Below, piece after piece: positions 1 to 64,000 of a stretch of DNA of 64,000 nucleotides (positions are counted from its first letter, which is position 1; each line of letters starts with the position of its first letter). A program made the translations under genes and the position numbers. This DNA is from a virus. The stretch is from the IMG/VR virus record IMGVR_UViG_3300029544_000195; one strand, written 5' to 3'. Under the pieces are notes generated by a model, which worked only from the letters and a program-made list of their open reading frames with translations, was not told where the DNA came from and did no database searches.

Positions 1-363
1 ACATTGATACCAACGCCCGAACCGTCCTATGCTCCATTACAGCCATTAAAAAATGGAAGTTATTCAGAGACAACGGAGGTTTTGCCGGATGAGGATGGTG
101 ATTTTTCAAGTTATCGATTGTCTGCAGATGTTGTTTTTAAAGAAAATGCATTTGCGGGCTTTGAAAACGTGGAAATTTCAGACATCACAAACAAGTTTTA
201 TACAAATCGGGCATTAAATGGCACAAGAAAAAGTATGGGTTTATTAAATCAATTAATAGGTGCGCAAAAAGATGATGCACTTGTAGTAACAGGGGCGACC
301 TGTTCGTCCCATGCATTCCTTACTTTATATCGATTGGCATTAGCGGAGGCGAGAAAACAGTGA
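1..363 (+). CDS. FMN-binding domain protein (host-like; 5' end may lie upstream of window)
   Basis: ORF 4-363. C-terminal VVTGATCSSHAF resembles the FMN_bind SGATxSS motif. Local GC is higher than in the rest of the window. Confidence 0.45.
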   Translation, partial: TLIPTPEPSYAPLQPLKNGSYSETTEVLPDEDGDFSSYRLSADVVFKENAFAGFENVEISDITNKFYTNRALNGTRKSMGLLNQLIGAQKDDALVVTGATCSSHAFLTLYRLALAEARKQ

Positions 364-779
364 AAACAAAAGTGATAAAGTGGATAAATATGTTTCTCGT
401 TTTAGCTGTACTTTTTGGTTATCAGTGGATAGCACTGGGAAATCAAAAGAAAAGAGATGATTACAAACAGCAGAAAATGGAAAACGAAAAAAAGATGTTG
501 CCAAAGTGGAAAAATGGTGTTTATTACGGAGAAGCAGAAGGTTTTGGAGGGCCGGTTAAGCTTAAAGTTACAATTCAAAGTAATAAAATTAAGTCAATTA
601 CCGTAATTTCTGCAAAGCAGGAAACAAAAGAGTATTGGAATATGGCAGCCACCCTGCTTGATGATATTACAAAAAAGCAGAGCGCAGAGGTGGATGTGGT
701 ATCTGGAGCTACCTATTCTTCGAGGGGAATTATAAATGCAGCAAAACAGGCATTGGAGGAAGCAAATGAAAAAAATTAA
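360..779 (+). CDS. FMN-binding domain protein with N-terminal TM anchor
   Basis: VVSGATYSSRGIINAAKQAL motif. Hydrophobic N-terminus. GTG start overlaps the upstream stop (translational coupling). Confidence 0.5.
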   Translation: MKTKVIKWINMFLVLAVLFGYQWIALGNQKKRDDYKQQKMENEKKMLPKWKNGVYYGEAEGFGGPVKLKVTIQSNKIKSITVISAKQETKEYWNMAATLLDDITKKQSAEVDVVSGATYSSRGIINAAKQALEEANEKN

Positions 780-1548
780 GAAATTACAGTGGATAAGGAT
801 TGTCATTCAAGGAATATGTTTTATTTATTTTCCGGCATTGTTTTCGCAGGCATTTTTAGGAATTAAAAATATTTTTGTTTCCATTGGAAAGGGTACTCCG
901 CTTGTATTAAACGACTTTTCTGTGATACTTTTATTATTATGTTTGTTTACTATGTTTTTTGGGCGTTTTTTTTGCGGTTTTATGTGTGCATTTGGAGCAA
1001 TTGGAGACTGGATTTATTGTGTGTCATCCTGGCTGCAAAGAAAAACAAAGAAAAAAATCCCTGAAATTCCAGAGCGTTTTGCCCTGATTTTACAAAAGAT
1101 AAAATATGTATTGCTGTTTGGGATTATATGCCTGTGTTTTTTGCAAAAAGAAAATTTGTTGAATGAAAATAGTCCATGGACAATATTTTCATTGCTGCGT
1201 GCTGGGAATTTTTCGGCTGTTTCTAATTTGTGTGCCATTCTTTTGCTTGTTATTATTGTGGCAGGGATGGCAGTAAAAGAACGTTTCTTTTGTCAGTTTT
1301 TATGCCCAATGGGTGCTGTCTTTTCACTATTGCCACAGTTTCCGTTTTTCCGCCTAAGGAGGGGGAGAAGCTGTCTAAATGGCTGTCAGGCATGCAGAAA
1401 AAACTGCCCGGTATCAATAAAATTGCAGGAAAATCCATTGCGGGACGGAGAGTGTATCAGCTGCCTGAAATGTACTATGATTTGTCCGAAACAGAATATT
1501 CATTATTTGCCCAAAATTAGAAAGAACAAAAAAGATGAAAAAAAATAA
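766..1548 (+). CDS. membrane polyferredoxin (NapH/MauN-like 4Fe-4S binding protein)
   Basis: Repeated FFCxFxCPxGA motifs and two CxxCxxCxxxCP ferredoxin motifs. Several TM segments. Start taken at the ATG after GGAGGA (track ORF 736 plus 30 nt). Confidence 0.55.
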   Translation: MKKIKKLQWIRIVIQGICFIYFPALFSQAFLGIKNIFVSIGKGTPLVLNDFSVILLLLCLFTMFFGRFFCGFMCAFGAIGDWIYCVSSWLQRKTKKKIPEIPERFALILQKIKYVLLFGIICLCFLQKENLLNENSPWTIFSLLRAGNFSAVSNLCAILLLVIIVAGMAVKERFFCQFLCPMGAVFSLLPQFPFFRLRRGRSCLNGCQACRKNCPVSIKLQENPLRDGECISCLKCTMICPKQNIHYLPKIRKNKKDEKK

Positions 1549-1599
1549 AAAAAGTACTTGCAATTTGTTGTCGTCTGTAGTATGATAGCAATTGTTGAT

Positions 1600-1671
1600 G
1601 GTCCGTTGGTCAAGCGGCTAAGACGCTGCCCTCTCACGGCAGAAACAGGGGTTCGATTCCCCTACGGACTA
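1600..1671 (+). tRNA. tRNA-Glu (anticodon CUC)
   Basis: Manual cloverleaf. Acceptor GGTCCGT/ACGGACT (G-U at 1-72). Anticodon stem CTGCC/GGCAG with loop CTCTCAC. T-arm AGGGG-TTCGATT-CCCCT. Confidence 0.7.
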
Positions 1672-1879
1672 CTTATACTTTTTGTTTCACAAGATTACTG
1701 GAAGTACTAGAAATGCGTTGATTGCAGGACGTTATAAAATTTACCAAAATAGTGTAGAAAAACGTGAGGTAATCAAAAAAGTAATCAAACATATGTTCGA
1801 TAATAAAAACAGAAAGGAGAAGTTTCTGTATAAATACATTTTATTAGACCAATAGGTCTTATTTTTTTGCATTTAGGGG

Positions 1880-1908
1880 TTGACTTATGTGCGTACATAA
1901 CTTATAAT
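1880..1908 (+). promoter_or_regulatory. sigma-A-type promoter (TTGACT-17nt-TATAAT) with partial palindrome in spacer
   Basis: Near-perfect -35 (1880-1885) and -10 (1903-1908) at 17-nt spacing. Spacer tatgtgcgtacata is a partial palindrome, a possible operator. Confidence 0.55.
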
Positions 1909-1946
1909 GATTTATGCAAGGACATAAATAGAAAGGAGATGATAAT

Positions 1947-2126
1947 TTGTCACCAAGAACTGGTAGACCACCATTACAAGACGTTTCCCGAACAGAAAAA
2001 CTCAACATCAGATTAACAAAGCAAGAGAAACAAGATATTGAGTATTGTTCAGAAAAATTAAATCTATCAAGGACTGATACGATAATAAAGGGAATTGGAC
2101 TTGTAAAAAAGGAAATTGAAAAATAA
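1947..2126 (+). CDS. ribbon-helix-helix (CopG/MobC-like) small DNA-binding protein, TTG start
   Basis: AAGGAG RBS 8 nt upstream of TTG. The 59-aa product has KLNIRLTKQEKQDIEYCSEKLNLSRTDTIIKGI, matching the RHH/MobC pattern. Absent from the ATG-only ORF track. Confidence 0.45.
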   Translation: MSPRTGRPPLQDVSRTEKLNIRLTKQEKQDIEYCSEKLNLSRTDTIIKGIGLVKKEIEK

Positions 2127-2263
2127 AAGAGTAATCGTTTACCAACCAAAGCAACACGATTACTCAATCAAGCAATTCCATAAGGAATTGATAAATCTAT
2201 TTTATTATTTTCTTGTGGAAAATAAACCAAGTTTTCATTTAGAATGGAAAGGAGAATGATGTA

Positions 2264-2740
2264 ATGGAATTTGCAAAATATTATAATGCAAGTAATCTCG
2301 TAGAAGAGATGCAGAAAGCAGAAGAAATTGACTGCTACCCAACAGACAATGATAAATTTGAAGGTGTATATGTTTGTATGGATACAAACGACTTTTGGAT
2401 TAGCAGAATTAATAAGGGATATAATGAAGAATATGATAGAGAAGACGGTAAATATCTTATAGAACGTAATAAAATTAGTATCTATGATGTCATGGATAAA
2501 CTTCATGAACTATATTCTAAGAAATTACCTGACTTTAAGGAAAATGATTTACAATTTGAAATGAAAAATAAATGCCATAATTATTTAAAGAGATTTAAAG
2601 CAAAAGATATATGTAAGGCAGTTATCCTTTTAGACGATTATGACGGATTATCAAATTGGGATTGTTACGAAACGGATTCATTAGAAGAGGCTATTGAAAT
2701 TATTGATGGTGGATATGGAATTTTGCCGTTAGTAGCCTAA
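2264..2740 (+). CDS. hypothetical protein (158 aa)
   Basis: ORF with RBS. No recognisable motif. Confidence 0.45.
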   Translation: MEFAKYYNASNLVEEMQKAEEIDCYPTDNDKFEGVYVCMDTNDFWISRINKGYNEEYDREDGKYLIERNKISIYDVMDKLHELYSKKLPDFKENDLQFEMKNKCHNYLKRFKAKDICKAVILLDDYDGLSNWDCYETDSLEEAIEIIDGGYGILPLVA

Positions 2741-2770
2741 GAAATCTAAGTTTATTATGATTATGGAAAG

Positions 2771-2956
2771 GTGAAATGTATGAATAAAGTAATTATTAAA
2801 ACGATAAATGTTAGAAGTTATGTTGCAAGTGCAAAAGTTAAAGCTGCGGAAAATACAATCAATAAATTTATTGATGAGAATAATTTAGATGTAATAAGTG
2901 TATCGTTATTTAAAGAGAATGAAGATGAGTATATTTTTACATTAACACTACGATGA
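2771..2956 (+). CDS. hypothetical small protein
   Basis: ORF with GGAAAGGTGA RBS. Confidence 0.35.
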   Translation: MKCMNKVIIKTINVRSYVASAKVKAAENTINKFIDENNLDVISVSLFKENEDEYIFTLTLR

Positions 2957-2995
2957 AATTTAACTTTCCTTGGCAAATAGAAAGCGGGTAATATT

Positions 2996-3193
2996 ATGGA
3001 AATAAAAAACTATTTACCTAAAAGAATCCGAGATAGAGTTGTGAGAGTAGATGTTGATGCTGATTTTGATTATGGAAAAAATCGAAGCGTTCAACATTAT
3101 TTTATCACACTTGATGATGGAATGGAATTTGACGCTACTACAATAAAAGAGTTGAAAAAAATTGCAAAAAGAATAGAATCAAAATCGAAGTAA
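2996..3193 (+). CDS. hypothetical small protein
   Basis: ORF with weak RBS. Confidence 0.3.
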   Translation: MEIKNYLPKRIRDRVVRVDVDADFDYGKNRSVQHYFITLDDGMEFDATTIKELKKIAKRIESKSK

Positions 3194-3214
3194 AGATTGG
3201 AAGAGGTGATATAA

Positions 3215-3394
3215 ATGGAGCTACCAGTACGATTTATTTATACTGAAAACGGAGTTGAGAAAACTTCGGTTGATGAAAATAAGAGAATGAATTATATTGA
3301 TGGTTTGAATCGCAGGTGGTTAGATAGAAGAGGCGATGGCAGACAGAGAACCACAAAGATTAAAGATTATAGAAGTGGTAAAATTCCACTGTAA
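3215..3394 (+). CDS. hypothetical small protein (59 aa)
   Basis: GAGGTGA RBS then ATG. Hand-translated. Absent from track because it is under 60 aa. Confidence 0.3.
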   Translation: MELPVRFIYTENGVEKTSVDENKRMNYIDGLNRRWLDRRGDGRQRTTKIKDYRSGKIPL

Positions 3395-3429
3395 ATGACG
3401 ATTTCTTTTGAAAATTTGGAGGTATAATT

Positions 3430-3708
3430 ATGGAATATACTAAGTTATTAAAAGCAAAAGGATTTAGTTTAAATCCTTATCCAGAAGGAAAATTTTGGGA
3501 AATGATTGTAACTGACAATGAAGATAAGAAGCAACATATTTGTGATGTATTTGGAGCGGATATCGAACTATTTGATTCTAATATAACGGATATTGATACA
3601 CTTATTTTACAGTGCACAGAAGATTTTACAAAATGCATTTTCTATTATGATTGTAATCCATTTGATATGGAATCAAATACATTCATGAATTGTGTAAAAA
3701 ATATATAA
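3430..3708 (+). CDS. hypothetical protein (92 aa)
   Basis: GGAGGT RBS. Confidence 0.4.
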   Translation: MEYTKLLKAKGFSLNPYPEGKFWEMIVTDNEDKKQHICDVFGADIELFDSNITDIDTLILQCTEDFTKCIFYYDCNPFDMESNTFMNCVKNI

Positions 3709-3790
3709 CCCAAAGGATACACAAATGATTTTTTAATGCGTTCTCAACACGTTTTTCACTGATTCCAATATATCTTTGCGTTGTCTGATT

Positions 3791-3819
3791 TAAAAAAAGC
3801 CCCATTTGGGGCTTTTCTA
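3791..3819. terminator. bidirectional rho-independent terminator
   Basis: aaaaaaGCCCCAtttGGGGCttttct between convergent genes. Confidence 0.6.
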
Positions 3820-3826
3820 TTTAATA

Positions 3827-4582
3827 TCATTTCCAATAACAGTATATACATTGATGTTTGCATGGATGTTTGCAATTTAATAATTCTGTTTTGCAGGATA
3901 AGCACAAGCATCCGTTGCGGTTCTGCATATTTACTTTTGTATTTGAATCTAATCGTAAACCAAGAATCCGCAAATCAATCTCTGATATGCAACCGGAATG
4001 AACAAATAATCCATCAGAGCTATTTAGATATGATTCAGCACAAGTATGAAACTGAATATCATATTGGCTCAATGTATTACATACATCATCCATCATAGAC
4101 TTTGATGCATAAAAATTTGAACCATAAATCGGAGCAAATCCGATTTTACGAAATCTTTCTTTTACATGAGGATATTCGTCAAATATAGAAATGCGTACTC
4201 TCATACATGGCAATAATTGCATATCAAATGCCATATCCAATACTTCGCAAACCCGTTTTAATCCATTTGAAGTAGGGAAAATTGGGTCAATGCGAAGCAC
4301 ACATTGTTCCAACGGAAACCCTTTTTTAATAAGCTTCCGCAATTGTGATAATTGACTATGGTATGGCGGAACGTTTGGTTCAATAATGGATTGCCCCCAT
4401 CCAGTGCAAGTAGCATGGATAATGAGTTTGTATCCATTTTGATAAGCCTGCATTACTCTATGAATAAATTCATCTGTAATGTTTTTTGTAATAAGAATTA
4501 CTCCCGATACAGTGCTTAATTTATCATACCACGAAAAGTCCAAGGCCGCATCACCACGTTCTGTAATTCCAATTTTTATCAT
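3827..4582 (-). CDS. DUF1848-like protein with extreme C-terminal CX3CX3CX2C (radical-SAM-like) cysteine cluster
   Basis: 251-aa ORF with AGGAGG RBS. Last residues are CKHPCKHQCIYCYWK. From memory, Pfam DUF1848 is described with a C-terminal radical-SAM-like Cys cluster. Confidence 0.4.
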   Translation of the reverse strand: MIKIGITERGDAALDFSWYDKLSTVSGVILITKNITDEFIHRVMQAYQNGYKLIIHATCTGWGQSIIEPNVPPYHSQLSQLRKLIKKGFPLEQCVLRIDPIFPTSNGLKRVCEVLDMAFDMQLLPCMRVRISIFDEYPHVKERFRKIGFAPIYGSNFYASKSMMDDVCNTLSQYDIQFHTCAESYLNSSDGLFVHSGCISEIDLRILGLRLDSNTKVNMQNRNGCLCLSCKTELLNCKHPCKHQCIYCYWK

Positions 4583-4596
4583 ATTTTATCCTCCTC

Positions 4597-4911
4597 TTAA
4601 TTCACATAGTTAAACCATACAAGATAACAAGCATTATCTGAAATAAATTCCGCGCTAGTATCCGCGTCATATAAATCTTCTCCAGTAAGCAATGCATCTT
4701 CGGGCAGCGCATTGTAAGCAGCCATATCATCTAAATTACAAATTATCTTAACAATAGATAACTTCTGCAATTTATTAGTTGCGTGTTCAAATAGATATGC
4801 TCGACTTCCAACATTGCAACGATTTTCATTGATGAAGTAATCTAACTGGTCCTTGCTTTTTTCATTATAGCTGGATATCGTCCAGCTACGGCTTAATTCT
4901 TTTGGTGTCAC
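4597..4911 (-). CDS. hypothetical protein (GTG start)
   Basis: AAAGGAGGAT RBS upstream. Co-oriented with flanking minus-strand genes. Confidence 0.4.
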   Translation of the reverse strand: MTPKELSRSWTISSYNEKSKDQLDYFINENRCNVGSRAYLFEHATNKLQKLSIVKIICNLDDMAAYNALPEDALLTGEDLYDADTSAEFISDNACYLVWFNYVN

Positions 4912-4926
4912 AATTTTATCCTCCTT

Positions 4927-5196
4927 TTATACAATAAACTTTAACATAAATTCTTCAAATTCTTCCTGCGAAATAAGCTGAGTATTTACATACTGATAAA
5001 GATTATGTAAAACATAATCACATAATTTCGTATCAGCTTCTATCTTAGCTAAAAATGCCCAAGTTGTAAAAAATGAACGAAGCTGCTCTGGAATATATTC
5101 ATCTTCCCAGCTATTTTCCTCCGCAAACTGATACATAAAATCCACTAAAAATTCCATATTTTTTCTCCTTCCTGATATTAAATTAACTACTCCCAA
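4927..5196 (-). CDS. hypothetical protein (89 aa)
   Basis: AGGAAGGAG RBS. First gene behind the minus-strand bipartite promoter. Confidence 0.4.
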   Translation of the reverse strand: MGVVNLISGRRKNMEFLVDFMYQFAEENSWEDEYIPEQLRSFFTTWAFLAKIEADTKLCDYVLHNLYQYVNTQLISQEEFEEFMLKFIV

Positions 5197-5199
5197 TTG

Positions 5200-5262
5200 T
5201 TTATTAGATATATATAATATGTCTGTTTGCCTTTAATCTAAAGTAGAAATCATATTATGAGC
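5200..5262 (-). promoter_or_regulatory. bipartite phage promoter (minus strand): GCTCATAATATGATTTC ... AAACAGACATATTA
   Basis: Reverse complement matches the bipartite consensus found at 6 other sites. Core at 5215-5225. Confidence 0.5.
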
Positions 5263-5282
5263 ATTTTTTACAGAGTCCGGTG

Positions 5283-5296
5283 GACAGACATATTAA
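5283..5296 (+). promoter_or_regulatory. conserved phage promoter motif GACAGACATATTAA
   Basis: One of ~30 copies. Lies 31 nt upstream of the 5327 start. Confidence 0.5.
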
Positions 5297-5326
5297 TAAT
5301 AGTTTTATACAGAAAGGTGTGATTCT

Positions 5327-6772
5327 ATGAATATCGCAAAAAAAATTGGCAATAATGTCCTGAAAGGACTAAAAAACATCGGGCAAAAGGTGGAATGGTT
5401 TTTCCATAATGTATTTGCTCGAATTGCATTAGGAAAAGATGCATGGAACGAAGCAGCGCGCATCAATATGGAAACCGAAGCGAAAAAGGAATTAAAAGAA
5501 TTTGAACAACAACATCCAAAAGAAGAAGTTCCGGAAGAGCAACAGAAAGTACTTCAAGAAAAAACTTCTGAACAGGAACAAAAAGAGCCGGAATTATCGG
5601 AAAATGAAAGAATTTTACATCGGACGAAAGAAAACTTGGATATGATGGTTGAAAAATTAAATAATTTATATTGCAAACATAAACTGCCGACTCCGGGGAT
5701 TATTTTGGCTCACAACAGAGAAGATGTTTTAAATCTATCAAAAGAAGAAGTTGAAACAGAATTTCAAAAAGCATTCAAGCAAATTGAGAATTCTCCATTA
5801 AAAGAAAAAGAAAAAAATTTATTTTATCGTGGGTTAGGACAATCGCAGGTTTTGCTAAACAGAAAACAAAAATACATGGACAAAGTATTAAACGAAAGCC
5901 ACAAAAACGAGATAAAAGAATCTGAGCATGACCAGCCGGAAATGCAAAAAGAAACTGAATCAGTGATTGATTCGTCCAATAATTTTGAGTCTTTAAATAC
6001 TCAAATAGATGAATTAGAAAAAGATTTACAAGAAAATGAGGAATCTTTTCAGGTTGTTAATTTAAGACCTAAAAAGGAAAATGAGACATTAGAAGAAAAG
6101 AAAGCACGCTTAGGAATTGATGTAATATCCGTACAAGAAACAGAGAAACCTATTCTTACCGGAGAAGATGAGTTAAATGAGATGTTAAAACAGTACAAAC
6201 CTTCTTTGCAAGAAATGAAAACACAATTAATTTTAGCAGCTACACGTGCAGAATCAATGTTAAATGAAATGCCAACAATTGATGCTATTTGCAAAGAAAA
6301 TATTTCTCTATGCGAAAATATTGTGCAACAAAATGTAGCATTAGAGATTTCACGAAATGATGAAAAATATAATATTGGATATGCTGGCAAGGAGATATCT
6401 GTAACCAGAGAGGGTATTATGGCAGGAGATTATGACAATGAGATTGTTGAATTTGGAGCATTTATTTGGGATAAATTAAGTCCGGAAGTAGAGCAAGATG
6501 GCAGTGCACTAGCAGATGCCGGTGATTTACAGGCATTATGTAATTCCGCTGTCGCCTCTAAAGATACTAATAGTATCAGTGAAAAGTCAAATGATATTAA
6601 TGTTTTATCTGGAAATAACATGGACCTTGATGATATGCTTACTCCAGAAACAGAAGTTGAAGACGAAATTAAAAGAGAAAAATTAGATGATTTACTTGAT
6701 AACATTGACAATAGCGGACCGGATGTAGAAAACTCATCGAACGAAATTGATGTTTCTGATATAGCAATTTAA
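5327..6772 (+). CDS. highly acidic Glu/Lys-rich coiled-coil protein (481 aa)
   Basis: Long ORF with RBS. Very low complexity (E/K/D-rich). Driven by the divergent strong promoter. Confidence 0.5.
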   Translation: MNIAKKIGNNVLKGLKNIGQKVEWFFHNVFARIALGKDAWNEAARINMETEAKKELKEFEQQHPKEEVPEEQQKVLQEKTSEQEQKEPELSENERILHRTKENLDMMVEKLNNLYCKHKLPTPGIILAHNREDVLNLSKEEVETEFQKAFKQIENSPLKEKEKNLFYRGLGQSQVLLNRKQKYMDKVLNESHKNEIKESEHDQPEMQKETESVIDSSNNFESLNTQIDELEKDLQENEESFQVVNLRPKKENETLEEKKARLGIDVISVQETEKPILTGEDELNEMLKQYKPSLQEMKTQLILAATRAESMLNEMPTIDAICKENISLCENIVQQNVALEISRNDEKYNIGYAGKEISVTREGIMAGDYDNEIVEFGAFIWDKLSPEVEQDGSALADAGDLQALCNSAVASKDTNSISEKSNDINVLSGNNMDLDDMLTPETEVEDEIKREKLDDLLDNIDNSGPDVENSSNEIDVSDIAI

Positions 6773-6776
6773 AGAA

Positions 6777-6802
6777 AAAAGGCTCTTCAAGGGCCTTTTT
6801 TA
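6777..6802 (+). terminator. rho-independent terminator
   Basis: aaaAGGCtcttcaaGGGCCTttttttat. Confidence 0.5.
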
Positions 6803-6840
6803 TGTTATTAGAAAAAAATAATCCCTTAAAAATTCTTTAT

Positions 6841-6878
6841 AATATGGTTTTTATAATTTTGAAAAACAGACATATTAA
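6841..6878 (+). promoter_or_regulatory. bipartite phage promoter (ATAATATGGTTTTT ... GAAAAACAGACATATTAAA)
   Basis: Same architecture as the copy at 19486-19524. Confidence 0.5.
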
Positions 6879-6908
6879 AGATATAAAATACTTTTTAGGG
6901 GTGTTATT

Positions 6909-9032
6909 ATGGATGTAATGAAAGGAAAATATAATAAATTACTGTATATGGGGCGCGATGGTGTTGCCTATTTTTCTATGTTTGTATCGAAGACGCCACT
7001 ACCTTACGAAAGCACATATAGTACATATATTTGTTCTGGACGAGTCCCGGAATATAATCGTGGGTATCCGCTTACTTTACACGGGCATTGGACGAAATCA
7101 AACAAATGGAAATTTGAAGTTGAATCTTTTGAGGAAGATTTGAAAGAAGGATATGTTTTAGAAGAATATTTAATGCAAATTGATGGAGTCGGGGCTGTTT
7201 CTGCTAAAAAATTAGCGGGAGTTAAAGATATTTGGAATTATGATATTTATAATTCTGAACTTTTAGCAAAAAATACTGGATTATCGAACGACCTTTGCGA
7301 AACAGTAATTTCCACATTAAACAAGCAAAAAGGGCGATATGATTTATATTGTTATTTATGCCAATATGGAATTACTGATATTAAGGTGGATAATATAATT
7401 GAAACTTACGGAAATAAGGCACTACAATATATTAAGGATAATCCATATGATATTCTAAGAAAATACAATACTTCATTCGCTGTTATGGATGAAATTGGCT
7501 TTGCAGCCGGACTTAATTACTATAATTTAGATAGGCTTGACGCTATGCTGCATTATGCTATGGATTTATGTACAAAGGACGGTAGTACTTTTGTTCTTAT
7601 CAATGATTTGATTGAGAAAATGTTATGGATAGCAAAAAAAAGCATCTATGGTGTAGAAATTCCGGATGGCTTTTTAGCAATTGCTCTATCAAATGCAAAT
7701 TGGTTATATGTGGATAAAATAAATGACCGAGTTTACTTAAAAGAATATTGGTATCGAGAATATGATATAGCAAGAGGAATTGCCCGCTTAGAAAATACAA
7801 AAACCGTATTAAACATTTCAAAGAAAGATGTTAACTGGGTAGAAAAGAAATTGAATATTACTTATGCATCTTCTCAAAAAAATGCCTTTAATTTGTTGAA
7901 CAGCACAGGCGTTAAAGTGCTAACCGGCGGCCCCGGAACTGGCAAAACAACACTCATAAATGGAATTTTGACGCTTTACAAAGAAAAGTACCCAGATAAT
8001 AAAATTGCTTTATGTGCACCAACCGGAGTGGCGGGCGAGCATATGGCTGAATCTACGAACTCTCCAGCGTCTACCATACATCGGTTATTAGAATATCAGC
8101 CATTTAGTGATGAAGAAGCATCTTACAAAGATATGGATGACCCAATTGATGCGGATTTTATTATCATGGATGAAACTTCTATGACGGACACTAAGTTGAT
8201 GGGAATGTTTTTTAATGCTATTCAATCTGGAAGTTTAGTTTTATTGTGCGGAGATATTGACCAGTTAGACAGTGTTTGTCCGGGAGCCGTTTTGAGAGAT
8301 ATTATTAATTCTAAAAAAGTTGACGTATATCGCTTAGATACACTTTTCCGCCAAAAACAAGGTTCGACCACGATTATTAACAAGGATAAAATTAAAATAA
8401 AAGACTGTGAGTTAGTTATGGATAATCAATTTCAGATTTTACGATATAATTCTGGCAAAGAAATTGATTCTATCTTAACTACAGTTTTAAAAAAGGAAAA
8501 TAACCCACAAATTTTAACGACCCCAAACAAGGGAGCGGCCGGAGTGTATGCATTGAATCATTTAGTTCAGTCATCTTTTCAGTTTGAAGGAAGAGAAATA
8601 CACCGTAATGGATATGTTTTTCATAAAAACGATAAGATTATGATGATTGTTAATAATTATAAAGCCGGTTATTTTAATGGCGATATTGGAAAAATAATTT
8701 CAATTACTGATGCCGGAACTGTAACGATACAAATTGGAAAGAAAACAATCGTAATGGAGCATACATGGTTAGAAGATATGGTTTTAGCGTATGCCATTAC
8801 AATACATAAATCGCAGGGAAATGAATTTGACACTGCAATTATTGTTTTGCCGCAAAATCCAGAAATTCTTCTTAATAAGCATCTAATATACACGGCAATA
8901 ACGAGAGCCAAATCCAAAGTGATTATTTTATCACAAGGAAATGCACTGGAAAAAGCAATTATGAATGATGCTCGGTTTTCAAAGAAAACAGGACTAAAGG
9001 AAAAAATATGTATAACATGTGATAATGTTTAA
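6909..9032 (+). CDS. recD2: RecD2-like ATP-dependent DNA helicase (SF1B)
   Basis: N-terminal RecD2-type OB region. HhH (VSAKKLAGV). Walker A LTGGPGTGKTTL. Walker B FIIMDETSM. C-terminal YAITIHKSQGNEFDTAII helicase motif. Confidence 0.8.
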   Translation: MDVMKGKYNKLLYMGRDGVAYFSMFVSKTPLPYESTYSTYICSGRVPEYNRGYPLTLHGHWTKSNKWKFEVESFEEDLKEGYVLEEYLMQIDGVGAVSAKKLAGVKDIWNYDIYNSELLAKNTGLSNDLCETVISTLNKQKGRYDLYCYLCQYGITDIKVDNIIETYGNKALQYIKDNPYDILRKYNTSFAVMDEIGFAAGLNYYNLDRLDAMLHYAMDLCTKDGSTFVLINDLIEKMLWIAKKSIYGVEIPDGFLAIALSNANWLYVDKINDRVYLKEYWYREYDIARGIARLENTKTVLNISKKDVNWVEKKLNITYASSQKNAFNLLNSTGVKVLTGGPGTGKTTLINGILTLYKEKYPDNKIALCAPTGVAGEHMAESTNSPASTIHRLLEYQPFSDEEASYKDMDDPIDADFIIMDETSMTDTKLMGMFFNAIQSGSLVLLCGDIDQLDSVCPGAVLRDIINSKKVDVYRLDTLFRQKQGSTTIINKDKIKIKDCELVMDNQFQILRYNSGKEIDSILTTVLKKENNPQILTTPNKGAAGVYALNHLVQSSFQFEGREIHRNGYVFHKNDKIMMIVNNYKAGYFNGDIGKIISITDAGTVTIQIGKKTIVMEHTWLEDMVLAYAITIHKSQGNEFDTAIIVLPQNPEILLNKHLIYTAITRAKSKVIILSQGNALEKAIMNDARFSKKTGLKEKICITCDNV

Positions 9033-9035
9033 AAA

Positions 9036-9067
9036 ATAAGCCGCCCGATATTTCGAGCGGCTTTAAT
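9036..9067. terminator. bidirectional terminator
   Basis: GCCGCccgatatttcgaGCGGCtttaatt between convergent genes. Confidence 0.55.
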
Positions 9068-9069
9068 TA

Positions 9070-9777
9070 TCACCTGATATAAACTTTTTTTGAAAAACGA
9101 TAATAATGATATAAAAAATCACTTCGCAGTTTATGTGGCATTGATTTATGAAATGCTTCAAAAGTATTGGCGTATAGTGTGATAGCGAAAGAATATAACT
9201 TATATTTCTTCATTGCTGCCACTCCTTTTGGCCCGGAGAAATATTGATACATTGCTTCCAAATTTTGAAAGCGTGGCATTTGTGATATTGCATATTGCAA
9301 TAAAACACTAAATCGGCGAACTCCTTCAATTCCACCAATCCAGGTGGATGGAAATTTTGAGGCACTGCCAGTATGAACTCGTTCAAACATAGCAATACAC
9401 TGGTCTTCAATGCTTAACCTGAATTTTTTAGGATATAGAAGATAAGCCAAATAAGTCATATCTAAATCGTCTTTACTATACTCTTGTGGAAAATCAATAT
9501 ATTTATTTACTATCTTAGATAGCTTCATCTTTTTCAATACGTTCGATGTGAGATATCTTCGGATGTCCTGCGGCGTCCATTGCAAATATTTTTCCAAGGC
9601 AAAACGAATAATTTTTAATGCCTGCTCTTGTTTTTGCAGCGGTCCTAAATCAGTAAAATAAGCAACCGGAAAAATATCAGTATTTCCGACATACATTCTC
9701 TCATATTCTTGTAAAATTACTAAATCATGATTAATTGTTACTATGTTGTTGTTACTTTCTTGTAATTTGATATCCAT
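9070..9777 (-). CDS. hypothetical protein (235 aa); lone opposite-strand gene
   Basis: ORF with its own minus-strand motif copy (9824-9834) and RBS. No recognisable domain. Confidence 0.45.
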   Translation of the reverse strand: MDIKLQESNNNIVTINHDLVILQEYERMYVGNTDIFPVAYFTDLGPLQKQEQALKIIRFALEKYLQWTPQDIRRYLTSNVLKKMKLSKIVNKYIDFPQEYSKDDLDMTYLAYLLYPKKFRLSIEDQCIAMFERVHTGSASKFPSTWIGGIEGVRRFSVLLQYAISQMPRFQNLEAMYQYFSGPKGVAAMKKYKLYSFAITLYANTFEAFHKSMPHKLRSDFLYHYYRFSKKVYIR

Positions 9778-9823
9778 AAAACATTACCCGTAGGGGTCTC
9801 CTTTCAAAATAATCCTCTATATT

Positions 9824-9898
9824 TAATATGTCTGTTTTAAAACAAAACGAAAACGATATTATAACAATTTTTTCCTAATTACCAAAACAGACATATTA
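9824..9898. promoter_or_regulatory. divergent pair of phage promoter motifs (minus copy 9824-9834, plus copy 9888-9898)
   Basis: taatatgtctg on the plus strand (minus-strand motif) and cagacatatta. Confidence 0.5.
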
Positions 9899-9935
9899 AA
9901 AATATCAATTATAACAACAAAAAGGAGGAATGAAT

Positions 9936-10436
9936 ATGAATGAATTTACAAAAAATGGAAGAATATTTGTTGATATGGATGGGGTTTTAGCAGAATTTCG
10001 AAAGGGCGTTCCAGAAGAAATGCTTTATCGAAAAGGTTATTTTGCTACTTTACGGCCAATTTCATCAGCCTGTCAGATGTTGAATGTGTTAATTCGGTCA
10101 ATGCCGGAAAATGTTTATATTTTAACATCTTACTTGGAAGATAGTCCTTATGCAAAGAGAGAGAAGCTAATGTGGGCTATGAAATATACGGATATTGACC
10201 CGGAACATATTATTTTTGTTCCTTCATCGGTATCAAAATCAGAGTATGTAGCAGCAACAGAGCTTGATTTGTTGATTGATGATTACGGATTAAATCTTGC
10301 GTGTTGGCACGGTACTCCGGTTAAGTTTGTGAATCCGGTTAATAACACTAAGCGAAAGAAGTATAATCATACTTTGGATTATCGCGATAATCCAATTATG
10401 AATGCGTTTCGTGTTCAGATGTTATTATCTATGTAA
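9936..10436 (+). CDS. 5'(3')-deoxyribonucleotidase (NT5C family, HAD-like)
   Basis: N-terminal IFVDMDGVLAEF matches the NT5C/HAD motif I (DMDGVLADF). Start chosen at the second ATG for RBS spacing. Confidence 0.65.
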   Translation: MNEFTKNGRIFVDMDGVLAEFRKGVPEEMLYRKGYFATLRPISSACQMLNVLIRSMPENVYILTSYLEDSPYAKREKLMWAMKYTDIDPEHIIFVPSSVSKSEYVAATELDLLIDDYGLNLACWHGTPVKFVNPVNNTKRKKYNHTLDYRDNPIMNAFRVQMLLSM

Positions 10437-10450
10437 AGGAGGTCTCGCTT

Positions 10451-10717
10451 ATGGTAGTAAAATCCTATGGAATGGACATAAATATTACTTTTGTCCATCG
10501 AGCAAATGAAATTGATTTAATCGAAGAGTCGATTTCCGGACCACAGTACTTAGGAACTTTGTTTTTGGAAATTGACAACAATGGCATTGGACTTTTAAAT
10601 GCTTTTGACTCTTTATCTCAAAAAGTGGCAAAAACATTAATAGAAGAAGGGCTAATTAAAAAGGCGGAAAAGCAAAATCCATATGCAGTTTATCCGTCTT
10701 ATATCATTAAATTGTAA
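10451..10717 (+). CDS. hypothetical protein (88 aa)
   Basis: AAAGGAGG RBS. Confidence 0.4.
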   Translation: MVVKSYGMDINITFVHRANEIDLIEESISGPQYLGTLFLEIDNNGIGLLNAFDSLSQKVAKTLIEEGLIKKAEKQNPYAVYPSYIIKL

Positions 10718-10728
10718 ATAATTCTATT

Positions 10729-10757
10729 GCCCCGGTATAATGCCGGGGTTTTTCTTT
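10729..10757 (+). terminator. rho-independent terminator
   Basis: GCCCCGGtataatgCCGGGGtttttcttt. Confidence 0.6.
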
Positions 10758-10783
10758 GTAAAATATTTTTATAAATACCAAAA

Positions 10784-10794
10784 CAGACATATTA
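10784..10794 (+). promoter_or_regulatory. phage promoter motif (TACCAAAACAGACATATTAAAA)
   Basis: Motif copy 33 nt upstream of the 10828 start. Confidence 0.5.
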
Positions 10795-10827
10795 AAATTA
10801 TTAAATAAAAAATAGGAGGAAATTATT

Positions 10828-12444
10828 ATGAGTACTTTAAATGTAGTGGAGGTATTATTTAACCATAAACCAGTCGATGTACATTTTCTTAGCAAAAAAA
10901 CATCACAGACAATAACAGTTAGCCCTCAATTTTTATCAGGCAGACATAATCCTGCGTCCCCTGGTGTAAAGATAAGTGGCATTGCCAAGATGTTTGATTA
11001 TTTATATCAAAAAGGCGAACCATGTAGGATGTGTATTTATTTTTCAGCCAAGAATAAAATTGCATATGTTGAATTATCCGTTCCATCTGAAATGATTCAC
11101 AGTTTGATTACGCCAAATGAAGTTCGTGTATATGAAGCTGCCGAATCAATTTCTGAAAAATGGCATTTATTACCACTTATTGCAGTTCAGTGGATGATGA
11201 ATGCGGATTGTTCACTTCTTTCATTTTTAGAAAAAGTTCAAAGTAATATAAGTGCTGTTCAAAATGCAATAGGATTCACTGATGAATTTTATTATTACGG
11301 AAAAGATAAAGGCCTTTTGTCTTCAGTTTCAATTGATTTTGGTAATGCAACCATTTTAGCAGAAGCAAAAAGAGCTTTCCAAAATGGAATGTTTTCCGAA
11401 AAAGCAATAAAATTTGGAGAAATGATATCAGCTCTAGAGCAATATCAAACGAAAAAAGAAACAAATTCATCAAATCAGCAAATTGATTATGAAAAACAAT
11501 GGGAAGAAATCAAAGCTGGAAAATATTTACTGGATTATGAATGGAGAGATGATTTACAAGATTATATCAAACCATTAAGTTTTTTGGATAAATATGTCCC
11601 AGACCGCATGTTTTGGCAATTGTTTCGTATTTTTAAAATACGTACACAAAAAGCACTTACCAGAATAAAAGAAGCTCAAGATGCCGGACTATCATTTCCG
11701 GAGGCACAAAAAGATGATTGTTTAAACATTTTTTTGCATGGCCGCGCCGGTACTGGTAAATCGTACTTATTATACGCATTAAGCGCTGCCTTTGGAATCC
11801 CTGCTCCTTTTACAAACTGTTCAAAGGGAACAGAGGAAGATACGTATGAAGGCATTACAAAAGTTATTGATGGTAAATTAACAGAAATTGAAACATCAAT
11901 GATTAAAGTTTCCCAAAATGGTGGCATGTGGATTGGTGAGGAGTTTGACCTTACTGACCCAGAGGTAAACAAGGGTGTTTTTAATCAATTGACAGAATAT
12001 CCTTATATTGCAATGAAAAGTGGATACAAACCAGTCAAAAGACATCCATTAGCTATTTTCGCAGCCACTTTTAACGTGGGAGAACAAAGCCCTCGTATGG
12101 ACCCGGCGTTATCTTCTCGTTTTGTTCCGTCTTTACGGTTTAAAGACCCAACAAAAGAAGATTTTATTAAACGAATGATAGCTTCCGGAGCCAAAGATGA
12201 TACGGCAAATCAGGTTTATGATGCATATATAAGAATTTTAACTATGCTCAAAGACCCGGATATTAATGGCGAAGAATGTGAGGAATATATTGTTCCTCGT
12301 CTTTGTATTGAAACATGTAATTTAATTGACAAGGACAACTTAGATTTCCGTACAGCGATTGAAATTTGCATGATAAATAAAATCGCAGAAATCAGACCAG
12401 ATGTGGCTGACGAAATTTATGTTGCAATGGATTCATATTTTTAG
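10828..12444 (+). CDS. MoxR/CobS-like AAA+ ATPase with ~290-aa N-terminal extension
   Basis: Walker A FLHGRAGTGKSYLLYAL. Walker B region WIGEEFDL. Adjacent to a vWA partner, the typical MoxR-vWA / phage CobS-CobT arrangement. Confidence 0.65.
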   Translation: MSTLNVVEVLFNHKPVDVHFLSKKTSQTITVSPQFLSGRHNPASPGVKISGIAKMFDYLYQKGEPCRMCIYFSAKNKIAYVELSVPSEMIHSLITPNEVRVYEAAESISEKWHLLPLIAVQWMMNADCSLLSFLEKVQSNISAVQNAIGFTDEFYYYGKDKGLLSSVSIDFGNATILAEAKRAFQNGMFSEKAIKFGEMISALEQYQTKKETNSSNQQIDYEKQWEEIKAGKYLLDYEWRDDLQDYIKPLSFLDKYVPDRMFWQLFRIFKIRTQKALTRIKEAQDAGLSFPEAQKDDCLNIFLHGRAGTGKSYLLYALSAAFGIPAPFTNCSKGTEEDTYEGITKVIDGKLTEIETSMIKVSQNGGMWIGEEFDLTDPEVNKGVFNQLTEYPYIAMKSGYKPVKRHPLAIFAATFNVGEQSPRMDPALSSRFVPSLRFKDPTKEDFIKRMIASGAKDDTANQVYDAYIRILTMLKDPDINGEECEEYIVPRLCIETCNLIDKDNLDFRTAIEICMINKIAEIRPDVADEIYVAMDSYF

Positions 12445-12455
12445 GAGGTGCAATT

Positions 12456-14189
12456 TTGTTTGAAAAAGAATTAAGAAATTTTGAACGTATTTTTCGAGGG
12501 ATAACCGGAAAGCGGTGTGTATGCTTTCCGGAAACACCTCCGGAACTTGGACATACCGATGAAAATGCACATATTTATGTTGCAAAGGACCATGAATATT
12601 ACAAAGGTCTATCTATTGCAGAACAAAAAATGTTTCGGTTGGGAATTTTTACCCACGAAATGCTGCATCAAATTTTTTCTAACTTTTCTTTATTACAAAG
12701 AATGGCAAAAAAATTGGGCGAAAAAGAGTATCGGGTTTTTGCTGAATGTAACAACTTAGTAGAAGATGCCAGTATCGAATTTATGGCATCTAATGTTATT
12801 AAAGGCAAATTATTAAAAGCGTTACAATTCAGCATACAAACAATATATCTTAATACGCCGCAATTGCAGGAAATCCCTTCTCCATATCAACAATTTATTT
12901 GTGCTTTAGTACAATTTGGAGATATGGGAATTTTAAAAGGAGATTTTACTTTCCCGGAATCCAAAGAATGTTTTAATCAAGCAGCTAAATTGTTTGACAA
13001 AGCAGTAGAGAGCCAAAGTACAATTGTAAGAAAAAATTGTGCTGTAAAAATTATGGAAATTGCCAGACCTTTATGGGAGAAGGAAGATTTAGAAGATAAA
13101 TCAAAATCCATTTCAGATTTATTTGGCAGTAGTTCTAAAACCTTAACAAAAGGAGTTTCTTGTTGCGATGGTAAGTCGATTAAAATTCATGAAGATGAAA
13201 CAGAAAATAGCGCATCTGCACGCAGAAAAAAATATTTGAAGAAAAAAACTTCTGGAGCAGATGATAATGATTCGATTCCCGTAATTGCTATTACATCAGA
13301 AGATTTAGACTGGCTTACATCATCAGAAGATTTAGCGGTAAAACGGCAAAGCGAAGAAAAAAAACAAAATCAAGAAGATGCTATAGATAAATCAATTCGA
13401 CCAAACATTTCAGTAGACCGTCTTAGAAATTTAGATGTGGAATGCGGAGTGGAGGAAGAGTACAAAAACCATATGGCAGCTTATCGCCCAATTATAAATT
13501 CTTTTTCAAAAACTTTACAACGCATTTTTCAAAATGATAAAAGTGAAGTTGTAAAAAAGAAAAAAGGGAAATTGAATATTGAGCGATATTATGCTCCTCG
13601 AAAGACTCCTCGAATTTTTGACCGCCGTACTACACCGAAAAATATTAAAGACATGGCGATTACAATTGCAATTGACGAGTCCGGTTCTATGACGGCTGAA
13701 GAAATGGGCAAAAAACGCACTCGAATTGCCAAAGAAGTGGCATTATGTTTCGCAGAAGCTTTTTCTCCATTTAATGTACCATTATATGTCTTTGGTTATC
13801 ATGATGATGTAACACATCATCATTATATTAAATGGCGTAACACAAGAAAAGAACGCACAAAATTACTTGTGTATAATTGTTATGGCTGTAATCATGATGC
13901 AGCAAGCATTAATTATGCAGTTGAATTATTGAAAAGCCGAAAAGAAAAACATAAGCTTTTAATTGTTATTACAGATGGTATTCCATCAATTGGAGAACCA
14001 TTGGACGTGCAGAACGAAGTACGTAAAGCTCGAAAAATGGGATTTGCCGTTTTGGGTGTGGCGATTGGAAATGATGCCACAGAAGCAATAAAAACGATGT
14101 ATGGAAAAGATTTTTTTCATGTTACATCAACAGAGACAGCTTTTAAAAATGTAGCTAAAATCATTTCAAAAATGATTCAATCATGGTAA
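12456..14189 (+). CDS. HExxH metallopeptidase-like + von Willebrand factor A domain protein (DUF2201/CobT-like), TTG start
   Basis: N-terminal FTHEMLHQIF (HExxH). C-terminal vWA with MIDAS IAIDESGSMT and VITDGIP. AGGAGGTG RBS 5 nt before TTG. Confidence 0.6.
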   Translation: MFEKELRNFERIFRGITGKRCVCFPETPPELGHTDENAHIYVAKDHEYYKGLSIAEQKMFRLGIFTHEMLHQIFSNFSLLQRMAKKLGEKEYRVFAECNNLVEDASIEFMASNVIKGKLLKALQFSIQTIYLNTPQLQEIPSPYQQFICALVQFGDMGILKGDFTFPESKECFNQAAKLFDKAVESQSTIVRKNCAVKIMEIARPLWEKEDLEDKSKSISDLFGSSSKTLTKGVSCCDGKSIKIHEDETENSASARRKKYLKKKTSGADDNDSIPVIAITSEDLDWLTSSEDLAVKRQSEEKKQNQEDAIDKSIRPNISVDRLRNLDVECGVEEEYKNHMAAYRPIINSFSKTLQRIFQNDKSEVVKKKKGKLNIERYYAPRKTPRIFDRRTTPKNIKDMAITIAIDESGSMTAEEMGKKRTRIAKEVALCFAEAFSPFNVPLYVFGYHDDVTHHHYIKWRNTRKERTKLLVYNCYGCNHDAASINYAVELLKSRKEKHKLLIVITDGIPSIGEPLDVQNEVRKARKMGFAVLGVAIGNDATEAIKTMYGKDFFHVTSTETAFKNVAKIISKMIQSW

Positions 14190-14197
14190 AGTATTCA

Positions 14198-14225
14198 AAA
14201 AAAGCCCCTTTATGGGGCTTTTTCT
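14198..14225. terminator. bidirectional terminator
   Basis: aaaaaaGCCCCtttatGGGGCtttttct between convergent genes. Confidence 0.6.
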
Positions 14226-15354
14226 AATTAAAATAGTTGTCAATTGACATATCATTTACAATATCTTCTGCAACTAAACGATATTTATTATCATTCGATA
14301 TGTTGCCGACATCTAAATTATAAAAATGTTCCGTAATTGCTTTTTCTGCCAAATTACGGACTGTTCGTGCATTTGCAAAATTAGAGTTTTTCTTTTTTGA
14401 AAGCAATATTTTTTCTAACTTTTCTAATGCTTCTAAACTGACTACCATGTTTTCGGCATAAATCAAATTGATAAAAATTCGCTGCATTTCTTCGATTGTA
14501 TAATCTTCAAACATAAAATAGTTTTTTATGCGAGATGCAAGTCCAGAATTTGAGTTAAATAATTTCTTCATTTCTTTTTTGTACCCGGCTAATATAACAA
14601 TCAGATTAGTTCTTTCGTTTTCCATTTCGTTTAAAATGGTAGATAATAATTGCTGCCCTAGTCCGTAATTGCCTTGGACAAGAGAGTAGGCCTCATCAAT
14701 AAATAATATTTTCCCTTTTGCCCTTGCTAAGAGCATTTTAGTACGTGCAATTGGGTCCTCTCCGGATTTGAAAAAGTTACCATCAACATAAATATATTCA
14801 TTACGTTTTATGTATTTATATTGATATAGAAATCCTGTTAGAATACCGGCAATTGTTGTTTTTCCAGTTCCGGGATTACCTAAAAAGCACATGTGCATAT
14901 TATTAATGGGGTGTTTTTTATCCTTTATTTGCGATTTAAAACGCAACACTTCTTGTTTGACTTTTGTTAACCCGATTAAATCATTTAAATCCTCTTCTGG
15001 ATGCTTACTGCCTTTTTTAACAATGCTTTTGAATTCCGCATCAGACAACAAGGATTCATTTTTTAATAATTGCATCTGTGCTGCCGCATCTCGTTGTTGT
15101 TTTGTTAAATGCTTGTGCTTTCCAGACTTGAATTGACGAGTTGCCTGTTCTAGTCGTTCTTTTCTTAAAAAACTTCGCAAAACAAAACATCCAATCCAAA
15201 ATGCAAATCCAATTACGCCAGCTAAAATATAAGTCAATTGCGTAAAGTGGTAATCATTAATGGATAACCATATCAAACTACCCCAGCCAATAATTGGAAT
15301 GATAAAAAACAAAATGCATCCTAAATTTAATAACAAGGTTCGTAATAATTTCAT
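14224..15354 (-). CDS. membrane-anchored SpoVK/CbbX-family AAA+ ATPase
   Basis: Two N-terminal TM helices. LNDLIGLTKVKQEV...FLGNPGTGKTTIAG...ILFIDEAYSL...VILAGY...SRI, a close match to the SpoVK/CbxX signature. Confidence 0.7.
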   Translation of the reverse strand: MKLLRTLLLNLGCILFFIIPIIGWGSLIWLSINDYHFTQLTYILAGVIGFAFWIGCFVLRSFLRKERLEQATRQFKSGKHKHLTKQQRDAAAQMQLLKNESLLSDAEFKSIVKKGSKHPEEDLNDLIGLTKVKQEVLRFKSQIKDKKHPINNMHMCFLGNPGTGKTTIAGILTGFLYQYKYIKRNEYIYVDGNFFKSGEDPIARTKMLLARAKGKILFIDEAYSLVQGNYGLGQQLLSTILNEMENERTNLIVILAGYKKEMKKLFNSNSGLASRIKNYFMFEDYTIEEMQRIFINLIYAENMVVSLEALEKLEKILLSKKKNSNFANARTVRNLAEKAITEHFYNLDVGNISNDNKYRLVAEDIVNDMSIDNYFN

Positions 15355-15896
15355 GATAATTCTCCTTTCTTTTTTTCATATTGTTGATTGATTTCTACAA
15401 AAATAAGTGCGTCTCCACCATTATCCGGATGGTATTTTTTGACCAGTTTTTTGTATTTTCGCATTAAATCTTTTTTCGTATTACATTTGTCAAAATAACC
15501 GGTTAATGTATTAGACGGAACAACATCAACATTCTCTTTTTGATATTGTTTGAAGCGTTGCTGCTTTTTATAGTCTTGCACGGACTCTTTTAATTGCTCA
15601 AAGTACATGATAAACCGCCCTTTAAGGTTTGTTATTTCATCTAATGTATTATAAATTTTTTCTAATTGACGTTTTCTCTTTAATTTTGTAATTAAAGTAC
15701 GTACTTCATCCAGTTTATCTGTTATCCCCTTGTTTGTTTGCATCATTTTGGCGTAAATTGCATCATCCACAACAGCAGATGCCGCTTCTTCAAGATAATC
15801 AACAATTTGATTCCTTAATGCGTTTATTTGCTGAACATCATCATTAAATTCATCAATCAGAGCGTTCTTTTCGGATAATAGGGTATAATTCATCAA
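15351..15896 (-). CDS. J-domain (DnaJ-like) protein
   Basis: C-terminal KKDLMRKYKKLVKKYHPDNGGD (HPD motif). 4-nt ATGA overlap with the downstream AAA+ gene. Confidence 0.6.
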   Translation of the reverse strand: MMNYTLLSEKNALIDEFNDDVQQINALRNQIVDYLEEAASAVVDDAIYAKMMQTNKGITDKLDEVRTLITKLKRKRQLEKIYNTLDEITNLKGRFIMYFEQLKESVQDYKKQQRFKQYQKENVDVVPSNTLTGYFDKCNTKKDLMRKYKKLVKKYHPDNGGDALIFVEINQQYEKKKGELS

Positions 15897-17352
15897 GCTC
15901 CTCCTTTTCTTGTTGAATAGAAAATTCTTCTTTGTTAAACAAATAGGACCATTTTTGATAGTCTCTAATAATTTGAAACTGCTTTAATATTTTGACTGAC
16001 CATAATTTTCGCTCTTTAATTAAGCCGGAGACTAATCGCTCTACTTTTTTTTCTGAAACATGTAAAATATGAGCGATTGTTTTATTGGTTTTGTATTTCT
16101 TTTTTAAAGCAATAATGGTTCTCTTTTCTTTTTCTAACTGCTTTTGTTTTGTGTTCGTTTTCCTTTTTTCATAGTATTTTTTGCAATAAGCAGCATTGTT
16201 TTTTACTTTTGGTTGAATGCACTGTAAATTAAGGCGTTCTCCCAATTCTTTTGAAACACCTAATTTTTCCATAAGTGTAGATGTTTTCATGTAATAATTT
16301 TTATGTATCGCAGTACAGATGCAATTTTGCAATTTTTTTTCGGACAAAGGGCAGTTAAAATTGTCATTAAACTGCCAAAGAGCAGCCCATACTTTATCCA
16401 TATTGCAATATAACAATTTTGCGTGAATATAAAAGGCAAAACATAATTGATTACGATGCCCAATTTCTGCATGATTTTGTTTATAATATTCTTGTATTGT
16501 CTGAATATCTCTTATTCGTGAAATATTCAATTCTTTGCATGAATGATGATGCTTCTTTTTTTTGCTTTGTTTTTTCCAAGCAGAATACCATACTGGGTTT
16601 TCCCATTCGCCCAATACAATATCCATATAATCCATTAAGGTTTTGCGTTTTGGAGTATCTAGAGCCCAGCCATCATGGTCTAATTCATTTTCTTCAATTA
16701 CTTTGATTTCTTTATACGCAGCGGTCCAATCGACACAATATGTTTGCAATTCATTATTCCATTTATAACTAATTTTACTTACTTTAGCATTTTTTGTGTT
16801 ATAACTGCCCGGCAATCGAATGAATGATTGAAGACCTTGTGTCTCTGCACAAAAATCAAAAAGCGGATATTCATTAATTTTTGCCACCAGTTTTTTTTGT
16901 ACCAAATCTAAAGCTTGCATTTGTTTTTTTCCGGAGACGTGTCCATTTAACAAGTAAATAAGGCGAAACTGATTGCCGTATTCAATGTAATATGGAACTG
17001 GAATAATAGAATTATCATGATATAATTCGCGAATTGCGCAAATTGCTTCTTCTACAGAGGCAGACTTATCTCTGCCAAACTTATAATCAACATCAATGCA
17101 GAAAGCATAGCAATTAAAAATATCATTTCGTGTTCCGGTTAAATTTGCTTTGTTTTTAAAGGTGTTAAAGCTCATATAAACATCTTCTCTTGGAAATCCG
17201 GATAAAACTTTAGTCAAATTATTAGCTTTTTTTAACCAGGAAACCTGATGAAACTCCTGCTTTGCTATAGTCGGACACCAAAATTTAACTAGTTCTGCGC
17301 CGGTTGCTTGTTCAAATATGGAATTAAAGAGAGTAGTATAATCCATATGCAT
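15853..17352 (-). CDS. DNA primase/replication protein (AEP-like N-terminal domain + PriCT_1 domain + C-terminal HTH)
   Basis: CIDVDYKFGRD acidic motif. Region GHRNQLCFAFYIHAKLL...FNCPLSEKKLQNCICTA matches the PriCT_1 pattern. C-terminal KTNKTIAHILHVSEKKVERLV looks like an HTH. Confidence 0.5.
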   Translation of the reverse strand: MHMDYTTLFNSIFEQATGAELVKFWCPTIAKQEFHQVSWLKKANNLTKVLSGFPREDVYMSFNTFKNKANLTGTRNDIFNCYAFCIDVDYKFGRDKSASVEEAICAIRELYHDNSIIPVPYYIEYGNQFRLIYLLNGHVSGKKQMQALDLVQKKLVAKINEYPLFDFCAETQGLQSFIRLPGSYNTKNAKVSKISYKWNNELQTYCVDWTAAYKEIKVIEENELDHDGWALDTPKRKTLMDYMDIVLGEWENPVWYSAWKKQSKKKKHHHSCKELNISRIRDIQTIQEYYKQNHAEIGHRNQLCFAFYIHAKLLYCNMDKVWAALWQFNDNFNCPLSEKKLQNCICTAIHKNYYMKTSTLMEKLGVSKELGERLNLQCIQPKVKNNAAYCKKYYEKRKTNTKQKQLEKEKRTIIALKKKYKTNKTIAHILHVSEKKVERLVSGLIKERKLWSVKILKQFQIIRDYQKWSYLFNKEEFSIQQEKEELDELYPIIRKERSD

Positions 17353-17378
17353 GTGCTCCTTTCAAAAGTCTATAAGTG

Positions 17379-17425
17379 TAATATGTCTGTTTGAAATGAA
17401 AATCGAAATCATATTATGAGCAAAA
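17379..17425 (-). promoter_or_regulatory. bipartite phage promoter (minus strand) driving the primase/J-domain/AAA+ operon
   Basis: Reverse complement reads GCTCATAATATGATTTCGATTTTCATTTCAAACAGACATATTA. Confidence 0.5.
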
Positions 17426-17574
17426 ATTTAGCAGATGAGCTTCAAAGTTTCCCAAGAGCGGTACAAACAATACCTATACATATAGTCTGTGAAAAAAATG
17501 AGGGTAGTAAGAAAATGTATTGATTTTGGTGTGTAATGAGCCATTTCCCGTTGATTTAAGAAAAAATGATATAA

Positions 17575-17585
17575 CAGACATATTA
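17575..17585 (+). promoter_or_regulatory. phage promoter motif
   Basis: ATAACAGACATATTAAG 19 nt upstream of the start. Confidence 0.45.
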
Positions 17586-17604
17586 AGACTAAGGAGGAAT
17601 TTAT

Positions 17605-19476
17605 ATGATTAGTTTGCAGATGGGTGTTATCCCTAACTTGGATATTTTGAGTAAATTGTCAGATATTAACAAAAGAAAAAACTGCTCAGAAAAAATAAAA
17701 AAATATTTGAATGCTGAATTGTCGGAGAGCGAAATGCTAATTGATTGGTCAAAAGCAGGACGGGATTATGATTTAATTCCATGGGCTGATAATAATGATT
17801 ATTTATCCTTATGGGAAGAGCGTCATGCACAGAATGAGTATTATTTAGATGACAAACATATTCTTGGTTCAATGGTTGCTTTTGAAGTTATTGTGGGATA
17901 TGAAAAAGAATTGGAAATGGACATTGAGAAGTGGGGACGTATTCAGTATGATTGGTTTTGTGAAGAATTTTCAGAAGAAAATGTTTTATCGGCAATGCTG
18001 CATTTAGATAGCGAAGCTTATCCTCATTGTCATTTTTTAATTTACTATACGACAAAAGAAGGCGTTATTACAGAATCTCCTTATATTGAGCAGGGAAAAG
18101 TAAGTGCGCAATTTCTTGCTAAATATGAAGATGCAATGAAAAAATTTCAGTTAGACGCTATAACTAGAGAAAAATTGGCAAATTCAATAAAATCAAATGA
18201 GCCTGAGAATAATTCGGATTTTTATTTAGCAACAATTGACCGTTATATATCTGAAAATCCAAGAAGCGCTATTGATGACCAGGAGTATATTTATGACACG
18301 GTGGGCCAGTTGTCGCAAATAGCTTCTGCGTTAAGTATAGAACGACAAGAAGAACTTTTAACAGATTTAATTCACTATTTTATGCGTGTAGAGAAAAATA
18401 CGTTAAAGCAAGCGCAAAAAGGGATTCTTCTAAAAGAAAGCTTCTTTAAAGAGGTGAAAAAACGCTTAAAACAATTAGGGGTTGAAAAGTCAGAAGAAGT
18501 AGATATTATGCTGAAAAGAATTGATAGTGCTATTTATGGTAATTACATTCTTGACCCATTATTAAATGACGAATCTATTTCAGATATTAAAGTAATTGCG
18601 CCAGACAAAATTCGAGTTAAGAGATATGGCCGGCGCTTAACGTCTAATCTACATTTTCGGGGAATTGATGATTATTACCGTTTTTTAAATGGAATTGCGA
18701 TTCGCAATAACACAGATTTAAGCCCTTTTAATGCTGTCCAAAATTTTACAGATAAGTTTTCTAATGATAAGTGCATTATGCGTATTGATATTTGTACAAC
18801 TTTTGTGAATTCAGTGGGGTGGCCGTATTTACATATTCGCAAGGTGCCAAAGAAAAAATATACAATAGAAGATTTAATGAATTTTGGAATGCTTGATGTC
18901 AAAACAGCAGCTTACTTAATTGATAAAGTGAAAAACGGAAAAGGAATATTATTTACAGGAAAAGGTGCATCTGGTAAAACGACTTTGATGAATACGTTAC
19001 TTGATTTGATTTCCTATAACAATTCAGGCCTGGTTATTCAGGAAAACGAAGAATTGTTTTCTAATAAACATCCAGATTTAATGTTTCAGCATGTTGTTAC
19101 TAGCCGCCGGCAGAACGAAATTCAATTTGACCTAAAAGATTTAGCGCGAAATGGCTTGTTGACAGATTTGGATTATTTTGTTATCGGGGAAATCAAGGGT
19201 GGAGAAGCATTTTATTTTTTAAATGCGGCATACACCGGGCACAAATGCTGGGCTTCTTGTCATGGGGCTTCCTCTACGGAGGCAATTAATAAATTAGCGG
19301 ATTATGTCACCTATGAATCCGGGTATTCGCAGGCAGAAGCGAAAAAAATGCTTCAATCACTGGAAACTATTGTGTTTATGAAAAACTTTAAGGTGACAGA
19401 GATTTCAGAAATTACCGGTTGGAACGAAGAAAAGAAAGACTTAACATATCGGGCAATTTATCGTGGAATTGGGTGA
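17605..19476 (+). CDS. CpaF/VirB11/TadA-family secretion ATPase (type II/IV secretion NTPase)
   Basis: LDPLLNDESISDIKV...PDKIRVKRYGRR...GILFTGKGASGKTTLMNTL...VIGEIKGGEA...AYTGHKCWASCHGASSTEAINKL follows the CpaF/VirB11 motif order (Walker A, Asp box, His box). Confidence 0.7.
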   Translation: MISLQMGVIPNLDILSKLSDINKRKNCSEKIKKYLNAELSESEMLIDWSKAGRDYDLIPWADNNDYLSLWEERHAQNEYYLDDKHILGSMVAFEVIVGYEKELEMDIEKWGRIQYDWFCEEFSEENVLSAMLHLDSEAYPHCHFLIYYTTKEGVITESPYIEQGKVSAQFLAKYEDAMKKFQLDAITREKLANSIKSNEPENNSDFYLATIDRYISENPRSAIDDQEYIYDTVGQLSQIASALSIERQEELLTDLIHYFMRVEKNTLKQAQKGILLKESFFKEVKKRLKQLGVEKSEEVDIMLKRIDSAIYGNYILDPLLNDESISDIKVIAPDKIRVKRYGRRLTSNLHFRGIDDYYRFLNGIAIRNNTDLSPFNAVQNFTDKFSNDKCIMRIDICTTFVNSVGWPYLHIRKVPKKKYTIEDLMNFGMLDVKTAAYLIDKVKNGKGILFTGKGASGKTTLMNTLLDLISYNNSGLVIQENEELFSNKHPDLMFQHVVTSRRQNEIQFDLKDLARNGLLTDLDYFVIGEIKGGEAFYFLNAAYTGHKCWASCHGASSTEAINKLADYVTYESGYSQAEAKKMLQSLETIVFMKNFKVTEISEITGWNEEKKDLTYRAIYRGIG

Positions 19477-19485
19477 TTTTTGTTA

Positions 19486-19524
19486 TAATATGGTTTTTGT
19501 TTTTCTGAAAAACAGACATATTAA
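19486..19524 (+). promoter_or_regulatory. bipartite phage promoter (ATAATATGGTTTTT ... GAAAAACAGACATATTAAAT)
   Basis: Paralog of 6841-6878. Confidence 0.5.
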
Positions 19525-19553
19525 ATATATAAACATAGGAGGTTAAGTTTAAT

Positions 19554-19811
19554 ATGACTATTACAGAAAAAGAGTTTACTAAGATGGAACGGGCAATCCA
19601 AAATTGTGATTACGACCTTGATGGATGGTTCCCGTCTATTGATGATTTAGATAGATTTGTTTATCCAAACAAAGAAAAATATTTTGTTTTTATTCTGTTC
19701 TTGTTAGAAAAGTCAAAAACTATGTCTTTAACGTCAGAGCAGCAGGAAGCGAAAAAAGAATTACAAAAAATTGCCTATGAATTGGAAATTAAGGAAGGTG
19801 ATGGCCCATGA
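19554..19811 (+). CDS. hypothetical protein (85 aa)
   Basis: AGGAGGT RBS. Confidence 0.4.
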   Translation: MTITEKEFTKMERAIQNCDYDLDGWFPSIDDLDRFVYPNKEKYFVFILFLLEKSKTMSLTSEQQEAKKELQKIAYELEIKEGDGP

Positions 19812-20341
19812 CAGGGAAACTGCATCGTTTTGGAGGGGCGTGTTCAGGCATTATTACGACTGCTGCATTATGCTCACAGCTTCCTCAAACCACAAATGGA
19901 AACATGCTTTTAGCAATGAGCGGAGCCTTATTGGGCGGAATTGGAGGACTGCTGCCGGATATTGATACCCCACATTCTATAATCAGCCTTAAACATCCGA
20001 TTGTTTCATGGGTTGTTTGTAAATTTACAGAACATCGTATGGCTATCCATACTTTGATAATTCCGATGTTTTTGGCAGTTCTTACATCGGTGCTTTACTC
20101 CGTTCAATTTGACGCCTTTGTATTAAGTGCAAGTTTATTAAGTGGATTTGTATTTCATTTGATTCAGGACACATGCACGAGAGGAGGTATTGCATGGGGC
20201 TATCCTTTTGTAAAAGAAAAGTATTCTATGCGTAATACTTATAGCGGAGCTCCGGGGGATATATTGGTAACAATAGTATTGATTATGTTACAATATGCAT
20301 TTTTCGTTCAATTATTCATGTTATATGATTTTTTGAAATAA
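19808..20341 (+). CDS. membrane-bound metal-dependent hydrolase, YdjM/DUF457-like
   Basis: 4 TM segments. Conserved His/Asp positions (PDIDTPHS, HRMAIHTL, QDTCTRGG). ATGA overlap with the upstream gene. Confidence 0.4.
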   Translation: MTGKLHRFGGACSGIITTAALCSQLPQTTNGNMLLAMSGALLGGIGGLLPDIDTPHSIISLKHPIVSWVVCKFTEHRMAIHTLIIPMFLAVLTSVLYSVQFDAFVLSASLLSGFVFHLIQDTCTRGGIAWGYPFVKEKYSMRNTYSGAPGDILVTIVLIMLQYAFFVQLFMLYDFLK

Positions 20342-20343
20342 AA

Positions 20344-20354
20344 CAGACATATTA
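20344..20354 (+). promoter_or_regulatory. phage promoter motif
   Basis: AAACAGACATATTAAAA. Confidence 0.45.
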
Positions 20355-20402
20355 AAATTAGAACAGCTTAAAGCTGAACAATTTACAAGGAGGTACACAA
20401 AT

Positions 20403-20756
20403 ATGTGTAAAAAAGTAGGTGGCAGAGTGCCGCGATTTAATGTTGATAAAGAAAAAGGAGTTGTCGTAGCGTATCTTGACAATTGTATGTTTGATGCTAT
20501 TGATACAATTTGCGGCAGAACAGAGCTTGGCTGTTTAGGTGCAGACTTTTTTGAGGATGCCTCAATTCGCACAGCTCTTATGATGAATTCTTATCGCGGA
20601 AAAGCGAAATTACATCCCGGCGATGTATTTAATGAACAAAAAGGCAAGGAAATTGCTTTGAAAAAATTGCAGGAGAAGTACAATGCTTCAAAGAGAAAAG
20701 CAATTAAAAGATTTCTTTCTCGTTGGAATCACATTTTGCTTAACGGTTGCGAGTAA
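20403..20756 (+). CDS. hypothetical protein (117 aa)
   Basis: AAGGAGGT RBS. Confidence 0.4.
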   Translation: MCKKVGGRVPRFNVDKEKGVVVAYLDNCMFDAIDTICGRTELGCLGADFFEDASIRTALMMNSYRGKAKLHPGDVFNEQKGKEIALKKLQEKYNASKRKAIKRFLSRWNHILLNGCE

Positions 20757-20764
20757 ACAATTAA

Positions 20765-20800
20765 GTGGTAGCTTTTGCTGCCACTTTTTTTTATTGCCTA
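20765..20800 (+). terminator. rho-independent terminator
   Basis: GTGGTAGCttttGCTGCCACtttttttt. Confidence 0.5.
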
Positions 20801-20807
20801 TAGCAAA

Positions 20808-20875
20808 CAGACATATTATAAGTATATTAATTAAACAAATTGGAGAATGTTCAGAGACCGCAAGGTCTCTTTTAT
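20808..20875 (+). ncRNA. candidate promoter-to-terminator mini transcription unit (~40-50 nt sRNA or leader)
   Basis: Motif copy at 20808-20818. It is followed within ~35 nt by hairpin GAGACCgcaaGGTCTCtttt (20855-20875) with no ORF between. Confidence 0.25.
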
Positions 20876-20939
20876 AATAAATATATAATTTAATAAGGAG
20901 GAATTGCATTTAAAATTCAAATTTTAGGAGGACAAAATA

Positions 20940-21080
20940 ATGGCAAAAGGGAAATCAAGATGGAAGAACTTACCGCCCAATGAACGATTTGCAAAAAAGT
21001 TGCAGCAACGCGGGGTGTCGGATGAAACATGTGAAATTATTCGGCAACATGGTGATGCAAGCAAGGAAACGGAGGAATAA
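20940..21080 (+). CDS. hypothetical small protein (46 aa)
   Basis: TAGGAGGA RBS. Hand-translated. Confidence 0.3.
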   Translation: MAKGKSRWKNLPPNERFAKKLQQRGVSDETCEIIRQHGDASKETEE

Positions 21081-21083
21081 AAT

Positions 21084-21185
21084 ATGGCAAAAAAAGTTAT
21101 GGTATTTTTTCTTGCATTTGGAATTGTCGCAAGTGTAAGTTATTTATCTATGTTTATTGCTCCGGAGATTGTGTGGGCGATTTAA
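21084..21185 (+). CDS. hypothetical small membrane peptide (33 aa)
   Basis: ACGGAGGA RBS. Single hydrophobic helix. Confidence 0.25.
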   Translation: MAKKVMVFFLAFGIVASVSYLSMFIAPEIVWAI

Positions 21186-21367
21186 GAAGGGAAAAGCTAA
21201 AAGAGGAGAACAAAAAGAGGAAAGAGCAGCCTCTTAAAATATTGCGTTTATAATAAATGGAGATATTAGTGTTTGAATTAGTTAGGACTTTAGGATATGA
21301 TAAGATTATTTTTGGAAAGAGGAGAAAATTCAAGCAAATATATCAAATAGATTATATATTTATTCCA

Positions 21368-21395
21368 GGCATCCCAGAAGGGGTGCCTTTTTTGG
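21368..21395 (+). terminator. rho-independent terminator
   Basis: GGCATCCCagaaGGGGTGCCttttttgg. Confidence 0.55.
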
Positions 21396-21415
21396 TTAGA
21401 AAAATTACTTTATAA

Positions 21416-21426
21416 CAGACATATTA
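21416..21426 (+). promoter_or_regulatory. phage promoter motif
   Basis: ATAACAGACATATTAAAA. Confidence 0.45.
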
Positions 21427-21457
21427 AAATAAATAATAGAAAGGAGTTTATCACTCA

Positions 21458-22045
21458 ATGTTCAAAAAAATAATAAATAATTTTTGCAAAGACAGATATT
21501 TTATATTTTCAGTATGTTTATGTTTGATTAGTCTGATTAGTATATGCATACGCATAATTCCAATAAGTATGCCTTTAATAACAAAGATGTTGTTGATTTG
21601 TCCAATAATATCAATCTTTGTCTTTTTATTGTTTACTTCAATAAAAGACGCACACATGAAAGATATTGCAAATTGGCAAGGTATTTTATTTATTTGTATT
21701 GGCATTATTTTATATACAATTCGAATTATTGTGATGAAGACGTCTTTTGTGGATGTACAAGAAGAAACTTTTTCCATGATATTTTTCTTTTTAGGTATTA
21801 TGCTTCTAGGCCGATTTCGAAAATGGAATAAAAAAGCATCATTTCTTTGCGTAGGGGTTGCTATTCATTATTTAGCGGTCTTTGGTAAAATTTATTTTTT
21901 TATATTGCTTATAACTATATTGACAGCGTGTGTTTGTTTTTTCTTATATAGTATTGTTTGTTATATGAGGAAAAGTGACAAATCTAAGGCCCTAATTCCC
22001 TATTTATATGTTAGCTGCTGCATCATATTAAGTATTCTTATATGA
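21458..22045 (+). CDS. polytopic membrane protein (195 aa)
   Basis: GAAAGGAG RBS. 5-6 hydrophobic helices. Confidence 0.45.
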   Translation: MFKKIINNFCKDRYFIFSVCLCLISLISICIRIIPISMPLITKMLLICPIISIFVFLLFTSIKDAHMKDIANWQGILFICIGIILYTIRIIVMKTSFVDVQEETFSMIFFFLGIMLLGRFRKWNKKASFLCVGVAIHYLAVFGKIYFFILLITILTACVCFFLYSIVCYMRKSDKSKALIPYLYVSCCIILSILI

Positions 22046-22060
22046 TTTTTTGAATTTTAA

Positions 22061-22071
22061 CAGACATATTA
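22061..22071 (+). promoter_or_regulatory. phage promoter motif
   Basis: TTAACAGACATATTAAAA. Confidence 0.45.
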
Positions 22072-22104
22072 AAAATGATTATGTTAAGGAGGTGCAAATT
22101 ATGC

Positions 22105-22668
22105 ATGAAAAATATTAAAGATATTGCATTAAACATTATTAAGGATAAATATGCAAAAGATTTTCAATATTCACTAGGTGAAGATGTATTTGAGCATTGC
22201 AACCGGACGTGCAATATTGCTTTGCAAATAGCTGAAGTATATGGATTTAATTTGCAACAAAAAATTGATTTAGCAGCAGGAGCTTTATTACATGATATTG
22301 GAAAATCTTATGTAAATCAAGACGTACTTAATAAAGCCAAAAAATTAACTCAGGATGATAGAACCTTAATTGAGTGTCATCCCCAGTACGGCTTTTGGGT
22401 ATTAAAGCAATTGGACTTTAATCGTACAGTTGTAGATATTGTATATCATCATCATGAACGGCTAGATGGAAGTGGATATCCACAAAAATTACGAGGACAT
22501 AAAATTGATATATTAACTCAAATAGTGAGCGTAGCTGATGTTTATGAAGCGTTGACTGCAGACCGCGTATATCATAAAAAACGGTCAAAAGAAGAAGCTC
22601 TTAAAATTATGAAGTCGGATAAAGGGCTGAACCAAGTTGCAGTTGATATATTAACTGAATGTTGTTAA
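22105..22668 (+). CDS. stand-alone HD-GYP domain phosphodiesterase (~187 aa)
   Basis: LLHDIGKSYV (HD) and HHHERLDGSGYPQKL (canonical HD-GYP signature). Start taken at the in-frame ATG 11 nt after AAGGAGG. Confidence 0.7.
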   Translation: MKNIKDIALNIIKDKYAKDFQYSLGEDVFEHCNRTCNIALQIAEVYGFNLQQKIDLAAGALLHDIGKSYVNQDVLNKAKKLTQDDRTLIECHPQYGFWVLKQLDFNRTVVDIVYHHHERLDGSGYPQKLRGHKIDILTQIVSVADVYEALTADRVYHKKRSKEEALKIMKSDKGLNQVAVDILTECC

Positions 22669-22671
22669 AGA

Positions 22672-22698
22672 GGCTTCTAATGAAGCCTTTTTTCTCAT
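22672..22698 (+). terminator. rho-independent terminator
   Basis: AGGCTTCtaatGAAGCCTtttttctc. Confidence 0.55.
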
Positions 22699-22735
22699 AA
22701 TATGATTTTCATTTTGCCTAAAAACAGACATATTA
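22694..22735 (+). promoter_or_regulatory. bipartite phage promoter (CTCATAATATGATTTTC ... AAAAACAGACATATTAATAG)
   Basis: Bipartite consensus. Confidence 0.5.
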
Positions 22736-22797
22736 ATAGTGTCACGATAATAAAAGGAGACTATTAATAATATCACAACAACAAAAGGAGGATTTTT

Positions 22798-23100
22798 ATG
22801 AAAAAATATATTTTAATGATAGCTCTTGTAATTATGGCATTGCCATTTAATTATGCAAAGGCAGAAACTACAATGCAACCTGCAAGTCAATATGAATACA
22901 ATGTTGAAAGTGCAACAGATAGTGCCGCAACAATTGCGAGCTCAACGCCAAAAGCAACTTTAAGTCCTGAAGAAGAATTTAAAGAAATTGGAGCTGATGT
23001 GGCAAAAAACAATAAATATAATGCATTAGTTCTTATTGTTTTATTTGTTGCGTTGGCAGCTATTGTAGTTAAAAATAACAAAATTAAGAAAAGAAAGTAG
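22798..23100 (+). CDS. small secreted/membrane-anchored protein (signal peptide + C-terminal TM + basic tail)
   Basis: AAAGGAGGA RBS. MKKYILMIALVIMALPF signal. C-terminal hydrophobic stretch then KNNKIKKRK. Confidence 0.45.
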   Translation: MKKYILMIALVIMALPFNYAKAETTMQPASQYEYNVESATDSAATIASSTPKATLSPEEEFKEIGADVAKNNKYNALVLIVLFVALAAIVVKNNKIKKRK

Positions 23101-23107
23101 GTAAACT

Positions 23108-24976
23108 ATGAGTTTTAACAAAGAACAAAAAGCAGCTATCAATCATAAAGATGGGCCGTTAATTGTAGTAGCCGGACCGGGCTCCGGGAAAACCACAGTT
23201 GTGGTAAATCGAACGGCTAAATTAATTGAAAAAGGCGTAAATCCATATAATATATTAGTCATTACATTTACGAAAGCCGCTGCCAAAGAAATGCAGATGA
23301 GATATGAGGCTTTAACTCAATGCGAAACACCGGGTGTTACTTTTGGCACAATTCATTCTGTTGCATTGGCTATATTAACAACTTCTTTTGATTATACATA
23401 TGAGAATGTGTTAACAGAAAGAGACGAATGGAATGTTTTGCGCGAAATCATAAAGAACAACAAAATTTACACAGAAGACATTAATACTTTAATCAAGGAT
23501 TTGGTAAGTGCTATCAGTAATATTAAATCCGGAATGCTTAAACCGCCTTATGACATCGAATGCGGTTGCCGGGAAGAACAGTTGCAATTAATTTTCAATG
23601 AATACTGTAATTATTGTAAACAAAACAAAAAAATTGATTATGATGACATGCAAATTGAGTGCCTAAAATTGCTAAAAGAAAACAAGGACATATTGAATTG
23701 TTGGCGTGAACGATATCAATATATTCAGGTAGATGAGTGCCAAGATGTATGCCATACACAGATGGAGTTGATTGAATTATTGGCGAATCCTCGCAATAAT
23801 TTATGCATTGTTGGAGATGATGACCAATCACTTTATCAATTCAGAGGCGCAAAACCGGAAATTATGTTAGCATTCGAAAAGAAAGCAAATGCTAAAAGAA
23901 TTACACTTGATACAAATTACCGTTCTGGAGAAAAAATTGTGAGTGCTGCTTCTGAATTCATTAAATCAAATTCAAAGCGATTTGATAAAGATTTCAAATC
24001 AGTTCGCGAAAAGGGTTCTATTGAGATTAAGCCCTACCGCACGCCGGAACTCCAAGCTATAGGCGTTATAGGCGATATTAAAAAATTGCTTAATAAAGGC
24101 ACCTCACTAGACGATATTGCTATTATCTATCGCACAAATAAAGAATGTCCTAAAATCGCATCTGTTTTAATGGATGCTGATATTCCGTTTATCGCAAAAA
24201 CAGAAGGTGTTGTCAATTTATTTGAACATTGGATTTTTAAAGACATTGTTCGCTTTCATGAACTCGGAAAAAGTATAAATACTGCTCCGTTTGGTGAAAT
24301 CAAAAAAGCTTTAAAACGTCCAACGCGATACATTCCTAATGAAGCCTTGCAGCAGAGCAAGAGCTTAGATGATTTAGTTGAATGGGGCGTTATGCATCGT
24401 AAACCATACATTGCAAGAAATATTTTTCGGTTTAAACAGGATATAAAAACCATGAGCCGTATGAAATTACAAAGCTTTTTGGATTATTTAATCAATCACA
24501 TGGATTATAAAAAGGCCTTGCTTGATTTTGCGGATTATAACAGGATGAATCCTCAGGAATTAATTGATATTCTGGATGAGATTGTTGATACATCAAAAAC
24601 ATTTGATTCTTTCGATGAATGGGTTGAATATGCAAAAGATTACACGTTTACTCTAAAAAAGAGTATTGATGAGACAAAAGAGGGCATCTATTTGATGACA
24701 ATGCACGGCTCTAAAGGCTTAGAATTTAAGCATGTATTCATTATTAACGCTAATGAAGGCTTTACGCCATACTCACACAAAGGCGAAATTAATGACATTG
24801 AAGAAGAACGCCGGATGTTCTATGTGGCTATGACAAGAGCAAAGGATTTTTTACATATCTCGTATACAAACCGTTCAAGAGGAAAGAAGATGCGAGAATC
24901 AAGATTCGTAACTGAATTGGCCGCTGTTATGGATAAGCAAATTACAGACAAAGCACTTTTAAACAAAAAGGAGTGA
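23108..24976 (+). CDS. UvrD/PcrA/Rep-family DNA helicase (SF1A)
   Basis: Walker A VVAGPGSGKTTVV. ILVITFTKAAAKEM. Motif III IVGDDDQSLYQFRGA. YRSGEKIV. C-terminal MTMHGSKGLEFKHVFII and YVAMTRAKDFLHIS. Confidence 0.8.
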   Translation: MSFNKEQKAAINHKDGPLIVVAGPGSGKTTVVVNRTAKLIEKGVNPYNILVITFTKAAAKEMQMRYEALTQCETPGVTFGTIHSVALAILTTSFDYTYENVLTERDEWNVLREIIKNNKIYTEDINTLIKDLVSAISNIKSGMLKPPYDIECGCREEQLQLIFNEYCNYCKQNKKIDYDDMQIECLKLLKENKDILNCWRERYQYIQVDECQDVCHTQMELIELLANPRNNLCIVGDDDQSLYQFRGAKPEIMLAFEKKANAKRITLDTNYRSGEKIVSAASEFIKSNSKRFDKDFKSVREKGSIEIKPYRTPELQAIGVIGDIKKLLNKGTSLDDIAIIYRTNKECPKIASVLMDADIPFIAKTEGVVNLFEHWIFKDIVRFHELGKSINTAPFGEIKKALKRPTRYIPNEALQQSKSLDDLVEWGVMHRKPYIARNIFRFKQDIKTMSRMKLQSFLDYLINHMDYKKALLDFADYNRMNPQELIDILDEIVDTSKTFDSFDEWVEYAKDYTFTLKKSIDETKEGIYLMTMHGSKGLEFKHVFIINANEGFTPYSHKGEINDIEEERRMFYVAMTRAKDFLHISYTNRSRGKKMRESRFVTELAAVMDKQITDKALLNKKE

Positions 24977-25379
24977 TATAAATGATTGGAGTATAAAATG
25001 CAAAATTATAATTGGTGATATTATAGCTCGTCTACCATTTATAGGAAGAAAGAGCAACGAAGGCGCTTGCGTTGAGCAGGCGTCTTTTGTGTTATATAGT
25101 ATTATTTTTTCCTGTTCAAAAAGAAAAAAGTATATATACTTTCTACACAATTGTATATTAGGTTTATACTTAACCATTTTCTCACATCAAATTATACCAT
25201 AATCAGATGTGCCCGCATAAGAAATAACTGCTGTCATTAAGGAAGAAGAGCACCCGGAGATGTAGTTGAAATAAATAAAAAAATATTGGACGAGGAAGAA
25301 TGGCTTAAATCACCTGTGAAATAATCGCTATAATGTTTTTCCATATATAGTAAAAAATATTTCTTTTTTTGAATTGCCT

Positions 25380-25790
25380 GTTTGTGATAATAAATTCCCC
25401 CTCTATGTAGACGTTGAATCGCAATCTGAACCGCCGTCATGGTGGGGAACGATATGATACCGCTATGGTGGGGTAGGGAAATGAGGGTTCCGGTGCCTGC
25501 TTTGAAGATAAACCACTCTATGGTGGGGAAACAAACTTTCTCTGCATTGTGGAGTAGCAAGAATTCCACTATGGTGGAAAGTATTCCCCTTTTTAATAAC
25601 AAAAACGTTATAATACGTTTTCATATATAACAAAAAATACCCAGCATGTCGGGAATAACAATAAACATCATAGTGGGAATAGTTTTTAATTTTTATATCA
25701 TCATGGCGGGATAAATTTCATATATAACAAATTTATATATAACCATTATGGTGGGGTAATATAGCTGCTTTTTCCAAAATGCTTTGCCTT
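25380..25790. repeat. iteron-like repeat field (~8 copies of YATGGTGGGGWA, roughly 11-bp phased) with three copies of TTTTCATATATAACAAAAAAT; candidate replication origin
   Basis: Core copies near 25440, 25462, 25519, 25548(deg), 25579, 25670, 25703, 25748. AT-rich flanks. No credible ORF; the minus ORF 25237-25602 is judged spurious. Confidence 0.45.
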
Positions 25791-25791
25791 A

Positions 25792-25802
25792 CAGACATAT
25801 TA
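25792..25802 (+). promoter_or_regulatory. phage promoter motif
   Basis: TTACAGACATATTAAGAAT. Confidence 0.45.
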
Positions 25803-25839
25803 AGAATGTAATCATTAAATAATAAGGAGGAATTTTCAT

Positions 25840-26817
25840 ATGAAAAGAATGATTATTGCAGTAGCAGCTACATTAAGTATTGTTGGTGGAATGTTTCATA
25901 ATGCATCAGCCGTAGAAAAGGACGTTAAAGAGGTCGAAATGAAGCGAGTCGTATATGTTTCTCCAGAGGTCACTTCAAAAGTAGAAGAACTTAAAGAGGG
26001 CATGAATCATCAGTCTAAAGTGATAAAAAAACTCAGAGAGAAAAAACGAGACATTGCATCTGAGACTAAATTGCAGAAATCTCAAAAATATGCAAATGTG
26101 CAAAATCAGCTAATGGAAGAGCGAAAATCACCATTTGTTGATAATTTGCAAGATGGACTATGGGAAACGCAGAATTTCGCATATCGAGAAATTGACACAA
26201 ATGCCGTCAAGAAAATCTTAAAAGAAAAGAAGATTAGTGAACGGATTAAAACATTAGAGGCTGAAAAGAAAAAATTAAGCCAGAATGTCGATATGGAAAA
26301 ACAGGTGCTTTCTCAGATGAAGATTGACTTGCGGGAATTAAATTCTCTTGATGGCGTTGTATTCAATCCGAATGATGTTACGGAAGTCAGCAATATTTCA
26401 GTCAAACAGATGCGGCAGATTTTGCAGGATACCGACTTACAGGAGTTTGCTCCGGTTTATGTGAGAATTGAAAAGGAATTCTATATTAACGCAATTGTCA
26501 TATGTGCACTTTCTGCATTAGAAAGTGGATGGGGAACTTCTAAACGCGCAAAAGAAGACCATAATTATACCGGCTTTGGTGTGTATTCCGACGAAGCGGA
26601 AGGAATTAATGCAAATAGCGGAGAAGAGAATCTTCGCATGACGGCGGCCCATTTGCAAAAGAATTATCTTACGGAAGGTGCCGTTTACAACAACGGAAAA
26701 AGCCTTGTCGATATCAATAAGAAATATTGCGTGGGAGATACCTGGGCATATAAAATAGCGGATATCGGTTATCGTTTAATGAGAAAGCTGCAAGAAAATA
26801 ATGTTTCTGTACAGTAA
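25840..26817 (+). CDS. secreted peptidoglycan hydrolase with C-terminal glucosaminidase (FlgJ/Mannosyl-glycoprotein endo-beta-N-acetylglucosaminidase-like) domain
   Basis: Signal peptide. Coiled-coil middle. C-terminal ICALSALESGWGTSKRAKEDHNYTGFGVY matches the glucosaminidase ESGWG core. Confidence 0.6.
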   Translation: MKRMIIAVAATLSIVGGMFHNASAVEKDVKEVEMKRVVYVSPEVTSKVEELKEGMNHQSKVIKKLREKKRDIASETKLQKSQKYANVQNQLMEERKSPFVDNLQDGLWETQNFAYREIDTNAVKKILKEKKISERIKTLEAEKKKLSQNVDMEKQVLSQMKIDLRELNSLDGVVFNPNDVTEVSNISVKQMRQILQDTDLQEFAPVYVRIEKEFYINAIVICALSALESGWGTSKRAKEDHNYTGFGVYSDEAEGINANSGEENLRMTAAHLQKNYLTEGAVYNNGKSLVDINKKYCVGDTWAYKIADIGYRLMRKLQENNVSVQ

Positions 26818-26821
26818 CGAA

Positions 26822-26852
26822 GAAAGCCTGACCAAACGGTTAGGCTTTTTTA
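26822..26852 (+). terminator. rho-independent terminator
   Basis: AAGCCTGACCaaacGGTTAGGCTTttttat. Confidence 0.5.
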
Positions 26853-26904
26853 TACCAAAATAAAATATTTTTTCTTATAATAACGATTCAGTTTTTGCGT
26901 AAAA

Positions 26905-26915
26905 CAGACATATTA
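26905..26915 (+). promoter_or_regulatory. phage promoter motif
   Basis: AAAACAGACATATTAAGAAT. Confidence 0.45.
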
Positions 26916-26952
26916 AGAATATAATATATAAACAATAAGGAGGAAAGTAAAA

Positions 26953-27342
26953 ATGGAGAGATTAACAAACAACAAAAAAGCATCTGATATGTCAATCTTG
27001 GAACAGTTGAAAGAACTGTGCGAACTTGATGCGTGTGACTTTGATAATTGTCCTGTTGAAGATATCCCATGCCGTGATTGCCCCCAAAGAAGAATGATAG
27101 AGCGAGCAATCGAAATAGTAAAAGAAAATGGAATGGAACAAGAGGACAAAAGAGCAGAAAAGGAGGCCAGATTAGTAAAACCTATATTTGAGCTTAATTT
27201 TGGCGATGAGGTAAGTAAATATCATTGTTCTTGCGGTAAAGTGATGTTAGTAAGTCATGACCCAGGGGTTCTTGATAACAACGATGCACCGAATTATTGC
27301 AGCAATTGCGGATGCAGGTTTGATTGGAGTGATGAAGAATGA
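26953..27342 (+). CDS. hypothetical Cys-rich (zinc-ribbon-like) protein
   Basis: AAGGAGGA RBS. CxxC...CSCGK...CSNCGC pairs. Confidence 0.45.
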   Translation: MERLTNNKKASDMSILEQLKELCELDACDFDNCPVEDIPCRDCPQRRMIERAIEIVKENGMEQEDKRAEKEARLVKPIFELNFGDEVSKYHCSCGKVMLVSHDPGVLDNNDAPNYCSNCGCRFDWSDEE

Positions 27343-27429
27343 GATTGATTGATGCAGATGAATTGTAAAGGGAAATTATCGAATAGAAGCATTGGAAAAG
27401 TTGAAACGGTTAAAGAAAGGTGAATCAGA

Positions 27430-27891
27430 ATGAAAAAAGCATTTAAGAAGATTTTGGAGCGATTGGAAAGAGAAATTGCAGGAAAACCTACTCCGGAGGA
27501 GTACAACAATGGAATCAATAGGGCATATTCAATCGTGCAGAAAGTAGCAGAAGAATACAACAACGGTTGGATTCCATGCAGTGAGAGGTTGCCAGATAAT
27601 GCGGAGCATAAAGGAAGTATCTGCCCTAGATATCATGTTATGACGATATACGGACAGACGGTCGGGTGGTTTAACCCGGATTACGATAGTTGGTTTGTTT
27701 TGGTATGGTATATGACTGCAAGATATCTGGAAAGCGAAATTGATATGGAAAGAGGAGATATTCCGAAAGTTATAAGAGTGCCACTGGAATATGGAATTGT
27801 AACGGCATGGCAGCCACTATCAGAACCATATCCTACGAAAGAATCACGCACAATATTACCGAAAAGGCAGCAAAATAGTCTACATAGTTGA
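27430..27891 (+). CDS. hypothetical protein (153 aa)
   Basis: AAAGGTGA RBS. Confidence 0.4.
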   Translation: MKKAFKKILERLEREIAGKPTPEEYNNGINRAYSIVQKVAEEYNNGWIPCSERLPDNAEHKGSICPRYHVMTIYGQTVGWFNPDYDSWFVLVWYMTARYLESEIDMERGDIPKVIRVPLEYGIVTAWQPLSEPYPTKESRTILPKRQQNSLHS

Positions 27892-27902
27892 GGAGGTATA
27901 AA

Positions 27903-28007
27903 GTGTTAGCATACATTGACAATAATATCTACGGATGGTATTATCAAAAAGAAGATAGTCTTATCGGCGATGGTACATTTTTGATGAGTATATTAAACCT
28001 AAGCTAA
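27903..28007 (+). CDS. hypothetical small protein (34 aa, GTG start)
   Basis: GAGGAGGT RBS 6 nt upstream. Hand-translated. Confidence 0.2.
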   Translation: MLAYIDNNIYGWYYQKEDSLIGDGTFLMSILNLS

Positions 28008-28041
28008 AAGAAATATTGCATAATAATAAGGAGTGATAACT

Positions 28042-28245
28042 ATGCACATACCAACAATTGAAGAAAATTATGAATACAGAATGAAAAATTTAATGAAAAA
28101 ATTTATAAAAGACAATGAGTTAGAACACATTCATGATTCCGAAAAATTACAAGACGAATTGTGGAATAACTACTCAAAGGAATTTGCTCATGCAGTATTA
28201 CAAGACATGAGCAATTTTTCGGGCAATGAATTATTTGAAATTTAA
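28042..28245 (+). CDS. hypothetical protein
   Basis: AAGGAG RBS 9 nt before ATG (track start 28033 is a GTG too close to the RBS). Confidence 0.4.
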   Translation: MHIPTIEENYEYRMKNLMKKFIKDNELEHIHDSEKLQDELWNNYSKEFAHAVLQDMSNFSGNELFEI

Positions 28246-28274
28246 GAATTTTGGATGGGAATTTTCGCAGGACA

Positions 28275-28310
28275 AAAAACAGTCTTATATACAAGGCTGT
28301 TTTTTTATTG
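28275..28310 (+). terminator. terminator-like hairpin + T-run
   Basis: AACAGTCTTatatacAAGGCTGTTtttttatt. Confidence 0.4.
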
Positions 28311-28320
28311 CTCATTATTA

Positions 28321-28331
28321 CAGACATATTA
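28321..28331 (+). promoter_or_regulatory. phage promoter motif
   Basis: TTACAGACATATTAATAAT. Confidence 0.45.
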
Positions 28332-28362
28332 ATAATATCAAAAATAATAAAAGGAGGATTTT

Positions 28363-28833
28363 ATGAAAAAAGAAATTTATGAAGAACTTACAAGGATAGG
28401 AGAACGGCGATTAGCAAAAATGGGTGCAAATTTTTCCGATTATTTGCAAGTGGAGCCGGGAGAAATTCTTTTGTCTAAAAAAAGAATTCTTCCCCCTCAA
28501 TGCATTAGAGGCGTTTCTGAACTCGGAATTGCGTATCATTTGTTCGAACTTCCAAACCGCAATAATATTGAGTGTCTAATAAAAAAAACAGAAGAAGCTT
28601 ATAACTGCCGTGTATATCACGTTGTTGTATCAAAGACAGCTTTTAGTACATTGGCAGATTTATTATTTGTGTCGGAAGAAGATTTACCGGAAAATGAGGC
28701 AACGCCTATGTATATAAACAATGATGTTTATTATGTTTTGTCTAATTGTTGTAATCTTACAACCGGAGAACAGGAAATCGGCGAAATTGGAGTAATAGTA
28801 GACACTTATGGCGGAATTGTTCGCTGTCAGTAA
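28363..28833 (+). CDS. hypothetical protein (156 aa)
   Basis: AAAGGAGGA RBS. Confidence 0.45.
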   Translation: MKKEIYEELTRIGERRLAKMGANFSDYLQVEPGEILLSKKRILPPQCIRGVSELGIAYHLFELPNRNNIECLIKKTEEAYNCRVYHVVVSKTAFSTLADLLFVSEEDLPENEATPMYINNDVYYVLSNCCNLTTGEQEIGEIGVIVDTYGGIVRCQ

Positions 28834-28864
28834 AAACTTATTTTAATCAAGGAGGCAATTCGTT

Positions 28865-29176
28865 ATGAAATTTTACAAAGACCGAAAAGAAGATATTGGT
28901 TCGTCAGATGTAGCCGCTTTGGCACTTATAGGACCAAAACCAAAAGAAGGACTTCGTGCACAGATTCTTAACTTTGGCGAAGATGGTTGTTACAGTGCGT
29001 ACATTGTAGACGACCCGGAAGTTGAGATTCCGAATCATTATAAGAAAATAACCGAATTTTGTAAATGGATGGAAGTTTATGATGATGATGGATTGTGTAA
29101 AAAATATTACGCAGAAAAAATTAACGTGTATCGAGCAGGCGAGTATGGATGTATTATCCAACTGCTGCCGGAATAG
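28865..29176 (+). CDS. hypothetical protein (103 aa)
   Basis: AAGGAGG RBS. Confidence 0.45.
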   Translation: MKFYKDRKEDIGSSDVAALALIGPKPKEGLRAQILNFGEDGCYSAYIVDDPEVEIPNHYKKITEFCKWMEVYDDDGLCKKYYAEKINVYRAGEYGCIIQLLPE

Positions 29177-29185
29177 GAGGTAATT

Positions 29186-29740
29186 ATGGCTAAGATTATG
29201 AATTTTCAGATGAAGAATATTAAAAGAATGACCGGAAGGGAAGGATATGGCTGCGCAGCCAGCCTTTATTTGGATGGAAAACGTATTGGTACTTATATAG
29301 ATTATGCAGATGGCAGTCCGGAAGATGTTGAATATGTCTCCAAAGAGGCAGAAGAAGCAATGATGAAAACCATTATTGCTTATGCAAAGAAAGTCCCGAA
29401 CGAATTTGTTATAAATTTGTATCAGGAACGTCCAGAGCAATACAAAAAAGAATGTGAGTGGTTTCGTAAAACCCATCCATACATTCCGGAAGAGGACATC
29501 ACCAAGGAAACTATGGCGTCCAATTCCATTGTATATATCGTCTCTGATTTTCTTAAATTGTTTGATGCAGAAAGGCAGTTCAAGAAATTTTCAAAAAAAG
29601 GATATATCGCAATCAGTGTAGAGGGAAATCAACTCTTTGCCTATCCGCCTAATTACTCAAAAGAGCAGGTTATGGCAGAGGCAGGCAATGGGAATGTGTA
29701 TTTCTCGCTCGATGATTTTAACATTATGCAGGAGGTATGA
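29186..29740 (+). CDS. hypothetical protein (184 aa)
   Basis: TAGGAGGT RBS. Confidence 0.45.
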   Translation: MAKIMNFQMKNIKRMTGREGYGCAASLYLDGKRIGTYIDYADGSPEDVEYVSKEAEEAMMKTIIAYAKKVPNEFVINLYQERPEQYKKECEWFRKTHPYIPEEDITKETMASNSIVYIVSDFLKLFDAERQFKKFSKKGYIAISVEGNQLFAYPPNYSKEQVMAEAGNGNVYFSLDDFNIMQEV

Positions 29741-29742
29741 AT

Positions 29743-29949
29743 ATGAAAGATGGATGGCATATACTAAAAGGCTATGAAGTATACGTAGAAAACAACATGG
29801 TAATGTATGGCATCAAAGAAGACCATAACGGAGAAAGCGTAACCGCTTACCCATATCGTTGTAACACAACATATGGAGGCTGTGACAATGTGAGCGGAGA
29901 AGTTAAAGCAGATACTTTTCGAAGGTCAGGCTTGTATAGCTTACAGTAA
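29743..29949 (+). CDS. hypothetical protein
   Basis: Second ATG chosen for RBS spacing (GCAGGAGGT). Confidence 0.4.
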   Translation: MKDGWHILKGYEVYVENNMVMYGIKEDHNGESVTAYPYRCNTTYGGCDNVSGEVKADTFRRSGLYSLQ

Positions 29950-30003
29950 AAACATCTCGCCCGTGGGTTATCTCATGGGCGAGTATAGAAAGGAAGAACA
30001 ATA

Positions 30004-30210
30004 ATGAAAGATGCAAAGAAAAAGTTTTACAACGCAGATGAAATATCTGATGCAATAGAATTTCTTAAAACAGAAAATAAAAGAGACAGAATGATATGTC
30101 GCCTGTCAACATGCGAAAAAAATGTCAAGGCTGCTAAAATAAAGAAACTGAAATATAGAGCAATAGCTATATACGCACTTAAAAAATTAAAATTAGGAGA
30201 TGAAGAATGA
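30004..30210 (+). CDS. hypothetical basic protein (68 aa)
   Basis: ORF with weak RBS. Confidence 0.35.
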   Translation: MKDAKKKFYNADEISDAIEFLKTENKRDRMICRLSTCEKNVKAAKIKKLKYRAIAIYALKKLKLGDEE

Positions 30211-30527
30211 GTAGATTTATTATTTTTCAAACAAACGCGGAATATTATTCCGCCCCATGGGAGATAGCAAAAAACAATTACTCATTAGATGATTACCGGG
30301 CGGTGTACTGCGAAGTAATCATTGATGAAATTCAATATCGTAAAGAAATAACATTAACAAATCAGGATGATTTAGCGATATTAGAAGATGTAGCTGCCCG
30401 ATTTAGTAAACCACAAAATCGAAGCGGACATACATTATCTGTCAGTGATGTTGTTGCTATTGAACGAAAAATTGGCACTCGATTTTACTATCGAGATATA
30501 TCCGGTTGGAAAGAGATTAAAAAATAG
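30207..30527 (+). CDS. hypothetical protein (106 aa)
   Basis: ATGA overlap with upstream gene. GGAGATGA RBS. Confidence 0.4.
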   Translation: MSRFIIFQTNAEYYSAPWEIAKNNYSLDDYRAVYCEVIIDEIQYRKEITLTNQDDLAILEDVAARFSKPQNRSGHTLSVSDVVAIERKIGTRFYYRDISGWKEIKK

Positions 30528-30538
30528 GAGGAATAAAT

Positions 30539-31063
30539 ATGAGATTAAAAAGACTAAGAAAGGCCACAGAAATAAGAATCAAAAACGAAGGAGAGTATTT
30601 GCTTCTGATGGAATTAGCCGAAAAGGCCGGTTATATATGGGGCGGGACCCTCGATAAGCCGACTCGGTTTAATGATGTGGAAGAATTTTATTGTCGGACA
30701 AAAGCAATTGAACTATTACCCGCTGTTGGGACAATGACGAGGACACCAATGTGTTCAATAAGCCCAGAAGAGACAATCCCACTCAAAAAAGTAATAAAAT
30801 TTGAAGTCGGTGACAAAGTACGACTTCGAGAAGGAATAATTAAGAAACTCAGAAAGAAAAAATCACTTCCAGCAGAAATGTTGATTTCAGAGATGAAAAA
30901 ACAGGTAAATAAAGAAGACGTTATAGAAGACAGTTTTTCCCTTAATTCTAAAAGATATTATTATCTTGAAGGATGTAAGGATATTTTTTATCCTAAAAAA
31001 TGGCTTGACCCAATACTTCCTTCTTTTCCGAAAGAAAAAACTGCTGCCGGAAAGGAGGAATGA
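30539..31063 (+). CDS. hypothetical protein (174 aa)
   Basis: TAGGAGGA RBS. Confidence 0.45.
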   Translation: MRLKRLRKATEIRIKNEGEYLLLMELAEKAGYIWGGTLDKPTRFNDVEEFYCRTKAIELLPAVGTMTRTPMCSISPEETIPLKKVIKFEVGDKVRLREGIIKKLRKKKSLPAEMLISEMKKQVNKEDVIEDSFSLNSKRYYYLEGCKDIFYPKKWLDPILPSFPKEKTAAGKEE

Positions 31064-31065
31064 AC

Positions 31066-31542
31066 ATGAAAATTATTTCGTATAACCTAGAATTGGATGA
31101 AGAGAGAAAACCAATGCTTGTAAAGGATTTCATGTGTGATTATAATGTAATGCATCCGGACCCAGAGAGCATCTATAAAATGATGAGCGAAGTTTTTCAT
31201 GCGGACCGGCTCGCGGAAGAACGAGCATGGCTTATCTCCATGAACACTAAATTAGAACCAAAGGGGATATTTGAAGTAAGCCATGGAAAAATAAACCAAT
31301 CTTTAATCGGAATACAGGAAATTTTTACCAGATTATTACTATCCGGAGGAAATCATTTTGTAATCGTACATAATCATCCAAGCGGTAATCCAATTCCGTC
31401 CAATGCTGATTATGAAATAACCAATCGACTTATTGAAGCCGGGAAAGTTATGGACATTAAGTTAGAAGACCATATCGTGATTGGAGATAATTTACATCCA
31501 TATTTTTCGATGAGAGAACACGAACCAAGTATTTTTTCATAA
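31066..31542 (+). CDS. radC: RadC-like JAB/MPN domain protein
   Basis: HNHPSGNPIPSNADYEITNRL matches the RadC JAB metalloprotease motif (HxHPSGxxxPSxxD). Confidence 0.7.
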   Translation: MKIISYNLELDEERKPMLVKDFMCDYNVMHPDPESIYKMMSEVFHADRLAEERAWLISMNTKLEPKGIFEVSHGKINQSLIGIQEIFTRLLLSGGNHFVIVHNHPSGNPIPSNADYEITNRLIEAGKVMDIKLEDHIVIGDNLHPYFSMREHEPSIFS

Positions 31543-31569
31543 TAAAAAAAGAGGCCGATAGGATAATTC

Positions 31570-31758
31570 CTACGGTCTTTTTTCTTGAAAAGATTTATGA
31601 AATTCTTCTTCTGTCAGAAAAAGCATAATATTCTTTCGTGATACTATAAAATAAGAATTTTTTCTTGTTAATTCCCATTTTTGGCTCGGATGCAGACTTA
31701 TAACAACTTTTGAATCGTCCGATGTAATCAACTCAATTTTTATCGGTTTTACAAACAT
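31570..31758 (-). CDS. hypothetical small protein (62 aa), lone minus-strand gene
   Basis: ORF with AAAGAAAGGGA RBS. Orientation opposite to neighbours. Confidence 0.3.
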   Translation of the reverse strand: MFVKPIKIELITSDDSKVVISLHPSQKWELTRKNSYFIVSRKNIMLFLTEEEFHKSFQEKRP

Positions 31759-31848
31759 AATATTCCCTTTCTTTTACTAATTGTTATCGTATACCGGCAT
31801 CTTAACATACTTCATCAAACATTTCAAGAAAGCTTATTTCAAAAAAAC

Positions 31849-31891
31849 GCTCATAATATGATTTTCGTTTTAATTCAAAACAGACATATTA
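31849..31891 (+). promoter_or_regulatory. bipartite phage promoter (GCTCATAATATGATTTTCG ... AAAACAGACATATTAGAT)
   Basis: Bipartite consensus. Confidence 0.5.
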
Positions 31892-31956
31892 GATATATAA
31901 GGAGAACACAATAACGGAGAGCACATTGCTAAAAAAGAGAAAGGAAGGATATTATT

Positions 31957-32280
31957 ATGTTAAAAAAAGTAAAGAAGGTAATTTTATTTAGCGTCACCGC
32001 TATTTGCCTTATGATGTGTGGTGCTTCTATGGTATCTGCAAAAGAATGTACCTGTGAACAATGTCAAAATCAAAGCGCTTTAATCACCACCGGCCCAACG
32101 GCAACGCCGGATATTCTTAAAGAAGCGGAAGAAAGAGCATATAAGCGCTTTAAGAAAGAACAGAAGAAAGAAAATAAGAAAAAGCAAAAAAAAATCGATT
32201 GGAGAACATTTGACACATGCCTCGCAGTGTTTATTGGATTCCTTTTTCTTATGATTGTTATGGCTTGTATTTTAATATAA
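31957..32280 (+). CDS. secreted protein with C-terminal membrane anchor
   Basis: Signal peptide. CTCEQCQ. Lys-rich. C-terminal TM helix. Confidence 0.45.
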   Translation: MLKKVKKVILFSVTAICLMMCGASMVSAKECTCEQCQNQSALITTGPTATPDILKEAEERAYKRFKKEQKKENKKKQKKIDWRTFDTCLAVFIGFLFLMIVMACILI

Positions 32281-32299
32281 TAAATAAGGAGGAATTGAT

Positions 32300-32935
32300 A
32301 TGTTTCCAGTAGAAAAATTAACTAATATTGTGAACCAGTTGCAGCATAAAAGTGTGACAACGGATTATTTTACTTGTTTGTCGCTAATCCTGCAATTGAT
32401 TGGATTGGTTATTGGACCGGTACTTATTGTTATCGGATTTTATGTCGGTCTATATTTAATCAAAAAGAAGCTTATCAGCACTTTAGATAAAGATGCTCTG
32501 ATAAATGTGGAATTCAAATATTCATCATGCAAAAAGAGTCCAGAAAAATGGTATATTGATGGCGCTACTTGTTTAGGGCATCCAAAACAAAAAATGCTTA
32601 ATGCCGTTACATACATATATTGGGGACTTGTTATTGCTTCTGTATTATTGCTGATTTCCCCATTTCTCTTTATGAGTCCTTTTGTATGCTTTATTGTTGG
32701 CATACTTTCAATCATTATATTAATTTATTTTGTGTCTTGTCTTTCGGCTCATAAGCTTTACGGCGAACCATTATTTACGAATACTCGCGCTCAAAGATAT
32801 AAAGACACAATTAATTGTATGAGTAATGTATACATTAATAACCACCTATCACTAAAAAGACGAATGATTTCGAAAGAAGATATGCCGACTCTTAAAAAAG
32901 AAATAGAAGAATGGATTGGGAAAGTTCGATACTAG
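32300..32935 (+). CDS. polytopic membrane protein (211 aa)
   Basis: AAGGAGGA RBS. ~4 TM helices. Confidence 0.45.
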   Translation: MFPVEKLTNIVNQLQHKSVTTDYFTCLSLILQLIGLVIGPVLIVIGFYVGLYLIKKKLISTLDKDALINVEFKYSSCKKSPEKWYIDGATCLGHPKQKMLNAVTYIYWGLVIASVLLLISPFLFMSPFVCFIVGILSIIILIYFVSCLSAHKLYGEPLFTNTRAQRYKDTINCMSNVYINNHLSLKRRMISKEDMPTLKKEIEEWIGKVRY

Positions 32936-32947
32936 GAGGACTTAAAT

Positions 32948-33394
32948 ATGAAAAAGACATTATTTTTAGCATTGCTTTTATGTACTGTATTAGGTGCAAC
33001 TATTCCAATGTCAGCAAAAGCATGTTGCTGTTGCAATGATAATCACCAAAATTATGATACCTCTTATCCATCTGCAACAGCAAACCCTGTTCAGCAGGCA
33101 GAAGAACAGGGGTATCAAAAAGCACAAGAAGATTACCACAAGGAAGCAGGGTTTCAGGAATGGAGAGCTGAAAAGGCGCACCATAATTCACACAAATTAA
33201 ATGCACCTACATGGAATTTGCCGGGAATTATATATGCAATTGTTGGAATTATTTGCATTTTTATAGGGGTTAAGATTCTTTATTGGTTTTTTGAGGCGGA
33301 AAGTTTAAAAAAGCCAATGATTGGCTGGGGCCTTTGCATAGTTGGTACGCTTTGTGTTTTTCATGCGTTAATTGAATTGCAAATATTATTGTAG
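32948..33394 (+). CDS. secreted protein with C-terminal TM helices
   Basis: TAGGAGGA RBS. Signal peptide. CCCCNDNH. Confidence 0.45.
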   Translation: MKKTLFLALLLCTVLGATIPMSAKACCCCNDNHQNYDTSYPSATANPVQQAEEQGYQKAQEDYHKEAGFQEWRAEKAHHNSHKLNAPTWNLPGIIYAIVGIICIFIGVKILYWFFEAESLKKPMIGWGLCIVGTLCVFHALIELQILL

Positions 33395-33742
33395 AGAATA
33401 GAAGATTTGTTAAGGAGTTGAATATAGTAATTTGGCGGAGTCAAGGCAAGTAGGTGTCTTTTACAATAAGTGTGGTTCGACTCCACCACTTCGCATTAAG
33501 CCTAAGCGCTAGGATGACAAACTAGTTTTCAAGAAAGCACTGCACACGTGTGGAATAAAAGCACAGGCGAAGTTAAGGTAACAGATATAGAAAGTCAGTA
33601 TAAGTCCAAAGATATGTCTATGATATATTTGCATCTGGTGAGTATGTTGGAAAGCCGACCTTAATTAAAGACTTAGGCTAAAGTTGAGGTTGAAAACGAA
33701 ACTATGGTTGCATATTGGAAAATGAGCTAGGAGGACTTAGAT

Positions 33743-33907
33743 ATGGATTTAGGAATGATATTTTTTATAATTGGAATTATTTTAGTAATAGCTGGAATTA
33801 TAGCTCTTTGTATCGGTGCAGATGTGGAGGAATTTACGTTTTTGAGCCTTGTCTTTATTGGACCAGCTGTATTTTATATTATTCTTTATGCGTTAATTAA
33901 TTTGTAA
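33743..33907 (+). CDS. small membrane protein (54 aa), paralog of the N-terminus of 52074..52538
   Basis: TAGGAGGA RBS. Begins ATGGATTTAGGAA as 52074 does. Two TM helices. Replaces the out-of-frame track ORF 33715-33900. Confidence 0.4.
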   Translation: MDLGMIFFIIGIILVIAGIIALCIGADVEEFTFLSLVFIGPAVFYIILYALINL

Positions 33908-33932
33908 ATAATAACTTAAAAGTAAATTACAA

Positions 33933-33960
33933 AGGCTGCCGTAATTACGCGGCAGTTTCT
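33933..33960 (+). terminator. rho-independent terminator
   Basis: GCTGCCGtaattacGCGGCAGtttcttc. Confidence 0.5.
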
Positions 33961-33989
33961 TCTGTTTATTAATTAAGAAGTTTGGTTAA

Positions 33990-34000
33990 CAGACATATTA
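33990..34000 (+). promoter_or_regulatory. phage promoter motif
   Basis: TTAACAGACATATTAAATG. Confidence 0.45.
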
Positions 34001-34103
34001 AATGTATCTAAAACCAATAAATGGAGTATGCAATTGAAAAGGAGGAAATCAATAACCGTTATAAATTAAACAAATATGAAAAAATGTTAAAAGGAGGTTT
34101 TTT

Positions 34104-34460
34104 ATGCATTTAGTAAAAAAAATTAATTTGTCAAAACTCTATCCGGATTGTCCAGTTAAGGAAGTGTATATGTATGGAGAAGCTTCTGCCGAAGCAAATC
34201 TTGCTATGCAGGAACCGTTAAAGAAACTGTATGAGTATGAAAATCAAAAAAATACTCAATGGATTTCAGTAAAGGACCGACTGCCTGATAAAGCAGGAAC
34301 GTATCTTGTATTGGGCGAAAGTGGTGGAGCAACAGTTGCGCCATGGTATGAACCAAATGAGTACCGGGAAAAAGGTCACTTTGGTGGAAAGAAAAAAGGA
34401 AGTTATGTTAAATATTGGATGCCGAGACCGGCAACCCCAAATGAAAAAGGAGAGAAATAA
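34104..34460 (+). CDS. hypothetical protein (118 aa)
   Basis: AAAGGAGGT RBS. Confidence 0.45.
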   Translation: MHLVKKINLSKLYPDCPVKEVYMYGEASAEANLAMQEPLKKLYEYENQKNTQWISVKDRLPDKAGTYLVLGESGGATVAPWYEPNEYREKGHFGGKKKGSYVKYWMPRPATPNEKGEK

Positions 34461-34461
34461 T

Positions 34462-35007
34462 ATGGAAATGGAAATTGAATTTACAAAAAGTGAAGTAATG
34501 GATATTATCACGCATCTTGTTATGACAGGAGAAGGAGAAGAGGGAAGAGGTTTAAACGCTCATTGCCCGCATCCGGTCGCCCAATCGGAAATTAATTTTA
34601 GGGGGAAAAGAGTAATTTTTTCATTTAACCCGGAACAGGGAGATTCGGTAGAGATGGATGACATTTCAATTCCAGTATCCGGAACTGAAGATATTTGGAA
34701 GACAATTCAGAATAATATAATGTTTTCCGAATGGATTATCGGAATTTGTAACTCTGAAGCCGATGGCGGTGCAAAGTTTTATCGTTTTAAGGGAACAAAA
34801 GAAGAAGCAAAAAGAGAACTGTTTCGCTTGATTTTAGAGGATGTACAAACGGCATCCCGTGACGAAGAAACTCGTTGCTGCGGAACGGAATCATTTAGAG
34901 AAATCAGTGAAAATAATGAAACTGGAGAACTTTATGGCTATAGTATTTTTCAAAATTATTGTATTGATTATACAGCCAAAAAGTTTTCCTGTATTAAGGA
35001 AATTTAA
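34462..35007 (+). CDS. hypothetical protein (181 aa)
   Basis: AAAGGAGAGA RBS. Track ORF 34306 trimmed to the RBS-supported ATG. Confidence 0.45.
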   Translation: MEMEIEFTKSEVMDIITHLVMTGEGEEGRGLNAHCPHPVAQSEINFRGKRVIFSFNPEQGDSVEMDDISIPVSGTEDIWKTIQNNIMFSEWIIGICNSEADGGAKFYRFKGTKEEAKRELFRLILEDVQTASRDEETRCCGTESFREISENNETGELYGYSIFQNYCIDYTAKKFSCIKEI

Positions 35008-35027
35008 AATTGAACAGGGGGAAAATT
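34960..35027 (+). repeat. direct repeat copy 1 (~66 bp; 3' end of gene 34462..35007 + intergenic)
   Basis: TGTATTGATTATACAGCCAAAAAGTTTTCCTGTATTAAGGAAATTTAAAATTGAACAGGGGGAAAATT is ~85% identical to 35648-35713. Confidence 0.6.
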
Positions 35028-35084
35028 TAATTAAAGATTATTAAGTAATATAATATGGAATTATAGAAGAAAGAGGTCGAGATA

Positions 35085-35570
35085 ATGAGTTATAAGGTTT
35101 TAGATGTTTGTCGTTTTGTTATTAATTATAGTAACGAGCGCGATTATGGAATTTCTAATTTGAAACTTCAAAAAGTGCTTTATTTTATTCAGGCATATTT
35201 TTTGATAAAAAAGAAAGACCATTCTACTTGTTTTGATGAGAAGATTGAAGCATGGGATTTTGGACCCGTTGTTCCAGAAGCGTATTATGAATATAAGCAA
35301 TATGGAAGTGGAGACATACCTACAATCAAGTCATATATCATGTTCAATGAAAAGGATATATGGAATGCTAAAAGAATCGAGTTTGAGGATACTATTATTG
35401 CAGATGAGGACAAAAGCCTTATAGAAAGAGTTGTAGATAAATTTGTAGATTATTCGGCAACAAATCTTGTGTCATTAACTTATAGACAGTCACCATGGAT
35501 TGATGCTTATGTTCCATATCAGAATAACGAGATTACAATTAAAGCGATAAGGGAGTACTTTAATGGTTGA
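35085..35570 (+). CDS. Panacea-domain (DUF4065; SocA/GepA-like antitoxin-type) protein
   Basis: N-terminal ISNLKLQKVLYFIQAYFL ... EAWDFGPVVPEAYYEY fits the DUF4065/Panacea pattern (KLQKLLYFAQ...W..GPV). Confidence 0.5.
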   Translation: MSYKVLDVCRFVINYSNERDYGISNLKLQKVLYFIQAYFLIKKKDHSTCFDEKIEAWDFGPVVPEAYYEYKQYGSGDIPTIKSYIMFNEKDIWNAKRIEFEDTIIADEDKSLIERVVDKFVDYSATNLVSLTYRQSPWIDAYVPYQNNEITIKAIREYFNG

Positions 35571-35647
35571 TGATAAGTTAGATATATTGCTCCGGACGAC
35601 ATACAAAAATGAAATTAGAGCAATCAAAAAAATTCAATAATACCAAA

Positions 35648-35713
35648 TGTATTGATTATACAGCCAAAAAGTTTTATTGTATTAAGGAAGTTTAGAATTA
35701 GACAGGAGGAAAT
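35648..35713 (+). repeat. direct repeat copy 2
   Basis: Retains the degenerate C-terminal coding remnant (...IDYTAKKFYCIKEV*) and the RBS used by 35718. Confidence 0.6.
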
Positions 35714-35717
35714 TATT

Positions 35718-35951
35718 ATGAGTTTACAATTAACAAAAACAGAAAAACAATTGTTGAATCAAGAATTTGAAGGGACGGAATGGTGCCCTCATTGTAACAG
35801 AGAGACAGATTTTAAATATAATCCAATGAAGAACGAATATATAACATGTACAAATTGTGGGATGAAAATACATCCTTGCAGCTTATGTGATGGTAATGAT
35901 TGTAATAATTGTGAGGATGAAATTAAAACATCATTACTGCAATGGGCATAA
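35718..35951 (+). CDS. zinc-ribbon protein (78 aa)
   Basis: CPHCN...CTNCG...CSLCDGNDCNNCED. CAGGAGGA RBS. Confidence 0.45.
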   Translation: MSLQLTKTEKQLLNQEFEGTEWCPHCNRETDFKYNPMKNEYITCTNCGMKIHPCSLCDGNDCNNCEDEIKTSLLQWA

Positions 35952-35975
35952 TTATGATATGAGGAGAAGTTTTAC

Positions 35976-36548
35976 ATGAATGAAGTAGCTAAAAAAATGA
36001 GAGATGTATTACCACAATTAATTGAAGAACTTAATGCTACTCCTAATAATGATTTTTACAATGAGCTTGTTTCAGAAGGAGTAGAATTTGAACCATTAAA
36101 AGAATATAACGGAGATATTATTCAAATTGACCGTCTTATTGAATTTTTGCCAACAGAATATTGGTCGTGGGATGGGACAAAGAAAATTTATTTAGATGAT
36201 ATATCCGCTGCTATTCAGAAAGCTCTGCCAGAAATATCTAGCCCATATGGAGATACATGGAAGTATCCTGTAACAGAACACAAATCAAGAGAATGGCATA
36301 TAGGAAGGATTATCTACTTTATCAATCATCCAGATGAAATAAAGGATATTGAAATTGATAACGAGTGTAATGGAGGTTATATTCTTCCTCGTCCTATTAT
36401 TGTGGATGGATGGCATAGGTACGCAGCAGCAAGATGGTTATATAGTCAGGGCAAGCTAATTAAAATTCATTGTAAGTATGGAGGTAGAATAGATATACTT
36501 GAATATTTACAAGGTAAAACAAACAGTTTTAATTGTGAATCCGTATAG
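35976..36548 (+). CDS. ParB/sulfiredoxin-fold (ParB-like nuclease domain) protein
   Basis: IIVDGWHRYAAARWL resembles the ParB/Srx DGxHR motif. Confidence 0.4.
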   Translation: MNEVAKKMRDVLPQLIEELNATPNNDFYNELVSEGVEFEPLKEYNGDIIQIDRLIEFLPTEYWSWDGTKKIYLDDISAAIQKALPEISSPYGDTWKYPVTEHKSREWHIGRIIYFINHPDEIKDIEIDNECNGGYILPRPIIVDGWHRYAAARWLYSQGKLIKIHCKYGGRIDILEYLQGKTNSFNCESV

Positions 36549-36573
36549 AAAAGAAAGTGAGGAACAATAAAAA

Positions 36574-36852
36574 ATGCAACATACAATGAGAAGTGCATTT
36601 AAGAGATGGTTAATCTTACATAATGAAGAATTTCGCATAGGCAGGTGGATACGGCTTCCGCATTGGTTTCGCCATTATATACGAAATACAAGAAAATGGG
36701 AATATACAGTAACTGAAAGAAACAGTTACAACTATTATTGTGGTGAGGATGAAGCAAACCATGAACAGAAAAGAAGATATAAAGGATATTACACTTTTGA
36801 AATTTCAGATGATGAGTTATTACAATTAGAAAGACCTGAATGGATAAAGTAA
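36574..36852 (+). CDS. hypothetical protein (92 aa)
   Basis: GTGAGGA RBS. Confidence 0.4.
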   Translation: MQHTMRSAFKRWLILHNEEFRIGRWIRLPHWFRHYIRNTRKWEYTVTERNSYNYYCGEDEANHEQKRRYKGYYTFEISDDELLQLERPEWIK

Positions 36853-36870
36853 AATATTGTTATTTGGAAA

Positions 36871-36898
36871 GGACTCGGTTTTTAACCGGGTCTTTTTT
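36871..36898 (+). terminator. rho-independent terminator
   Basis: GGACTCGGtttttaaCCGGGTCtttttt. Confidence 0.55.
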
Positions 36899-36913
36899 AT
36901 ATGTAAAGGAATA

Positions 36914-36924
36914 CAGACATATTA
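36914..36924 (+). promoter_or_regulatory. phage promoter motif
   Basis: ATACAGACATATTAAATAT. Confidence 0.45.
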
Positions 36925-36956
36925 AATATATCTAAAAAAACATTAGGAGGTAGGGC

Positions 36957-37130
36957 ATGATTAAAAATTTATTTCATGTAGGGCAAAAAGTAGAATGCCG
37001 ATTGGACGAAAAATTCTATTCTGGCACAGTAACAGAAGTACATGATGACCATATCATTGTGGATGTTCCAGAAGTGTCAGGCCATTGTTGGTTTGAAGAA
37101 AATTTTAACATCGGCTGTGTATATCCATAG
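36957..37130 (+). CDS. hypothetical small protein (57 aa)
   Basis: TAGGAGGT RBS. Hand-translated. Confidence 0.3.
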   Translation: MIKNLFHVGQKVECRLDEKFYSGTVTEVHDDHIIVDVPEVSGHCWFEENFNIGCVYP

Positions 37131-37142
37131 GAGGTTGTTATT

Positions 37143-37349
37143 ATGAGTAAATATTTTTTCACTAGTTTAGATTTTGTAACCATAGTAAAAAAGCAATACA
37201 TGAGAAATGATATTTGTATGAGCGAATTGCTTCGAATGCATGATGAACTAACCGTTTCTCAAAAAAGAGAATTGCTGCTATGGTCTGGTGATGACGAATT
37301 TATGCAAGTGACAGAAACCGGAGAACTTGTAAGAAAAGCATATGTGTAA
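37143..37349 (+). CDS. hypothetical protein (68 aa)
   Basis: TAGGAGGT RBS. Confidence 0.4.
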   Translation: MSKYFFTSLDFVTIVKKQYMRNDICMSELLRMHDELTVSQKRELLLWSGDDEFMQVTETGELVRKAYV

Positions 37350-37362
37350 AAGGAGGATTATT

Positions 37363-37551
37363 ATGAATCAGATTATTATTATCACAAATGGTAATGTAAA
37401 AACATTACGCGGAGTAACAAAGATTCGTTTTCAAGCTGATAATGACGGCGATAAATATGTTGAGGTTTATCAGGGAAAAAAGAAAACCCGCTTCAATTCT
37501 AACAATATTGTTGGTTTTGAATGCAAAGCCGCGGATTGGTATTTAAGATAA
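37363..37551 (+). CDS. hypothetical protein (62 aa)
   Basis: AAGGAGGA RBS. Track ORF 37342 trimmed. Confidence 0.4.
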   Translation: MNQIIIITNGNVKTLRGVTKIRFQADNDGDKYVEVYQGKKKTRFNSNNIVGFECKAADWYLR

Positions 37552-37563
37552 GGAGGATTTGAT

Positions 37564-38148
37564 ATGCAATTATGTAGATTTGGATATGCAGAAAAGATTA
37601 TGCCGGAAGCAGAATACGCAAATTTTAAAAAAGGTGATACGATTTGTGGAGCATTTGATTTCCCAAACACCATAAAATGTGTAGAAACATGGGACGAAAA
37701 TGATTTCGCAACTTACACAGAATTTGTGGATAAGGCCAAAAAACTGGATGAAAAATTTTGTTCCGCAATTCATCAGGATGATGGAACTGTTAAAGTAAGA
37801 GAATGGTTTATTGAGACTCTTAATGTTGATGAAAATGGAAACTTGTTAGAAAAGTTTGGATTTGATTTTGCTGAAGGCCGTTATGCAGTAGATTTTGGAA
37901 CTGGAACCGGAAGCGAGACAGCTTATTCCGTAGAAGATGCAATGAAAAAAGCCGAAGCCGGCATTGCGTATACACAAAAAGATATACGTATTTTGGATGA
38001 GACAGAACGCTCCCCTTGGAGTACTGACCCAGAACCGGTTGTTGCAATTCTTCCTTGGTATGGTGTTAAGGCAGGTGAAGATGACGAAGTTGTTCAAGGT
38101 TTTGGAGAATACGGATTTTACGGACCTTGGCAGAAATTAGACAATTAA
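37564..38148 (+). CDS. hypothetical acidic protein (194 aa)
   Basis: TAAGGAGGA RBS. Confidence 0.45.
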   Translation: MQLCRFGYAEKIMPEAEYANFKKGDTICGAFDFPNTIKCVETWDENDFATYTEFVDKAKKLDEKFCSAIHQDDGTVKVREWFIETLNVDENGNLLEKFGFDFAEGRYAVDFGTGTGSETAYSVEDAMKKAEAGIAYTQKDIRILDETERSPWSTDPEPVVAILPWYGVKAGEDDEVVQGFGEYGFYGPWQKLDN

Positions 38149-38211
38149 TGCTTTTTGCTTTCACAAAAGCCATCATGATTTATTATGGTGGTTTTTTGTA
38201 TGGAAAGAAAA

Positions 38212-38222
38212 CAGACATATTA
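38212..38222 (+). promoter_or_regulatory. phage promoter motif
   Basis: AAAACAGACATATTAAAAAT. Confidence 0.45.
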
Positions 38223-38338
38223 AAAATGATTTTATTAACAAGAAAGGAGAATATTATGGGAATACCAGAAGATTTTGAACACATTTTTTAAGAAGATTGA
38301 GTGTAACAAAAAATTTTAGAACAAACAGGAGGACGGAT

Positions 38339-38578
38339 ATGAGTAAAAATTCAGCAGAAAAAATCGTAGCAGCAAAAGTGGAAGAGGTTTTCGGAGACGA
38401 ATTGCAGAGATTAAGAAAAACGGCATGTCCAATTATGTTATTGCAGAGATTGGTACATAAAATCTGCGTTTGCAATTCATGGAAAATCAATAAGGAAACA
38501 AAAGAAAAAGCGTGTGACTTTTTATATGAAAAATATATTAAAAAGGAATATCACGGTTGGCTTGGCGTTTGCTGCTAA
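38339..38578 (+). CDS. hypothetical protein (79 aa)
   Basis: ACAGGAGGA RBS. Trimmed from track ORF 38297. Confidence 0.4.
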   Translation: MSKNSAEKIVAAKVEEVFGDELQRLRKTACPIMLLQRLVHKICVCNSWKINKETKEKACDFLYEKYIKKEYHGWLGVCC

Positions 38579-38591
38579 AAGGAGGGCTTTT

Positions 38592-39107
38592 ATGAAATCA
38601 AATTATGAAAATGGTTTTCACGATGGTTATAATGCTGCTCGGACGTGGATTCCGGCGATATTAAAATCCCCATCAGAAAGTGGTTACTATCTAATCATCG
38701 AACACCGCAAGTCAAAAGGAGAATATTTGCCTAAGTTTGATGAAATTTACATAAGAAAAGCACGGTTTATTCAACCGGAAAAAATATGGTGTCTCGGAAA
38801 ATACGTTGACTCAAAAGCAGAAGCTAATGTGATAAAAGAAGTATTGTTTTGGATGCCGCTGCCTCAATTACCTGACGATGCTCTCAATTTTCCGGGAGTT
38901 AAAAATTGTGATGATATTGAATCACAGAAAAACGCTCATGCAACAGAAATCGTAGAGTTGTTTGAGGGATTATTGGACGAAAAAGGCATTGATGTGCCGT
39001 GTTCGGATAAGGAAGAGCAGGAATGCCGCTATGATAGCGGAAATGTTGCTAGGCTATACGGTATGGAATATTTTAATCTTGTTAGTGCAGTTCAAAATTT
39101 ATTGTAA
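38592..39107 (+). CDS. hypothetical protein (171 aa)
   Basis: AAAGGAGGG RBS. Trimmed from track ORF 38514. Confidence 0.45.
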   Translation: MKSNYENGFHDGYNAARTWIPAILKSPSESGYYLIIEHRKSKGEYLPKFDEIYIRKARFIQPEKIWCLGKYVDSKAEANVIKEVLFWMPLPQLPDDALNFPGVKNCDDIESQKNAHATEIVELFEGLLDEKGIDVPCSDKEEQECRYDSGNVARLYGMEYFNLVSAVQNLL

Positions 39108-39113
39108 TTCCAT

Positions 39114-39140
39114 GAAGCCCCTTCGGGGGCTTTTTCTTTT
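39114..39140 (+). terminator. rho-independent terminator
   Basis: GAAGCCCCttcgGGGGCTTtttctttt. Confidence 0.6.
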
Positions 39141-39155
39141 GTTTATTTCTTAAAA

Positions 39156-39166
39156 CAGACATATTA
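39156..39166 (+). promoter_or_regulatory. phage promoter motif
   Basis: TAAAACAGACATATTAAATAT. Confidence 0.45.
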
Positions 39167-39229
39167 AATATATCTTGGAAATAATAGGAGTTGAAATTAA
39201 ATAACAAAAAAGGAGAGGAGATATAGCTT

Positions 39230-39538
39230 ATGAAAATATATTTTGAAGATTCTTGTCTAAGAACGCCAAAATTAGAAGACTTTTATTATATTGTTGATGC
39301 AGCCAGTGGTGTTTCGTCCAATATTGCTTTTCTTGATGAGTTGTTGGAGAGACAGAAAGATTGTGTTGTTTACACAAATTCTCTTATAGTGTTTAGCAGT
39401 CGGTATGCATGGGATGCTGAAATTTATATCCGAAATAAGGATGGTGAATTTACTAATATTACGTCAGTGACTTCGAGATATTCAACAGAAGGGCTGAATC
39501 TTGCCAGACTGTATATTGCCGGAGAATTTAGAGTTTAA
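39230..39538 (+). CDS. hypothetical protein (102 aa)
   Basis: AAAGGAGAGGAG RBS. Confidence 0.4.
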   Translation: MKIYFEDSCLRTPKLEDFYYIVDAASGVSSNIAFLDELLERQKDCVVYTNSLIVFSSRYAWDAEIYIRNKDGEFTNITSVTSRYSTEGLNLARLYIAGEFRV

Positions 39539-39561
39539 GAAAAAGAAATGGAGGAAAATAT

Positions 39562-40164
39562 ATGAGCAAATTTATTTATATAAGTAATGTGAGAAAAGAC
39601 AAAATTTTAAAGGCGATTCAAAACCATGAATGTTATGATTCATGGGGAGAAGTCCAGTATGGAAACGATGAACGAGCAGTTGAGTACAATATCTGTATTG
39701 ATAATACGGCAACAAAAGAAACGATATATTGCAGTGCTTTTTATGGATTATTAAAAAATAAGGAAGGTTGTTGGCAACATGATGATGACCAGGAATGGTA
39801 CGAATATGAAATTGATTTTGCGGACAACGATTGGGAGGCAAAGTTAAAAGAAGCTGCTAAAAAAGCCTATAAAGAATTATGTGAGGATTACATGAAAACA
39901 AAACAGTATTATATTGCGAGATATAATGAAAGATGGAGAAAATGTTTTGATGAAGTGTCCAGTGATGGAAGTAAAGACCCTAGATTTGATGCATCAGTAT
40001 TATTTACTAAGACTGCAAATATAGAAGAGTTTGTTGGATATTATCTTGAACTTGAATCTATTAGCCCTTTGGCAAATTGGTTAAATCATGTAGAAAAAGG
40101 GCTTGAATTAAATGAGCGAGATAAAGAGGTTATAAAAATTTTAAAAGAATTGGAGGCAAAATAA
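39562..40164 (+). CDS. hypothetical protein (200 aa)
   Basis: ATGGAGGA RBS. Confidence 0.45.
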   Translation: MSKFIYISNVRKDKILKAIQNHECYDSWGEVQYGNDERAVEYNICIDNTATKETIYCSAFYGLLKNKEGCWQHDDDQEWYEYEIDFADNDWEAKLKEAAKKAYKELCEDYMKTKQYYIARYNERWRKCFDEVSSDGSKDPRFDASVLFTKTANIEEFVGYYLELESISPLANWLNHVEKGLELNERDKEVIKILKELEAK

Positions 40165-40286
40165 TGGCATTTTTTTGTAAAAGAAAGACTAGCAAATCTA
40201 AAAGAAAAAATGTTGGCTGTAAAGGCTGCAAGTATTATGAAAAAGTATTTTGGCATGGTCATTGGTCATGGAGATGTACATGCTGA
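40164..40286 (+). CDS. small Cys/His-rich basic protein (40 aa)
   Basis: TGGAGG RBS. Overlaps the upstream stop (TAATGG). Confidence 0.25.
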   Translation: MAFFCKRKTSKSKRKNVGCKGCKYYEKVFWHGHWSWRCTC

Positions 40287-40318
40287 GATAATTAAATAAA
40301 GAAATGGAGGAAATTACT

Positions 40319-40477
40319 ATGAATAAAGAACTGAAAAAAATAGCAAAGAAGTATAACTGGAAATTAGAAGTTTGGCATGGCGAATGCAAAGGTATTTTAT
40401 GTGGAGTGCAGGAAACGAATCCAGGCGAAGAACCACTTCCGTTGTATAGGTTTCCAGGTGGTATTTCTTTAGGATAA
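40319..40477 (+). CDS. hypothetical small protein (52 aa)
   Basis: ATGGAGGA RBS. Confidence 0.3.
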   Translation: MNKELKKIAKKYNWKLEVWHGECKGILCGVQETNPGEEPLPLYRFPGGISLG

Positions 40478-40523
40478 CAAGTAGTGAAACAATAATTTAC
40501 TTAAAAGATTGGAGGAAATTATT

Positions 40524-40757
40524 ATGAATAAAATGAAAAACCAGCCTATGCACAGAGTATGGGGTAGAATAGGATGCCTTTTCTTGTTAACGGATTTAGA
40601 GTATAAGCAGCTGACAGCTGCTATACAGGAAAATAATCCGGAAGCAGTAAGAGACATTTTAATAAAATCATTCAGTCGAAGAGAGGGAAATTCCTATCTT
40701 CCATTTGATTGCGAAGAGAATCCTAACATGGATTACGATTTTGAGTTTGAATGTTAA
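40524..40757 (+). CDS. hypothetical protein (77 aa)
   Basis: AAAAGATTGGAGGA leader, shared with 41608 and 42175. Track ORF 40509 trimmed. Confidence 0.4.
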   Translation: MNKMKNQPMHRVWGRIGCLFLLTDLEYKQLTAAIQENNPEAVRDILIKSFSRREGNSYLPFDCEENPNMDYDFEFEC

Positions 40758-40774
40758 AAGAGGAGGTTTTTGTA

Positions 40775-41383
40775 ATGAGAACAAAATTTTGTATAAGCTT
40801 AAAAGAATTATTTGCCAATGGAATTCAGTATCTTGAATTTGGGGGTTATATTAAACTTATAGACGAAGGAGATGGCTATTGTCGTTATGAATTGTATAAA
40901 GACGATAGTGATGAAGAAGAACTATTGTTAAGTGATGGTGAGCAATTATCATTTGGTAAATGGAAAACAATCGGAAACGGAACCAAATATATAATTGGTA
41001 CATCAGGATACGAAAAACAAGTATATTTAACAGAAAGGGAATTCAATATAGCAGTATTAGTTGGGTTGAATTTAGAGGAAAAATTTAATTTAATTTGTAA
41101 GCCAATTCCAACATATGCATTGAGCAATGAAATTGGGATTGATATAGGAAAAAGTTATATTTTGGATTTAACAACCAAAAAGAACTACAAGGTTGTAAAT
41201 AAATATCTTAAAATAATGTGCCCGGATTACAAGAAAATCAATAAGAAGTACATTGGTAACAAAGTTATTGTTGAGTTTTATCGTGACGGTTACGATAAAT
41301 GGTGGTTTTGCAATCACGGAACTATTAAACAGTATTTTAAAGCAGCGAGAGCGACTTTAGAAAGGTACATGAAAGAATTATAG
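40775..41383 (+). CDS. hypothetical protein (202 aa)
   Basis: AGAGGAGGT RBS. Confidence 0.45.
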   Translation: MRTKFCISLKELFANGIQYLEFGGYIKLIDEGDGYCRYELYKDDSDEEELLLSDGEQLSFGKWKTIGNGTKYIIGTSGYEKQVYLTEREFNIAVLVGLNLEEKFNLICKPIPTYALSNEIGIDIGKSYILDLTTKKNYKVVNKYLKIMCPDYKKINKKYIGNKVIVEFYRDGYDKWWFCNHGTIKQYFKAARATLERYMKEL

Positions 41384-41412
41384 ACTTAAAACGAATCGAA
41401 AGGAGCATAAAG

Positions 41413-41580
41413 ATGAGTAATGCAGAAAAGAAGAACAAATTAAAAAAGAGGTATGACAAATTTGTTAAAACAGAAGAAGGCAAAAAGTGGAAACATTTTT
41501 GGCAAAGCCAAACAGGTTCAGAAAGACGTGGGGATTTTGGCGATTATCTGTATGACTTTTATCCAGAAATGTTGCAGTAA
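41413..41580 (+). CDS. hypothetical small protein (55 aa)
   Basis: AAAGGAGC RBS. Confidence 0.3.
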   Translation: MSNAEKKNKLKKRYDKFVKTEEGKKWKHFWQSQTGSERRGDFGDYLYDFYPEMLQ

Positions 41581-41607
41581 TTTTTTAAAAGATTGGAGGA
41601 CGATATT

Positions 41608-42141
41608 ATGACAAAAACAATAGTATTAGATAGAAGAACAAGCAAAAATTCTAGTTTAGAATATGGAGATTTCGTCGCATGTTGTAATTGCGGAAAAACA
41701 ATGTTGGCAGATATCGGAATTGACAAATGCCCTGAGTGTGATGAAGAGACATTAACATGGGCAGATGAAAAGAATCAAGAAGTATCAGATGATTTCTTCT
41801 ATGATAACGAAGAGTATATGTTAGTAAATATGGAAGAATATTATATTGATGAAAAAAGTATTAGATATTATTATCCATTTGAAACAGATAAAAAAGTAAC
41901 TGATTATGGTGTTTTAGCGGAATATATAGGAAAAAAATTTTCCAGAAAAGAAATGGATAAAATAATTGCAGAAATGATATTAAGACATCCGTATATAGAC
42001 AGCTCAATGAGGCTGTGTTTGGATGTTATGAGAAATCAATCATATTATCATATGTTAGTCTTTCATAATTATAATTATAACAAACAAGAAAAAGGCAACG
42101 AAAGTATTAAATATGAGACAGAATGTATTGAAAATAATTGA
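41608..42141 (+). CDS. hypothetical protein with CxxC...CxxC zinc-ribbon near N-terminus (177 aa)
   Basis: ACCNCGK...CPECDEE. GATTGGAGGA leader. Confidence 0.45.
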   Translation: MTKTIVLDRRTSKNSSLEYGDFVACCNCGKTMLADIGIDKCPECDEETLTWADEKNQEVSDDFFYDNEEYMLVNMEEYYIDEKSIRYYYPFETDKKVTDYGVLAEYIGKKFSRKEMDKIIAEMILRHPYIDSSMRLCLDVMRNQSYYHMLVFHNYNYNKQEKGNESIKYETECIENN

Positions 42142-42174
42142 ATATAAAACACATTTTGATTGGAGGATAATATT

Positions 42175-42795
42175 ATGACAGAAATTAGAATTGATAACAC
42201 CGGAAATGGCACGGATTATTTATATACTCAAAGTGCTATGTGGAGAGATTATATTGACTGTGAAAATTTTGATGAAGAAGTTGTATTGACTGGAAATCGG
42301 GATTATAACAATTTCACAGAGGCATCATGGTATCAAAGAACAAAAGAAGTTTTGGATGATATTGATGCTTGGGGTGAATATCCAGAAGATTTATCCGATG
42401 AAGCGAATGCAAAACTTAAAGAATTGTATGAGAATTGCAGATGCACGGAGGATATTTTTGTAGATGTACTTCGAGTGTTGTACCCGAAAGATACATTTAC
42501 TGCCGGTACCATTCGAGGCGTTTGTCAGCGTGAATGGCAGAATTATATTATTAAAGGAGATGTTGATGTAAAGCTGCTTGAAGCTTTTTATTTCAACAGA
42601 GTGTCTTGTGTTACAATTATTACAGACACAGAATCTTTTAGTGATGTAATTGCAGATGACGTTTTATGGAAGGTATCACAGTCCGGTTTGGAAGAATATT
42701 TCAGAAAAGAATATGATATTCCGGCCGATGAAGAACTTCATATTTATCAGGCAGATGGTTACATACAGACTGTTAACTGGAAAAAAGTATGCTAA
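42175..42795 (+). CDS. hypothetical protein (206 aa)
   Basis: GATTGGAGGA leader. Confidence 0.45.
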   Translation: MTEIRIDNTGNGTDYLYTQSAMWRDYIDCENFDEEVVLTGNRDYNNFTEASWYQRTKEVLDDIDAWGEYPEDLSDEANAKLKELYENCRCTEDIFVDVLRVLYPKDTFTAGTIRGVCQREWQNYIIKGDVDVKLLEAFYFNRVSCVTIITDTESFSDVIADDVLWKVSQSGLEEYFRKEYDIPADEELHIYQADGYIQTVNWKKVC

Positions 42796-42810
42796 TTTTG
42801 TTATTTAATA

Positions 42811-42838
42811 AGGCTCTCTTCGGAGAGTCTTTTTTTTA
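42811..42838 (+). terminator. rho-independent terminator
   Basis: GGCTCTCttcgGAGAGTCtttttttt. Confidence 0.55.
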
Positions 42839-42851
42839 TGCATCTATCTGA

Positions 42852-42862
42852 CAGACATATTA
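42852..42862 (+). promoter_or_regulatory. phage promoter motif
   Basis: TGACAGACATATTAATAAT. Confidence 0.45.
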
Positions 42863-42912
42863 ATAATATCAATAAAACAATACGGAGACGTAAAAATCAA
42901 GGAGGTATGGAT

Positions 42913-43173
42913 ATGAAAAGATTTGAACTGCCGGCAATCGGCGATGCAAGAAAAAGTTTTTATAACAAAGCTATTGTAACGGAATACGACAACGGAGATG
43001 TGGAATTAATGAGTTACGCTACAACCGTTTGCCGAATTCGAAATGGTAAATTTGAGAAACTGTGGGATAAGTATAGCGCAACTACAATGCGCCATATTAA
43101 CGCATTTCTGAGATTCTATGATATTCCCGGCGGCGGTAAGACTTGGTGGAAATCTTTAAGTATGGCAAGCTAA
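42913..43173 (+). CDS. hypothetical protein (86 aa)
   Basis: AAGGAGGT RBS 7 nt before the second ATG. Confidence 0.4.
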   Translation: MKRFELPAIGDARKSFYNKAIVTEYDNGDVELMSYATTVCRIRNGKFEKLWDKYSATTMRHINAFLRFYDIPGGGKTWWKSLSMAS

Positions 43174-43191
43174 TTTAAGGAGGACAATATT

Positions 43192-43434
43192 ATGACAGAA
43201 ACTAAAATCAGAGAAAAAATCACAAGTAGCCCCATTGGAAAAGGGGCATTAATTGGCTTTGAAAATTGTATTACTCCGGTTGCTTTTTATAAGGCGCCAG
43301 ATGGCTATTACATTTACAAGGCTGACCGTCCAATGACATTTGAAAATATGCTTTGTCATAGTAAAAGTGTAGAAGGATTGGTACAGTTCATGCAGGGAGC
43401 CCTTTGGTTCCGGCTTAACGGAAAGGAGAATTAA
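43192..43434 (+). CDS. hypothetical protein (80 aa)
   Basis: AAGGAGGA RBS. Confidence 0.4.
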   Translation: MTETKIREKITSSPIGKGALIGFENCITPVAFYKAPDGYYIYKADRPMTFENMLCHSKSVEGLVQFMQGALWFRLNGKEN

Positions 43435-43435
43435 T

Positions 43436-43612
43436 ATGTATAAAAGAAAAACAAAGGATTGCTATGCAATCGAAGGAAATTGTGGCTATGGATGGGATAT
43501 TGAAGTTAACTGTGAAGACCTTGCAGATGCAAAAATGCAGTTAAAGACATACAGAGAGAATGTAACATATCCTGTTCGAATCAGAAAATGGAGAGAAAAA
43601 ATTCCCGCTTAG
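43436..43612 (+). CDS. hypothetical small protein (58 aa)
   Basis: AAAGGAGA RBS. Hand-translated. Confidence 0.3.
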   Translation: MYKRKTKDCYAIEGNCGYGWDIEVNCEDLADAKMQLKTYRENVTYPVRIRKWREKIPA

Positions 43613-43632
43613 AGAATTAAGGAGGTAAAAAA

Positions 43633-43905
43633 ATGAGTAATTACAAATTATATACCGGTTTTTTGGCCGGAGAAATGACAAAAGAAGATGAAAAAAGTCT
43701 TATTGTAATTATTACCAAATGGAAAAATGATGCAAAAGATTCTGAAGATGGGCGTAAAACATTTTATTTTAAAACAACTCATCGTGCTCAGGATATTTTA
43801 TTCCTGGAGGAAAAAATTTATGATGAAGCGTGGTGCGAATCGCTTTATGATACTTACCCGGGAAATACCAGACTCACAATTGAAAGGGAGGTTAAATTAT
43901 GTTAG
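43633..43905 (+). CDS. hypothetical protein (90 aa)
   Basis: AAGGAGGT RBS. Confidence 0.4.
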   Translation: MSNYKLYTGFLAGEMTKEDEKSLIVIITKWKNDAKDSEDGRKTFYFKTTHRAQDILFLEEKIYDEAWCESLYDTYPGNTRLTIEREVKLC

Positions 43906-44084
43906 AAATTAAGATTAAAACAAGCGGAGCTGCATATGATGACGGTGATGGACTTACATTTGCCGGCCGCTGTGAATTGCAGAGAAATCTTACCGAAATT
44001 TCAAGAGACCTTGCTGATGGTCGTAATAATGGTAACATTATGGACGTCAACGGTAATAAAGTCGGTGAGTGGTTTGTAGATTAG
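43899..44084 (+). CDS. hypothetical protein (61 aa)
   Basis: AGGGAGGT RBS. Overlaps upstream gene. Confidence 0.35.
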   Translation: MLEIKIKTSGAAYDDGDGLTFAGRCELQRNLTEISRDLADGRNNGNIMDVNGNKVGEWFVD

Positions 44085-44095
44085 GAGGAAGTTAT

Positions 44096-44608
44096 ATGAC
44101 AATTTTAGAAGCAGGGAAAAATGTTGTTATTTCGTCCGGTTCCGATTTAACTCATGTTTATCGTATCGGATTTATCAATAAGGATGATACATTGGACGAA
44201 ACAGAACTGGATGCAATCAATTTATCCGACTTAGAAGAGCTTTGGCGTTCTTTGTGTCCGGAATTTAACTGTGATGAAGATTCCGTAGAATATATCGAGT
44301 TAGTCGGTATTCGAGCATTAGAGACTGATGAAGATACTTTGACCGATGAAGAATTTTCGGCAATCGCAACGTGGACGCATAGCGTTAAGCTTGATGAAGC
44401 GTTTGATGTTGTGTCCAATAAGAGATTTATTGATTATGACGGAAACAAACATATTTCTGTTAAAGAAGGAATGCAGGAAATCGCAGATGCGATGGCTTAT
44501 CATCCAAAACATGACCTTTGTGATAATGATGCAGAGATTATGGTAAATCTTTTGCTAAAATACAAAGTCATGACGGAAAAGCAGATAAAAAATCTACCAC
44601 TTGATTGA
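44096..44608 (+). CDS. hypothetical acidic protein (170 aa)
   Basis: TAGGAGGA RBS. Trimmed from track ORF 44069. Confidence 0.45.
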   Translation: MTILEAGKNVVISSGSDLTHVYRIGFINKDDTLDETELDAINLSDLEELWRSLCPEFNCDEDSVEYIELVGIRALETDEDTLTDEEFSAIATWTHSVKLDEAFDVVSNKRFIDYDGNKHISVKEGMQEIADAMAYHPKHDLCDNDAEIMVNLLLKYKVMTEKQIKNLPLD

Positions 44609-44835
44609 TTTAAGAACAAAAAGAGGCTTTCTATAATATAGGAAGTCTTTTTTTATGACAAATAACGGAAAATGGTATATTGCAGAGAATATTTAATACA
44701 TAATGTTACCACCCTCATTTTTTTCACAGACTATATGTATAGGTAATATAGAGCTGAGGGGGAGCTGCTTACAGTTACAACTTCTGGTTTCCCTACCAAT
44801 TTTCTTTATAATGGGATTTTATCTCACCGGACAAA

Positions 44836-44846
44836 CAGACATATTA
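44836..44846 (+). promoter_or_regulatory. phage promoter motif
   Basis: CAAACAGACATATTATTAT. Confidence 0.45.
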
Positions 44847-44905
44847 TTATTATACAGCAAACATCATGGAGGTATTAACAATCAAATTAAAAAAGGAGGA
44901 ATTCT

Positions 44906-45502
44906 ATGTATAGAAGAAAATTCAATTCAGAATTATGGAAGAAAATTTTTGAAAACCATGTAGCTACTTTTACTGACTATGGAAACATTAAAGTATTGGA
45001 CTTCAAAGCGCCGGACACAAATATTTATCGAATCCGGTTTCTTTTTGAAGAGGATTATTGCCGCTTACATATTAGTGGTGATTTAGGTGAGCTGATTGCT
45101 GCAAATTTCGATAATATGACCTTCGACAAATTTTCTGATTATGTAAATAACATCAACTATTTCGAGGAAAAGATACTTTGTCATAGCAGACCGATTTTTA
45201 AATATGATATAGAAAAAGCCAAGGAACAGTTAAAAGAACTGGCAGAAAAAAATGATTGGTCGGGTTATTTATGTGTTGACTCAGATGAGCTTGATATCGT
45301 TATGGATGATATCTTGATGGGCTTTAATGATGAAAAAGGTATCGGAGACAAAGGATATGATTCGTTAGTTGAATTAGAAGAGGATGCATATAAATTTGTG
45401 AAAAATATTGGCCGAGAAGAGACCGATATTCTTGATATTTACATGCTCGCATTTAAACTGGCAAAGAAACAATTGAATAATAAAGGAGGTAATGAAGTAT
45501 GA
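44906..45502 (+). CDS. hypothetical protein (198 aa)
   Basis: AAAGGAGGA RBS. Confidence 0.45.
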   Translation: MYRRKFNSELWKKIFENHVATFTDYGNIKVLDFKAPDTNIYRIRFLFEEDYCRLHISGDLGELIAANFDNMTFDKFSDYVNNINYFEEKILCHSRPIFKYDIEKAKEQLKELAEKNDWSGYLCVDSDELDIVMDDILMGFNDEKGIGDKGYDSLVELEEDAYKFVKNIGREETDILDIYMLAFKLAKKQLNNKGGNEV

Positions 45503-45669
45503 ATTTTGCAAAAGTGATAGAAATAAATAAACAAGCGGATAAATTGATAAAAGAAATCAAAAAGGAAGATGATATGAGCGCACAACTTAAAATGGTAAAG
45601 CAGATTACAGATATTAATGTTTTACAAACAATAGTGAGAAAGGTATTGATTTTAAATGAAGGTAATTAG
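45499..45669 (+). CDS. hypothetical small protein (56 aa)
   Basis: AAAGGAGGT RBS. ATGA overlap with upstream gene. Confidence 0.3.
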   Translation: MNFAKVIEINKQADKLIKEIKKEDDMSAQLKMVKQITDINVLQTIVRKVLILNEGN

Positions 45670-45736
45670 TAATGGTCTTTAAATTAAAAAAAAAGAAATA
45701 TTCACTGTTTCATGCGAAATTAGAGGAGGTAAGAAA

Positions 45737-46180
45737 GTGATAGAATTTAGATTCAATGAAGATTTTGCAAATAACTGGAAGTCAGGTCAGATAGTTACTT
45801 GTGAAAAAAAAGAGGATAGTTATTTAATTGATAAAGTTGTACTTATTAAAAAGGACGAACTCCTGAAACATGGTGAATTTATCACAATGAATATTGAGAT
45901 TTTAGGACATATGGAATCAAATGGTGTAGATGATTTATTCATGTTTGATAGAGATTTTCAACCAGGAGATACAGTACAACATTTCAAAGGTGGTTTCTAT
46001 AAGATTGTTACCATTGGAATTAATACAGAAACAGAAGAAAAGATGGTTGTATATCAGAGCTTAAAGGATAAAAGAGTATGGATTAGACCATATGAAATGT
46101 TTATCAGTAAAGTGGATAGAGAGAAATATCCAAATACTTATCAGCCATATAGACTTATCAAAGTAAAGATTACTACTTAG
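45737..46180 (+). CDS. hypothetical protein (147 aa, GTG start)
   Basis: GAGGAGGT RBS. Confidence 0.4.
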   Translation: MIEFRFNEDFANNWKSGQIVTCEKKEDSYLIDKVVLIKKDELLKHGEFITMNIEILGHMESNGVDDLFMFDRDFQPGDTVQHFKGGFYKIVTIGINTETEEKMVVYQSLKDKRVWIRPYEMFISKVDREKYPNTYQPYRLIKVKITT

Positions 46181-46242
46181 TAATCAGTCTTGAACAATTC
46201 AGTTCAAAAGAAAAAAGGAATATTTAGAAGGAGGTAATTAAA

Positions 46243-46482
46243 ATGTCGTTAGGATTTGAGAGGATAAAAAGACGTAAGGGAGAAGAAACAATGACTAAGG
46301 AAGAAAAGAAAGGATTTACTAATGCAGATAGAATTCGACATATGACAGATAAAGAACTGGCGGATTTTATTGATTGCCCTTATATGAAAGACCCTTATGA
46401 TGAGTGCATTTATGGTTGGCATGAACATGATTGCGACAAATGCAAATTAGAATGGCTGCAATCAATTAGAAAGGAGCAGTAA
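46243..46482 (+). CDS. hypothetical protein (79 aa) with C/H cluster
   Basis: AGAAGGAGGT RBS. CPYMKDPYDECIYGWHEHDCDKC. Confidence 0.4.
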   Translation: MSLGFERIKRRKGEETMTKEEKKGFTNADRIRHMTDKELADFIDCPYMKDPYDECIYGWHEHDCDKCKLEWLQSIRKEQ

Positions 46483-46486
46483 GTTT

Positions 46487-46939
46487 ATGTATGATGTAAT
46501 GAATTTATCTGAGTACATAATTACAAAATGCATTAAGGAAAATCATCTTATCAACAGTATGCAGCTTCAATATATTTTGTATTATATTCAAAAGGCATTT
46601 TTGATTGAAAAAGGTAAACTTGCTTTTTCGGATGATATAAGAGTGAAAGCTTGGGGACCAGCTATTTCAAGTGTATATGACCGTTATTGCGGATATGGCA
46701 CTATGCCCATCTTCTTTTCGCCGGCAAAATATAACGTAGCGAAAGAAGATAAGCAATTAATTGACTCAATTGTAGAAAGTAAACGAGTTTTGACACCATG
46801 GGATTTAGCTGAAGAATTGCGCAGAAAAGATAAAGTATGGAAGCAAATTTACAAAAAAGGCTCCGGATTATTCAATAAAAGAATTCCGGTAAGCTTATTA
46901 AAAACTACAGGAGGGAGAAATATATGGAATATCAATTGA
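46487..46939 (+). CDS. Panacea-domain (DUF4065) antitoxin-like protein, paralog of 35085..35570
   Basis: MQLQYILYYIQKAFL...KAWGPAISSVYDRY matches the Panacea pattern. Confidence 0.5.
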   Translation: MYDVMNLSEYIITKCIKENHLINSMQLQYILYYIQKAFLIEKGKLAFSDDIRVKAWGPAISSVYDRYCGYGTMPIFFSPAKYNVAKEDKQLIDSIVESKRVLTPWDLAEELRRKDKVWKQIYKKGSGLFNKRIPVSLLKTTGGRNIWNIN

Positions 46940-47223
46940 ACAGACCCAGATTTGCAACTATTATTGATTTTTGTAATGGACTCGCCGCAGGCGAGAAATT
47001 AATAGTCTTTGAGTTTGGAAAACACTATGATTTAGTGTTACATATTTACAAAGATGAAGAATTTAATGCCTTAAAAGACGTGTACCATGCAAATTTAGTA
47101 AGAATTAGCACGGCTCAAAATGGAGAATGGGTTGATGATACAGAGGATGTGCATGTAACAGATGGTTCTTTATATAGGGAACTGCAACGAATTTACCATT
47201 ATCAAAATTTAAAAACATTATAG
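46924..47223 (+). CDS. hypothetical protein (99 aa), candidate toxin partner (16-nt overlap with Panacea gene)
   Basis: AGGAGGGAGA RBS inside the upstream gene. The overlap suggests translational coupling. Confidence 0.4.
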   Translation: MEYQLNRPRFATIIDFCNGLAAGEKLIVFEFGKHYDLVLHIYKDEEFNALKDVYHANLVRISTAQNGEWVDDTEDVHVTDGSLYRELQRIYHYQNLKTL

Positions 47224-47234
47224 GAGGACTAATT

Positions 47235-47522
47235 ATGCAGAAAAATAATATTATTGCAAACGCAAAAAAAGAGATTGAGAACTTTGAGGACAAATTGGGT
47301 GAGAATTTTTATGACGCTTTTTAGGAAGACGATAATCTTACCATTGATATGGCGAGAGGTATTTTACATGCCTTTTCTGATTGCAAAACAGAAAGAGAGT
47401 TCCAAGTCGCCAACAATATGCTTATAGGAGCATGTGGCTATAGTATCCAAACACTTATTGAACGAATCAAGGAATTGGACGAGGACCCGGAACATTGTTG
47501 GCGTTGGGAAAATGATTTTTAA
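47235..47522 (+). pseudogene. single reading frame interrupted by an in-frame TAG at 47322-47324 (29-aa N-part with strong RBS + 66-aa continuation without RBS)
   Basis: TAGGAGGA RBS before 47235. After the TAG, the same frame stays open to 47522 with no independent RBS. Confidence 0.35.
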
Positions 47523-47533
47523 TTTGATTTTGC

Positions 47534-47562
47534 AAAAGGCTCCCTTCGGGGGGCTTTTTTGT
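47534..47562 (+). terminator. rho-independent terminator
   Basis: AAGGCTCCCttcgGGGGGCTTttttg. Confidence 0.6.
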
Positions 47563-47581
47563 ATGATTTTTTAATTCTAAA

Positions 47582-47680
47582 CAGACATATTAAGAATATG
47601 AGAACAAATGAGCAATGACATGTGTAAGGAAAATTTTGCTCATAATATCGTTTTCGTTTCAATCCAAAACAGACATATTA
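47582..47680 (+). promoter_or_regulatory. tandem phage promoters in front of the tRNA island (simple copy 47582-47592; bipartite copy 47638-47680)
   Basis: TAAACAGACATATTAAGAAT, then GCTCATAATATCGTTTTCG...AAAACAGACATATTAGTAG. Confidence 0.5.
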
Positions 47681-47781
47681 GTAGTGTAAGGATGATTAAG
47701 AAAAACATTCTTACATGGAGAACACATTAAAGGAGGGCACATAGCGGAGAACACATTTTTGGAGAACACAGCCAGTAAAAT

Positions 47782-47855
47782 AGGGAGCTAACTCAGTTGG
47801 TTAGAGTGCCTGTCTTATACACAGTTGGTCGTGGGTTCGAGTCCCACGCTCCCCA
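47782..47855 (+). tRNA. tRNA-Ile (anticodon UAU), A1·C72 and C27·U43 mismatches
   Basis: D-arm ACTC/GAGT. Anticodon loop CTTATAC. T-arm GTGGG-TTCGAGT-CCCAC. Acceptor AGGGAGC/GCTCCCC. Confidence 0.5.
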
Positions 47856-47954
47856 TTTCTTAAAGTTTGCGGGAAACCTTCTTTCGTATGTTATTAAATG
47901 CAAAGAGAAGTTCTTTAAAGCCCGGAGTGATAACCGCAAACGCTTCGGGCAAAA

Positions 47955-48026
47955 GGAAGATTAGCTCAGTGGCAGAGCGTTCGGCTGTTAACCGAATGGT
48001 CATGGGTTCAAATCCCATATCTTCCT
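47955..48026 (+). tRNA. tRNA-Asn (anticodon GUU)
   Basis: Acceptor GGAAGAT/ATCTTCC. D-arm GCTCAGTGGCAGAGC. Anticodon stem TTCGG/CCGAA with loop CTGTTAA. T-arm ATGGG-TTCAAAT-CCCAT. Confidence 0.75.
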
Positions 48027-48161
48027 CTCCTTAATGCTTGCATGTATCGTGAAACATTTTTCCAATGTATCATGATATGCGTTTGGAACTAATAATCCAT
48101 CTCTTTCGGATAGTTTATTCTGTTATGTCAAGGCGGAAAAGCAAGCACCTTGACAAAACCT

Positions 48162-48233
48162 AGCGGTATCGCCAAGTGGTAAGGCACAGGACTTTGACCC
48201 CTGTATTCGTAGGTTCGAATCCTACTACTGCTG
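48162..48233 (+). tRNA. tRNA-Gln (anticodon UUG)
   Basis: Acceptor AGCGGTA/TACTGCT (one G-U). Anticodon loop CTTTGAC. T-arm GTAGG-TTCGAAT-CCTAC. Confidence 0.6.
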
Positions 48234-48269
48234 CTGTCCAAATATAATGGACATTACCAATACTTTGGT

Positions 48270-48397
48270 TCTGACGTTGGCATTTGCGGAAATGCATCGG
48301 GCGAGAAGAATAAGTTGCAAGAGTTTGTTTTTTTCCCATTTGAAACTTTCTTCATGAACTGCCCGAATTTGTAAGGTTCGAATCCTTACCGTCAGAT
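48270..48397 (+). ncRNA. tRNA-like element with a ~58-nt insertion replacing the anticodon loop
   Basis: Perfect 7-bp acceptor TCTGACG/CGTCAGA. D-arm GGCA...TGCA. Stem CGGGC/GCCCG encloses 58 nt. T-arm TAAGG-TTCGAAT-CCTTA. Confidence 0.35.
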
Positions 48398-48671
48398 TTG
48401 CGCTTCACTTTCTCTAGCGAGGGAGGATAGGAGCGCATAGGACAAACTTCCTGAAGCCGAAATGGTTTAACCAGTCGCAGGTTGGGTCTTGGCAAAAAAC
48501 TGTAACTGTAGAGAGCAAAACAAAGACATTGCGACCAGGTTTTTGCTGGCAGTTATAGACATCTTTAGTGATAACGAGAACTTGCAAAAAGCAAGTCGGG
48601 GAGTTTCAAAGATGTTATTGTTTTCCTTATTTTTTGGGTTGGCCCCCTCTCTTTTTGCGAGAGAGGGGAAT

Positions 48672-48742
48672 GGCGGCTTAGTCAAAAGGCAAGACAATAG
48701 GTTTTCATCCTATGAGTGTGGGTTCGAGTCCCGCAGCCGTCA
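48672..48742 (+). tRNA. tRNA-Glu (anticodon UUC)
   Basis: Acceptor GGCGGCT/AGCCGTC. Anticodon stem ATAGG/CCTAT with loop TTTTCAT. T-arm GTGGG-TTCGAGT-CCCGC. Confidence 0.7.
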
Positions 48743-49305
48743 TTTAAACATGATTATCTCAGTGAAGAAGGAGTTTTCAATCCTGCTGAGACGCATGGTA
48801 ATAAGTTGAATTAATTTGAGATATTGAATTGATTAACAACTTTTATTAAGAAGTGATTCTTGATATGGAGACAGAAACTGTCAACAACGCTGTGTGGTGT
48901 ATCATTATAAAGAGGTCAAAAGCAGAATCCTTGTGGCTGACATAATAGACGCCCGATGTTCGGGAATAATCCGTTGATGTGAGAGGTGTGAGAGACCACG
49001 GACTAAACGGAAATCTCAACAAGTCAGTTTGCCTTGAACCTGAGAAATCAGGGTATAACACAAGAAATTCGTTAAAGTAGCGGTATGGCAGAACTATTAA
49101 ATTTATCTTTTGCTTTATAGAGCAAATAGGAAAAAATAATATTCTCTGAAAGAACCGTGAAATTTGTGGGTATCATTCCCACCCGTGCTTAGACAGTGGT
49201 AAGAAGCCAAGGGTCGCTCCCGAACGCTCAGACTTATCATCACGGTGGCCGAATATGACTGAGTTTATAATGGATAAAGGGAAGCCTTAATCATGTTTAT
49301 TTTTT

Positions 49306-49393
49306 GCAGATATAAGCCTAATTGGTAAGGCAACGCTTTGCTAAAGCGTTAGTAACCGGCAACGGTGTATAGGTTCAAATCCTATTATCTGCG
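49306..49393 (+). tRNA. tRNA-Ser (anticodon GCU), class II with long variable arm
   Basis: Acceptor GCAGATA/TATCTGC. Anticodon stem ACGCT/AGCGT with loop TTGCTAA. Variable arm ACCGGCAACGGT. T-arm ATAGG-TTCAAAT-CCTAT. Confidence 0.75.
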
Positions 49394-49539
49394 TTTGCAT
49401 CACAATAGTGATGTAATAGACCGTTTTAATCTTAGATGGATAAAGATTGTAATGATTTGGCTGTTTTACCAGAACTTAGTTTAGAGCAAGGGGCGCTTCC
49501 GGAAGCGTAAGGTCTCTCTGAATCCATCCAATAACAAGT

Positions 49540-49648
49540 TGATGTGTGGCGGAAAGGAAGACGCAGGAAACCACAAGTACGATGCCAAAGTGAGCCGAAA
49601 GGATATGGACAAAGGCATCATGAGAGGTTCGATTCCTCTCCACATCAA
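49540..49648 (+). ncRNA. tRNA-like element (~109 nt) with expanded body
   Basis: Acceptor TGATGTG/CACATCA. T-arm GAGAGG-TTCGATT-CCTCTC. Internal GATGCC...GGCATC stem. No canonical anticodon arm identified. Confidence 0.3.
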
Positions 49649-49864
49649 GATTCCGGTTCATTACCGGATAAGGCAGGCGTTACGGTAGTCCCTGCTGAAA
49701 TAATTAAAATGCCTGCGTTGGAAGAATATCCAACGCGGGAAACCGTAGGAAATAATAACGAAAAGGAGGTCAAAGGTTTTATTCGTCCAATAATAAAATG
49801 GACAGAGTAACAATGAATTTTAAGAAAGGATAGCGAAAAAGTTTTCGCAAAAAAGGTGATTATT

Positions 49865-50953
49865 ATGGATGTAAATATTAGTATCGGTATGATTATTTTA
49901 GCAGTTATTGTTTTGGTTGTAATCGGTATTATTGTAAAAAATGTGCAGGTGGTTCCTCAATCTTCCTGTCGGATTATTGAACGATTAGGAAAATATAAGG
50001 CAACTTGGCAGGCCGGACTTCATGTAAAAGTCCCATTTATTGATAACGTAGTACGGTATATTACCTTAAAAGAGCAGGTTTTGGATTATCCGCCGCAGAA
50101 TGTTATCACAAAAGATAATGTAACAATGCAGATTGATTCGGTTGTTTATGCAACCATTTTTGACCCTAAGAAATTTACATATGGTGCAGAAGACCCATCT
50201 TCCGGATTACGAAATCTGACGGCAACAACACTTCGAAGCATCATCGGAGAAATGGAATTGGACGAAACGCTCTCGTCAAGAGAAGTTATTAACGGTAAAA
50301 TGCAGAAGATTTTGGATGAAGCAACGGATGCTTGGGGAATTTGCGTCAGTCGCGTAGAAATTAAAAATATTATTCCTCCGGCTGAAATCGAAGAAGTCAT
50401 GACAAAACAGATGCGTGCAGAACGCGAGCGAAGAGAGACATTACTCCAGGCTCAGGCACACAAAGAATCTGTAGTAGCAATGGCGGAAGGAGACCGTCAG
50501 GCTAAAGTGTTAGCCGCTGAAGCAGAAAAAGATGCTGCAATTGCACTGGCAGAAGGCAAGGCTAAGTCAATTAAACTTGTGTATGAGGCAGAGGCAGATG
50601 GTATTCGCATGTTGGCTAATTCGCAGATGAATGACAACGTGCTGCGTTTGAAATCCATTGAAGCAATGAAAGATGTTGCGGATGGACAGGCTACAAAAAT
50701 CTTTATCCCGACAGATTTAAGCCAAAGTATTGCTTCTATGGGAATTTTGGGGGACATGCTTGGTACGGCAGAGCAGAAAACGTCCGATGTATCAAGAGAG
50801 CAGTTGAGAGAAAGCCGGATTCAGGCGAAAACAAATGAGAAATTAGAAAAAGACTCTTGCGTATATGATTTAGAAACTAATGAAATCACACTAAAGGCTG
50901 CTGAATCAAATGCAAAAACATCGTCTGAGTTAAATGAAGATATTTCAAGATAG
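49865..50953 (+). CDS. SPFH/band-7 (stomatin/prohibitin/HflK-C-like) membrane protein
   Basis: N-terminal TM helix. IIERLGKYKATWQAGLHVKVPFID...VTKDNVTMQIDSVVYATI...LRSIIGEMELDETLSSRE fits the SPFH domain. C-terminal coiled-coil tail. Confidence 0.7.
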   Translation: MDVNISIGMIILAVIVLVVIGIIVKNVQVVPQSSCRIIERLGKYKATWQAGLHVKVPFIDNVVRYITLKEQVLDYPPQNVITKDNVTMQIDSVVYATIFDPKKFTYGAEDPSSGLRNLTATTLRSIIGEMELDETLSSREVINGKMQKILDEATDAWGICVSRVEIKNIIPPAEIEEVMTKQMRAERERRETLLQAQAHKESVVAMAEGDRQAKVLAAEAEKDAAIALAEGKAKSIKLVYEAEADGIRMLANSQMNDNVLRLKSIEAMKDVADGQATKIFIPTDLSQSIASMGILGDMLGTAEQKTSDVSREQLRESRIQAKTNEKLEKDSCVYDLETNEITLKAAESNAKTSSELNEDISR

Positions 50954-51174
50954 GAGGTGATTGTATGAATCGGATTAGAGACGAGACTAAAAACAACTCA
51001 TTATAACTTGTGAGTTAAAAAAACAGGATGGTCGCCATCTACTATGTAAAAATATGAGATAATTTTTCGTAAAGCGTTATTTGAAACGCAACGATGTATA
51101 GAGGAAAAAGATAAATCGTTCATAGATGGACGAATGTGGAATTCAACCTTGCATATGCAATACGTGACAGGCGT

Positions 51175-51248
51175 GGCGGTGGAGAGCGATTGGTAGCTCG
51201 CTTAGTGAAATACATTAAGAGGTGTCGGTTCGAGTCCGGCCAACGCCC
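51175..51248 (+). ncRNA. tRNA-like element with non-canonical anticodon arm (9-nt loop or 6-bp stem)
   Basis: Canonical D-arm GAGC-GATTGGTA-GCTC and T-arm GTCGG-TTCGAGT-CCGGC. Acceptor 6/7 bp. Anticodon region CTTAG-TGAAATACA-TTAAG. Confidence 0.3.
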
Positions 51249-51252
51249 TTTT

Positions 51253-51324
51253 GAAAGAGTAGTGTAAAGGTTAAGCGCAACAGTCGGCCACACTGTAGTT
51301 TCGGTTCGATTCCGGACTCTTTCA
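51253..51324 (+). tRNA. tRNA-Gly-like (anticodon GCC) with G33 instead of U33; possible pseudo-tRNA
   Basis: Acceptor GAAAGAG/CTCTTTC. Anticodon stem ACAGT/ACTGT with loop CGGCCAC. T-arm TTCGG-TTCGATT-CCGGA. Confidence 0.4.
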
Positions 51325-51542
51325 TTTTTCTGCTTAGACTATTTTGGTAATCTCGTACGATGAATAGTTGGAAAAACTGTAACTGTGACTAACTATATGA
51401 TAATTACGAGTAAGGCATATAGGCAGTTGCGTGTCTCGGAGTAATATGACAAAGTATTTGGTGACCGGATGCGAGCAGTTTTTAAGAGACATTAAAAAAG
51501 TATGCTAATTCCTGCTTAGGAGGGGAAAAGGAGGATGCGATA

Positions 51543-51707
51543 ATGGCACTAATTATTATAAGGAATGCATTATTTGTTATTTTTTTGGTTTTTTGTTCCT
51601 TGAATCTTTATTCATATAAAATTGATAGTGGCGAATTGCATGCATTTACAAGCCCCGCCGTAAAAATAGTAAGTGCTTTAATTCTTTTGGCTTTTGTGTA
51701 TTTATGA
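51543..51707 (+). CDS. small membrane protein (54 aa)
   Basis: AGGAGGGGAAAAGGAGGA RBS region. Two hydrophobic helices. Confidence 0.25.
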   Translation: MALIIIRNALFVIFLVFCSLNLYSYKIDSGELHAFTSPAVKIVSALILLAFVYL

Positions 51708-51840
51708 AAAGCAATGCAAAAGTTGCAATGAAAATTTTCGAAATTGGCAGTTGGGATGACAACATGAATTCCTTTGAATACGATTGTATGAATTCAGTAT
51801 GTTAATTCTCTTTTAAGAGGGAACGAGAGGATGTGAGCCA

Positions 51841-52014
51841 ATGATAAGTACAATAATTCCCTATTGTGTTTTTGGTGTTTGTGCCATTTATGGATACAAT
51901 ATAATTATACGACACGGAGACGCAGAAAAAGCCGTTAAAATAAATCAAATTACTATATTAGCAATATTTATTATTTTTTTAATAACTAAAGTGCTAAAGT
52001 ATTTTGGATTATAG
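51841..52014 (+). CDS. small membrane protein (57 aa)
   Basis: GAGAGGA upstream. Two hydrophobic helices. Confidence 0.2.
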   Translation: MISTIIPYCVFGVCAIYGYNIIIRHGDAEKAVKINQITILAIFIIFLITKVLKYFGL

Positions 52015-52073
52015 CTATGATTACGTCAATGTAGAGTTATTAATAAAAGAATATGAGATAGGAGGAATGAGAA

Positions 52074-52538
52074 ATGGATTTAGGAACAATATCAACAATA
52101 ATTTCAATAGTCGGAGCTGCTTTAGTACTAGTTGGTTTATTTATATCTTTCCCTTTAGAAAGCGAAGTTGGAATAATTTTTGTTATTAGTGGCTTTATTG
52201 CTTTACTTGTAGCTTTATTGATGTCATTGTTGACGACATCAACAGAAAAATATGATATATGTAGTGTGAAAACTCAATCAGAATATTCTTCTTGTTTCTT
52301 TTTAGGAACCGGCGGAATGGAAAAAGATGATTATTATTATTTTTATCGAATCAATGAAAAGGGCGGGAAATCTATTGACCGTGTTCCTATGCAGTGGGCT
52401 ACAGTTTACGATACATTAAGTAAATCAGAAACACCTCATATAATTATTAAAAAAAGAGGTGGCTCGATTGATAGCGCGGAATTGTATGTTCCTAAAGGAA
52501 CTGTAATTGATACATATGATATATCTTACCCAGAGTAA
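52074..52538 (+). CDS. membrane protein (154 aa); N-terminus paralogous to 33743..33907
   Basis: TAGGAGGA RBS. Two TM helices then a soluble domain. Confidence 0.45.
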   Translation: MDLGTISTIISIVGAALVLVGLFISFPLESEVGIIFVISGFIALLVALLMSLLTTSTEKYDICSVKTQSEYSSCFFLGTGGMEKDDYYYFYRINEKGGKSIDRVPMQWATVYDTLSKSETPHIIIKKRGGSIDSAELYVPKGTVIDTYDISYPE

Positions 52539-52730
52539 AAACGGCATATATGCAGGCTTTAAGCCTGCTGCCGGTAACGGTTGATTTTGCAATCGAATGG
52601 TGAGGGTGTTATACTACTCGCTAAAGCTTATATTTAATGAAATATAAGCACAAAAAATTACAAGTATTTAACTAAAAAGAGGCTAAGGCTTCTTTTTTTC
52701 TTATATATAGATTTTTTTATGATGAATTAA

Positions 52731-52741
52731 CAGACATATTA
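52731..52741 (+). promoter_or_regulatory. phage promoter motif
   Basis: TTAACAGACATATTAAATAT. Confidence 0.45.
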
Positions 52742-52787
52742 AATATATACAAAAAAATATAGAGAATGTAGAAAAGGAGGTACGCAA

Positions 52788-53561
52788 ATGGGTGTATATG
52801 TAACAGGAGATATTCACGGAATTCCAAACAGATTAAGTACAGATTATTTCCCTGAACAAAAACAATTTTCAGGAAACAAAGAAGAAAATATTGTTATTAT
52901 TTTGGGGGATTTTGGCTTTGTGTGGAATCGAAACGAAGAATCTAAACAGGAAAAATATTGGCTAAATTGGCTAGAAAATAAGCCTTTTACAACAGTTTTT
53001 GTAGACGGAAATCACGAATGCTTTCCTCTATTATATAATTATCCGGTAAAAGAATGGAATGGCGGTAAAGTACATGAAATTAGACCTCATGTATTGCATT
53101 TAATACGAGGAGAAATATTTACAATTGAAAATAAAAAATTCTTCTCTTTTGGCGGAGCAAGCAGCCACGATATTCAAGATGGTATTCTGGATTCAGAAGA
53201 CAAGAACTGGAAAAAGAAAGCAAAAGAATTAGACCGGCAATGTAAATATATGTATCGAGTAAAAGGATTATCATGGTGGCCGCAGGAATTACCTACGGAA
53301 GAGGAGATGCAGCATGGCCTAGATGTATTAAAAGAAAATGATAATACAGTAGACTATATTCTTTCTCACAGTCCATCAACATCTGAAATGTATCTTATGG
53401 GAGGTGTAGGCTTCTATGAAAAAGATGTTTTAACAAACTACTTAGATTGTGTTAAGGCATCAACTTATTATGGCAAGCATCTATTTGGACACATGCATGT
53501 AAATCACGCAATTAATGACAAAGATATTTGTTTGTATGACCAAATTGTCAGGATTTTGTAG
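52788..53561 (+). CDS. calcineurin-like metallophosphoesterase (Ser/Thr phosphatase-like)
   Basis: YVTGDIHG (motif I), IILGDFGF (GDxxDRG-like) and VDGNHE (GNHE) in canonical order. Confidence 0.65.
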   Translation: MGVYVTGDIHGIPNRLSTDYFPEQKQFSGNKEENIVIILGDFGFVWNRNEESKQEKYWLNWLENKPFTTVFVDGNHECFPLLYNYPVKEWNGGKVHEIRPHVLHLIRGEIFTIENKKFFSFGGASSHDIQDGILDSEDKNWKKKAKELDRQCKYMYRVKGLSWWPQELPTEEEMQHGLDVLKENDNTVDYILSHSPSTSEMYLMGGVGFYEKDVLTNYLDCVKASTYYGKHLFGHMHVNHAINDKDICLYDQIVRIL

Positions 53562-53578
53562 GAGAAAAAGAAATATAA

Positions 53579-53589
53579 CAGACATATTA
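53579..53589 (+). promoter_or_regulatory. phage promoter motif
   Basis: ATAACAGACATATTAAAAG. Confidence 0.45.
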
Positions 53590-53612
53590 AAAGTAGTAGA
53601 AAGGAGATTGTT

Positions 53613-54575
53613 ATGAAAGTTATTAAGAAAATACTGGCAGTAACTATGGTTTGTGTTGTTATGCTGACGAATACTGGTTGCGAAAATCCATTTATTGATA
53701 CGCCGTCCAATACCCCGGACCCTTATGCGATACAGATTTATACAAAAGATGATTTGCAGGATAATTGTTATTATATTAAGCATGGTGATGAATTTTACGA
53801 AATCCCATACGGGGAGCAAAGCTTCTATAAAAACGAAGAAACAGAAGCAGAATATGTTTTGGCGCAGGATGATGAACCGGAGCCGACAAGAAACTGGTTT
53901 TACAAAAAAGGTAAAGATGAGTTAATCATTCCTACTATGTATCAGGATGATAGTATCGTATATAAAACATCGGAAACAATTGACAATGTGTTTGAATGGG
54001 AACGATTTTCAGATGATGGTTATACAATTGGCCTGAGAGGAATTAATTTATCAGAAAACGGTAAATTGATTACATCAAATTATATAGCCAATCTTTTGGA
54101 GAACAGTCCATTTGACAAAGTAATGCACCGTGTTGAGGAAATGGATAATGAATATTACCAAACATTTACAATTGATTCTATTAACGGAAAGAAACTTTCT
54201 CAAAAAGATTTAGGAGAAAATGGTTGCATTAAGGGCCTCAATACAGATACAGAATTAAAGGTTCAAATTTATGCCGGCACAACTCCCTATGTAATTAAGA
54301 CCAAAGCAGATGTGCGTGTATTTAGCAACATCGAGAATTATTGGACGAAAACAATCCAGTATCAGTCCGGATTTGCTGAAATAACCACTTCGAAATCCTT
54401 TATTTCTGGATATTATAAAGTGGAAAACAGCGGACTGTTTCGTTATATTGACCGTCCATATTCAAAAGACATTGATATAACTAAAATTGATTACAATAAA
54501 AGATACTTTAAAAAGGAAGAAAATGGTTTTCTTGTTACAAAAGATGATAAAGACCAGTACTTATACGAGCAATAA
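53613..54575 (+). CDS. lipoprotein (320 aa)
   Basis: Signal peptide with lipobox LTNTGC. Confidence 0.5.
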   Translation: MKVIKKILAVTMVCVVMLTNTGCENPFIDTPSNTPDPYAIQIYTKDDLQDNCYYIKHGDEFYEIPYGEQSFYKNEETEAEYVLAQDDEPEPTRNWFYKKGKDELIIPTMYQDDSIVYKTSETIDNVFEWERFSDDGYTIGLRGINLSENGKLITSNYIANLLENSPFDKVMHRVEEMDNEYYQTFTIDSINGKKLSQKDLGENGCIKGLNTDTELKVQIYAGTTPYVIKTKADVRVFSNIENYWTKTIQYQSGFAEITTSKSFISGYYKVENSGLFRYIDRPYSKDIDITKIDYNKRYFKKEENGFLVTKDDKDQYLYEQ

Positions 54576-54631
54576 TCAAAGAGGTGTTCGCATGGTAACT
54601 TCTAGTATCACAAAGAACCTTATATTTTTAG

Positions 54632-54672
54632 AAAAAAAAATCACTCGGTTTTAACGCCGAGTGACCTTTTTT
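54632..54672. terminator. bidirectional terminator
   Basis: aaaaaaaaaTCACTCGGttttaacgCCGAGTGAccttttttttt. Confidence 0.6.
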
Positions 54673-55374
54673 TTACATAGCATACAATTTTTTCCTAGCT
54701 GCAATTAGCTGAGCCGCTTCTTGATTTAATACACGTTTCATTGCTGAATAACTGGTTCCGGTCATTTTCAAAAATTCTTTTCCTTCTTTGGAGGAAAACA
54801 AATAGCCGCTTTCTACAATTGCATGTAGTCGTTCCATAATTTTCCCGTTCATGATAACCCGGTAAGTATCCGGGTCTTCTTCCCATAGCCGTTTTAAGGA
54901 AAAATTACGATTTTCGCCATTCAGATAATAACCGGCGATATCACGTTCTCGTGTTTCTTTTGTCCGATAGTTCCCATAAGAAATAATATCTGCTACGGCA
55001 TGAGGCGTTTCAAGGTCAAGATTTAATTCCTCAATCTCTTTTTGGGATAAAGGCGGTTTGTTTACAGGCTTAATATCAGCAGCTTTTTTCTCTGGAGCAA
55101 TGCCGGCCCATCCAGCAAGTGTTTCAAGGGCTTTCTGATAATCAATTCCGCAAACATTCATTACCATGCCCTCTAAGTTGGTCTGCCGGTCACACACAAA
55201 GCAATAATGACCTCTTTTGTTTAATACACAGTTATTTTTGTGTGTGTCATCATGGTCTAAGTTTGTACACAAAATTTCAAGTCGGCCATGATTTGAAACA
55301 TCAAGGCCAAGCTTTTCTGCAACGGTTATCCCGTCTAATGCTTCGTAAATTTTATCGCGATTGAAGTATGCCAT
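54673..55374 (-). CDS. CHC2-type zinc-finger protein (DnaG-primase N-terminal zinc-binding-domain-like), no toprim domain
   Basis: ILCTNLDHDDTHKNNCVLNKRGHYCFVCDRQTNLEGMVMNVCGIDYQKALETLA matches the CHC2 zinc-finger pattern (C-x-H...C-x2-C). Confidence 0.5.
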   Translation of the reverse strand: MAYFNRDKIYEALDGITVAEKLGLDVSNHGRLEILCTNLDHDDTHKNNCVLNKRGHYCFVCDRQTNLEGMVMNVCGIDYQKALETLAGWAGIAPEKKAADIKPVNKPPLSQKEIEELNLDLETPHAVADIISYGNYRTKETRERDIAGYYLNGENRNFSLKRLWEEDPDTYRVIMNGKIMERLHAIVESGYLFSSKEGKEFLKMTGTSYSAMKRVLNQEAAQLIAARKKLYAM

Positions 55375-55406
55375 ATCTAACCCTCCTTTTATTTAATTGA
55401 TATTTA

Positions 55407-55417
55407 TAATATGTCTT
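55407..55417 (-). promoter_or_regulatory. variant phage promoter motif (AAAAGACATATTATAA) on minus strand
   Basis: Reverse complement reads gcaaaaaagacatattataa. Lies ~30 nt before the RBS/ATG of the 55374 gene. Confidence 0.4.
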
Positions 55418-55448
55418 TTTTGCTATGGCAGAAAAAAACAAGGGCAAA

Positions 55449-55459
55449 CAGACATATTA
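55449..55459 (+). promoter_or_regulatory. phage promoter motif
   Basis: GCAAACAGACATATTAAAAG. Confidence 0.45.
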
Positions 55460-55492
55460 AAAGAAAGAATTAATAAGAAAGGATGATGAAGA

Positions 55493-56941
55493 ATGGGAAC
55501 TGTAGAACAAGATACATTACAAGGTTTTGCTCGATTTACAGATATAGCTACTGATATGCCAAAAGTATTTGGAGAAATCTTGCAGTCTGTGTCTCAAAAA
55601 TGGGGGCAAAAAGCAGATTATCATGCATTAATGAAATCTATGAATGAACATTTAGCAGATAACCCGAACTATCTGCCGCCATGTTTTGTGCCAAAAGATT
55701 TCGCACTCAAAGATTTTGAAGATGAATTTCATGCATTGGGCGGAAAGGGCATGGTTTCCGGTCGAGTTGTAAAAGGGCCGTACACCGGTACGGTTGTAGC
55801 TTTTGTACGAGAAGAAGATATGCTTTTAGCACAGATTGCAAAGGAAAGGGCGCTTTCTATTGGACAGACGCGAATGGATGAATTAGGAAACGTTTTGTCA
55901 AATTCGGTTGAAGTTAGTCTTCCTACGTTGAAATACAGCGCAAGCAAAAACGGATATCCAACACTTATGCAATTGCCGGCGATGGATGAAGTAAAGGCGA
56001 ACATGCTGTCAGAACAATTTAGAGTAAATGGTGTTATGTTCAGCAAAGTAGAGCAGGAAGGAGATGCCGGTGAAACAAGGCAGGCTTTTTACTGCAACCC
56101 GAAAGACCGTAAAAAAGTTGAATCTTGTCTGGCAAGAACAGAGGTTGAATTTGATGGAATTTCCGGAACACGGCAGCATATGATTCGTCAAAATGAAGTA
56201 GATGCTATTACAAAATCAATGAATTACATTGGGGCTAATAAGGCTACTCGAAATTTTTATGTTGTATCCGGCACGTGCACCAGTAATGTAATTGAAGTAA
56301 GCGGAGATAATTTAAATCATCAAACGATTCGAAAAGATGGTACTCCGCAAATTATGAGAAAAGTTAAAGGACAGGAAGATTTTAGCAATCTTGCTAGAGT
56401 ATATAAACAGGAAGTGTCTTCTATGAGGGCCCCGGTTGTTTTGGAGAAGGACGAATACGAAGCTGTTAAAAATGACAAAGAAGCGTTAGAAAAATTAGTG
56501 CAGGAAAAAAGAAAATTCCCGATGTATGCCAGCCTGGAAGAAAAGGCGCAGATTTTATTTGAAAAAGAAGTAAAAAATGCCTATATACGAAAAGTGTCTA
56601 TGACGCAATTAGTGCAGCCATATGATGCCATCGTGGATAAAATGATGCTGCAGGATGTCATGAATGGTGATATGACATTAGAGAATTATTTAGTTTCAGG
56701 GACAAATGCAGACCCAGATGCAGATATCGCAAAATGGAGCGAGGAAGAAAAAAGTCAAGCAGCTGATTTGATTAAAGGATATATTGAACGTTATGAGCAT
56801 GTTACGGAACAGATTATTGACAAAGAAGTAGACATTGAAGACCTTGATTACAAAGTAAGTCTTGATGATATGCTGAATGATATTCAGACAACAAATGCAA
56901 CATATGCATTGCCTGAAGCTGAGCCGGAAGTGGGTGATTAA
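55493..56941 (+). CDS. hypothetical protein (482 aa), translationally coupled to the coupling-protein gene
   Basis: Weak RBS (GGATGA) before the ATG. Stop lies 2 nt before the next start. No relaxase His-triad seen. Confidence 0.5.
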   Translation: MGTVEQDTLQGFARFTDIATDMPKVFGEILQSVSQKWGQKADYHALMKSMNEHLADNPNYLPPCFVPKDFALKDFEDEFHALGGKGMVSGRVVKGPYTGTVVAFVREEDMLLAQIAKERALSIGQTRMDELGNVLSNSVEVSLPTLKYSASKNGYPTLMQLPAMDEVKANMLSEQFRVNGVMFSKVEQEGDAGETRQAFYCNPKDRKKVESCLARTEVEFDGISGTRQHMIRQNEVDAITKSMNYIGANKATRNFYVVSGTCTSNVIEVSGDNLNHQTIRKDGTPQIMRKVKGQEDFSNLARVYKQEVSSMRAPVVLEKDEYEAVKNDKEALEKLVQEKRKFPMYASLEEKAQILFEKEVKNAYIRKVSMTQLVQPYDAIVDKMMLQDVMNGDMTLENYLVSGTNADPDADIAKWSEEEKSQAADLIKGYIERYEHVTEQIIDKEVDIEDLDYKVSLDDMLNDIQTTNATYALPEAEPEVGD

Positions 56942-56943
56942 TC

Positions 56944-59232
56944 ATGCCTAATAATAAGGAAGAAAGATTACGCGGAATCCGGAAAATGTTTATATTTTGC
57001 GGAGGAATCCTTTATTTATTGCTTTTGTTATTTACCTTACATATGGGCTGTATCAAACCGGAGTATGAAAACAATCCGATAAAGATTATGCAATTAGCAA
57101 TGGAACACATACAAGAAAAGCCGCTTGCTATTTTGCCATTTACGTCATATTCATTTGTTTATCCAATGGTTGGGACTTGTATCTTTGGTATCATAATGTT
57201 ATATGCGTATTTAATGGTAATAAGAAGAGATACAGATAAGGATGCCGGAGGTTCCGCTAAGTGGAATACGGATATGAAGGCGTATAATAAAAAGTATAAT
57301 ACGCCATTTCGTTCGATTAAAACAAATGGAGCAGATAATATAATTTTGGCAAAAGATTTGTATATGTCCATGAACGGAAGCAAAACACGAAGAAACTGTC
57401 ATCAGATTGTTTTCGGAGGGTCCGGTACTGGCAAATCATTTTCGCTTGTTAAGCCAAATGGGTTGCAGATGAATAGCTCCTATGTATTTACTGACCCAAA
57501 AGGAGAATTAACGGAAGCTTTAGCTGGACCATTGGAAGATGCCGGTTATGAAATTAAAATTTTTAACCTTAGTAAAATGTCGGATTCTCTATGCTATAAT
57601 CCGTATGCTTATATTCGAGATGAAAATGGTGTCCGTTCCATGGTAAATTGTATTGTAGAAAATACGCGAAAAGAAGGCACTTCCGGAGGAGACCAGATTT
57701 GGGATGATTCCATGACGGTATTATTACAGGCAATTTCTTTTTACATGATGGAAAAGCTGCCAAAAGAAGAGTGTAATTTATCGACAGCGATGAAATTGAT
57801 TCGTTTGGCAGAAGTGGATGAAAATAATTCTTCTGCGAAATCCGAATTGGATATATTGTTTGATAATTACGAAAAAGCAAATAAAGAAGCCGGTAACCCG
57901 GAAAGTATGGCAACGAAATGTTATAAGGAATTTCGTATTGCATCCGGTAAGACATTGAAATCTGTGTTGATTACAACAATGACTCGATTGAGCGCATTTG
58001 ATTATAGCAATGTAGCTAGTTTATTAAAAAGAGATGAATTGCATTTAGAAGAATTGGGAAGAAAAAAACAGGTTTTGTTTATTATTATTCCTACTGCGGA
58101 TAAGGCATTTAACTTTATTGCTGCTTGTTTGTATACGCAGTTGTTTGAATATTTGTATTATTTAGTAGAAAATATATATCCTCATAGTTATTTTTTACAA
58201 AAGGAAGTAAATGGATTGACGGAAACTTTCTTATGGGGTGAAACGATTGAAGAAGTAAAAGCAAAGAAGAAAATGCTTCAGAGCGCAAAGATTGTCGAAA
58301 AAGAAAATCATTATGAAATTGTCAGTAAAGAAGATATTTTTATTGAACGCTTCCTTAATAAGAAAGCAGCAGAATGGTTTTTAGCTAATGCCGGTGGGAA
58401 AATTGTTCCCGGCGACCGAACGTTACCATATAATATACGTTTTCTATTGGACGAATTTGCGAATGTTGGTAAAATTCCCGGATTTGTTGAAAAAATTGCA
58501 ACGATGCGTTCTTATAAGATGTGGTGTACCATTATCTTGCAGAATCAAAGTCAGTTGAAAAAAATGTGGGATGATGATATGAGTACTATTATTGGAAACT
58601 GCGATACGATGATTTTCCTTGGCAGTCAGGAAAAAGACATGATTGAATATATTCAGGCTATGCTTGGTAAAACAACGAAACGTCAGCAGGGAACTTCTAT
58701 TGGTGGAAAAGGCGGAGGAAACGAGTCTTATAATTATACCGGAACGGATTTGTTAGATTTTAACCAGATTCGTGAAATGGCGGATAATGATTGTATTGTA
58801 TTTATTCGAGGAGAAAAACCTTTTTATACAACAAAATACAATTACACAGAACATCCAAAATATCATTTAACTGGAGACGCTGATAAAGCACTTCGTTATG
58901 AAATTCCATATAATAGTCAACGTGTAATTGATTCTAAAATAGACAAAAAACAATCGCACGATGACAAGGTTGCTCGTTATAAGAAAGAAATCGCGCGAGA
59001 TGAGAAAAAGGTAATTAATGGGCCTAGTTATGAAACTGAGTCAATTTTGAACAAGGTCTGTAATGGAAATCCGGAGCAATTAAAAGAATGTTTGGAACTG
59101 GAACATGAAAACGAAAAGGTTGCGAAAACGGAAACTGAAAAGAAAATAGCAAAAGAAGAAAAAGAAAAATCAGAGAAACTTAAAATTGCTATGCAGGAAC
59201 AGGATGCAAATTTATGGGACATTATGATGTAA
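56944..59232 (+). CDS. VirD4/TraG-like type IV coupling protein (FtsK/T4CP-family ATPase)
   Basis: Two N-terminal TM helices. Walker A VFGGSGTGKSFSL. Walker B/T4CP motif RFLLDEFANVGKIPGF. C-terminal Lys/Glu-rich tail. Confidence 0.65.
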   Translation: MPNNKEERLRGIRKMFIFCGGILYLLLLLFTLHMGCIKPEYENNPIKIMQLAMEHIQEKPLAILPFTSYSFVYPMVGTCIFGIIMLYAYLMVIRRDTDKDAGGSAKWNTDMKAYNKKYNTPFRSIKTNGADNIILAKDLYMSMNGSKTRRNCHQIVFGGSGTGKSFSLVKPNGLQMNSSYVFTDPKGELTEALAGPLEDAGYEIKIFNLSKMSDSLCYNPYAYIRDENGVRSMVNCIVENTRKEGTSGGDQIWDDSMTVLLQAISFYMMEKLPKEECNLSTAMKLIRLAEVDENNSSAKSELDILFDNYEKANKEAGNPESMATKCYKEFRIASGKTLKSVLITTMTRLSAFDYSNVASLLKRDELHLEELGRKKQVLFIIIPTADKAFNFIAACLYTQLFEYLYYLVENIYPHSYFLQKEVNGLTETFLWGETIEEVKAKKKMLQSAKIVEKENHYEIVSKEDIFIERFLNKKAAEWFLANAGGKIVPGDRTLPYNIRFLLDEFANVGKIPGFVEKIATMRSYKMWCTIILQNQSQLKKMWDDDMSTIIGNCDTMIFLGSQEKDMIEYIQAMLGKTTKRQQGTSIGGKGGGNESYNYTGTDLLDFNQIREMADNDCIVFIRGEKPFYTTKYNYTEHPKYHLTGDADKALRYEIPYNSQRVIDSKIDKKQSHDDKVARYKKEIARDEKKVINGPSYETESILNKVCNGNPEQLKECLELEHENEKVAKTETEKKIAKEEKEKSEKLKIAMQEQDANLWDIMM

Positions 59233-59234
59233 GA

Positions 59235-59266
59235 AAAAGGAGCCTGAAAAGGGCTCTTTTTTTTCT
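59235..59266 (+). terminator. rho-independent terminator
   Basis: aaaaaGGAGCCtgaaaaGGGCTCtttttttt. Confidence 0.6.
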
Positions 59267-59289
59267 TGTTTGTTTTTAGGGTGGGCTAA

Positions 59290-59300
59290 CAGACATATTA
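59290..59300 (+). promoter_or_regulatory. phage promoter motif
   Basis: CTAACAGACATATTAATAT. Confidence 0.45.
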
Positions 59301-59377
59301 ATATAAGTGTAATGGAGAAGAGAGCATTACACGAGTAATTGTTAATTTTTTTATTGGAAAGGAGAGATTCTATTTTC

Positions 59378-62300
59378 ATGAGAAAAAGAAAAATTTTTAA
59401 ACGTTCGGTAGCCGGAGTCTTGGCTTTGGCAATGCTTTTAAGTGGCAATATCGGTTCAATCCGAAGTAAAGCTGCTGTACAAAGTGTAGCAACCGGGTCC
59501 GTTGCCGAAGTCGAAACAGACCCCGGAAGTCGCAATCTTTCGAATGTCTCTTTTGATGTCAATTCCATTGTTGAAAGTGGAACTGCCGGTTATTCTTATG
59601 TGAATAACGCATTAATTACCTATTGGGGCATTGATAAAAATGGCGTTTTTGCTTTTTACAAGATGGAAAATAACCGCCCGTCTGCGAAAATGGATGATGC
59701 CGGTTATTATGTTATGGGCAGTTGTTTGGCTAACATGTCAACTGCTGCTAAAAAGAAAATCAAGTATGTTATTGGTGGCTTGAATTCCGGCATGAAATTG
59801 GACGGAGATGGCGTTTTGGAATATGCTTTTGCTAATTGCGTAAACTTGGTTGAAGTATTTCGTCTTCCGCCGGTAGCGTATGCCAAAGGTATTTTTCAGA
59901 ATTGTAGAAAATTAGAGCATATTTGGTGTCCAATGGGTGACGCAAATCATGATGTTTGTGATTTACAAGCAGCATTTGATAACTGTACAAGTTTACATGG
60001 TTATTTGCTGTTTGGAAACATTGCATCAAGTATTTCGTTAGATGACAAAACTTTTAATGAGACAGGTTCAGATTGTGACGAAAGTGATAAGTTATGGCTT
60101 ACTGTCTATGGAGAAAACAGCGCAGCAAAAGATAAAATTTATACTTCTGCAAGAACAGGATGTTATGTTAATTATCTTGACACATCAAGTTCTGCTTCAC
60201 TTAGTATTTACAAGACAGCACTAGATACTACCAAAAATGTATCTTACAAGAAGGCAAATGGTGATTATCAGTCAATTACATCATCTATTACTTATGGACA
60301 GACTGTTTCAGACGCTCTTGATTCTGCTATGACAGAAAGTGGACTTATTGGCTACAATTATACGAAACAAACATCCAAAGGATATTATTTCGTTGCGCCA
60401 AACAAAAATCAGTCTTTACAATATGCAATGGGTAGCGGCTTATCCGGCCACACAAAGGATGATGTTTTGGATGCCGGCAATTATACAAAGGCAATTAAAT
60501 CAACCAAAAACAGCAACCTCATAGAGGGGACTTTAATGGTTAATAAATGCCCGATAACAGATTGTTCGGTCGCTTTGACAAATTCATCTGTTCCTTATAC
60601 TGGAGGCGCAATTACCAATAGCGTAACTGCTAAAAACCCTTATACCAAAAAAGCCTTAGTGCTTGGACAGGACTATACAGTGTCTTATAGCAGCAATACA
60701 AATGTTGGAACTGCCGTTGCCGTAATAAACGGTACAGGAAATTATTCCGGTTCAGTTACAAAAACATTTGCAATTGTGGATAAAACTGCTCCGAAAGGAA
60801 ATATTACTTCTAATATTACGGCGGACAAAAATCAGTCCGTAACATTAGAGGCTAGTGATAATGTAGGAGTTACTTCTTATTATTTTGGAGCTTCGGCTAG
60901 CCCAGCAAGTTCTGCTTATACCAAAGTGGCTTCCACAAAATCATTTTCGGTAGATAAAACAATTTCTACTGCAGGAACTTATTACTTTTTCGCTAAAGAC
61001 AGCGCAGGAAATATATCTGCTGTCAAAAAAATTGTTTGTTATCAAACAAAACTCTCTTCAAATGGTGGAAAAGTAACTTATGATGGAGCTATTTATGAAA
61101 CTGATTTTTCAATTGTAAAAGTCGGTGGAACAACCATTAATTTGCCTATTCCGAAAAAGAAAGGATATACATTCTCTTCTTGGGATGGATTTAATGGAAC
61201 TTACACAATCAATGAAACAAAATCATTGTCTGCTGTTTATGACAAAAACACTTATTCAATCATTTATGATTTAAATGGTGGAACTGCTGCAAATGTTAGC
61301 AATTATACAGTAGAAGATGATGACATTCATCTGAATGCACCAACAAAGCAGGGATATGTATTTAACGGATGGACCGGCAGCAACGGCGACACTCCGGAAA
61401 AAGATGTCGTAATTACAAAAGGTTCTGTTGGAAATCGCAATTATGTAGCCAATTATACTCATATTTACGATTACAACACTTCGGATGATACTGTAACAAT
61501 TTACAAAAATTCAGAAAATACTCGCTCTATTATTTATGCAGAATGTGCAAACGCTAAAAAAATTGCATTTGCCGTTGATGTAGATAATATTGCGGACATG
61601 GATTTTAGTAAATTTGCAAACTTGGAATCCATTACAGTAAACTCAAAAGATGCTGATTATGCATCAGAGGGTGGATTACTTTATAACAAAGATAAATCCA
61701 TTTTAGTTTACTGCCCGAAGAAACACAGTGATAATCCGGAAATCAGCAAAGTATGCGAAACAATTCAGGCAAATGCTTTTGCCGGCTGCACAGTTAAAAA
61801 TGTAGCAATTCCGTATTCGGTAGAAACGGTTGAGAAAAACGCGTTCGCTAACACAAACTTACATTCTGTAACGGTGAAAAATCCGGAAACTACTTTGGAG
61901 AAAGAGTCAATTCCGAATACAACAGAGAAGTTGATTGGTTTTCAGGGGTCAAGCGTGGCAAGCTATTGTCAGAACGCAAACCGTGAATCTTATGAAATTC
62001 TCACAACAATTCCGGATGATTTCTTCAAGGACGAAGTAACTATGGAATCGTTTGATATTCCGGCTAATATCACAAGTGTTGGAAACAATGCTTTTGATAG
62101 CTGCGTAAACTTGAAAGATATTACTCTGGGACGCGTTCAGACAATTGGTTCTTATGCGTTCAATAATACAAAGATTGCCGAATTGGAAATTCCAAATACG
62201 GTACAATCAATCGGAGAACGTGCTTTCTCCAGTATTGCCGCTTTAGAGACCATTGAATTTGAAGACCAGAGCGTTTTATCCAATATTGGAGCATTTGCTT

Positions 62301-64000
62301 TTGCGAAAGCAAACGTAACAGAAGTTTCCATTCCAGAATCTGTTGTCTTAGTTGGAAAAGGGGCATTTAACGGATGCTTCGCTCTCAATGAAGCAACTTT
62401 TGAAGGGATGAATGCAAACCTTACTTATGATGAAATCAGCGCCGTATTCCCGAACAGTACAGTTGTTAAATGCTATTACAAGAGTAAAGCATATGACTTT
62501 GCTATGGCGCATGAATATCCGATTTCTCTTATGGTCGGATATGAAAAAGACAAGACAGAAGAGTATTCTTATGTACAGGATTCTCCGGCTCATCTTGTTG
62601 AAGTAACTGTTGGACCGTTGTTAAAGAAAATCAATGCAGGTGCTTTTAAGGGCTGCAAGAATTTAACAACAATTTCGTTCGATGAAGAAGCTATTTTAGC
62701 TGAAATCGGAGAAAGCGCATTTGCAAATTCTGGACTTGCTGCAATTGAATTACCAAAGACGGTGATTACATTGGGCGAAGGAGCGTTTGAAGAAGCGGAA
62801 AGCTTAGTCAGTGTCTCCTTTGGCGGAGTAACGAATGTCCCGAACAATGCGTTTAACGGTTGTAGTTCTCTTACAACCTTAAAAGATACGGACCAGTTTG
62901 AAACAATTGGCGAAAATGCTTTTGCCGGAACCGCTCTTACTGAGTTCACAACCGGCGATAGTTTAATCAGTTTTGGAGAAAATGCTTTTGCAGATTCTAC
63001 GCTTAACGTTTTGGGCGTAGAGAATCCAAATTGTAAATTCCCAGCCGGTCCATTAGTTCCGAATGGAACAGAAATTAAAGGATACACCAACTCTACAGCG
63101 GATATTTATTCGCAGACGTACTTGAATAAGTCCTGTACTTCTTACGGAAAACCGGCTTATGTTGTTCAGTTGAACACAATGGGCGGTATTAACGGGGACG
63201 AAAAAGTTTATGTTGTAAACGGCAAACCGATTCCTCCGATTGTGATTCCGGAAAAAGAAGATTATAGTTTTGTAGGATATTTCAGTTCTGAAAACGGCGG
63301 AGTTCAATACTTTAACGAAAACGGAAAATCTACAAAAACATGGGACGGAACCATGAATCTTATTTTGTATGCGTCATGGAAACACGACCAGTATACAGTT
63401 GCTTATAATGGCAACGGAGCAACAGAAGGCGTTATGAAAGCAGATGCCTTTGATACAAAAACAAACGTCAATTTGACGAAAAATGCTTTTGGCAAAAAAG
63501 GCTATCAGTTCCTCGGTTGGTCTACCGATAGAAATGCCACAAAAGCAATGTATACGGACAAAGATACCGTAAAAGACCTTGCAGGAAAGAATCAGACAGT
63601 AACTTTATACGCTGTTTGGAAACCGGCAAATTACTTTATCACGTATCATGCAAATGGTGGTAACGGAACGATGGATGTGCAGACTTTATCTTCTGATGTT
63701 AAGCAGGAGTTAAGCGTTAATACATTTACACGTACCGGTTACAAATTCCTTGGATGGAGCCGTGATGCAAAAGCAACAAATGCTGAGTATTATGACAAAT
63801 ACAAAGCTGCTAATCTGGCATCTGCCGGAGAAACGATTCACTTGTATGCAATCTGGGCTGTTGACGATGGCAAGAATGGAAATCAAATTGCTTTTGATGG
63901 CAATGGTGGAACAACAGATGCCACTACGTTAACAATTTATGAAGGTCATACAATTACTTTGCCGGGATTCGAGACAACTCGTGATGGAAGAGTATTTCTT
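59378..64000 (+). CDS. giant secreted surface protein: BspA-type leucine-rich repeats + Listeria-Bacteroides (Flg_new) repeat domains; 3' end beyond window
   Basis: Signal peptide MRKRKIFKRSVAGVLALAML. LRR units such as NAFDSCVNLKDITLGRVQTIGSYAFNNTKIAELEIPNTVQSIGERAF. Repeated YxxNGGxG...GYxFxGW modules. No stop in >4.6 kb. Confidence 0.65.
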   Translation, partial: MRKRKIFKRSVAGVLALAMLLSGNIGSIRSKAAVQSVATGSVAEVETDPGSRNLSNVSFDVNSIVESGTAGYSYVNNALITYWGIDKNGVFAFYKMENNRPSAKMDDAGYYVMGSCLANMSTAAKKKIKYVIGGLNSGMKLDGDGVLEYAFANCVNLVEVFRLPPVAYAKGIFQNCRKLEHIWCPMGDANHDVCDLQAAFDNCTSLHGYLLFGNIASSISLDDKTFNETGSDCDESDKLWLTVYGENSAAKDKIYTSARTGCYVNYLDTSSSASLSIYKTALDTTKNVSYKKANGDYQSITSSITYGQTVSDALDSAMTESGLIGYNYTKQTSKGYYFVAPNKNQSLQYAMGSGLSGHTKDDVLDAGNYTKAIKSTKNSNLIEGTLMVNKCPITDCSVALTNSSVPYTGGAITNSVTAKNPYTKKALVLGQDYTVSYSSNTNVGTAVAVINGTGNYSGSVTKTFAIVDKTAPKGNITSNITADKNQSVTLEASDNVGVTSYYFGASASPASSAYTKVASTKSFSVDKTISTAGTYYFFAKDSAGNISAVKKIVCYQTKLSSNGGKVTYDGAIYETDFSIVKVGGTTINLPIPKKKGYTFSSWDGFNGTYTINETKSLSAVYDKNTYSIIYDLNGGTAANVSNYTVEDDDIHLNAPTKQGYVFNGWTGSNGDTPEKDVVITKGSVGNRNYVANYTHIYDYNTSDDTVTIYKNSENTRSIIYAECANAKKIAFAVDVDNIADMDFSKFANLESITVNSKDADYASEGGLLYNKDKSILVYCPKKHSDNPEISKVCETIQANAFAGCTVKNVAIPYSVETVEKNAFANTNLHSVTVKNPETTLEKESIPNTTEKLIGFQGSSVASYCQNANRESYEILTTIPDDFFKDEVTMESFDIPANITSVGNNAFDSCVNLKDITLGRVQTIGSYAFNNTKIAELEIPNTVQSIGERAFSSIAALETIEFEDQSVLSNIGAFAFAKANVTEVSIPESVVLVGKGAFNGCFALNEATFEGMNANLTYDEISAVFPNSTVVKCYYKSKAYDFAMAHEYPISLMVGYEKDKTEEYSYVQDSPAHLVEVTVGPLLKKINAGAFKGCKNLTTISFDEEAILAEIGESAFANSGLAAIELPKTVITLGEGAFEEAESLVSVSFGGVTNVPNNAFNGCSSLTTLKDTDQFETIGENAFAGTALTEFTTGDSLISFGENAFADSTLNVLGVENPNCKFPAGPLVPNGTEIKGYTNSTADIYSQTYLNKSCTSYGKPAYVVQLNTMGGINGDEKVYVVNGKPIPPIVIPEKEDYSFVGYFSSENGGVQYFNENGKSTKTWDGTMNLILYASWKHDQYTVAYNGNGATEGVMKADAFDTKTNVNLTKNAFGKKGYQFLGWSTDRNATKAMYTDKDTVKDLAGKNQTVTLYAVWKPANYFITYHANGGNGTMDVQTLSSDVKQELSVNTFTRTGYKFLGWSRDAKATNAEYYDKYKAANLASAGETIHLYAIWAVDDGKNGNQIAFDGNGGTTDATTLTIYEGHTITLPGFETTRDGRVFL

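Follow-up and report, generated by a model that had tools for sequence, protein, structure and literature searches.

An integrative element and its repeated intergenic motif

The window, by which we mean the whole stretch of 64,000 nucleotides that was analysed, covers ~62 kb on the attL side of a very large integrative conjugative element (ICE) located in tRNA-Glu, and the host of the element is a gut Clostridium. It contains genes for a VirD4-type coupling protein, a MobV-VirB11 fusion, helicases, an LRR adhesin and numerous small cargo genes, as well as six tRNAs and one ROOL RNA. Close relatives, 89-97% identical to the window in the shared parts, contain PrgI, a ParM-like protein, an SSB, a topoisomerase and an integrase beside the tRNA-Glu 3' repeat. 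In relatives, the 3' 37 nt of tRNA-Glu (window 1647-1683) have a second copy at the other end of the element, adjacent to the integrase (20425-20460 in the relative L155), and a promoter module is common to window 5215-5299 and L155 17955-18034; judged by both the repeat and the module, the L155 integrase-end sequence probably represents the same element type. Virion genes are absent, a search of IMG/VR with the composite pattern of the motif described below gave no match, and megablast of a 10-kb sample of the window gave no match with GenBank phages. An earlier note on this DNA had proposed a jumbo phage, which the conjugative gene content, the attL in tRNA-Glu and the absence of virion genes do not support.

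The window carries 30 exact copies of CAGACATATTA, 27 on the plus strand and 3 on the minus strand, and the 12-nt core ACAGACATATTA is invariant in all of them. About 30 copies had been located earlier, and each of these coordinates was confirmed. Shuffled sequences contained a mean of 0.08 copies and a maximum of 1, which bears out the enrichment. The motif had been described as 13-14 nt long; 12 nt are indeed invariant, but an A is found at -2 in 25/30 copies, so the 13-mer AACAGACATATTA is true for just 25. The only copy with one mismatch, the minus-strand variant AAAGACATATTA already reported at 55407, looks functional. Thirteen matches with two mismatches, most of them within called ORFs, have neither the T-purine at +15/+16 nor the A-rich 5' flank. 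Four to five nt 3' of the core, a T (27/30) is followed by A or G (30/30), a conserved step absent from the earlier description. The sites and the two landmarks of the left end are as follows.

1600..1683, plus: tRNA-Glu(CTC) and attL
1880..1908, plus: sigma-A-type promoter TTGACT-17-TATAAT at the element's left end, followed by a 59-aa ORF (1947-2126)
5215..5226, minus: 12-mer core, before operon 5196-3827 (89 aa, 104 aa, DUF1848)
5246..5261, minus: block CTCATAATATGATTTC of the 5215 core, lying 5 nt further from it than blocks do elsewhere
5284..5295, plus: core, before a 481-aa ORF at 5327
6866..6877, plus: core and block (TATAAT 6838-6843), before a RecD2-like helicase
9824..9835, minus: core and block (about 9849-9867), before a 235-aa ORF, 9777-9070
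9887..9898, plus: core, before an NT5C-like ORF at 9930/9936
10783..10794, plus: core immediately 3' of a terminator, before an AAA_5/VWA pair
17379..17390, minus: core and block (about 17404-17422), before 499-aa DxD+HTH, DnaJ-like and AAA proteins
17574..17585, plus: core, 19 nt 5' of the MobV-VirB11 fusion gene
19512..19523, plus: core and block TGTTATAATATGG (19482-19494)
20343..20354, plus: core and shifted TATGATTTT variant upstream
20807..20818, plus: core, 3' of a terminator
21415..21426, plus: core, 3' of a terminator
22060..22071, plus: core and shifted TATGATTTT variant, before an HD-domain gene
22724..22735, plus: core, terminator and block (22692-22710), before a 100-aa ORF and UvrD
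25791..25802, plus: core, before a glucosaminidase gene
26904..26915, plus: core and degenerate block (CTTATAATAACGATTC)
28320..28331, plus: core, 3' of a terminator; homology with the relative L125 ends at its 5' edge
31880..31891, plus: core and block (31848-31866)
33989..34000, plus: core, 3' of a terminator
36913..36924, plus: core, 3' of a terminator
38211..38222, plus: core, 3' of a terminator
39155..39166, plus: core, 3' of a terminator
42851..42862, plus: core, 3' of a terminator
44835..44846, plus: core and degenerate block (CTTTATAATGGGATTTT)
47581..47592, plus: core, tandem copy 1, 3' of a terminator, before the tRNA/ROOL cluster
47669..47680, plus: core, tandem copy 2, and block (47637-47655), 100 nt 5' of tRNA-Ile
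52730..52741, plus: core, 3' of a terminator, before a metallophosphoesterase-like gene
53578..53589, plus: core, before a 320-aa ORF
55407..55418, minus: one-mismatch variant, before a primase-zinc-finger ORF, 55374-54673
55448..55459, plus: core, before a 482-aa ORF and the VirD4-type coupling protein gene
59289..59300, plus: core, 3' of a terminator, before a >1540-aa LRR/Listeria-Bacteroides-repeat adhesin, whose ORF extends past the window end

Of positions 5,000-59,400, 84% belong to genes or RNA genes, and all 31 copies (30 exact and 1 variant) lie in the remaining, intergenic 16%, each facing the next gene or RNA gene on the same strand. Almost all gene blocks are headed by a copy. The intergenic placement upstream of genes given by the earlier note is thus established, and the motif is not equally frequent in coding sequence. 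The distance from the motif end to the start codon ranges from 19 to 121 nt with a median of ~37, and not from 19 to 50 nt as had been stated. Two copies head the tRNA/ROOL cluster instead of an ORF, and this location before RNA genes indicates a transcriptional rather than a translational signal. A clear hairpin with a T-run immediately precedes ~13/30 copies (22/52 in the non-redundant set defined below), so that the association with terminators holds although "usually", the term used before, is too strong. These ~13 copies sit 10-25 nt 3' of the T-run, leaving no space for another promoter. The 19-47 kb region consists of a series of small ORFs, each with its own promoter and terminator. 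Among 185,579 species genomes, multiple matches to the composite pattern were found in Clostridium sp. AF37-5 only, and blocks of this isolate that are non-homologous to the window hold at least 24 further copies; the motif is restricted to this element family.

Promoter geometry, conservation and the upstream block

The geometry was determined on a non-redundant set of 52 motif sites. Of these sites, 49/52 have a T at core +15 and 52/52 have a purine at +16, which places CATATT at -12 to -7 and a G at -14, a geometry that fits a -35-independent promoter of the sigma-70 family. CATATT matches TATAAT at 4/6 positions, has a C at -12 and is not accompanied by TG. We found no TTGACA-like -35 at the motif sites, in agreement with the earlier note; T-richness at this position is mostly due to terminator tails or to the upstream block. 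Taken together, these features support the earlier claim in the form that the motif behaves as a promoter element distinct from a standard sigma-A promoter. Canonical sigma-70-type sites are not enriched in the window (86 versus 89.6 in shuffles), and the nearby host-type promoters are canonical, with TTGACA in host DNA beside attR and the promoter at 1880-1908. The latter, put forward earlier as a separate sigma-A entry point, is real.

In the stretch shared with L125, all 14 window sites keep the 12-mer exactly (0/168 changes) and the flanks differ by 5-7%, suggesting that the 12-mer is under selection; exact conservation of the 12-mer holds for close relatives in general, among which is the isolate AF37-5. 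At the 28320 site the core is conserved with a replaced upstream flank, a terminator in the window versus a block in L125. The orthologous promoter of the relaxase fusion is TGgTATTCT, an extended -10, at the same RBS distance (8 nt before GGAGG) in the relative L121, and AGTCATACT in L124. L121 also contains eight copies of TGGTAT(A/T)CTAT, a canonical extended -10 version, at corresponding places, and L122 contains a direct repeat, CAGACAT-N8-AAGACAT, 3' of a different -10-like repeat. The near-absolute invariance of the 12-mer (30 exact copies versus 1 variant) is stricter than in most sigma regulons; a further protein that binds the DNA, or a polymerase of the single-subunit kind, would be equally compatible with it.

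The second conserved block, with the consensus (T/C)ATAATATG(G/A)TTTT and a hexamer that precedes CATATT by 33 bp, is more frequent than the seven sites first counted. Nine window sites carry it at a fixed offset ([T/C]ATAAT at exactly -29 to -24 from the C), one further copy, at the 5215 minus-strand site, has another offset, and the TATGATTTT variant occurs three times in a shifted position. In the non-redundant set, a TATAAT-like hexamer is found 33 bp upstream in 19/52 sites and 33/52 have no block. Several copies read TGnTATAAT, and the block looks like either a host sigma-A-type -10 or a binding site for a regulator, with its centre near -41. Two independent promoters do not need a fixed 33-bp offset, which counts against the interpretation preferred below.

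Sigma genes of the element family and a putative private regulon

No sigma gene was detected by Pfam among the about 78 ORFs of the window. Close relatives encode two sigma-like proteins, of 291 and 173 aa, near the integrase end. The 291-aa protein (L147/L155) matches Sigma70_r4_2 (3.4e-9) and r4 (1.6e-8), can be aligned through its residues 6-248 with group-3 sigmas of solved structure, and is lineage-restricted, with only two clusters among 5.8 billion proteins. Its operon is preceded by a TATAAT-type block and two motif copies, the same arrangement as the tandem pair and block at 47581-47680. All homologues whose flanking DNA could be used show 96-100% identity and have the same motif; a divergent homologue (54% identity) lies on a 1.5-kb contig with hardly any intergenic sequence. 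A region-3-length linker is the sole feature that separates the 291-aa protein from the 173-aa one as a candidate. No RNA-polymerase family appears for ~150 ORFs of the window and the AF37-5 blocks (for the latter, among the 25 listed of 43 matched families), and neither the window nor 64 kb of a close relative contains beta/beta'-like genes. An AR9/PhiKZ-type RNA polymerase, suggested earlier, is therefore not borne out: RNA-polymerase subunits were not found, and sigma-70-family genes were, in relatives only. As for transcription machinery of its own, the element very probably brings its own promoter-specificity factor, and an own RNA polymerase is not supported. The window's own element may well have a sigma gene beyond base 64,000.

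Our preferred interpretation, which we regard as probable, is that the 12-mer is the private promoter core of the element, read by an element-encoded sigma in a SigN-like regulon. From the patterns above we infer the start site, the sigma that reads the motif and the role of the block. CATATT would be the -10 hexamer and the invariant ACAGA, with G at -14, an extended -10 or region-3 contact zone, in a promoter functioning without a -35 element. The predicted start is the always-purine position 6 nt past the hexamer, 17 nt past the first base of the 12-mer. Host core RNA polymerase with an element-encoded sigma would read the motif, the 291-aa protein being the best candidate and the 173-aa protein the alternative. 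The upstream block would give factor-independent or regulated entry, followed by positive feedback.

A close parallel is SigN (ZpdN) of the Bacillus subtilis plasmid pBS32, which has a plasmid-restricted regulon and whose gene has SigA-dependent plus SigN-dependent promoters; the promoters that SigN reads combine a distinct -35 (TTTACG) with a -10 (AGATATAA) (PMC6751061). In both cases a mobile element with its own sigma-70-family factor has cognate promoters that are essentially confined to it and head many operons, and the host-type plus own-type promoters of sigN resemble the block and two motif copies before the operon of the 291-aa sigma. However, the motif here has a 12-base invariant extended -10 and no -35, it is carried by an integrated conjugative element and not a plasmid, promoters are far more numerous (at least 52 non-redundant sites), and their dependence on a sigma is putative. 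Phage middle and late promoters are likewise read with phage sigma factors, as for T4 gp55 (TATAAATA) and SPO1 gp28 and gp33/34. These are short, conserved, -10-centred promoters with little or no -35, found before most late units, and combine host core polymerase with an element-encoded sigma, as would be the case here; in contrast, the present element is conjugative, without virion genes, and its candidates are group-3-like or small sigma-H-like, not gp55-like.

Alternative readings of the motif

The motif could instead be a sigma-A promoter of the host that includes an operator: the housekeeping holoenzyme would use CATATT with G at -14, and the other invariant bases would bind an element-encoded global regulator, either a repressor keeping the integrated element silent or an activator. 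Extended -10 promoters (TGnTATAAT) of Firmicutes are -35-independent, and share with the motif G at -14, A at -11, T at -7 and a start 6-7 nt past the hexamer; they differ in that the motif has A for T at -15 and C for T at -12, and in that its invariance extends to the upstream ACA and the A at -6. Besides this sigma-70-like geometry, the 12-nt invariance goes beyond what sigma recognition alone usually demands, the L122 direct repeat looks operator-like, and candidate DNA-binding proteins exist, namely the 499-aa protein with a C-terminal LuxR/GerE-like HTH and the small ORF 3' of the 1880-1908 promoter. KorA/KorB operators occur at most promoters of IncP plasmids, again one short sequence overlapping core promoter elements throughout a conjugative element, but they are palindromes bound by dimeric repressors, whereas the 12-mer is asymmetric and co-oriented with its gene in 31/31 cases, favouring asymmetric recognition by a polymerase. 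As the motif would also be weak as a sigma-A promoter (hexamer matching at 4/6 positions, C at -12, neither TG nor -35), and the element family has sigma genes, one of them lineage-restricted like the motif, we consider an operator unlikely.

We give little credence to the copies being kept identical mainly as recombination junctions for swaps of gene cassettes, homologous or site-specific, a role with which promoter function would be compatible. Promoter-stem-loop modules have been proposed as such exchange junctions in T4-type phages. The one large indel that separates the window from L125 (26782-28319) stops exactly at the 5' edge of the 28320 copy, where the upstream module differs and the core and downstream sequence are conserved, and the individually promoted and terminated small ORFs of 19-47 kb would suit such swaps. 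Nevertheless, this is a single breakpoint, the other indel (20934-21070) is away from the motif, 12 nt is short for homologous recombination, and no recombinase is linked to the motif.

A promoter for an element-encoded polymerase that needs no sigma, whether an AR9/PhiKZ-type multisubunit enzyme, a YonO-like enzyme or a T7-like single-subunit enzyme, appears very improbable. In its favour, the 12-nt invariance and the fixed start dinucleotide resemble phage-polymerase promoters, and what has been seen of the element amounts to the window and about 64 kb from a relative. The AR9 late consensus is AACA-N6-T-(A/G), with A/G the start site (PMC5312081), and the earlier note had read the motif as AACA(N6)TW of this type. 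Both systems indeed have dozens of copies of a short motif that begins with AACA and stands at a constant distance from a T-purine start, and in both some genes have two promoter types (PMC5312081, PMC5449584). An AR9-type promoter is not supported, however: the motif departs from the consensus in having an invariant T at the AR9 start position, and AACA is present in only 25/30 copies; the predicted start lies 7 nt further downstream here, and the part of the element seen shows neither split beta/beta' genes nor phage genes, nor any sign of uracil DNA. The missing RNA-polymerase families, the conjugative genes and the lack of an IMG/VR match also count against any such polymerase.

Finally, an RNA-level element (a 5'-leader, processing or antitermination-factor loading site), with the start upstream or terminator read-through, is hardly credible: the motif is always sense-oriented before genes and would be transcribed from the hexamer 33 bp upstream in 19/52 sites, but the other 33 have no block, many lie immediately behind strong terminators, the motif also heads tRNA and ROOL genes, Rfam finds no family at the motif sites, and a pyrimidine-purine step fixed 6 nt from a -10-like hexamer is a signature of initiation at the DNA level.

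The repeated motif and its predicted promoter layout

The motif CAGACATATTA occurs in 30 exact copies in the window (27 on the plus strand and 3 on the minus strand), at the coordinates listed in an earlier note on this DNA; dinucleotide-preserving shuffles, the comparison proposed there, gave a mean of 0.08 copies and a maximum of 1. On alignment of the copies, the invariant unit is the 12-mer ACAGACATATTA, with an A at -2 in 25/30. Downstream, a T occupies core position +15 in 27/30 and a purine follows at +16 in 30/30 (A in 25, G in 5). The sole copy with one mismatch in the window, AAAGACATATTA (55407-55418, minus strand), lies ahead of a minus-strand gene. The 13 matches with two mismatches fall mostly within called ORFs, and they have neither the T-purine at +15/+16 nor the A-rich 5' flank. 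Our ORF calls and the RNA genes cover 84% of 5,000-59,400, yet all 31 copies lie between features, confirming that the motif is intergenic and not part of coding sequence. Each copy is directed at a feature of its own strand at a distance of 19-121 nt, or of 188 and 100 nt for the pair ahead of the tRNA cluster, a wider range than the 19-50 nt proposed. A hairpin and T-run stand 10-25 nt ahead of about 13 window copies; to these the description "usually follows a terminator" applies, but not as a general rule. No Rfam family matched at the motif sites. Since the copies can stand directly behind terminators, precede tRNA/ROOL genes as well as ORFs, are strictly co-oriented with their targets and match no Rfam family, we consider the motif itself to be a promoter acting on DNA.

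Pooling the window and its relatives gave 52 non-redundant sites, in which the purine (52/52) and the T before it (49/52) keep a fixed distance from CATATT. Taking the purine as +1 places CATATT at -12 to -7, an invariant G at -14 and an invariant ACA at -17 to -15. As predicted from this alignment, the layout corresponds to the extended -10 class of sigma-70-family promoters: the -10 hexamer has A at -11, has T at -7, and stands 6-7 nt before a predicted purine start. The TG expected at -15/-14 is represented by the G only, -15 being an invariant A, and the orthologous promoter of the relative L121 has TG. No TTGACA-like -35 was found at 16-18 bp, only a T-richness that mostly belongs to the tail of the preceding terminator or to the upstream block described below, and that fades in the 15 sites with neither. 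The hexamer agrees with TATAAT at 4/6 positions, has C at -12, and comes with neither TG nor -35, so the motif is predicted to be a poor housekeeping promoter. Terminators are enriched in the region (28 vs 10.2 in shuffles), and consensus sigma-70-type sites are not (86 vs 89.6). Those promoters that resemble host ones have a canonical form: TTGACT-17-TATAAT at 1880-1908, in agreement with the separate host-type entry promoter noted earlier, and a TTGACA site past attR in chromosomal DNA.

Selection on the motif is evident from sequence comparison. In the stretch shared with the relative L125, 14/14 window copies are exact (0/168 positions changed) and the aligned flanks differ by 5-7%; at 28320, the core and its downstream sequence are kept despite an entirely different upstream flank. 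In L121, a relative with 66% identity, the relaxase-fusion gene has TGgTATTCT as its promoter, equally far from the ribosome-binding site, and TGGTAT(A/T)CTAT occurs there in 8 copies ahead of operons. A second relative, L124 (72%), has AGTCATACT at the corresponding position. These orthologous promoters argue for the sigma-70-type reading of the motif.

The second conserved element reported at seven copies does exist, though its distribution differs. This TCATAATATGA block has the consensus tttt(g/c)(c/t)T(C/T)ATAATATG(G/A)TTTTc; (T/C)ATAAT lies exactly at -29 to -24 from the core C at nine window copies, the block is 5 nt farther at 5215 (minus strand), and three window copies have a shifted TATGATTTT variant. 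Its hexamer stands exactly 33 bp upstream of CATATT in 19/52 non-redundant sites with a variable intervening sequence, and the block almost never occurs without the motif. In several copies the block reads TGnTATAAT, like an extended -10 of the host type. The dyad TCATA-A-TATGA is present in many; its centre is about 41 bp before the predicted start, where class II activator sites lie; in addition, TAATATG in the block is the reverse complement of CATATTA in the core. The block may be an independent host-type early promoter, as suggested by the TGnTATAAT copies and by its presence at a sigma operon, or a regulator site, as suggested by its fixed spacing to CATATT.

The conjugative element carrying the motif

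A megablast of a 10-kb sample of the window against GenBank phages gave no match, and a scan of IMG/VR returned single chance matches only for the 15-base motif and none for a 19-base composite pattern. With conjugation genes found in place of virion genes, a phage identity of the window was rejected. The main features are as follows.

Features of the window and att copies in relatives (method in brackets where one applies)
1600-1672: tRNA-Glu (Rfam/ARAGORN)
1600-1683: att copy; further copies at 6239-6274 of L154 and 20425-20460 of L155, two related stretches, beside a 403-aa tyrosine integrase
1880-2126: close to attL within the element, TTGACT-17-TATAAT promoter followed by a 59-aa ORF (start codon TTG)
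15853-17352, minus strand: 499-aa protein with invariant DxDY and EYGNQFRLIY-like motifs and a weak C-terminal LuxR/GerE HTH
17605-19476: 623-aa fusion of a MobV/Mob_Pre relaxase (residues ~34-184) and a VirB11/TadA-type secretion ATPase
47781-51325: six tRNAs (Ile-TAT, Asn, Gln, Glu-TTC, Ser-GCT, Gly-GCC) (Rfam/ARAGORN)
48734-49308: full-length ROOL RNA, 389.7 bits, inside the six-tRNA cluster
56944-59232: VirD4/TraG coupling protein (Pfam/NCBIfam)
59381-64000, running past the window end: surface protein of >1,540 aa with BspA-type LRRs and Listeria-Bacteroides repeats
Elsewhere in the window: RecD2 and UvrD helicases, an AAA_5/VWA pair, a cell-wall glucosaminidase, a primase-type zinc finger, an SPFH protein, and small genes for RadC, SocA/Panacea, YodL, DUF1653 and an HD-domain protein (Pfam/NCBIfam)

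In the relatives, the 3' end of the window tRNA-Glu(CTC) recurs as a 37-nt copy with 92% identity directly after the integrase, and ordinary chromosomal genes come next. The element thus shows the marks of an ICE, with the MobV-VirB11 fusion and VirD4/TraG in the window, PrgI, Mob_Pre and Phage_integrase in the relatives, and the 37-nt tRNA-Glu 3' repeat at both ends. GTAATCAAAA repeats adjoin both tRNA-Glu 3' copies and are probable arm-type sites. The promoter module of window 5215-5299 recurs ahead of the relatives' integrase operon. From the conjugation genes, the att repeat and this shared module, we regard the window as the attL-side ~62 kb of an ICE in tRNA-Glu; by our estimate, the whole element must exceed roughly 130 kb, of which about half has been seen. 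The surface protein is probably the mating adhesin of the element, and the 59-aa ORF, which has no family match, could be a candidate small DNA-binding regulator of it.

Relatives were found via the relaxase fusion and its 499-aa neighbour. Among the metagenomic homologues listed, the ~15 closest (63-97% identity) keep the fusion, and near-identical versions of the element (~83-97% DNA identity in shared segments) are present in human-gut metagenome contigs, one of 403 kb; a GTDB scan with the fusion gave no relative. The composite pattern ATAATAT-N20-ACAGACATATTA was then scanned against one genome per species (185,579 species genomes), leading to 22 stretches, 13 of them single matches in unrelated genomes or MAGs and 9 in the isolate Clostridium sp. 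AF37-5, the only genome with multiple matches. One of the 13 singles, L145 from an uncultured Clostridia MAG, is 95% identical to window 47222-49090 and has two copies of the 12-mer. One AF37-5 stretch matches window 6540-14224 at 97% identity; the remaining eight have no homology to the window and contain 24 more exact 12-mers, all but one on the plus strand. The AF37-5 blocks and an ENA contig joining three of them encode PrgI, a ParM-like actin, a second Mob_Pre relaxase, a DNA methylase, a Tad4-like anti-Thoeris protein, SSB, RecJ, a type IA topoisomerase, a 1,317-aa DNA polymerase III alpha and a tyrosine integrase. The polymerase, topoisomerase (split or frameshifted in L155), SSB, RecJ and actin genes, with a signal peptidase gene, map to L155 13981-17934 and 6466-8600 and to the AF37-5 blocks L146 and L147. 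This replication gene set is unusually autonomous for an ICE.

From 19500 to 47300 the window is a long same-strand run of small ORFs, each with its own promoter and terminator, encoding RadC, SocA/Panacea, YodL, DUF1653, DUF551 and many unknown products. Together with a Tad4-like anti-Thoeris gene (L146 2924-3526) and an AcrVA2-like gene (L121 14558-15475) in relatives, the run would fit a region for anti-defence or establishment. A 1.5-kb block of small genes at 26782-28319 is absent from L125 (593-682), its right breakpoint being the 5' edge of the core at 28320.

Candidate readers of the motif

No sigma or polymerase family was found by Pfam among the ~78 ORFs of the window. In the part of the AF37-5 element that does not overlap the window, phmmer with an approximate E. 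coli RpoE sequence as the query pointed to two ORFs coding for sigma-like proteins, which Pfam then confirmed. The 291-aa protein (sigma291) matches Sigma70_r4_2 (3.4e-9) and Sigma70_r4 (1.6e-8) above the Pfam thresholds, and its residues 6-248 can be aligned to group-3 sigmas of solved structure: FliA, sigma-F and a sigma of 256 aa (8x6g_H). It forms only two clusters among 5.8 billion proteins, and no match in plasmid or phage records exceeds 28% identity. The homologues from protein and metagenome searches were 96-100% identical and came with the same motif, apart from one of 54% on a 1.5-kb contig that has hardly any DNA between genes. An AlphaFold model from a two-sequence alignment was poor (pLDDT 53). 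The 173-aa protein (sigma173) has weak region-2 and region-4 matches, its nearest solved relative being sigma-H. The sigma291 gene comes third in its operon, ahead of which stand the block and a tandem pair of motifs (L155 8763 and 8807). The tRNA/ROOL cluster of the window (47581-51325) has the same double arrangement, and from its sequence the two tandem element promoters appear to drive its transcription. As the att site and the promoter module are the same, the window and the sigma-bearing end belong to one element type. We infer that a sigma factor reads the motif and that the window's own element carries such a gene; like SigN, a sigma-70 protein is encoded by the element, in close relatives and not in the window itself. 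The motif copies probably constitute the promoters of an element-encoded sigma regulon. Like those of SigN, the promoters are restricted to the element within the DNA scanned: the 12-mer is missing from window 1-5,200 and from the host DNA adjoining attR, and the composite pattern is multi-copy in AF37-5 alone among the species genomes and absent from IMG/VR.

Recognition by the host sigma-A, with the extra invariant bases serving as the site of a global regulator, is unlikely, because the 12-mer is asymmetric and strictly oriented and because it is weak as a sigma-A promoter. Contrary to what is seen in KorA/KorB-like operators, ACAGACATATTA has no dyad symmetry and 31/31 copies are co-oriented with the downstream gene; the small dyad TCATA-A-TATGA lies in the upstream block and not in the core. 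Identical cores could also be recombination junctions for cassette exchange, a role compatible with promoter function. One indel breakpoint falls exactly at the 5' edge of the copy at 28320, which hints that cargo cassettes might be exchanged at promoter modules, but as the explanation of the motif this is improbable.

Slightly less credible still is recognition by an element polymerase not yet seen. The earlier note had taken the motif for an AR9-type late promoter in a jumbo phage with its own RNA polymerase. The AR9 late consensus is AACA-N6-T-(A/G), the last base being the start site (PMC5312081). AACAGACATATTA does not conform to this AR9/PhiKZ-type consensus, since the base after AACA-N6-T, at the start position, is an invariant T (30/30) and AACA itself is present in only 25/30; the fit had looked better than it is because "TW" was used in place of T-(A/G). 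Pfam, NCBIfam and PHROGs reported no RNAP subunit or virion families in the ~78 window ORFs and 71 AF37-5 ORFs, covering part of the element (25 of the 43 matched AF37-5 families listed). The jumbo-phage reading finds no support given this result and the conjugative backbone, and the search for a phage polymerase or sigma that it called for yielded the two sigma-like proteins of AF37-5. Its general idea survives, that of a non-sigma-A promoter (no -35, no TG) served by an element-encoded specificity factor, in the form of the sigma genes of the relatives. An RNA-level leader is hardly tenable, as terminator-adjacent copies occur without the block and tRNA/ROOL genes are among the targets.

Other candidates were rejected. 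Host sporulation and other alternative sigma consensus sequences were compared by eye, and only the sigma-G-like CATnnTA overlaps, without a matching -35. Sigma-54, ECF and T7-like geometries were ruled out by spacing or by the lack of a corresponding gene. The 499-aa protein, with its DxD N-terminal domain and weak LuxR/GerE HTH, is not a sigma; its DxDY/EYGNQFRLIY-like part is possibly a primase-polymerase or Rep domain.

Returning to the sigma regulon, a fuller scheme can be drawn, which we hold only tentatively. A few host-type entry promoters would switch on the private, -35-independent sigma of the element, which would in turn fire at least 50 identical promoters across it, including those of the tRNA/ROOL cluster, the replication genes and the anti-defence cargo. 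This would give a >130-kb conjugative element a phage-like, self-contained programme, in which the cores would also be cassette-exchange junctions.

Comparison with known systems and related motifs

Element-encoded sigmas with private promoters are well known in phages. A private sigma regulon is also documented for plasmid pBS32, whose SigN has SigA-dependent promoters and a SigN-dependent one and a regulon confined to the plasmid (PMC6751061). The block and two motif copies ahead of the sigma291 operon, known here from sequence, resemble this arrangement at sigN. The literature searched held nothing on the motif itself and nothing similar among the ICE papers found; as far as searched, no ICE has been described in which at least 52 identical -35-less promoters go together with a lineage-restricted sigma. 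If correct, our reading would place a conjugative element beside phages and pBS32, the documented cases to date of a private sigma/promoter regulon, and ACAGACATATTA-N4-T-purine would be a sequence tag delimiting the element and each of its transcription units. It would also provide a handle on the expression timing of small, probably anti-defence cargo genes, the ROOL RNA and the tRNAs, and a candidate orthogonal sigma/promoter pair for engineering gut Clostridia. Clostridium sp. AF37-5 is a cultured host in which direct testing is possible.

The ROOL RNA overlaps tRNA-Glu and tRNA-Ser by a few bases, one at each end (ARAGORN and Rfam coordinates). The gene of the 499-aa protein is divergent from the relaxase gene and always adjoins those of a DnaJ-like protein and an AAA ATPase. 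The related stretches L121, L122 and L124 (64-72% relaxase identity) each have their own repeated promoter-like motif instead of ACAGACATATTA: in L124 these are AGTCATACTATA and ATAGACATAATAT, and L122 has four copies of TAACATACCTAT together with three of an operator-like direct repeat, aatCAGACAT-N8-AAGACAT.

Follow-up and report, generated by a model that had tools for sequence, protein, structure and literature searches.

A three-gene operon for a candidate AEP initiator-primase, a J-domain protein and a membrane-anchored AAA+ ATPase on what looks like a giant plasmid-like element

Why should the gene for a replication primase be followed, in overlapping frames, by genes for a J-domain protein and a membrane-anchored AAA+ ATPase? 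The question was raised by the initial annotation of a 64-kb stretch of DNA (hereafter the window), in which these three genes were taken for part of a phage. Here the gene products, the signals flanking the genes, their relatives and the nature of the element are analysed computationally.

Organisation of the operon and its flanking signals

The operon lies on the minus strand and comprises three overlapping ORFs of 499, 180/181 and 376 aa. Gene 1 (15853..17352, minus strand) encodes an AEP - PriCT-1-like - HTH protein of 499 aa that is a candidate replication initiator-primase, gene 2 (15351..15896, minus strand) a protein of 180 or 181 aa in which three N-terminal helices precede a minimal J-domain at the C-terminus, and gene 3 (14224..15354, minus strand) an AAA+ ATPase of 376 aa that is membrane-anchored and belongs to the CbbX/SpoVK/EccA clade. 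The common orientation of the genes and their overlaps, 44 nt between genes 1 and 2 and 4 nt between genes 2 and 3, were re-found as initially annotated. Gene 2 can start at a TTG, which gives 181 aa, or at the adjacent ATG at 15893, which is better spaced behind a GGAGG box and is the probable start, shortening the first overlap to 41 nt. An AAAGGAG-type ribosome-binding site precedes each of the three starts.

A recurrent promoter-like motif, box B (AAACAGACATATTA; 17379..17392, minus strand), is located 26 nt upstream of the gene 1 ATG. The window holds 34 copies of AAACAGACATATTA against 1.4 expected, lying 25-50 nt upstream of genes and in the same orientation as those genes. At about 10 of 31 box-B sites, that of the operon included, there is an extended -10-like TTTTGYTYATAATATGATTTT box upstream, which at the operon is box A (17399..17426, minus strand; extended -10-like TTTTTGCTCATAATATGATTTCGATTTT). 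Genes 1-3 are served by this one box A/box B site only. As such the bipartite promoter that had been proposed stands as a recurrent motif pair but not as a sigma-70 promoter, no canonical -35/-10 sequence being found upstream of the operon in a consensus scan, which did not score box A as such a promoter. Further upstream a conserved block, ACCCTCATTTTTTTCACAGACTATATGTATAGGTA (17471..17505, minus strand), contains a palindrome and is a candidate operator, ssi or origin element. It occurs only twice in the window, the second copy being at 44712-44745 on the plus strand, and is kept upstream of the primase gene in related lineages (L012, L004, L002 and L009).

The operon had also been placed between two bidirectional terminators. 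The downstream one was recovered as an inverted repeat between the convergent AAA+ and VWA genes (14192..14230), forming a strong bidirectional intrinsic terminator with a fold of dG -19.3 kcal/mol and z -5.6. The upstream one was not, with no G+C-rich hairpin in 17353-17604, an interval that is instead a divergent promoter region common to the operon and the relaxase-ATPase gene. No origin features (iterons, GC-skew switch) were found adjoining the operon.

The three gene products

Searched against Pfam, NCBIfam and PHROG the gene 1 product gave no match at E <= 0.01; the AEP catalytic fold is present in its predicted structure model, spanning about residues 1-230 (16663..17352, minus strand). 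AEP catalytic residues were found on alignment, most clearly in motifs I and IV. Motif I, the metal-binding hhhDhD/E of the superfamily, reads FCIDVD, with D87 and D89 invariant in 26 relatives and kept in at least 90% of 74 remote relatives. Motif II is sxH, with Gln in place of the His in RepB'/PolpTN2-like families; its putative counterpart here, YGNQFR, its position placed by eye, lies on the expected strand with Q128 conserved at 90% or more and R130 invariant, while nowhere in the AEP domain of the 26 aligned relatives is a His invariant or near-invariant. The motif III region (AETQ; hD/E in the superfamily), where the third metal ligand would lie, has A169, E170 and Q172 invariant and D166 conserved at 90% or more, resembling the RepE/RepS variant of this motif in which Gln is preceded by an acidic residue (Kazlauskas et al. 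2018, PMC5862659). Motif IV, an Arg with a hydrophobic residue next to it and a co-varying Asn six positions further on (here R179-LPGSY-N185-xK187), has R179-L and N185 invariant in the 26 relatives and at least 90% conserved in the remote set, with the same R-to-N spacing as R231/N237 of PolpTN2 (PMC5862659). Motifs I and IV agree with the PrimPol-PV1 definitions (PMC5862659), and motif III probably does so too.

The catalytic domain is followed by a PriCT-1-like helical domain (about residues 272-375; 16228..16539, minus strand) in which R300, F328, N329 and P335 are invariant. PriCT_1 (PF08708) is the sole family match for this segment, at 13.6 bits and E 0.053, below the 21.1 cut-off and over model positions 9-58 of 67, and the same model matches 7 of 73 remote homologues with a best E of 5e-4. 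A C-terminal HTH (about residues 400-450; 16003..16155, minus strand), either LuxR/GerE- or HTH_23-like, was identified by profile matches. RepB_primase (PF16793) matched 2 of the 73 remote relatives and did not match the gene 1 product. The initial description of the primase as AEP, PriCT_1 and HTH was thus essentially right, on the strength of a structure model for the fold, of the sub-threshold match and remote homologues for PriCT_1 and of profiles for the HTH.

RepE/RepS and PrimHYQ uniformly show this order of domains, and in ColE2 Rep it is PriCT-1 and HTH that unwind the DNA (PMC5862659). Judged by architecture and motifs, the gene 1 product resembles all three in its three-part build with no helicase domain and in having the motif I DxD and the motif IV R...N(+6), and RepE/RepS in the motif III pair E170-x-Q172; RepE/RepS and PrimHYQ are likewise carried by gut-associated Firmicute mobile elements. 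However, RepE/RepS keep the motif II His where the gene 1 product has Q128/R130, and an operon with a J-protein and an AAA+ ATPase is not part of the description of the RepE/RepS, PrimHYQ or ColE2 Rep families.

The J-domain of the gene 2 product occupies about residues 131-181 (15354..15506, minus strand). Its HPD tripeptide, for which 15423-15431 codes, is invariant across the 13 relatives aligned. Pfam DnaJ scores 21.9 bits over model positions 12-51 of 63, below the 27.8 cut-off, though a profile of five syntenic homologues searched against the PDB found the DNAJA1 J-domain at E 5.7e-6, plus dozens of other J-domains, and the assignment made from the HPD motif is upheld. In the predicted model helices 140-154 and 162-179 (II and III) flank the HPD with pLDDT 85-94, helix I being absent from the prediction and helix IV apparently missing. 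The best J-domain structural match in Foldseek was Tim14, with a probability of 0.97 but an overall match that was not significant. The N-terminal three-helix region has no recognisable relatives, and the full-length family is small (about 15 relatives). A minimal HPD J-domain at one end of a small protein is also seen in DjlA, Tim14/Pam18, Rki and T antigens. E. coli DjlA and mitochondrial Tim14/Pam18 combine a membrane anchor with a C-terminal J-domain, as do the homologues of gene 2 in other lineages, which have their own N-terminal membrane helix, unlike the window copy. Polyomavirus large T antigen couples a J-domain to the viral replication initiator; there the J-domain is fused to the initiator, whereas the J-protein of the window is separately encoded.

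The gene 3 product was matched by Pfam AAA and AAA_lid_6. NCBIfam returned SpoVK (3.5e-44), CbbX (4.8e-42) and EccA (1.2e-35), with scores of 150.8, 144.2 and 123.1 bits so far under the equivalog cut-offs of 423, 459 and 467 that the protein is not an orthologue of any of them; a PDB profile match to CbbX reached 5e-35. Two transmembrane helices (residues ~1-33 and 39-63; 15166..15354, minus strand) were predicted by hydropathy at a Kyte-Doolittle value of at least 1.6, followed by the AAA+ core and lid (residues ~120-350; 14305..14997, minus strand) with Walker A GNPGTGKTT, Walker B FIDEAY, ILAGY, an arginine in GLASRI and sensor-2 FANARTVRN. Both hydrophobic segments of the SpoVK-like protein first described were confirmed and its signature motifs (GNPGTGKTT, IDEAY, AGY and SRI) are conserved. 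N-terminal membrane helices are present in nearly all homologues of about 375-380 aa and absent from those of 500-650 aa, the protein belonging to a separate membrane-anchored subfamily distinct from ordinary soluble CbbX. With CbbX, SpoVK and EccA it shares a single AAA+ module, AAA_lid_6, Walker A/B, the arginine finger and a sensor-2 FANARxxRN; it differs from them in its two N-terminal helices, which give an FtsH-like topology without the protease, and in its context of mobile-element replication genes. The pore-loop-1 site (GxYIGHT in CbbX) aligns to FFKSGEDPIA with a two-residue deletion, and no aromatic is conserved at this site among 53 family members. Classical substrate threading is therefore doubtful, and the missing aromatic complicates a simple unfoldase model.

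Recurrence of the genes and possible function of the operon

The initial annotation allowed that the grouping of the three genes might be coincidental if the 499-aa protein lacked AEP catalytic residues and the AAA+ protein fell among ordinary soluble CbbX proteins, neither of which is the case. The grouping is not coincidental: the trio is kept in five lineages (that of the window and L012, L004, L002, L001, and L009/L010) in the order primase - J - (extra genes) - AAA+, with primases 41-49% identical to that of the window. At each of the six distinct loci whose neighbours were read the J gene follows the primase gene, and other lineages have a transglutaminase-like gene and small ORFs separating J from AAA+. 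In L014 a very distant AEP-PriCT relative is directly upstream of a TM-AAA+ gene. The genes are also found apart: L003, L011 and small plasmids have a primase-like gene but neither J nor AAA+, and a TM-AAA+ gene stands alone next to SSB and Pol III alpha (L006-L008) or after a ParM-like gene (L015). The recurrence of the trio in distant relatives suggests that the element may bring along chaperone helpers of its own to assist its replication, and the N-terminal membrane helix of the J homologues fits a membrane site common to J and AAA+.

A tblastn search of PLSDB found relatives of the primase only on C. perfringens and P. megaterium plasmids. The relative (27% identity, 80-89% coverage) is the sole plausible rep gene of three complete plasmids that are only 12-20 kb in size, and the small plasmids with such relatives are typed as non-mobilizable. 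The sole genome match was to a Eubacterium MAG and no relative was found in IMG/VR. These sole rep candidates, together with the AEP-PriCT-1-HTH architecture, support an initiator role.

We tentatively favour a replication-initiator operon whose second and third products, J-protein and AAA+ ATPase, would act with host DnaK to remodel the initiator complex. Since its architecture is of the plasmid initiator-primase type, the gene 1 product would most likely recognise the origin via PriCT-1/HTH, open it and make the first primer. The gene 2 product, a type-III J-domain protein, would recruit host DnaK through its C-terminal J-domain and stimulate the DnaK ATPase, bringing this chaperone to the initiator or to the nucleoprotein complex that the initiator forms, with the membrane-anchored ATPase remodelling or recycling the initiator complex at the membrane. 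The three products may in this way form a membrane-associated replication or remodelling complex. There is precedent in P1 RepA (DnaJ/DnaK/GrpE or ClpA), RK2 TrfA (ClpX) and F RepE, activated by DnaK/DnaJ or Clp ATPases (PMC4980987), in which an initiator is paired with Hsp70 and/or an AAA+ remodeller as proposed here. In these systems, however, the chaperones are all host-made, Rep is a winged-helix protein and the ATPase in P1 and RK2 is Clp, whereas here a J-protein and a CbbX/SpoVK-type ATPase are element-encoded and co-transcribed with an AEP initiator. The single upstream promoter-like motif, the single downstream terminator and the overlapping ORFs with strong ribosome-binding sites argue for this chaperone-assisted initiator. 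Against it are the primase-like and TM-AAA+ genes found alone, the insertions between J and AAA+, the fact that no origin was identified next to the operon and the lack of a conserved aromatic pore loop. We know of no CbbX-clade ATPase that works with Hsp70. In addition, pAMbeta1 RepE is reported to be monomeric (PMC4980987) and so would have no need of monomerisation, which counts against activation by chaperones.

Somewhat unlikely is a loose co-transcription with no mechanistic link, the primase replicating the element and J and the membrane AAA+ being separate proteostasis or host-manipulation cargo, for example for membrane-protein quality control or a re-wiring of host DnaK as by RB43 Rki. 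The occurrence of each gene without the others in some relatives and the extra genes between J and AAA+ fit such cargo, as does the existence of a phage J-protein with a non-replicative role, Rki of phage RB43 targeting and stabilising sigma-32 (PMC3486835). Against it stand the order and orientation kept in five lineages whose primases share 41-49% identity with that of the window, where the frames overlap, the tiny full-length J family (about 15 relatives) with its members following the primase gene in 6/6 distinct loci read, and the pairing of a distant AEP with a TM-AAA+ gene in L014.

It is less probable that the operon is a transfer or establishment module, in which the AEP would be a conjugation-associated primase for the complementary strand on transferred ssDNA, and J and AAA+ would help to unfold or refold transferred proteins or aid establishment in the new host. 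RSF1010 RepB', Sog and TraC are primases likened to such a role, RepB' acting at ssi hairpins beside a separate initiator RepC and a helicase RepA. RepB' (PDB 3h25/3h20) has no C-terminal HTH, unlike the gene 1 product, whose PriCT-1 and HTH are typical of origin-specific initiators, and on small plasmids typed as non-mobilizable there is no rep candidate other than a relative of the gene 1 product. The relaxase gene lies next to the operon within a long stretch over which synteny is conserved, and as such its adjacency is not specific evidence for transfer.

That the AAA+ protein is a strict DNA-replication ATPase, akin to a helicase or clamp loader and filling the helicase-loading gap of AEP-PriCT-HTH replicons, is highly improbable: weak PHROG matches (clamp loaders 3.4e-12, DnaC-like loader 0.0028), the RepE/RepS and PrimHYQ elements without helicases (PMC5862659) and the TM-AAA+ genes near SSB and Pol III alpha speak for it, but the SpoVK/CbbX/EccA matches are far stronger (1e-44 to 1e-36; PDB CbbX 5e-35), the lid is AAA_lid_6, a membrane anchor is unusual in loaders and there are genes for RecD2 and UvrD helicases in other parts of the window.

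Nature of the element

The element looks like a giant conjugative plasmid-like element, its host being a low-GC Firmicute, probably one of the Clostridia. The window encodes tRNAs, a 623-aa relaxase-ATPase fusion with a MobV/Mob_Pre N-terminus and a 762-aa coupling protein (T4SS-DNA_transf and TraG-D_C, E 2e-61); no VirB4 was seen in its 64 kb. Near-identical synteny was found on a 403-kb contig, and the closest DNA match is a Butyrivibrio megaplasmid. The phage setting initially assumed was not borne out: capsid, tail and terminase families were absent from the 33 window proteins scanned with Pfam and the five scanned with PHROGs, which included few of the small ORFs at 26-48 kb, the 64-kb window itself being one part of an element of 400 kb or more, and none of 50,697 phage records gave a DNA match. 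A phage replication module forming a membrane-associated replication complex during infection is accordingly most improbable given the coupling protein, the relaxase, the megaplasmid match and the lack of primase relatives among IMG/VR viruses, even with tRNAs on the element, with NrdD, dUTPase, Pol III alpha, SSB and a MoxR-VWA pair like CobS/CobT in the window or its relatives, such tRNA, nucleotide-metabolism and replication genes being also found in jumbo phages, and with SpoVK-like ATPases in Bacillus phage G and Brevibacillus phage Emery.

Extended beyond this operon, the chaperone-assisted initiator reading would have giant plasmid-like elements of gut and rumen Firmicutes carry a membrane-tethered chaperone station dedicated to activating or recycling an AEP initiator-primase, a generalisation that we consider doubtful. 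Such a station would consist of a J-protein capturing host DnaK and a pore-loop-less, FtsH-like-anchored SpoVK/CbbX-type AAA+ protein, and replication initiation of the element would then be organised at the membrane and depend only in part on the J-proteins and Clp ATPases of the host.

By description, the element shares with the Inocles, giant plasmid-like elements of oral Streptococcus (PMC12340149), a GC content of about 32-34%, related contigs of 353-403 kb, VirD4, a RecD-like helicase, tRNAs, cell-surface proteins and, in relatives of the window, Pol III alpha. The Eubacterium MAG primase match and the Butyrivibrio megaplasmid DNA match point to Clostridia rather than Streptococcus as the host.

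The operon and its upstream region

Three minus-strand genes form an operon-like unit of conserved linkage, encoding an AEP-PriCT-1-like-HTH protein with apparently intact catalytic motifs of the AEP primase superfamily, a J-domain protein and a membrane-anchored AAA+ ATPase. The three ORFs lie exactly where the initial annotation had placed them, with gene 1 (499 aa) at 15853-17352, gene 2 (181 aa from a TTG) at 15351-15896 and gene 3 (376 aa) at 14224-15354, each start being preceded by an AAAGGAG-type Shine-Dalgarno sequence. In gene 2 an ATG at 15893 directly follows the TTG codon and is better spaced behind a GGAGG box. The frames of genes 1 and 2 overlap by 44 nt (41 nt counted from the ATG) and those of genes 2 and 3 by 4 nt.

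The operon had been thought to sit between two bidirectional terminators, of which the downstream one was recovered as a hairpin with a perfect A-tract, stem and T-tract at 14192-14230, folding at -19.3 kcal/mol (z -5.6 vs shuffles) between the AAA+ gene and a convergent VWA gene. The upstream one was not, no G+C-rich hairpin being found in the divergent intergenic region 17353-17604 that gene 1 shares with a 623-aa gene at 17605-19476. The convergent VWA gene (577 aa, CobT-like) is paired with a gene for a MoxR-type AAA_5 ATPase (538 aa), the pair spanning 10828-14189 on the plus strand, an arrangement relative to the operon that is also kept in the relative loci L009, L010 and L012.

The bipartite promoter proposed for the operon proved to be a real and recurrent pair of motifs and not a canonical sigma-70 promoter, a consensus scan of 17400-17450 yielding nothing convincing and the TTGAAG and CATAAT upstream of gene 1 being spaced 21 nt apart. 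The motif proximal to gene 1, AAACAGACATATTA (box B, 17379-17392), has 34 copies in the window at up to two mismatches vs 1.4 expected, nearly every one in the orientation of a gene whose start codon follows after 25-50 nt. Among the 31-34 sites are those at 5215, 6864, 9824, 9885, 10781, 17379, 17572, 19510 and 20341, with further examples at 22722, 26902, 31878, 38209, 39153, 44833, 47579, 47667 and 55446. Approximately 10 copies, including that of gene 1, have an extended -10-like box some 22-25 nt before them, of the form TTTTG(C/T)T(C/T)ATAATATGATTTT, also written TTTTGYTYATAATATGATTTT, which upstream of gene 1 lies on the minus strand at 17399-17426, while many other copies sit immediately 3′ of a terminator where a -35 element would not fit. 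Since the copy of gene 1 is the only one on either strand between 10783 and 17572, one promoter-like site and one terminator bracket the trio, a layout that fits a single transcript of all three genes, which would run from ~17375 to ~14200. In related lineages the motif has diverged, suggesting that its reader is a transcription factor, sigma factor or polymerase that the element itself encodes.

Further upstream of gene 1 is a 35-nt block, ACCCTCATTTTTTTCACAGACTATATGTATAGGTA, containing a palindrome (17471-17505, minus strand). Four other lineages keep it ahead of their primase gene, among them lineages whose proteins are just 42-49% identical. The window has one further copy (44712-44745, plus strand), which lies in ~190 nt of surroundings that are 76% identical and precedes a 198-aa ORF (44906-45502) that shares this duplicated upstream region and has no family match. 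The block is a candidate operator, priming site (ssi) or origin element.

The three encoded proteins

The gene 1 protein gave zero matches at E <= 0.01 to Pfam, NCBIfam or PHROGs. A word-indexed search identified 27 relatives, and a profile built on these reached 1,772 cluster representatives (E <= 0.001). Sequence profiles searched against the PDB matched the HTH alone, and the AEP assignment consequently depends on fold and motifs. By fold, the AEP domain scored 14.1 against that of the cyanophage S-2L PrimPol, 11.2 against the RSF1010 RepB′ primase, 10.0 against Prim-PolC and 9.2 to 8.2 against LigD polymerase domains and PriS small subunits. The invariant residues fit the motifs defining the PrimPol-PV1 supergroup (PMC5862659), with motif I being FCIDVD (D87, D89), motif II putatively GNQ-F-R130 in place of sxH, motif III putatively A-E170-T-Q172, and motif IV R179-L followed six positions later by N185, a distance equal to that of R231/N237 in PolpTN2. 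A Gln in motif II is typical of RepB′ and PolpTN2, and a motif III with an acidic residue then Gln is a variant described for RepE/RepS (PMC5862659). Across 74 remote relatives D87, D89, R179 and N185 are at least 90% conserved. Domains of the LuxR/GerE and HTH_23 types are matched at the C-terminal end. The original reading of this protein as AEP plus PriCT_1 plus HTH was essentially right, the first part following from fold and motifs and the last from profile matches. In ColE2 Rep, unwinding of origin DNA has been reported for the PriCT-1 plus HTH module (PMC5862659).

A tblastn search of PLSDB revealed relatives of gene 1 (27% identical, 80-89% coverage) annotated only as 'helix-turn-helix domain-containing protein' and carried by plasmids of Clostridium perfringens (12-48 kb) and a single one of Priestia megaterium (19.7 kb), for example at NZ_CP075965.1 4293-5645, NZ_CP148656.1 4976-6298 and NZ_CP045269.1 6473-7912 (440-480 aa). 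All three plasmids inspected in full lack any other replication-protein annotation, and these genes are probably unannotated rep genes, although the support they lend to an initiator role for gene 1 is circumstantial because the PLSDB gene tables are incomplete. It is reasonably likely that gene 1 encodes the initiator-primase of its element, while a role as a transfer-associated primase is improbable. The fold-level assignment for this large, uselessly annotated family appears to be new, giving a fold, and hence a likely function, to ~1,700 representative proteins annotated just as 'helix-turn-helix domain-containing protein' and bringing into the family the probable rep gene of small C. perfringens plasmids.

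The gene 2 protein scores 21.9 bits against Pfam DnaJ, under the threshold of 27.8. The J-domain with an HPD motif claimed for it is nevertheless upheld by profile, conservation and model. The HPD is kept in five syntenic homologues that are ~30% identical to it, as is largely the pattern around it (C.TKK.L.KKYR.L.KKYHPDNGGD...F....EYE), and a profile of these five matches dozens of solved J-domains in addition to DNAJA1 (E 5.7e-6). The predicted model has three long N-terminal helices of moderate confidence, forming a generic helical bundle, then a disordered linker and J helices II/III (pLDDT 85-94). Foldseek of the full model against the PDB gave no significant match, while the J-domain part pairs with Tim14 (Foldseek probability 0.97). 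Because the J-domain bears the HPD, recruitment of host DnaK is very likely. The full-length family is tiny, with ~15 relatives. Several homologues (P0291, P0302, P0304, P0306 and the copy in locus L002 at 9583-10203) open with a hydrophobic helix of membrane type, which is missing from the window copy. In such helix-bearing lineages the J-protein would be membrane-anchored as well as the AAA+ protein.

The gene 3 protein contains the Pfam domains AAA and AAA_lid_6 and matches the NCBIfam models SpoVK (3.5e-44), CbbX (4.8e-42) and EccA (1.2e-35), all far under the equivalog cut-offs and thus indicating a member of the clade, not an orthologue. In the PDB its matches are CbbX (5e-35) and EccA1 (7e-27). 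Hydropathy predicts two membrane helices, at residues 1-33 and 39-63, which are common to nearly all homologues of 375-380 aa and absent in SpoVK-like homologues of 500-650 aa. Together with the clade matches these helices bear out the proposal of a membrane-anchored SpoVK/CbbX-type ATPase. In curated plasmids and phages the matches were to the soluble core alone. Conserved elements are Walker A, Walker B, the arginine finger and sensor 2, while the aromatic pore loop of CbbX (GQYIGHT; pore-loop-1 GxYIGHT) aligns to a shortened, variable stretch at residues ~193-202. The lack of a conserved aromatic pore loop argues against a simple threading mechanism. Membrane anchoring without the usual pore loop defines a branch of the SpoVK/CbbX ATPases that appears to be a new subfamily.

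Linkage of the trio and its possible meaning

The association of primase, J-protein and AAA+ ATPase is conserved but facultative. The identical three genes occur in the same order in L012/L013, where the primase is 89% identical to that of the window, and in L004, where it is 47% identical. In L002 (primase 45% identical) the J and AAA+ genes are separated by a transglutaminase-like gene, and in L001 (42%) this gene is joined there by extra small ORFs, an arrangement repeated in L009/L010 (primase 537 aa, profile E 4e-207), the trio assignments in these loci being backed by HMM scans. Elsewhere the genes occur alone or in part, with the primase only in L003 and L011, the AAA+ gene only, adjoining SSB and Pol III alpha, in L006-L008, and the AAA+ gene following a ParM-like gene in L015. 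L014 encodes a very distant relative of AEP-PriCT type (hhalign probability 93%) immediately upstream of a membrane-helix (TM) AAA+ gene, and no J gene intervenes. By HMM scan L003, L006-L008, L011, L014 and L015 all lack a J gene, and the 259-aa protein encoded upstream of the AAA+ gene in L015 proved not to be J-like. All of these solo and partial loci lie where large mobile elements have regions for replication or maintenance.

The inserted protein has a transglutaminase core (cysteine-protease-like; 269-277 aa) and is encoded at 10758-11567 in L001, 10200-11033 in L002 and 4503-5312 in L009. L001 and L009/L010 also have an ORF of 159-175 aa between the J and AAA+ genes, both genes being absent in the window. 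The AAA+ gene of L001 (12273-13407) is in two ORFs of 153 aa and 219 aa, as might result from a frameshift or an assembly error or from its being a pseudogene.

That chaperones activate plasmid initiators is a classic finding, every chaperone in the textbook cases being host-derived, and the replication initiator of polyomavirus carries a fused J-domain. The activation of plasmid initiators is a conformational one, brought about by DnaK/DnaJ/GrpE, ClpA or ClpX (PMC4980987). The leading reading, a tentative one, has the J-protein and the AAA+ ATPase working on the initiator complex at the membrane. Against it count the report that pAMbeta1 RepE is a monomer (PMC4980987), the facultative linkage and the absent pore loop. 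We also know of no CbbX-clade ATPase that cooperates with Hsp70. The main rival, put somewhat lower, is that both are independent cargo for proteostasis or host manipulation, for which the J-protein Rki of phage RB43 provides a precedent (PMC3486835). Full-text searches found no paper in which a J-protein and a SpoVK-type ATPase encoded by the element accompany an AEP primase or a plasmid initiator, and while the parts of the operon are of known kinds, an operon coupling them appears to be new. If the J-protein and AAA+ ATPase do act on the initiator complex, an initiator-primase with its own J-protein and AAA+ ATPase would mean that mobile elements can supply these helpers, and such chaperones may aid replication in hosts whose own chaperones misfit the initiator.

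The element carrying the operon

The phage setting of the initial annotation found no support, with no DNA match to known phages, no primase relatives in a scan of IMG/VR and no structural or packaging family among 33 scanned window proteins. The sole plasmid DNA match was 250 nt (68%) in an ATPase gene of a Butyrivibrio megaplasmid, and the sole match for primase relatives in a scan of GTDB genomes was a Eubacterium MAG. Near-identical synteny was found in metagenome contigs of 403 kb (ERZ24911587 NODE_8; L012) and 112 kb, and relatives of the element carry Pol III alpha, SSB, NrdD and dUTPase. The window (GC ~33%) encodes a VirD4/TraG coupling protein (56944-59232, E 2e-61), the helicases RecD2 and UvrD, NT5C, HD and SPFH proteins in addition to the MoxR-VWA pair, and seven tRNAs, one at 1600 and six at 47781-51325. 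We conclude that it appears to belong to a conjugative plasmid-like element of giant size (at least 400 kb) and not to a phage. The element resembles the Inocles (~350 kb, GC 32%), which have VirB4 and VirD4, a RecD-like helicase, Pol III alpha and tRNAs (PMC12340149), a likeness to be taken as a lead, but its host probably belongs to the Clostridia.

The gene divergent from the operon (17605-19476, plus strand) encodes a 621-623-aa fusion of a MobV/Mob_Pre relaxase N-terminus (residues ~34-184) with a TadA/VirB11/FlaI-type secretion ATPase (residues ~290-620), which is kept in diverged relatives (L002 1300-3165, L003 4595-6463, L012 7868-9739). To our knowledge this architecture has no earlier description, and together with the promoter-like motif it provides a handle on poorly known giant plasmid-like elements.

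Stop-codon recoding was considered as a cause of the many short ORFs, TAG and TGA reassignment giving no gain in ORF length worth noting, and the standard genetic code applies. PADLOC yielded no relevant defence system. A 233-aa protein encoded at 54673-55374 on the minus strand has a weak match to the DnaG-type CHC2 zinc ribbon (E 3.5e-4, under the cut-off), so that the element may have a second protein related to primases. At 59339-64000 on the plus strand a long ORF (more than 1,550 aa), still open where the window ends, carries BspA-type leucine-rich and Listeria-Bacteroides (Flg_new) repeats and is probably a giant surface protein.

Follow-up and report, generated by a model that had tools for sequence, protein, structure and literature searches.

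Secretion-class hexameric ATPases normally drive pili or transfer channels, and the question raised here is what such a motor does on an apparently integrated mobile element when encoded outside any operon of that kind. The gene was found in a 64-kb stretch of DNA (the window) and encodes a 623-residue protein, which the original prediction placed in the VirB11/CpaF/TadA family, behind an approximately 300-residue unique N-terminal domain. All of the motifs quoted in that prediction (Walker A, Asp box and His box) were located. The family assignment was retained for the superfamily and for the CpaF/TadA type and was dropped for VirB11. The N-terminal region was found not to be unique, comprising a MobV relaxase fold (residues 1–198) and the helical bundle that CpaF-type ATPases usually have (residues ~222–320). 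The relaxase fold without its catalytic His is the most informative feature of this fusion protein. Public annotation of the protein reads only 'ATPase, T2SS/T4P/T4SS family' or 'hypothetical', and no published description of a relaxase fold combined with a Tad-type ATPase was found.

Domain architecture of the fusion protein

The positions of the fusion gene, its domains and the surrounding features are listed in Table 1. Each half of the protein was modelled confidently although the whole-protein pTM was 0.59, and the model shows the two halves as one polypeptide joined by a flexible linker of ~22 residues.

Table 1. Coordinates of the fusion gene, its domains and other features of the window
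Feature	Position	Strand	Basis or remark
tRNA-Glu(ctc), probable attachment junction of the element	1600..1683	+	Alternative-site contig homology stops at nt 1683
Divergent neighbours: 499-aa orphan (C-terminal HTH-like stretch), DnaJ-like 181-aa protein, SpoVK/CbbX-type AAA+ protein of 376 aa	14224..17352	-	
Mirrored 14-mer copy, serves divergent 499-aa gene	17378-17391	-	Motif count and context
Promoter/operator-like 14-mer AACAGACATATTAA	17573..17586	+	32 nt upstream of fusion gene ATG
Fusion gene, 623 aa: MobV-relaxase-like domain, linker and CpaF/TadA-type ATPase	17605..19476	+	Equals RHO95842.1 / WP_118443456.1, Clostridium sp. AF37-5
Relaxase (Mob_Pre/MOBV) fold, residues 1–198	17605..18198	+	Pfam, MobM profile, AF2 model, motif alignment
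Disordered linker, residues 199–220, tethers both halves	18199..18264	+	pLDDT below 50
CpaF/TadA-type hexameric ATPase, residues ~221–623: helical bundle, N-lobe, RecA-like C-lobe	18265..19476	+	PDB sequence match, fold, invariant motifs
85-aa protein gene, end overlaps YdjM start	19554..19811	+	Own 14-mer at 19511-19524
YdjM-like polytopic membrane protein, putative metal-dependent hydrolase, 177 aa	19808..20341	+	PF04307
Orphan 482-aa gene and VirD4-like coupling protein (T4CP, CD1115 family)	55493..59232	+	36 kb downstream of fusion gene

For the ATPase half, Pfam T2SSE (PF00437) was matched with an E value of 2.8e-17 and 62.9 bits (cut-off 24.9). The Walker A motif GKGASGKTT (residues 452–460), an acidic box (478–483), a Walker B/Asp box (521–535, including VIGEIKGGEA at 526–535) and the His box TGHKCWASCHGAS (544–556) are all present, and the catalytic residues were invariant across 36 family members. 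CpaF was the best PDB sequence match (59 bits), and the TadA/CpaF structure 8rkd came first in the fold search (E 8.5e-25, 394 aligned columns, TM score on the target of 0.67). Both rankings placed CpaF first, followed by FlaI/GspE and then VirB11, and the VirB11 models were missed by far (TIGR02788, 70.1 bits versus 249.95; PRK13900, 49.9 versus 389). Sequence and fold comparison show a CpaF/TadA-type rather than a VirB11 ATPase, with the motifs of the PilT/VirB11 superfamily intact and activity predicted.

The likeness to CpaF/TadA (8rkd, 9e24; PMC11300603, PMC12019362) extends over residues ~222–623, whereas the 198-residue N-terminal relaxase fold is foreign to those proteins and the fusion scored far under the NCBIfam cut-offs. 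The second-best NCBIfam model, TIGR03819 ('TadA family conjugal transfer-associated ATPase'; 77.8 bits against a cut-off of 373), likewise describes Tad-type ATPases linked to DNA-transfer or helicase neighbourhoods rather than to pili, but that family has no relaxase domain. With VirB11, TrbB and DotB the fusion shares the superfamily and the presence of a VirD4-type T4CP on its element; it differs in that CpaF, FlaI and GspE all rank as closer matches and in that its gene lies outside any T4SS operon. In Agrobacterium, VirB11 reportedly has a part in early DNA-substrate transfer, according to work by Atmakuri and colleagues from 2004. VirB11 is described as missing altogether from T4SSs of Gram-positive bacteria (PMC12857230).

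The N-domain exceeded the gathering cut-off of Pfam Mob_Pre (28.9 bits versus 25.5), and its family profile matched MobM (4lvi) in a search against the PDB with an E value of 3e-9, spanning MobM residues 30–185. The AF2 model of this domain had a pLDDT of 87.7. When it was compared with the PDB using Foldseek, relaxase domains were the only significant matches, with MobM chains occupying the top seven places (probability 1.0, TM score up to 0.65). Profile and predicted structure together show residues 1–198 to have the fold of a MobV/Mob_Pre (HUH-type) relaxase. The NCBIfam MobV equivalog cut-off was not reached by the fusion protein (42.3 bits versus 100).

The N-domain has a motif II-like stretch (R53-D-Y-D-L57) and a motif III that carries the metal ligands (H133-L-D-S-E137...P-H141-C-H143). 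Motif I reads I21-N22-K23-R24, in which Ile stands in place of the catalytic His, the nucleophile of MOBV relaxases (PMC12857230, citing Pluta 2017). In a MAFFT alignment, the [ILV][NQ][KR]R of the fusions lined up with the HNxR of 10 stand-alone MobV relaxases, with the Arg invariant, an assignment that draws on aligned sequences and agreeing secondary structure rather than on residue-level three-dimensional superposition. None of the 36 alignable fusions had His at the nucleophile position, which was occupied by Ile, Leu or Val. The aligned sequences thus show that the N-domain has lost the MOBV nucleophile. All three motif III histidines were kept in 36 of 37 non-degenerate fusions, and because the metal site is strictly retained in most members, some chemistry beyond binding may persist. 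Motifs I and III were both gone in 12 further members of the fusion family.

Relative to MobM of pMV158 (4lvi–4lvm, 5n2q), the N-domain has the same fold, the same motif III pattern HxD(E)...PHxH, the motif II-like DY[DE]L and the motif I Arg, but it lacks the motif I His and has no adjacent oriT identified. The fusions also carry an insertion of ~15 residues after motif I relative to MobM and other stand-alone MobV proteins, and they have the ATPase where stand-alone MobV relaxases have a C-terminal region for dimerisation and T4CP interaction. Ser19 is near-invariant in the N-domain. The original prediction had named a relaxase and an oriT among the features expected of a conjugative element: a relaxase-like fold was found, without its catalytic His, and the oriT search returned only weak, non-conserved inverted repeats upstream of the fusion gene. 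In relatives, the sequences preceding the fusion genes shared no hairpin or oriT-like site, and one of these upstream spacers was just 35 bp.

Combinations of a DNA-processing domain with a motor are familiar from TraI and TrwC, which join a relaxase to an SF1 helicase, and from viral and plasmid Rep proteins, which join an HUH domain to an SF3 helicase. The fusion resembles these in having an HUH-fold DNA-recognition or -processing domain N-terminal to an oligomeric NTPase and differs in that its motor is of the secretion/pilus ATPase class and its HUH domain is without the nucleophile.

The fusion family and its gene neighbourhoods

Among the top 120 matches, 49 were long (fusion) proteins, which make up a small and mostly metagenomic family, and all 49 fell within one clade of 52 in an ATPase tree built by neighbour-joining without bootstrap support. 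The closest stand-alone relatives of the ATPase half are chromosomal Tad-pilus ATPases (56–59 % identity) that sit in Tad operons. This distribution is consistent with a single origin of the fusion, through one capture by an ATPase close to the Tad-pilus ATPases of gut Clostridia. Motif comparison shows that all relaxase motifs later disappeared from one subclade, which kept the ATPase. An exhaustive profile search returned more than 1,500 ordinary MobV proteins but, with clustering at 50 % identity, only about four clusters of fusions. Scans with N-domain patterns gave no relatives in GTDB species genomes or IMG/VR, and the window from 8 to 30 kb had no near-identity DNA match in phage and plasmid collections. 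Against PHROGs, the ATPase core gave only weak matches of unknown function and no structural proteins.

The fusion gene is a transcription unit of its own. The region under study starts at 17575, which includes part of the promoter-like 14-mer and the RBS of the fusion gene. The 14-mer is element-wide, with 35 sites versus 1.65 expected, co-oriented with genes; sigma-70 consensus sites occur here no more often than background.

The original prediction had a YdjM-like gene following the ATPase gene. This gene is present (PF04307, E 4.1e-20, 72.5 bits versus a cut-off of 29, profile positions 1–138 of 176), but the 85-aa gene lies in between; the NCBIfam equivalog PRK11648 was not reached (35 versus 216). 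Homologues of the 85-aa protein (28–35 % identity) and orthologues of YdjM both adjoin the fusion gene in loci L006, L023 and L024, and the pair is kept across rearrangements in the nearest clade. YdjM was also considered as a family-wide partner and rejected, as it adjoins the fusion gene in the nearest clade only. In a clade of 46–47 % identity, the fusion gene is solitary among ordinary and IS-type genes with no YdjM beside it. Genes for AAA+ and DnaJ-like proteins recur near the fusion genes of relatives, and a UvrD-like helicase gene directly adjoins in the related loci L065, L066, L070 and L097.

The mobile element and its coupling protein

This large element abuts a tRNA-Glu in host DNA and, judged from sequence homology, is apparently integrated in a human-gut Clostridia chromosome (Monoglobus-like host). 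It was found in Clostridium sp. AF37-5 and Monoglobus. No integrase, T4SS channel genes or second att copy were found within the window.

The VirD4/TraG-like coupling protein reported at 56944 proved real (Pfam T4SS-DNA_transf, 208.6 bits; NCBIfam NF045973, CD1115-family VirD4, 413.8 bits versus 250), as did the glucosaminidase-domain protein at 25840. The predicted co-occurrence of a PilT/VirB11-superfamily ATPase and a VirD4-type T4CP on one mobile element was therefore upheld. Relatives of this T4CP are found on Bacillota plasmids, mostly typed conjugative, and in the relative L013 TrbL_2, PrgI and a VirB4-like gene directly follow the T4CP, though homologues of VirB4, VirB6 and PrgI were absent from the window. 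No identical record was found for the exact T4CP of the window or for a 3' ORF. In the loci of relatives compared, no fusion gene had a T4CP gene closer than 10 kb, and the linkage of the fusion gene to conjugation is weak. The 482-aa gene upstream of the T4CP has only two homologue clusters and was rejected as a relaxase, with no family, PDB or HUH motif support; our impression is that its product is perhaps a tandem PcfB/DUF3801-like protein.

Two known elements were considered as possible relatives of the whole element. Butyrivibrio megaplasmid pCY360, which carries a long ATPase gene with a degenerate N-domain, was rejected as a member of the same element family, since homologues of no more than 5 of the 127 window ORFs turned up in the 231 kb of its sequence that was compared. 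Identity with the 'Hodor' megaplasmids was rejected because GC content and integration state differ: the window is at ~30–40 % GC (mostly ~34 %) and apparently integrated, versus the 44.6–47.1 % GC of Hodor megaplasmids, which carry Rep_3/ParAB, a sortase-rich surface module and a MOBH-like relaxase (PMC12934698) and whose description leaves VirB11, CpaF and MOBV unmentioned.

No feature of the window identifies the element as a phage. We agree with the original prediction that PilT/VirB11-superfamily ATPases are atypical for tailed phages, and no terminase, portal, capsid or tail gene was found among the large window ORFs scanned with Pfam and PHROGs. Together with the tRNA junction with host DNA and the Bacillota conjugation-family T4CP, this suggests that the element, judged on the 64-kb window, is not demonstrably a phage.

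Proposed function and alternative explanations

We tentatively favour a DNA-targeted ATPase in which the pseudo-relaxase N-domain serves as a DNA-binding adaptor. The N-domain would have given up covalent nicking and would instead direct the protein to its target, most likely DNA in single-stranded or hairpin form, by analogy with the binding of oriT by MobM. Since the adaptor would be carried on a hexameric ATPase, each ATP-driven ring would display six DNA-binding modules around it. The fusion protein would then be a motor or remodeller for the processing, hand-over or maintenance of element DNA and not a pilus motor. In the clade of the window it probably works with the 85-aa protein and the YdjM-like membrane protein, and the latter could stand in for a TadB/TadC platform by docking the motor at the membrane. 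Neither this partnership nor the link to conjugation is family-wide: a T4CP never lies within 10 kb, and in the 46–47 % identity clade the fusion gene stands alone, without YdjM.

It is unlikely, though worth weighing, that the fusion is instead the true relaxase or mobilisation protein of the element, using a non-canonical nucleophile (such as Ser19) and a VirB11- or coupling-like ATPase to deliver nucleoprotein to a T4SS. Such a role would fit the retention of the metal-binding triad together with the motif I Arg in 36 of 37 non-degenerate members, the CD1115-type T4CP and the fact that no other relaxase-like domain was detected in the window, the gene upstream of the T4CP being an orphan with no HUH motif. 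In Hodor megaplasmids, too, a relaxase is not readily identifiable. Weighing against it are the aliphatic residue at the nucleophile position in all alignable members and an entire subclade that dropped all relaxase motifs with the protein kept. The gene also has no conserved oriT-like element nearby and is not closely linked to genes for a T4CP or T4SS, and parts of the element beyond the window may encode another relaxase.

A role in element maintenance or inter-element conflict, as opposed to transfer, is distinctly unlikely. Examples would be initiation of replication or partition, comparable to HUH Rep proteins with their hexameric helicases, or an ATP-driven hydrolytic nuclease or decoy acting against incoming or competing plasmid or phage DNA. 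The varied context of the fusion genes is suggestive of such roles, with ParM adjoining in pCY360, ParA and an integrase nearby in L024, and a solitary gene amid IS elements in L048, as is the abundance of neighbouring genes of DNA-metabolism and anti-defence type (RecD2, UvrD, HD, SNase, AcrVA2-like and Apyc1-like). A metal site without a nucleophile would also fit hydrolysis. However, PADLOC gave no match for the fusion protein, the 85-aa protein or the YdjM-like protein, no origin-like repeats were seen adjoining the fusion gene, and PilT/VirB11-class ATPases are not known as DNA helicases or translocases.

We give little credence to the protein still being a pilus motor, which would need host genes, or genes in the rest of the element, to supply the platform and pilins of a Tad-type pilus, and an N-domain acting as a regulatory or localisation appendage. 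The identity of the ATPase half to Tad-operon ATPases and its structural match to CpaF speak for this, as do complete Tad operons on related mobile elements and a second, short TadA on pCY360. Homologues of the TadB/TadC (T2SSF) platform, pilins and RcpC were nevertheless absent from the window and its 3-kb extension, and the annotated genes flanking the fusions in L002–L006, L023, L024 and L048 included no Tad platform genes or pilins. The ATPases encoded within Tad operons are without the relaxase-like N-domain, and no part in pilus biogenesis is known for a relaxase fold.

A phage or phage-plasmid motor for DNA packaging or delivery, as raised in the original prediction, is highly improbable: the element-wide promoter-like motif, a tRNA array with ROOL RNA, ~45 small ORFs at 26–47 kb (most without family annotation), a distant family member lying among NrdD, ThyA, DUF1351 and a sigma-factor-like gene, and relatives in 'Bacteriophage sp.' records are outweighed by the absence of phage structural genes among the ORFs tested, a 'phage' record that is marked UNVERIFIED and itself has no structural genes, the lack of any fusion in IMG/VR, and a Bacillota conjugation T4CP with a relative that has a T4SS operon.

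A bolder reading, which we regard as unlikely, is that the relaxase fold is a working DNA-processing module of a new type, either a relaxase with a nucleophile other than His or Tyr or a sequence-specific clamp for single-stranded or hairpin DNA that loads DNA onto the secretion-class hexameric ATPase. Were it so, direct coupling to DNA recognition would be seen here for the first time in a PilT/VirB11-class motor. The fusion would then be the Gram-positive equivalent, in function, of the hand-off between VirB11 and the relaxosome, or else a self-contained mobilisation protein letting integrated elements hijack resident T4SSs.

Reviews describe Gram-positive conjugation as operating without VirB11-type ATPases and MOBV relaxases as needing the motif I His; the fusion pairs a Tad-type member of the superfamily with a MOBV fold minus that His. 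MOB typing tools that seek relaxases or VirB11 may mis-score such elements, pCY360 being an example, typed as 'non-mobilizable; MPF_T'. If the domain targets DNA, a secretion-class motor would have been recruited for nucleic-acid handling, and because an isolate exists (Clostridium sp. AF37-5), the fusion would offer a tractable handle on DNA processing and movement in the poorly understood large elements of gut anaerobes.

The fusion gene and its ATPase half

The secretion-ATPase ORF and the YdjM-like gene of the original prediction are real, with Pfam matches far beyond chance (see table), and the three ATPase motifs quoted for the 623-aa protein were located at residues 452–460, 526–535 and 544–556. 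All nucleotide-binding and catalytic residues were invariant among 36 family members. The isolate Clostridium sp. AF37-5 encodes the identical protein (RHO95842.1 / WP_118443456.1), annotated there as no more than "ATPase, T2SS/T4P/T4SS family" or "hypothetical protein". Monoglobus pectinilyticus (Clostridia; Monoglobales) is the source of a cluster-mate, and the protein is carried on contigs of up to 486–550 kb.

Table. Features of the window and of related loci (positions refer to the window unless another source is named)
Feature	Position	Strand	Details
Host-type flank	1-1683		FMN_bind genes
4Fe-4S protein	736-1548		in flank
tRNA-Glu(ctc)	1600-1672		in flank
Small ORF inside junction	1947-2126		59 aa
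MoxR/VWA pair	10828-14189		538 and 577 aa
Fusion ORF	17605-19476	+	623 aa; T2SSE E 2.8e-17 (Pfam)
Small ORF after fusion gene	19554-19811		85 aa
YdjM ORF	19808-20341		177 aa; Pfam YdjM E 4.1e-20
Small-gene stretch	26000-47300		~45 same-strand genes
tRNA array	47781-51325		Ile-tat, Asn, Gln, Glu-ttc, Ser-gct, Gly; same strand
ROOL RNA	48734-49308		RF03087, full length, 389.7 bits
Orphan gene	55493-56941		482 aa; directly upstream of coupling protein gene, 2-nt gap
Giant surface-protein ORF	59339-64000 (runs off end)		at least 1,554 aa
Giant surface-protein ORF, L014	13886-19537		1,883 aa
AACAGACATATTAA copies (examples)	5283, 6865, 9886, 10782, 17573, 19511, 20342, 21414, 22059, 26903, 47580, 52729, 53577, 55447, 59288	+	
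AACAGACATATTAA copies	5227, 9836, 17391	-	
Tad-type operon, L105	9983-15874		complete
Short TadA, pCY360	3978-4919		
MobA-annotated gene, pCY360	119270-120289		

The assignment to a CpaF/VirB11 family held for CpaF/TadA, the best match of the ATPase half by both sequence and fold, but not for VirB11, which ranked lower. By sequence, solved relatives were ordered CpaF (59 bits), then FlaI and archaeal GspE, then VirB11 (44 bits). Foldseek ranked TadA/CpaF highest (E 8.5e-25; the helical bundle is part of the 394 aligned columns), followed by archaeal GspE and FlaI and then by VirB11, PilT and DotB. The protein stayed below the cut-off of every NCBIfam model: FlaI (103 against 550), TadA conjugal-transfer-associated (78 against 373), VirB11 (70 against 250 bits) and MobV (42 against 100). 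The full-length model (pLDDT 83.6) comprised two well-folded parts, a disordered linker at residues 199–220 and a pTM of only 0.59, which fits an N-domain tethered to the ATPase half via a flexible linker.

The N-terminal relaxase fold and its origin

The N-terminus had been described as unique, which is contradicted by a Pfam match of residues 106–168 to Mob_Pre, the plasmid recombination enzyme or MOBV relaxase family (28.9 bits; gathering cut-off 25.5). When a profile of 17 aligned family N-domains was compared with solved proteins, the sole significant match was the relaxase domain of MobM from pMV158 (4lvi, E 3e-9, MobM residues 30–185), with family RDYDL falling on MobM NYEL and HLDSE..PHCH on HLDESTPHMH. 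An AlphaFold2 model of the N-domain from the 17-sequence alignment (pLDDT 87.7, pTM 0.81) had MobM chains as its top seven Foldseek matches in the PDB (probability 1.0, TM up to 0.65), followed by the MOBQ relaxases NES and MobA and by nothing significant beyond these. The domain has a relaxase fold. Searched exhaustively with the profile by HMMER, 1.84 billion representative proteins yielded 1,579 matches, among which only about four clusters were full-length fusions and the remainder were ordinary stand-alone MobV-type proteins of 300–450 aa.

In MOBV relaxases the nucleophile is the motif I histidine (2025 review PMC12857230, citing Pluta et al. 2017), and the N-domain of the fusion differs from MobM, its closest solved structure, by an aliphatic residue at this position. 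In an alignment of five fusion N-domains with ten stand-alone relatives, H-N-x-R of the stand-alone proteins aligned with [I/L/V]-[N/Q]-[K/R]-R of the fusions; the arginine was invariant (15/15) and the histidine position aliphatic in all five fusions. Motif I was assigned from sequence alignment and matching predicted secondary structure (beta-1, then the motif-bearing helix). Of the 49 long proteins among the best 120 homologues, 37 were non-degenerate, and 36 of these had all three motif III histidines; a histidine occupied the nucleophile position in none of the 36 whose motif I could be aligned. Motifs I and III were both gone from 12 further proteins of 575–586 aa. The N-domain of the long ATPase on the Butyrivibrio megaplasmid pCY360 was similarly degenerate. 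On these alignments the catalytic histidine appears to be missing from the fusion N-domains, with the metal site kept.

The closest non-fusion proteins (376–452 aa, Lachnospiraceae, annotated TadA/CpaF) were 53–59% identical over the C-terminal 60%; one belongs to a chromosomal operon of Tad type, whose other genes encode a TadB-like protein, T2SSF, small pilin-like proteins and a large adhesin. A neighbour-joining tree of the ATPase region, built without bootstrap support and with a distant stand-alone member as root, gathered all 49 long proteins in a single clade of 52, together with one truncated fusion and two proteins from short gene calls; the motif-less proteins formed a nested monophyletic subclade. 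This pattern indicates, as far as a tree without bootstrap allows, that the MobV domain was captured once and that its motifs later decayed in one lineage. The result is a fusion of single origin in which an intact Tad-type ATPase is joined to a MOBV fold that retains the metal site and has another residue in place of the nucleophile.

Among the ATPase relatives, Tad loci borne by mobile elements exist: the 99-kb contig L105 (IMGVR_UViG_3300045988_182473, classed viral) carries a Tad-type operon (442-aa ATPase, TadB-like, T2SSF and RcpC/SAF proteins) and also encodes a BspA-LRR and a sigma70_r4 protein. In four non-fusion relatives (L065, L066, L070 and L097) a UvrD-like helicase gene adjoins or overlaps the ATPase gene, echoing the TIGR03819 "helicase/secretion neighbourhood ATPase" family.

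The mobile element and its gene neighbourhoods

AF37-5 and other contigs share the first 1.7 kb of the window. The alternative contigs cease to match at nt 1683, 11 nt past tRNA-Glu(ctc), and the element therefore seems to be inserted at the 3' end of this tRNA. Neither an integrase nor a second att copy was found in the window. From scaffold coordinates we infer a size of about 70–125 kb. Just inside the junction, a 59-aa ORF with a GRPP...IRLT..E ribbon-helix-helix signature recalls, by eye, MobC or CopG-type relaxosome or regulatory proteins. Element genes include RecD2 and UvrD helicases, MoxR-type AAA+ with a VWA partner, SpoVK-type AAA+, an HD phosphohydrolase, an SPFH protein and the predicted glucosaminidase-domain protein. 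Nearly all genes of the small-gene stretch lack a family assignment (exceptions being YodL, RadC, DUF551, SocA_Panacea and DUF8033), and it resembles a plasmid leading region, an anti-defence region or a phage early region.

Identity with the Hodor megaplasmids was rejected (GC about 34% against 45–47%), as was kinship to pCY360, which has almost nothing in common with the element beyond its long ATPase. That plasmid (NC_014389.1) carries the 620-aa long ATPase next to ParM/StbA, a separate short TadA and a MobA-annotated gene, and is typed "non-mobilizable; MPF_T" by MOB-suite, a call that we guess derives from its two ATPases.

The 14-mer AACAGACATATTAA occurs 35 times at up to two mismatches (20 exact; 1.65 expected) between 5214 and 59301. 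Almost every copy points in the direction of a start codon about 25–60 nt past the motif end (about 44 nt from its first base), around one third follow a second box, YTCATAATATSRTTTTC, and the tRNA/ROOL array is also preceded by AACAGACATATTAA; no enrichment was found in related elements. The motif resembles a promoter or operator used throughout the element, which an element-specific transcription factor may recognise. The ends of ROOL, an RNA described from prophages, megaplasmids and tRNA loci (PMC12191101), overlap those of tRNA-Glu and tRNA-Ser on either side, an arrangement suggestive of co-transcription and processing.

In the window's clade (at least 63% identity; L002–L006, L023, L024) the fusion gene always has a homologue of the small gene and an orthologue of YdjM beside it, divergently upstream in three loci and co-directionally downstream in the window. 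Neither gene occurs within 10 kb in some 25 loci of the 46–47% clade, so the association is not family-wide; in that clade's sole annotated locus the fusion gene stands alone among TnpB, PBP1, PDDEXK-transposase and surface-protein genes. No conserved hairpin was found upstream of the fusion gene among relatives. The pair of a MoxR-type AAA_5 ATPase and a VWA/CobT-like protein recurs near the fusion gene in L006, L023 and L024.

The predicted VirD4-like coupling protein at 56944 was confirmed as clostridial CD1115 family (NCBIfam, 414 bits against a 250-bit cut-off), with relatives on Bacillota plasmids, most typed conjugative. For the orphan protein preceding it, 5.8 billion proteins contained only two homologue clusters, and neither a family nor a PDB structure matched; our impression is that it may be a PcfB-like accessory factor. 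The two genes are kept together in a relative, opposite a DnaG-type Zn-ribbon gene, and in a 42%-identical relative are directly followed by TrbL_2 (VirB6-like), PrgI (VirB3-like) and a VirB4-like gene. Homologues of the T4SS channel genes that follow the coupling protein gene in L013 were absent from the window and its 3-kb extension, and the spot directly after the coupling protein gene, where the relative has its T4SS operon, is occupied by a giant surface-protein gene with BspA-type LRR_5 and Flg_new repeats. No coupling protein gene lies within 10 kb of the fusion gene in any locus. The link to conjugation is a weak one, the co-residence of the two genes on one element.

Proposed role of the fusion

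The ATPase is invariant and the relaxase chemistry was crippled and then abandoned, which suggests that the N-domain has most likely been conserved for recognition. We tentatively favour a DNA-targeted motor, in which the N-domain would be a recognition module for ssDNA or a hairpin, by analogy with MobM bound to oriT, and the hexamer would serve processing, hand-over or maintenance of element DNA. An active non-canonical relaxase or mobilisation protein is unlikely. Somewhat less probable again is a function in maintenance or conflict, for which the varied gene context speaks, with ParM/StbA beside the pCY360 homologue and transposase genes in the 46–47% clade locus.

A pilus motor carrying a decorative domain is less probable still. 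The ATPase is of Tad type, and pilus genes are absent from the window and the annotated neighbourhoods: no homologues of Tad platform, pilin-like or RcpC genes of relatives were found in the window or its 3-kb extension, and no T2SSF or Tad genes among annotated neighbours of fusion genes. A phage motor is very improbable: the element had been called phage-like, but none of the ORFs tested was recognised as a phage structural gene, no fusion was found in IMG/VR, and the best "phage" database relative is a 19-kb contig marked UNVERIFIED, without structural genes.

No description of a MOBV-fold and Tad-type ATPase architecture was found in the literature, and VirB11 homologues are stated to be lacking from Gram-positive T4SSs (PMC12857230). 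The fusion is found on mobile DNA from Clostridia of gut and rumen, and an isolate, Clostridium sp. AF37-5, makes the protein testable.
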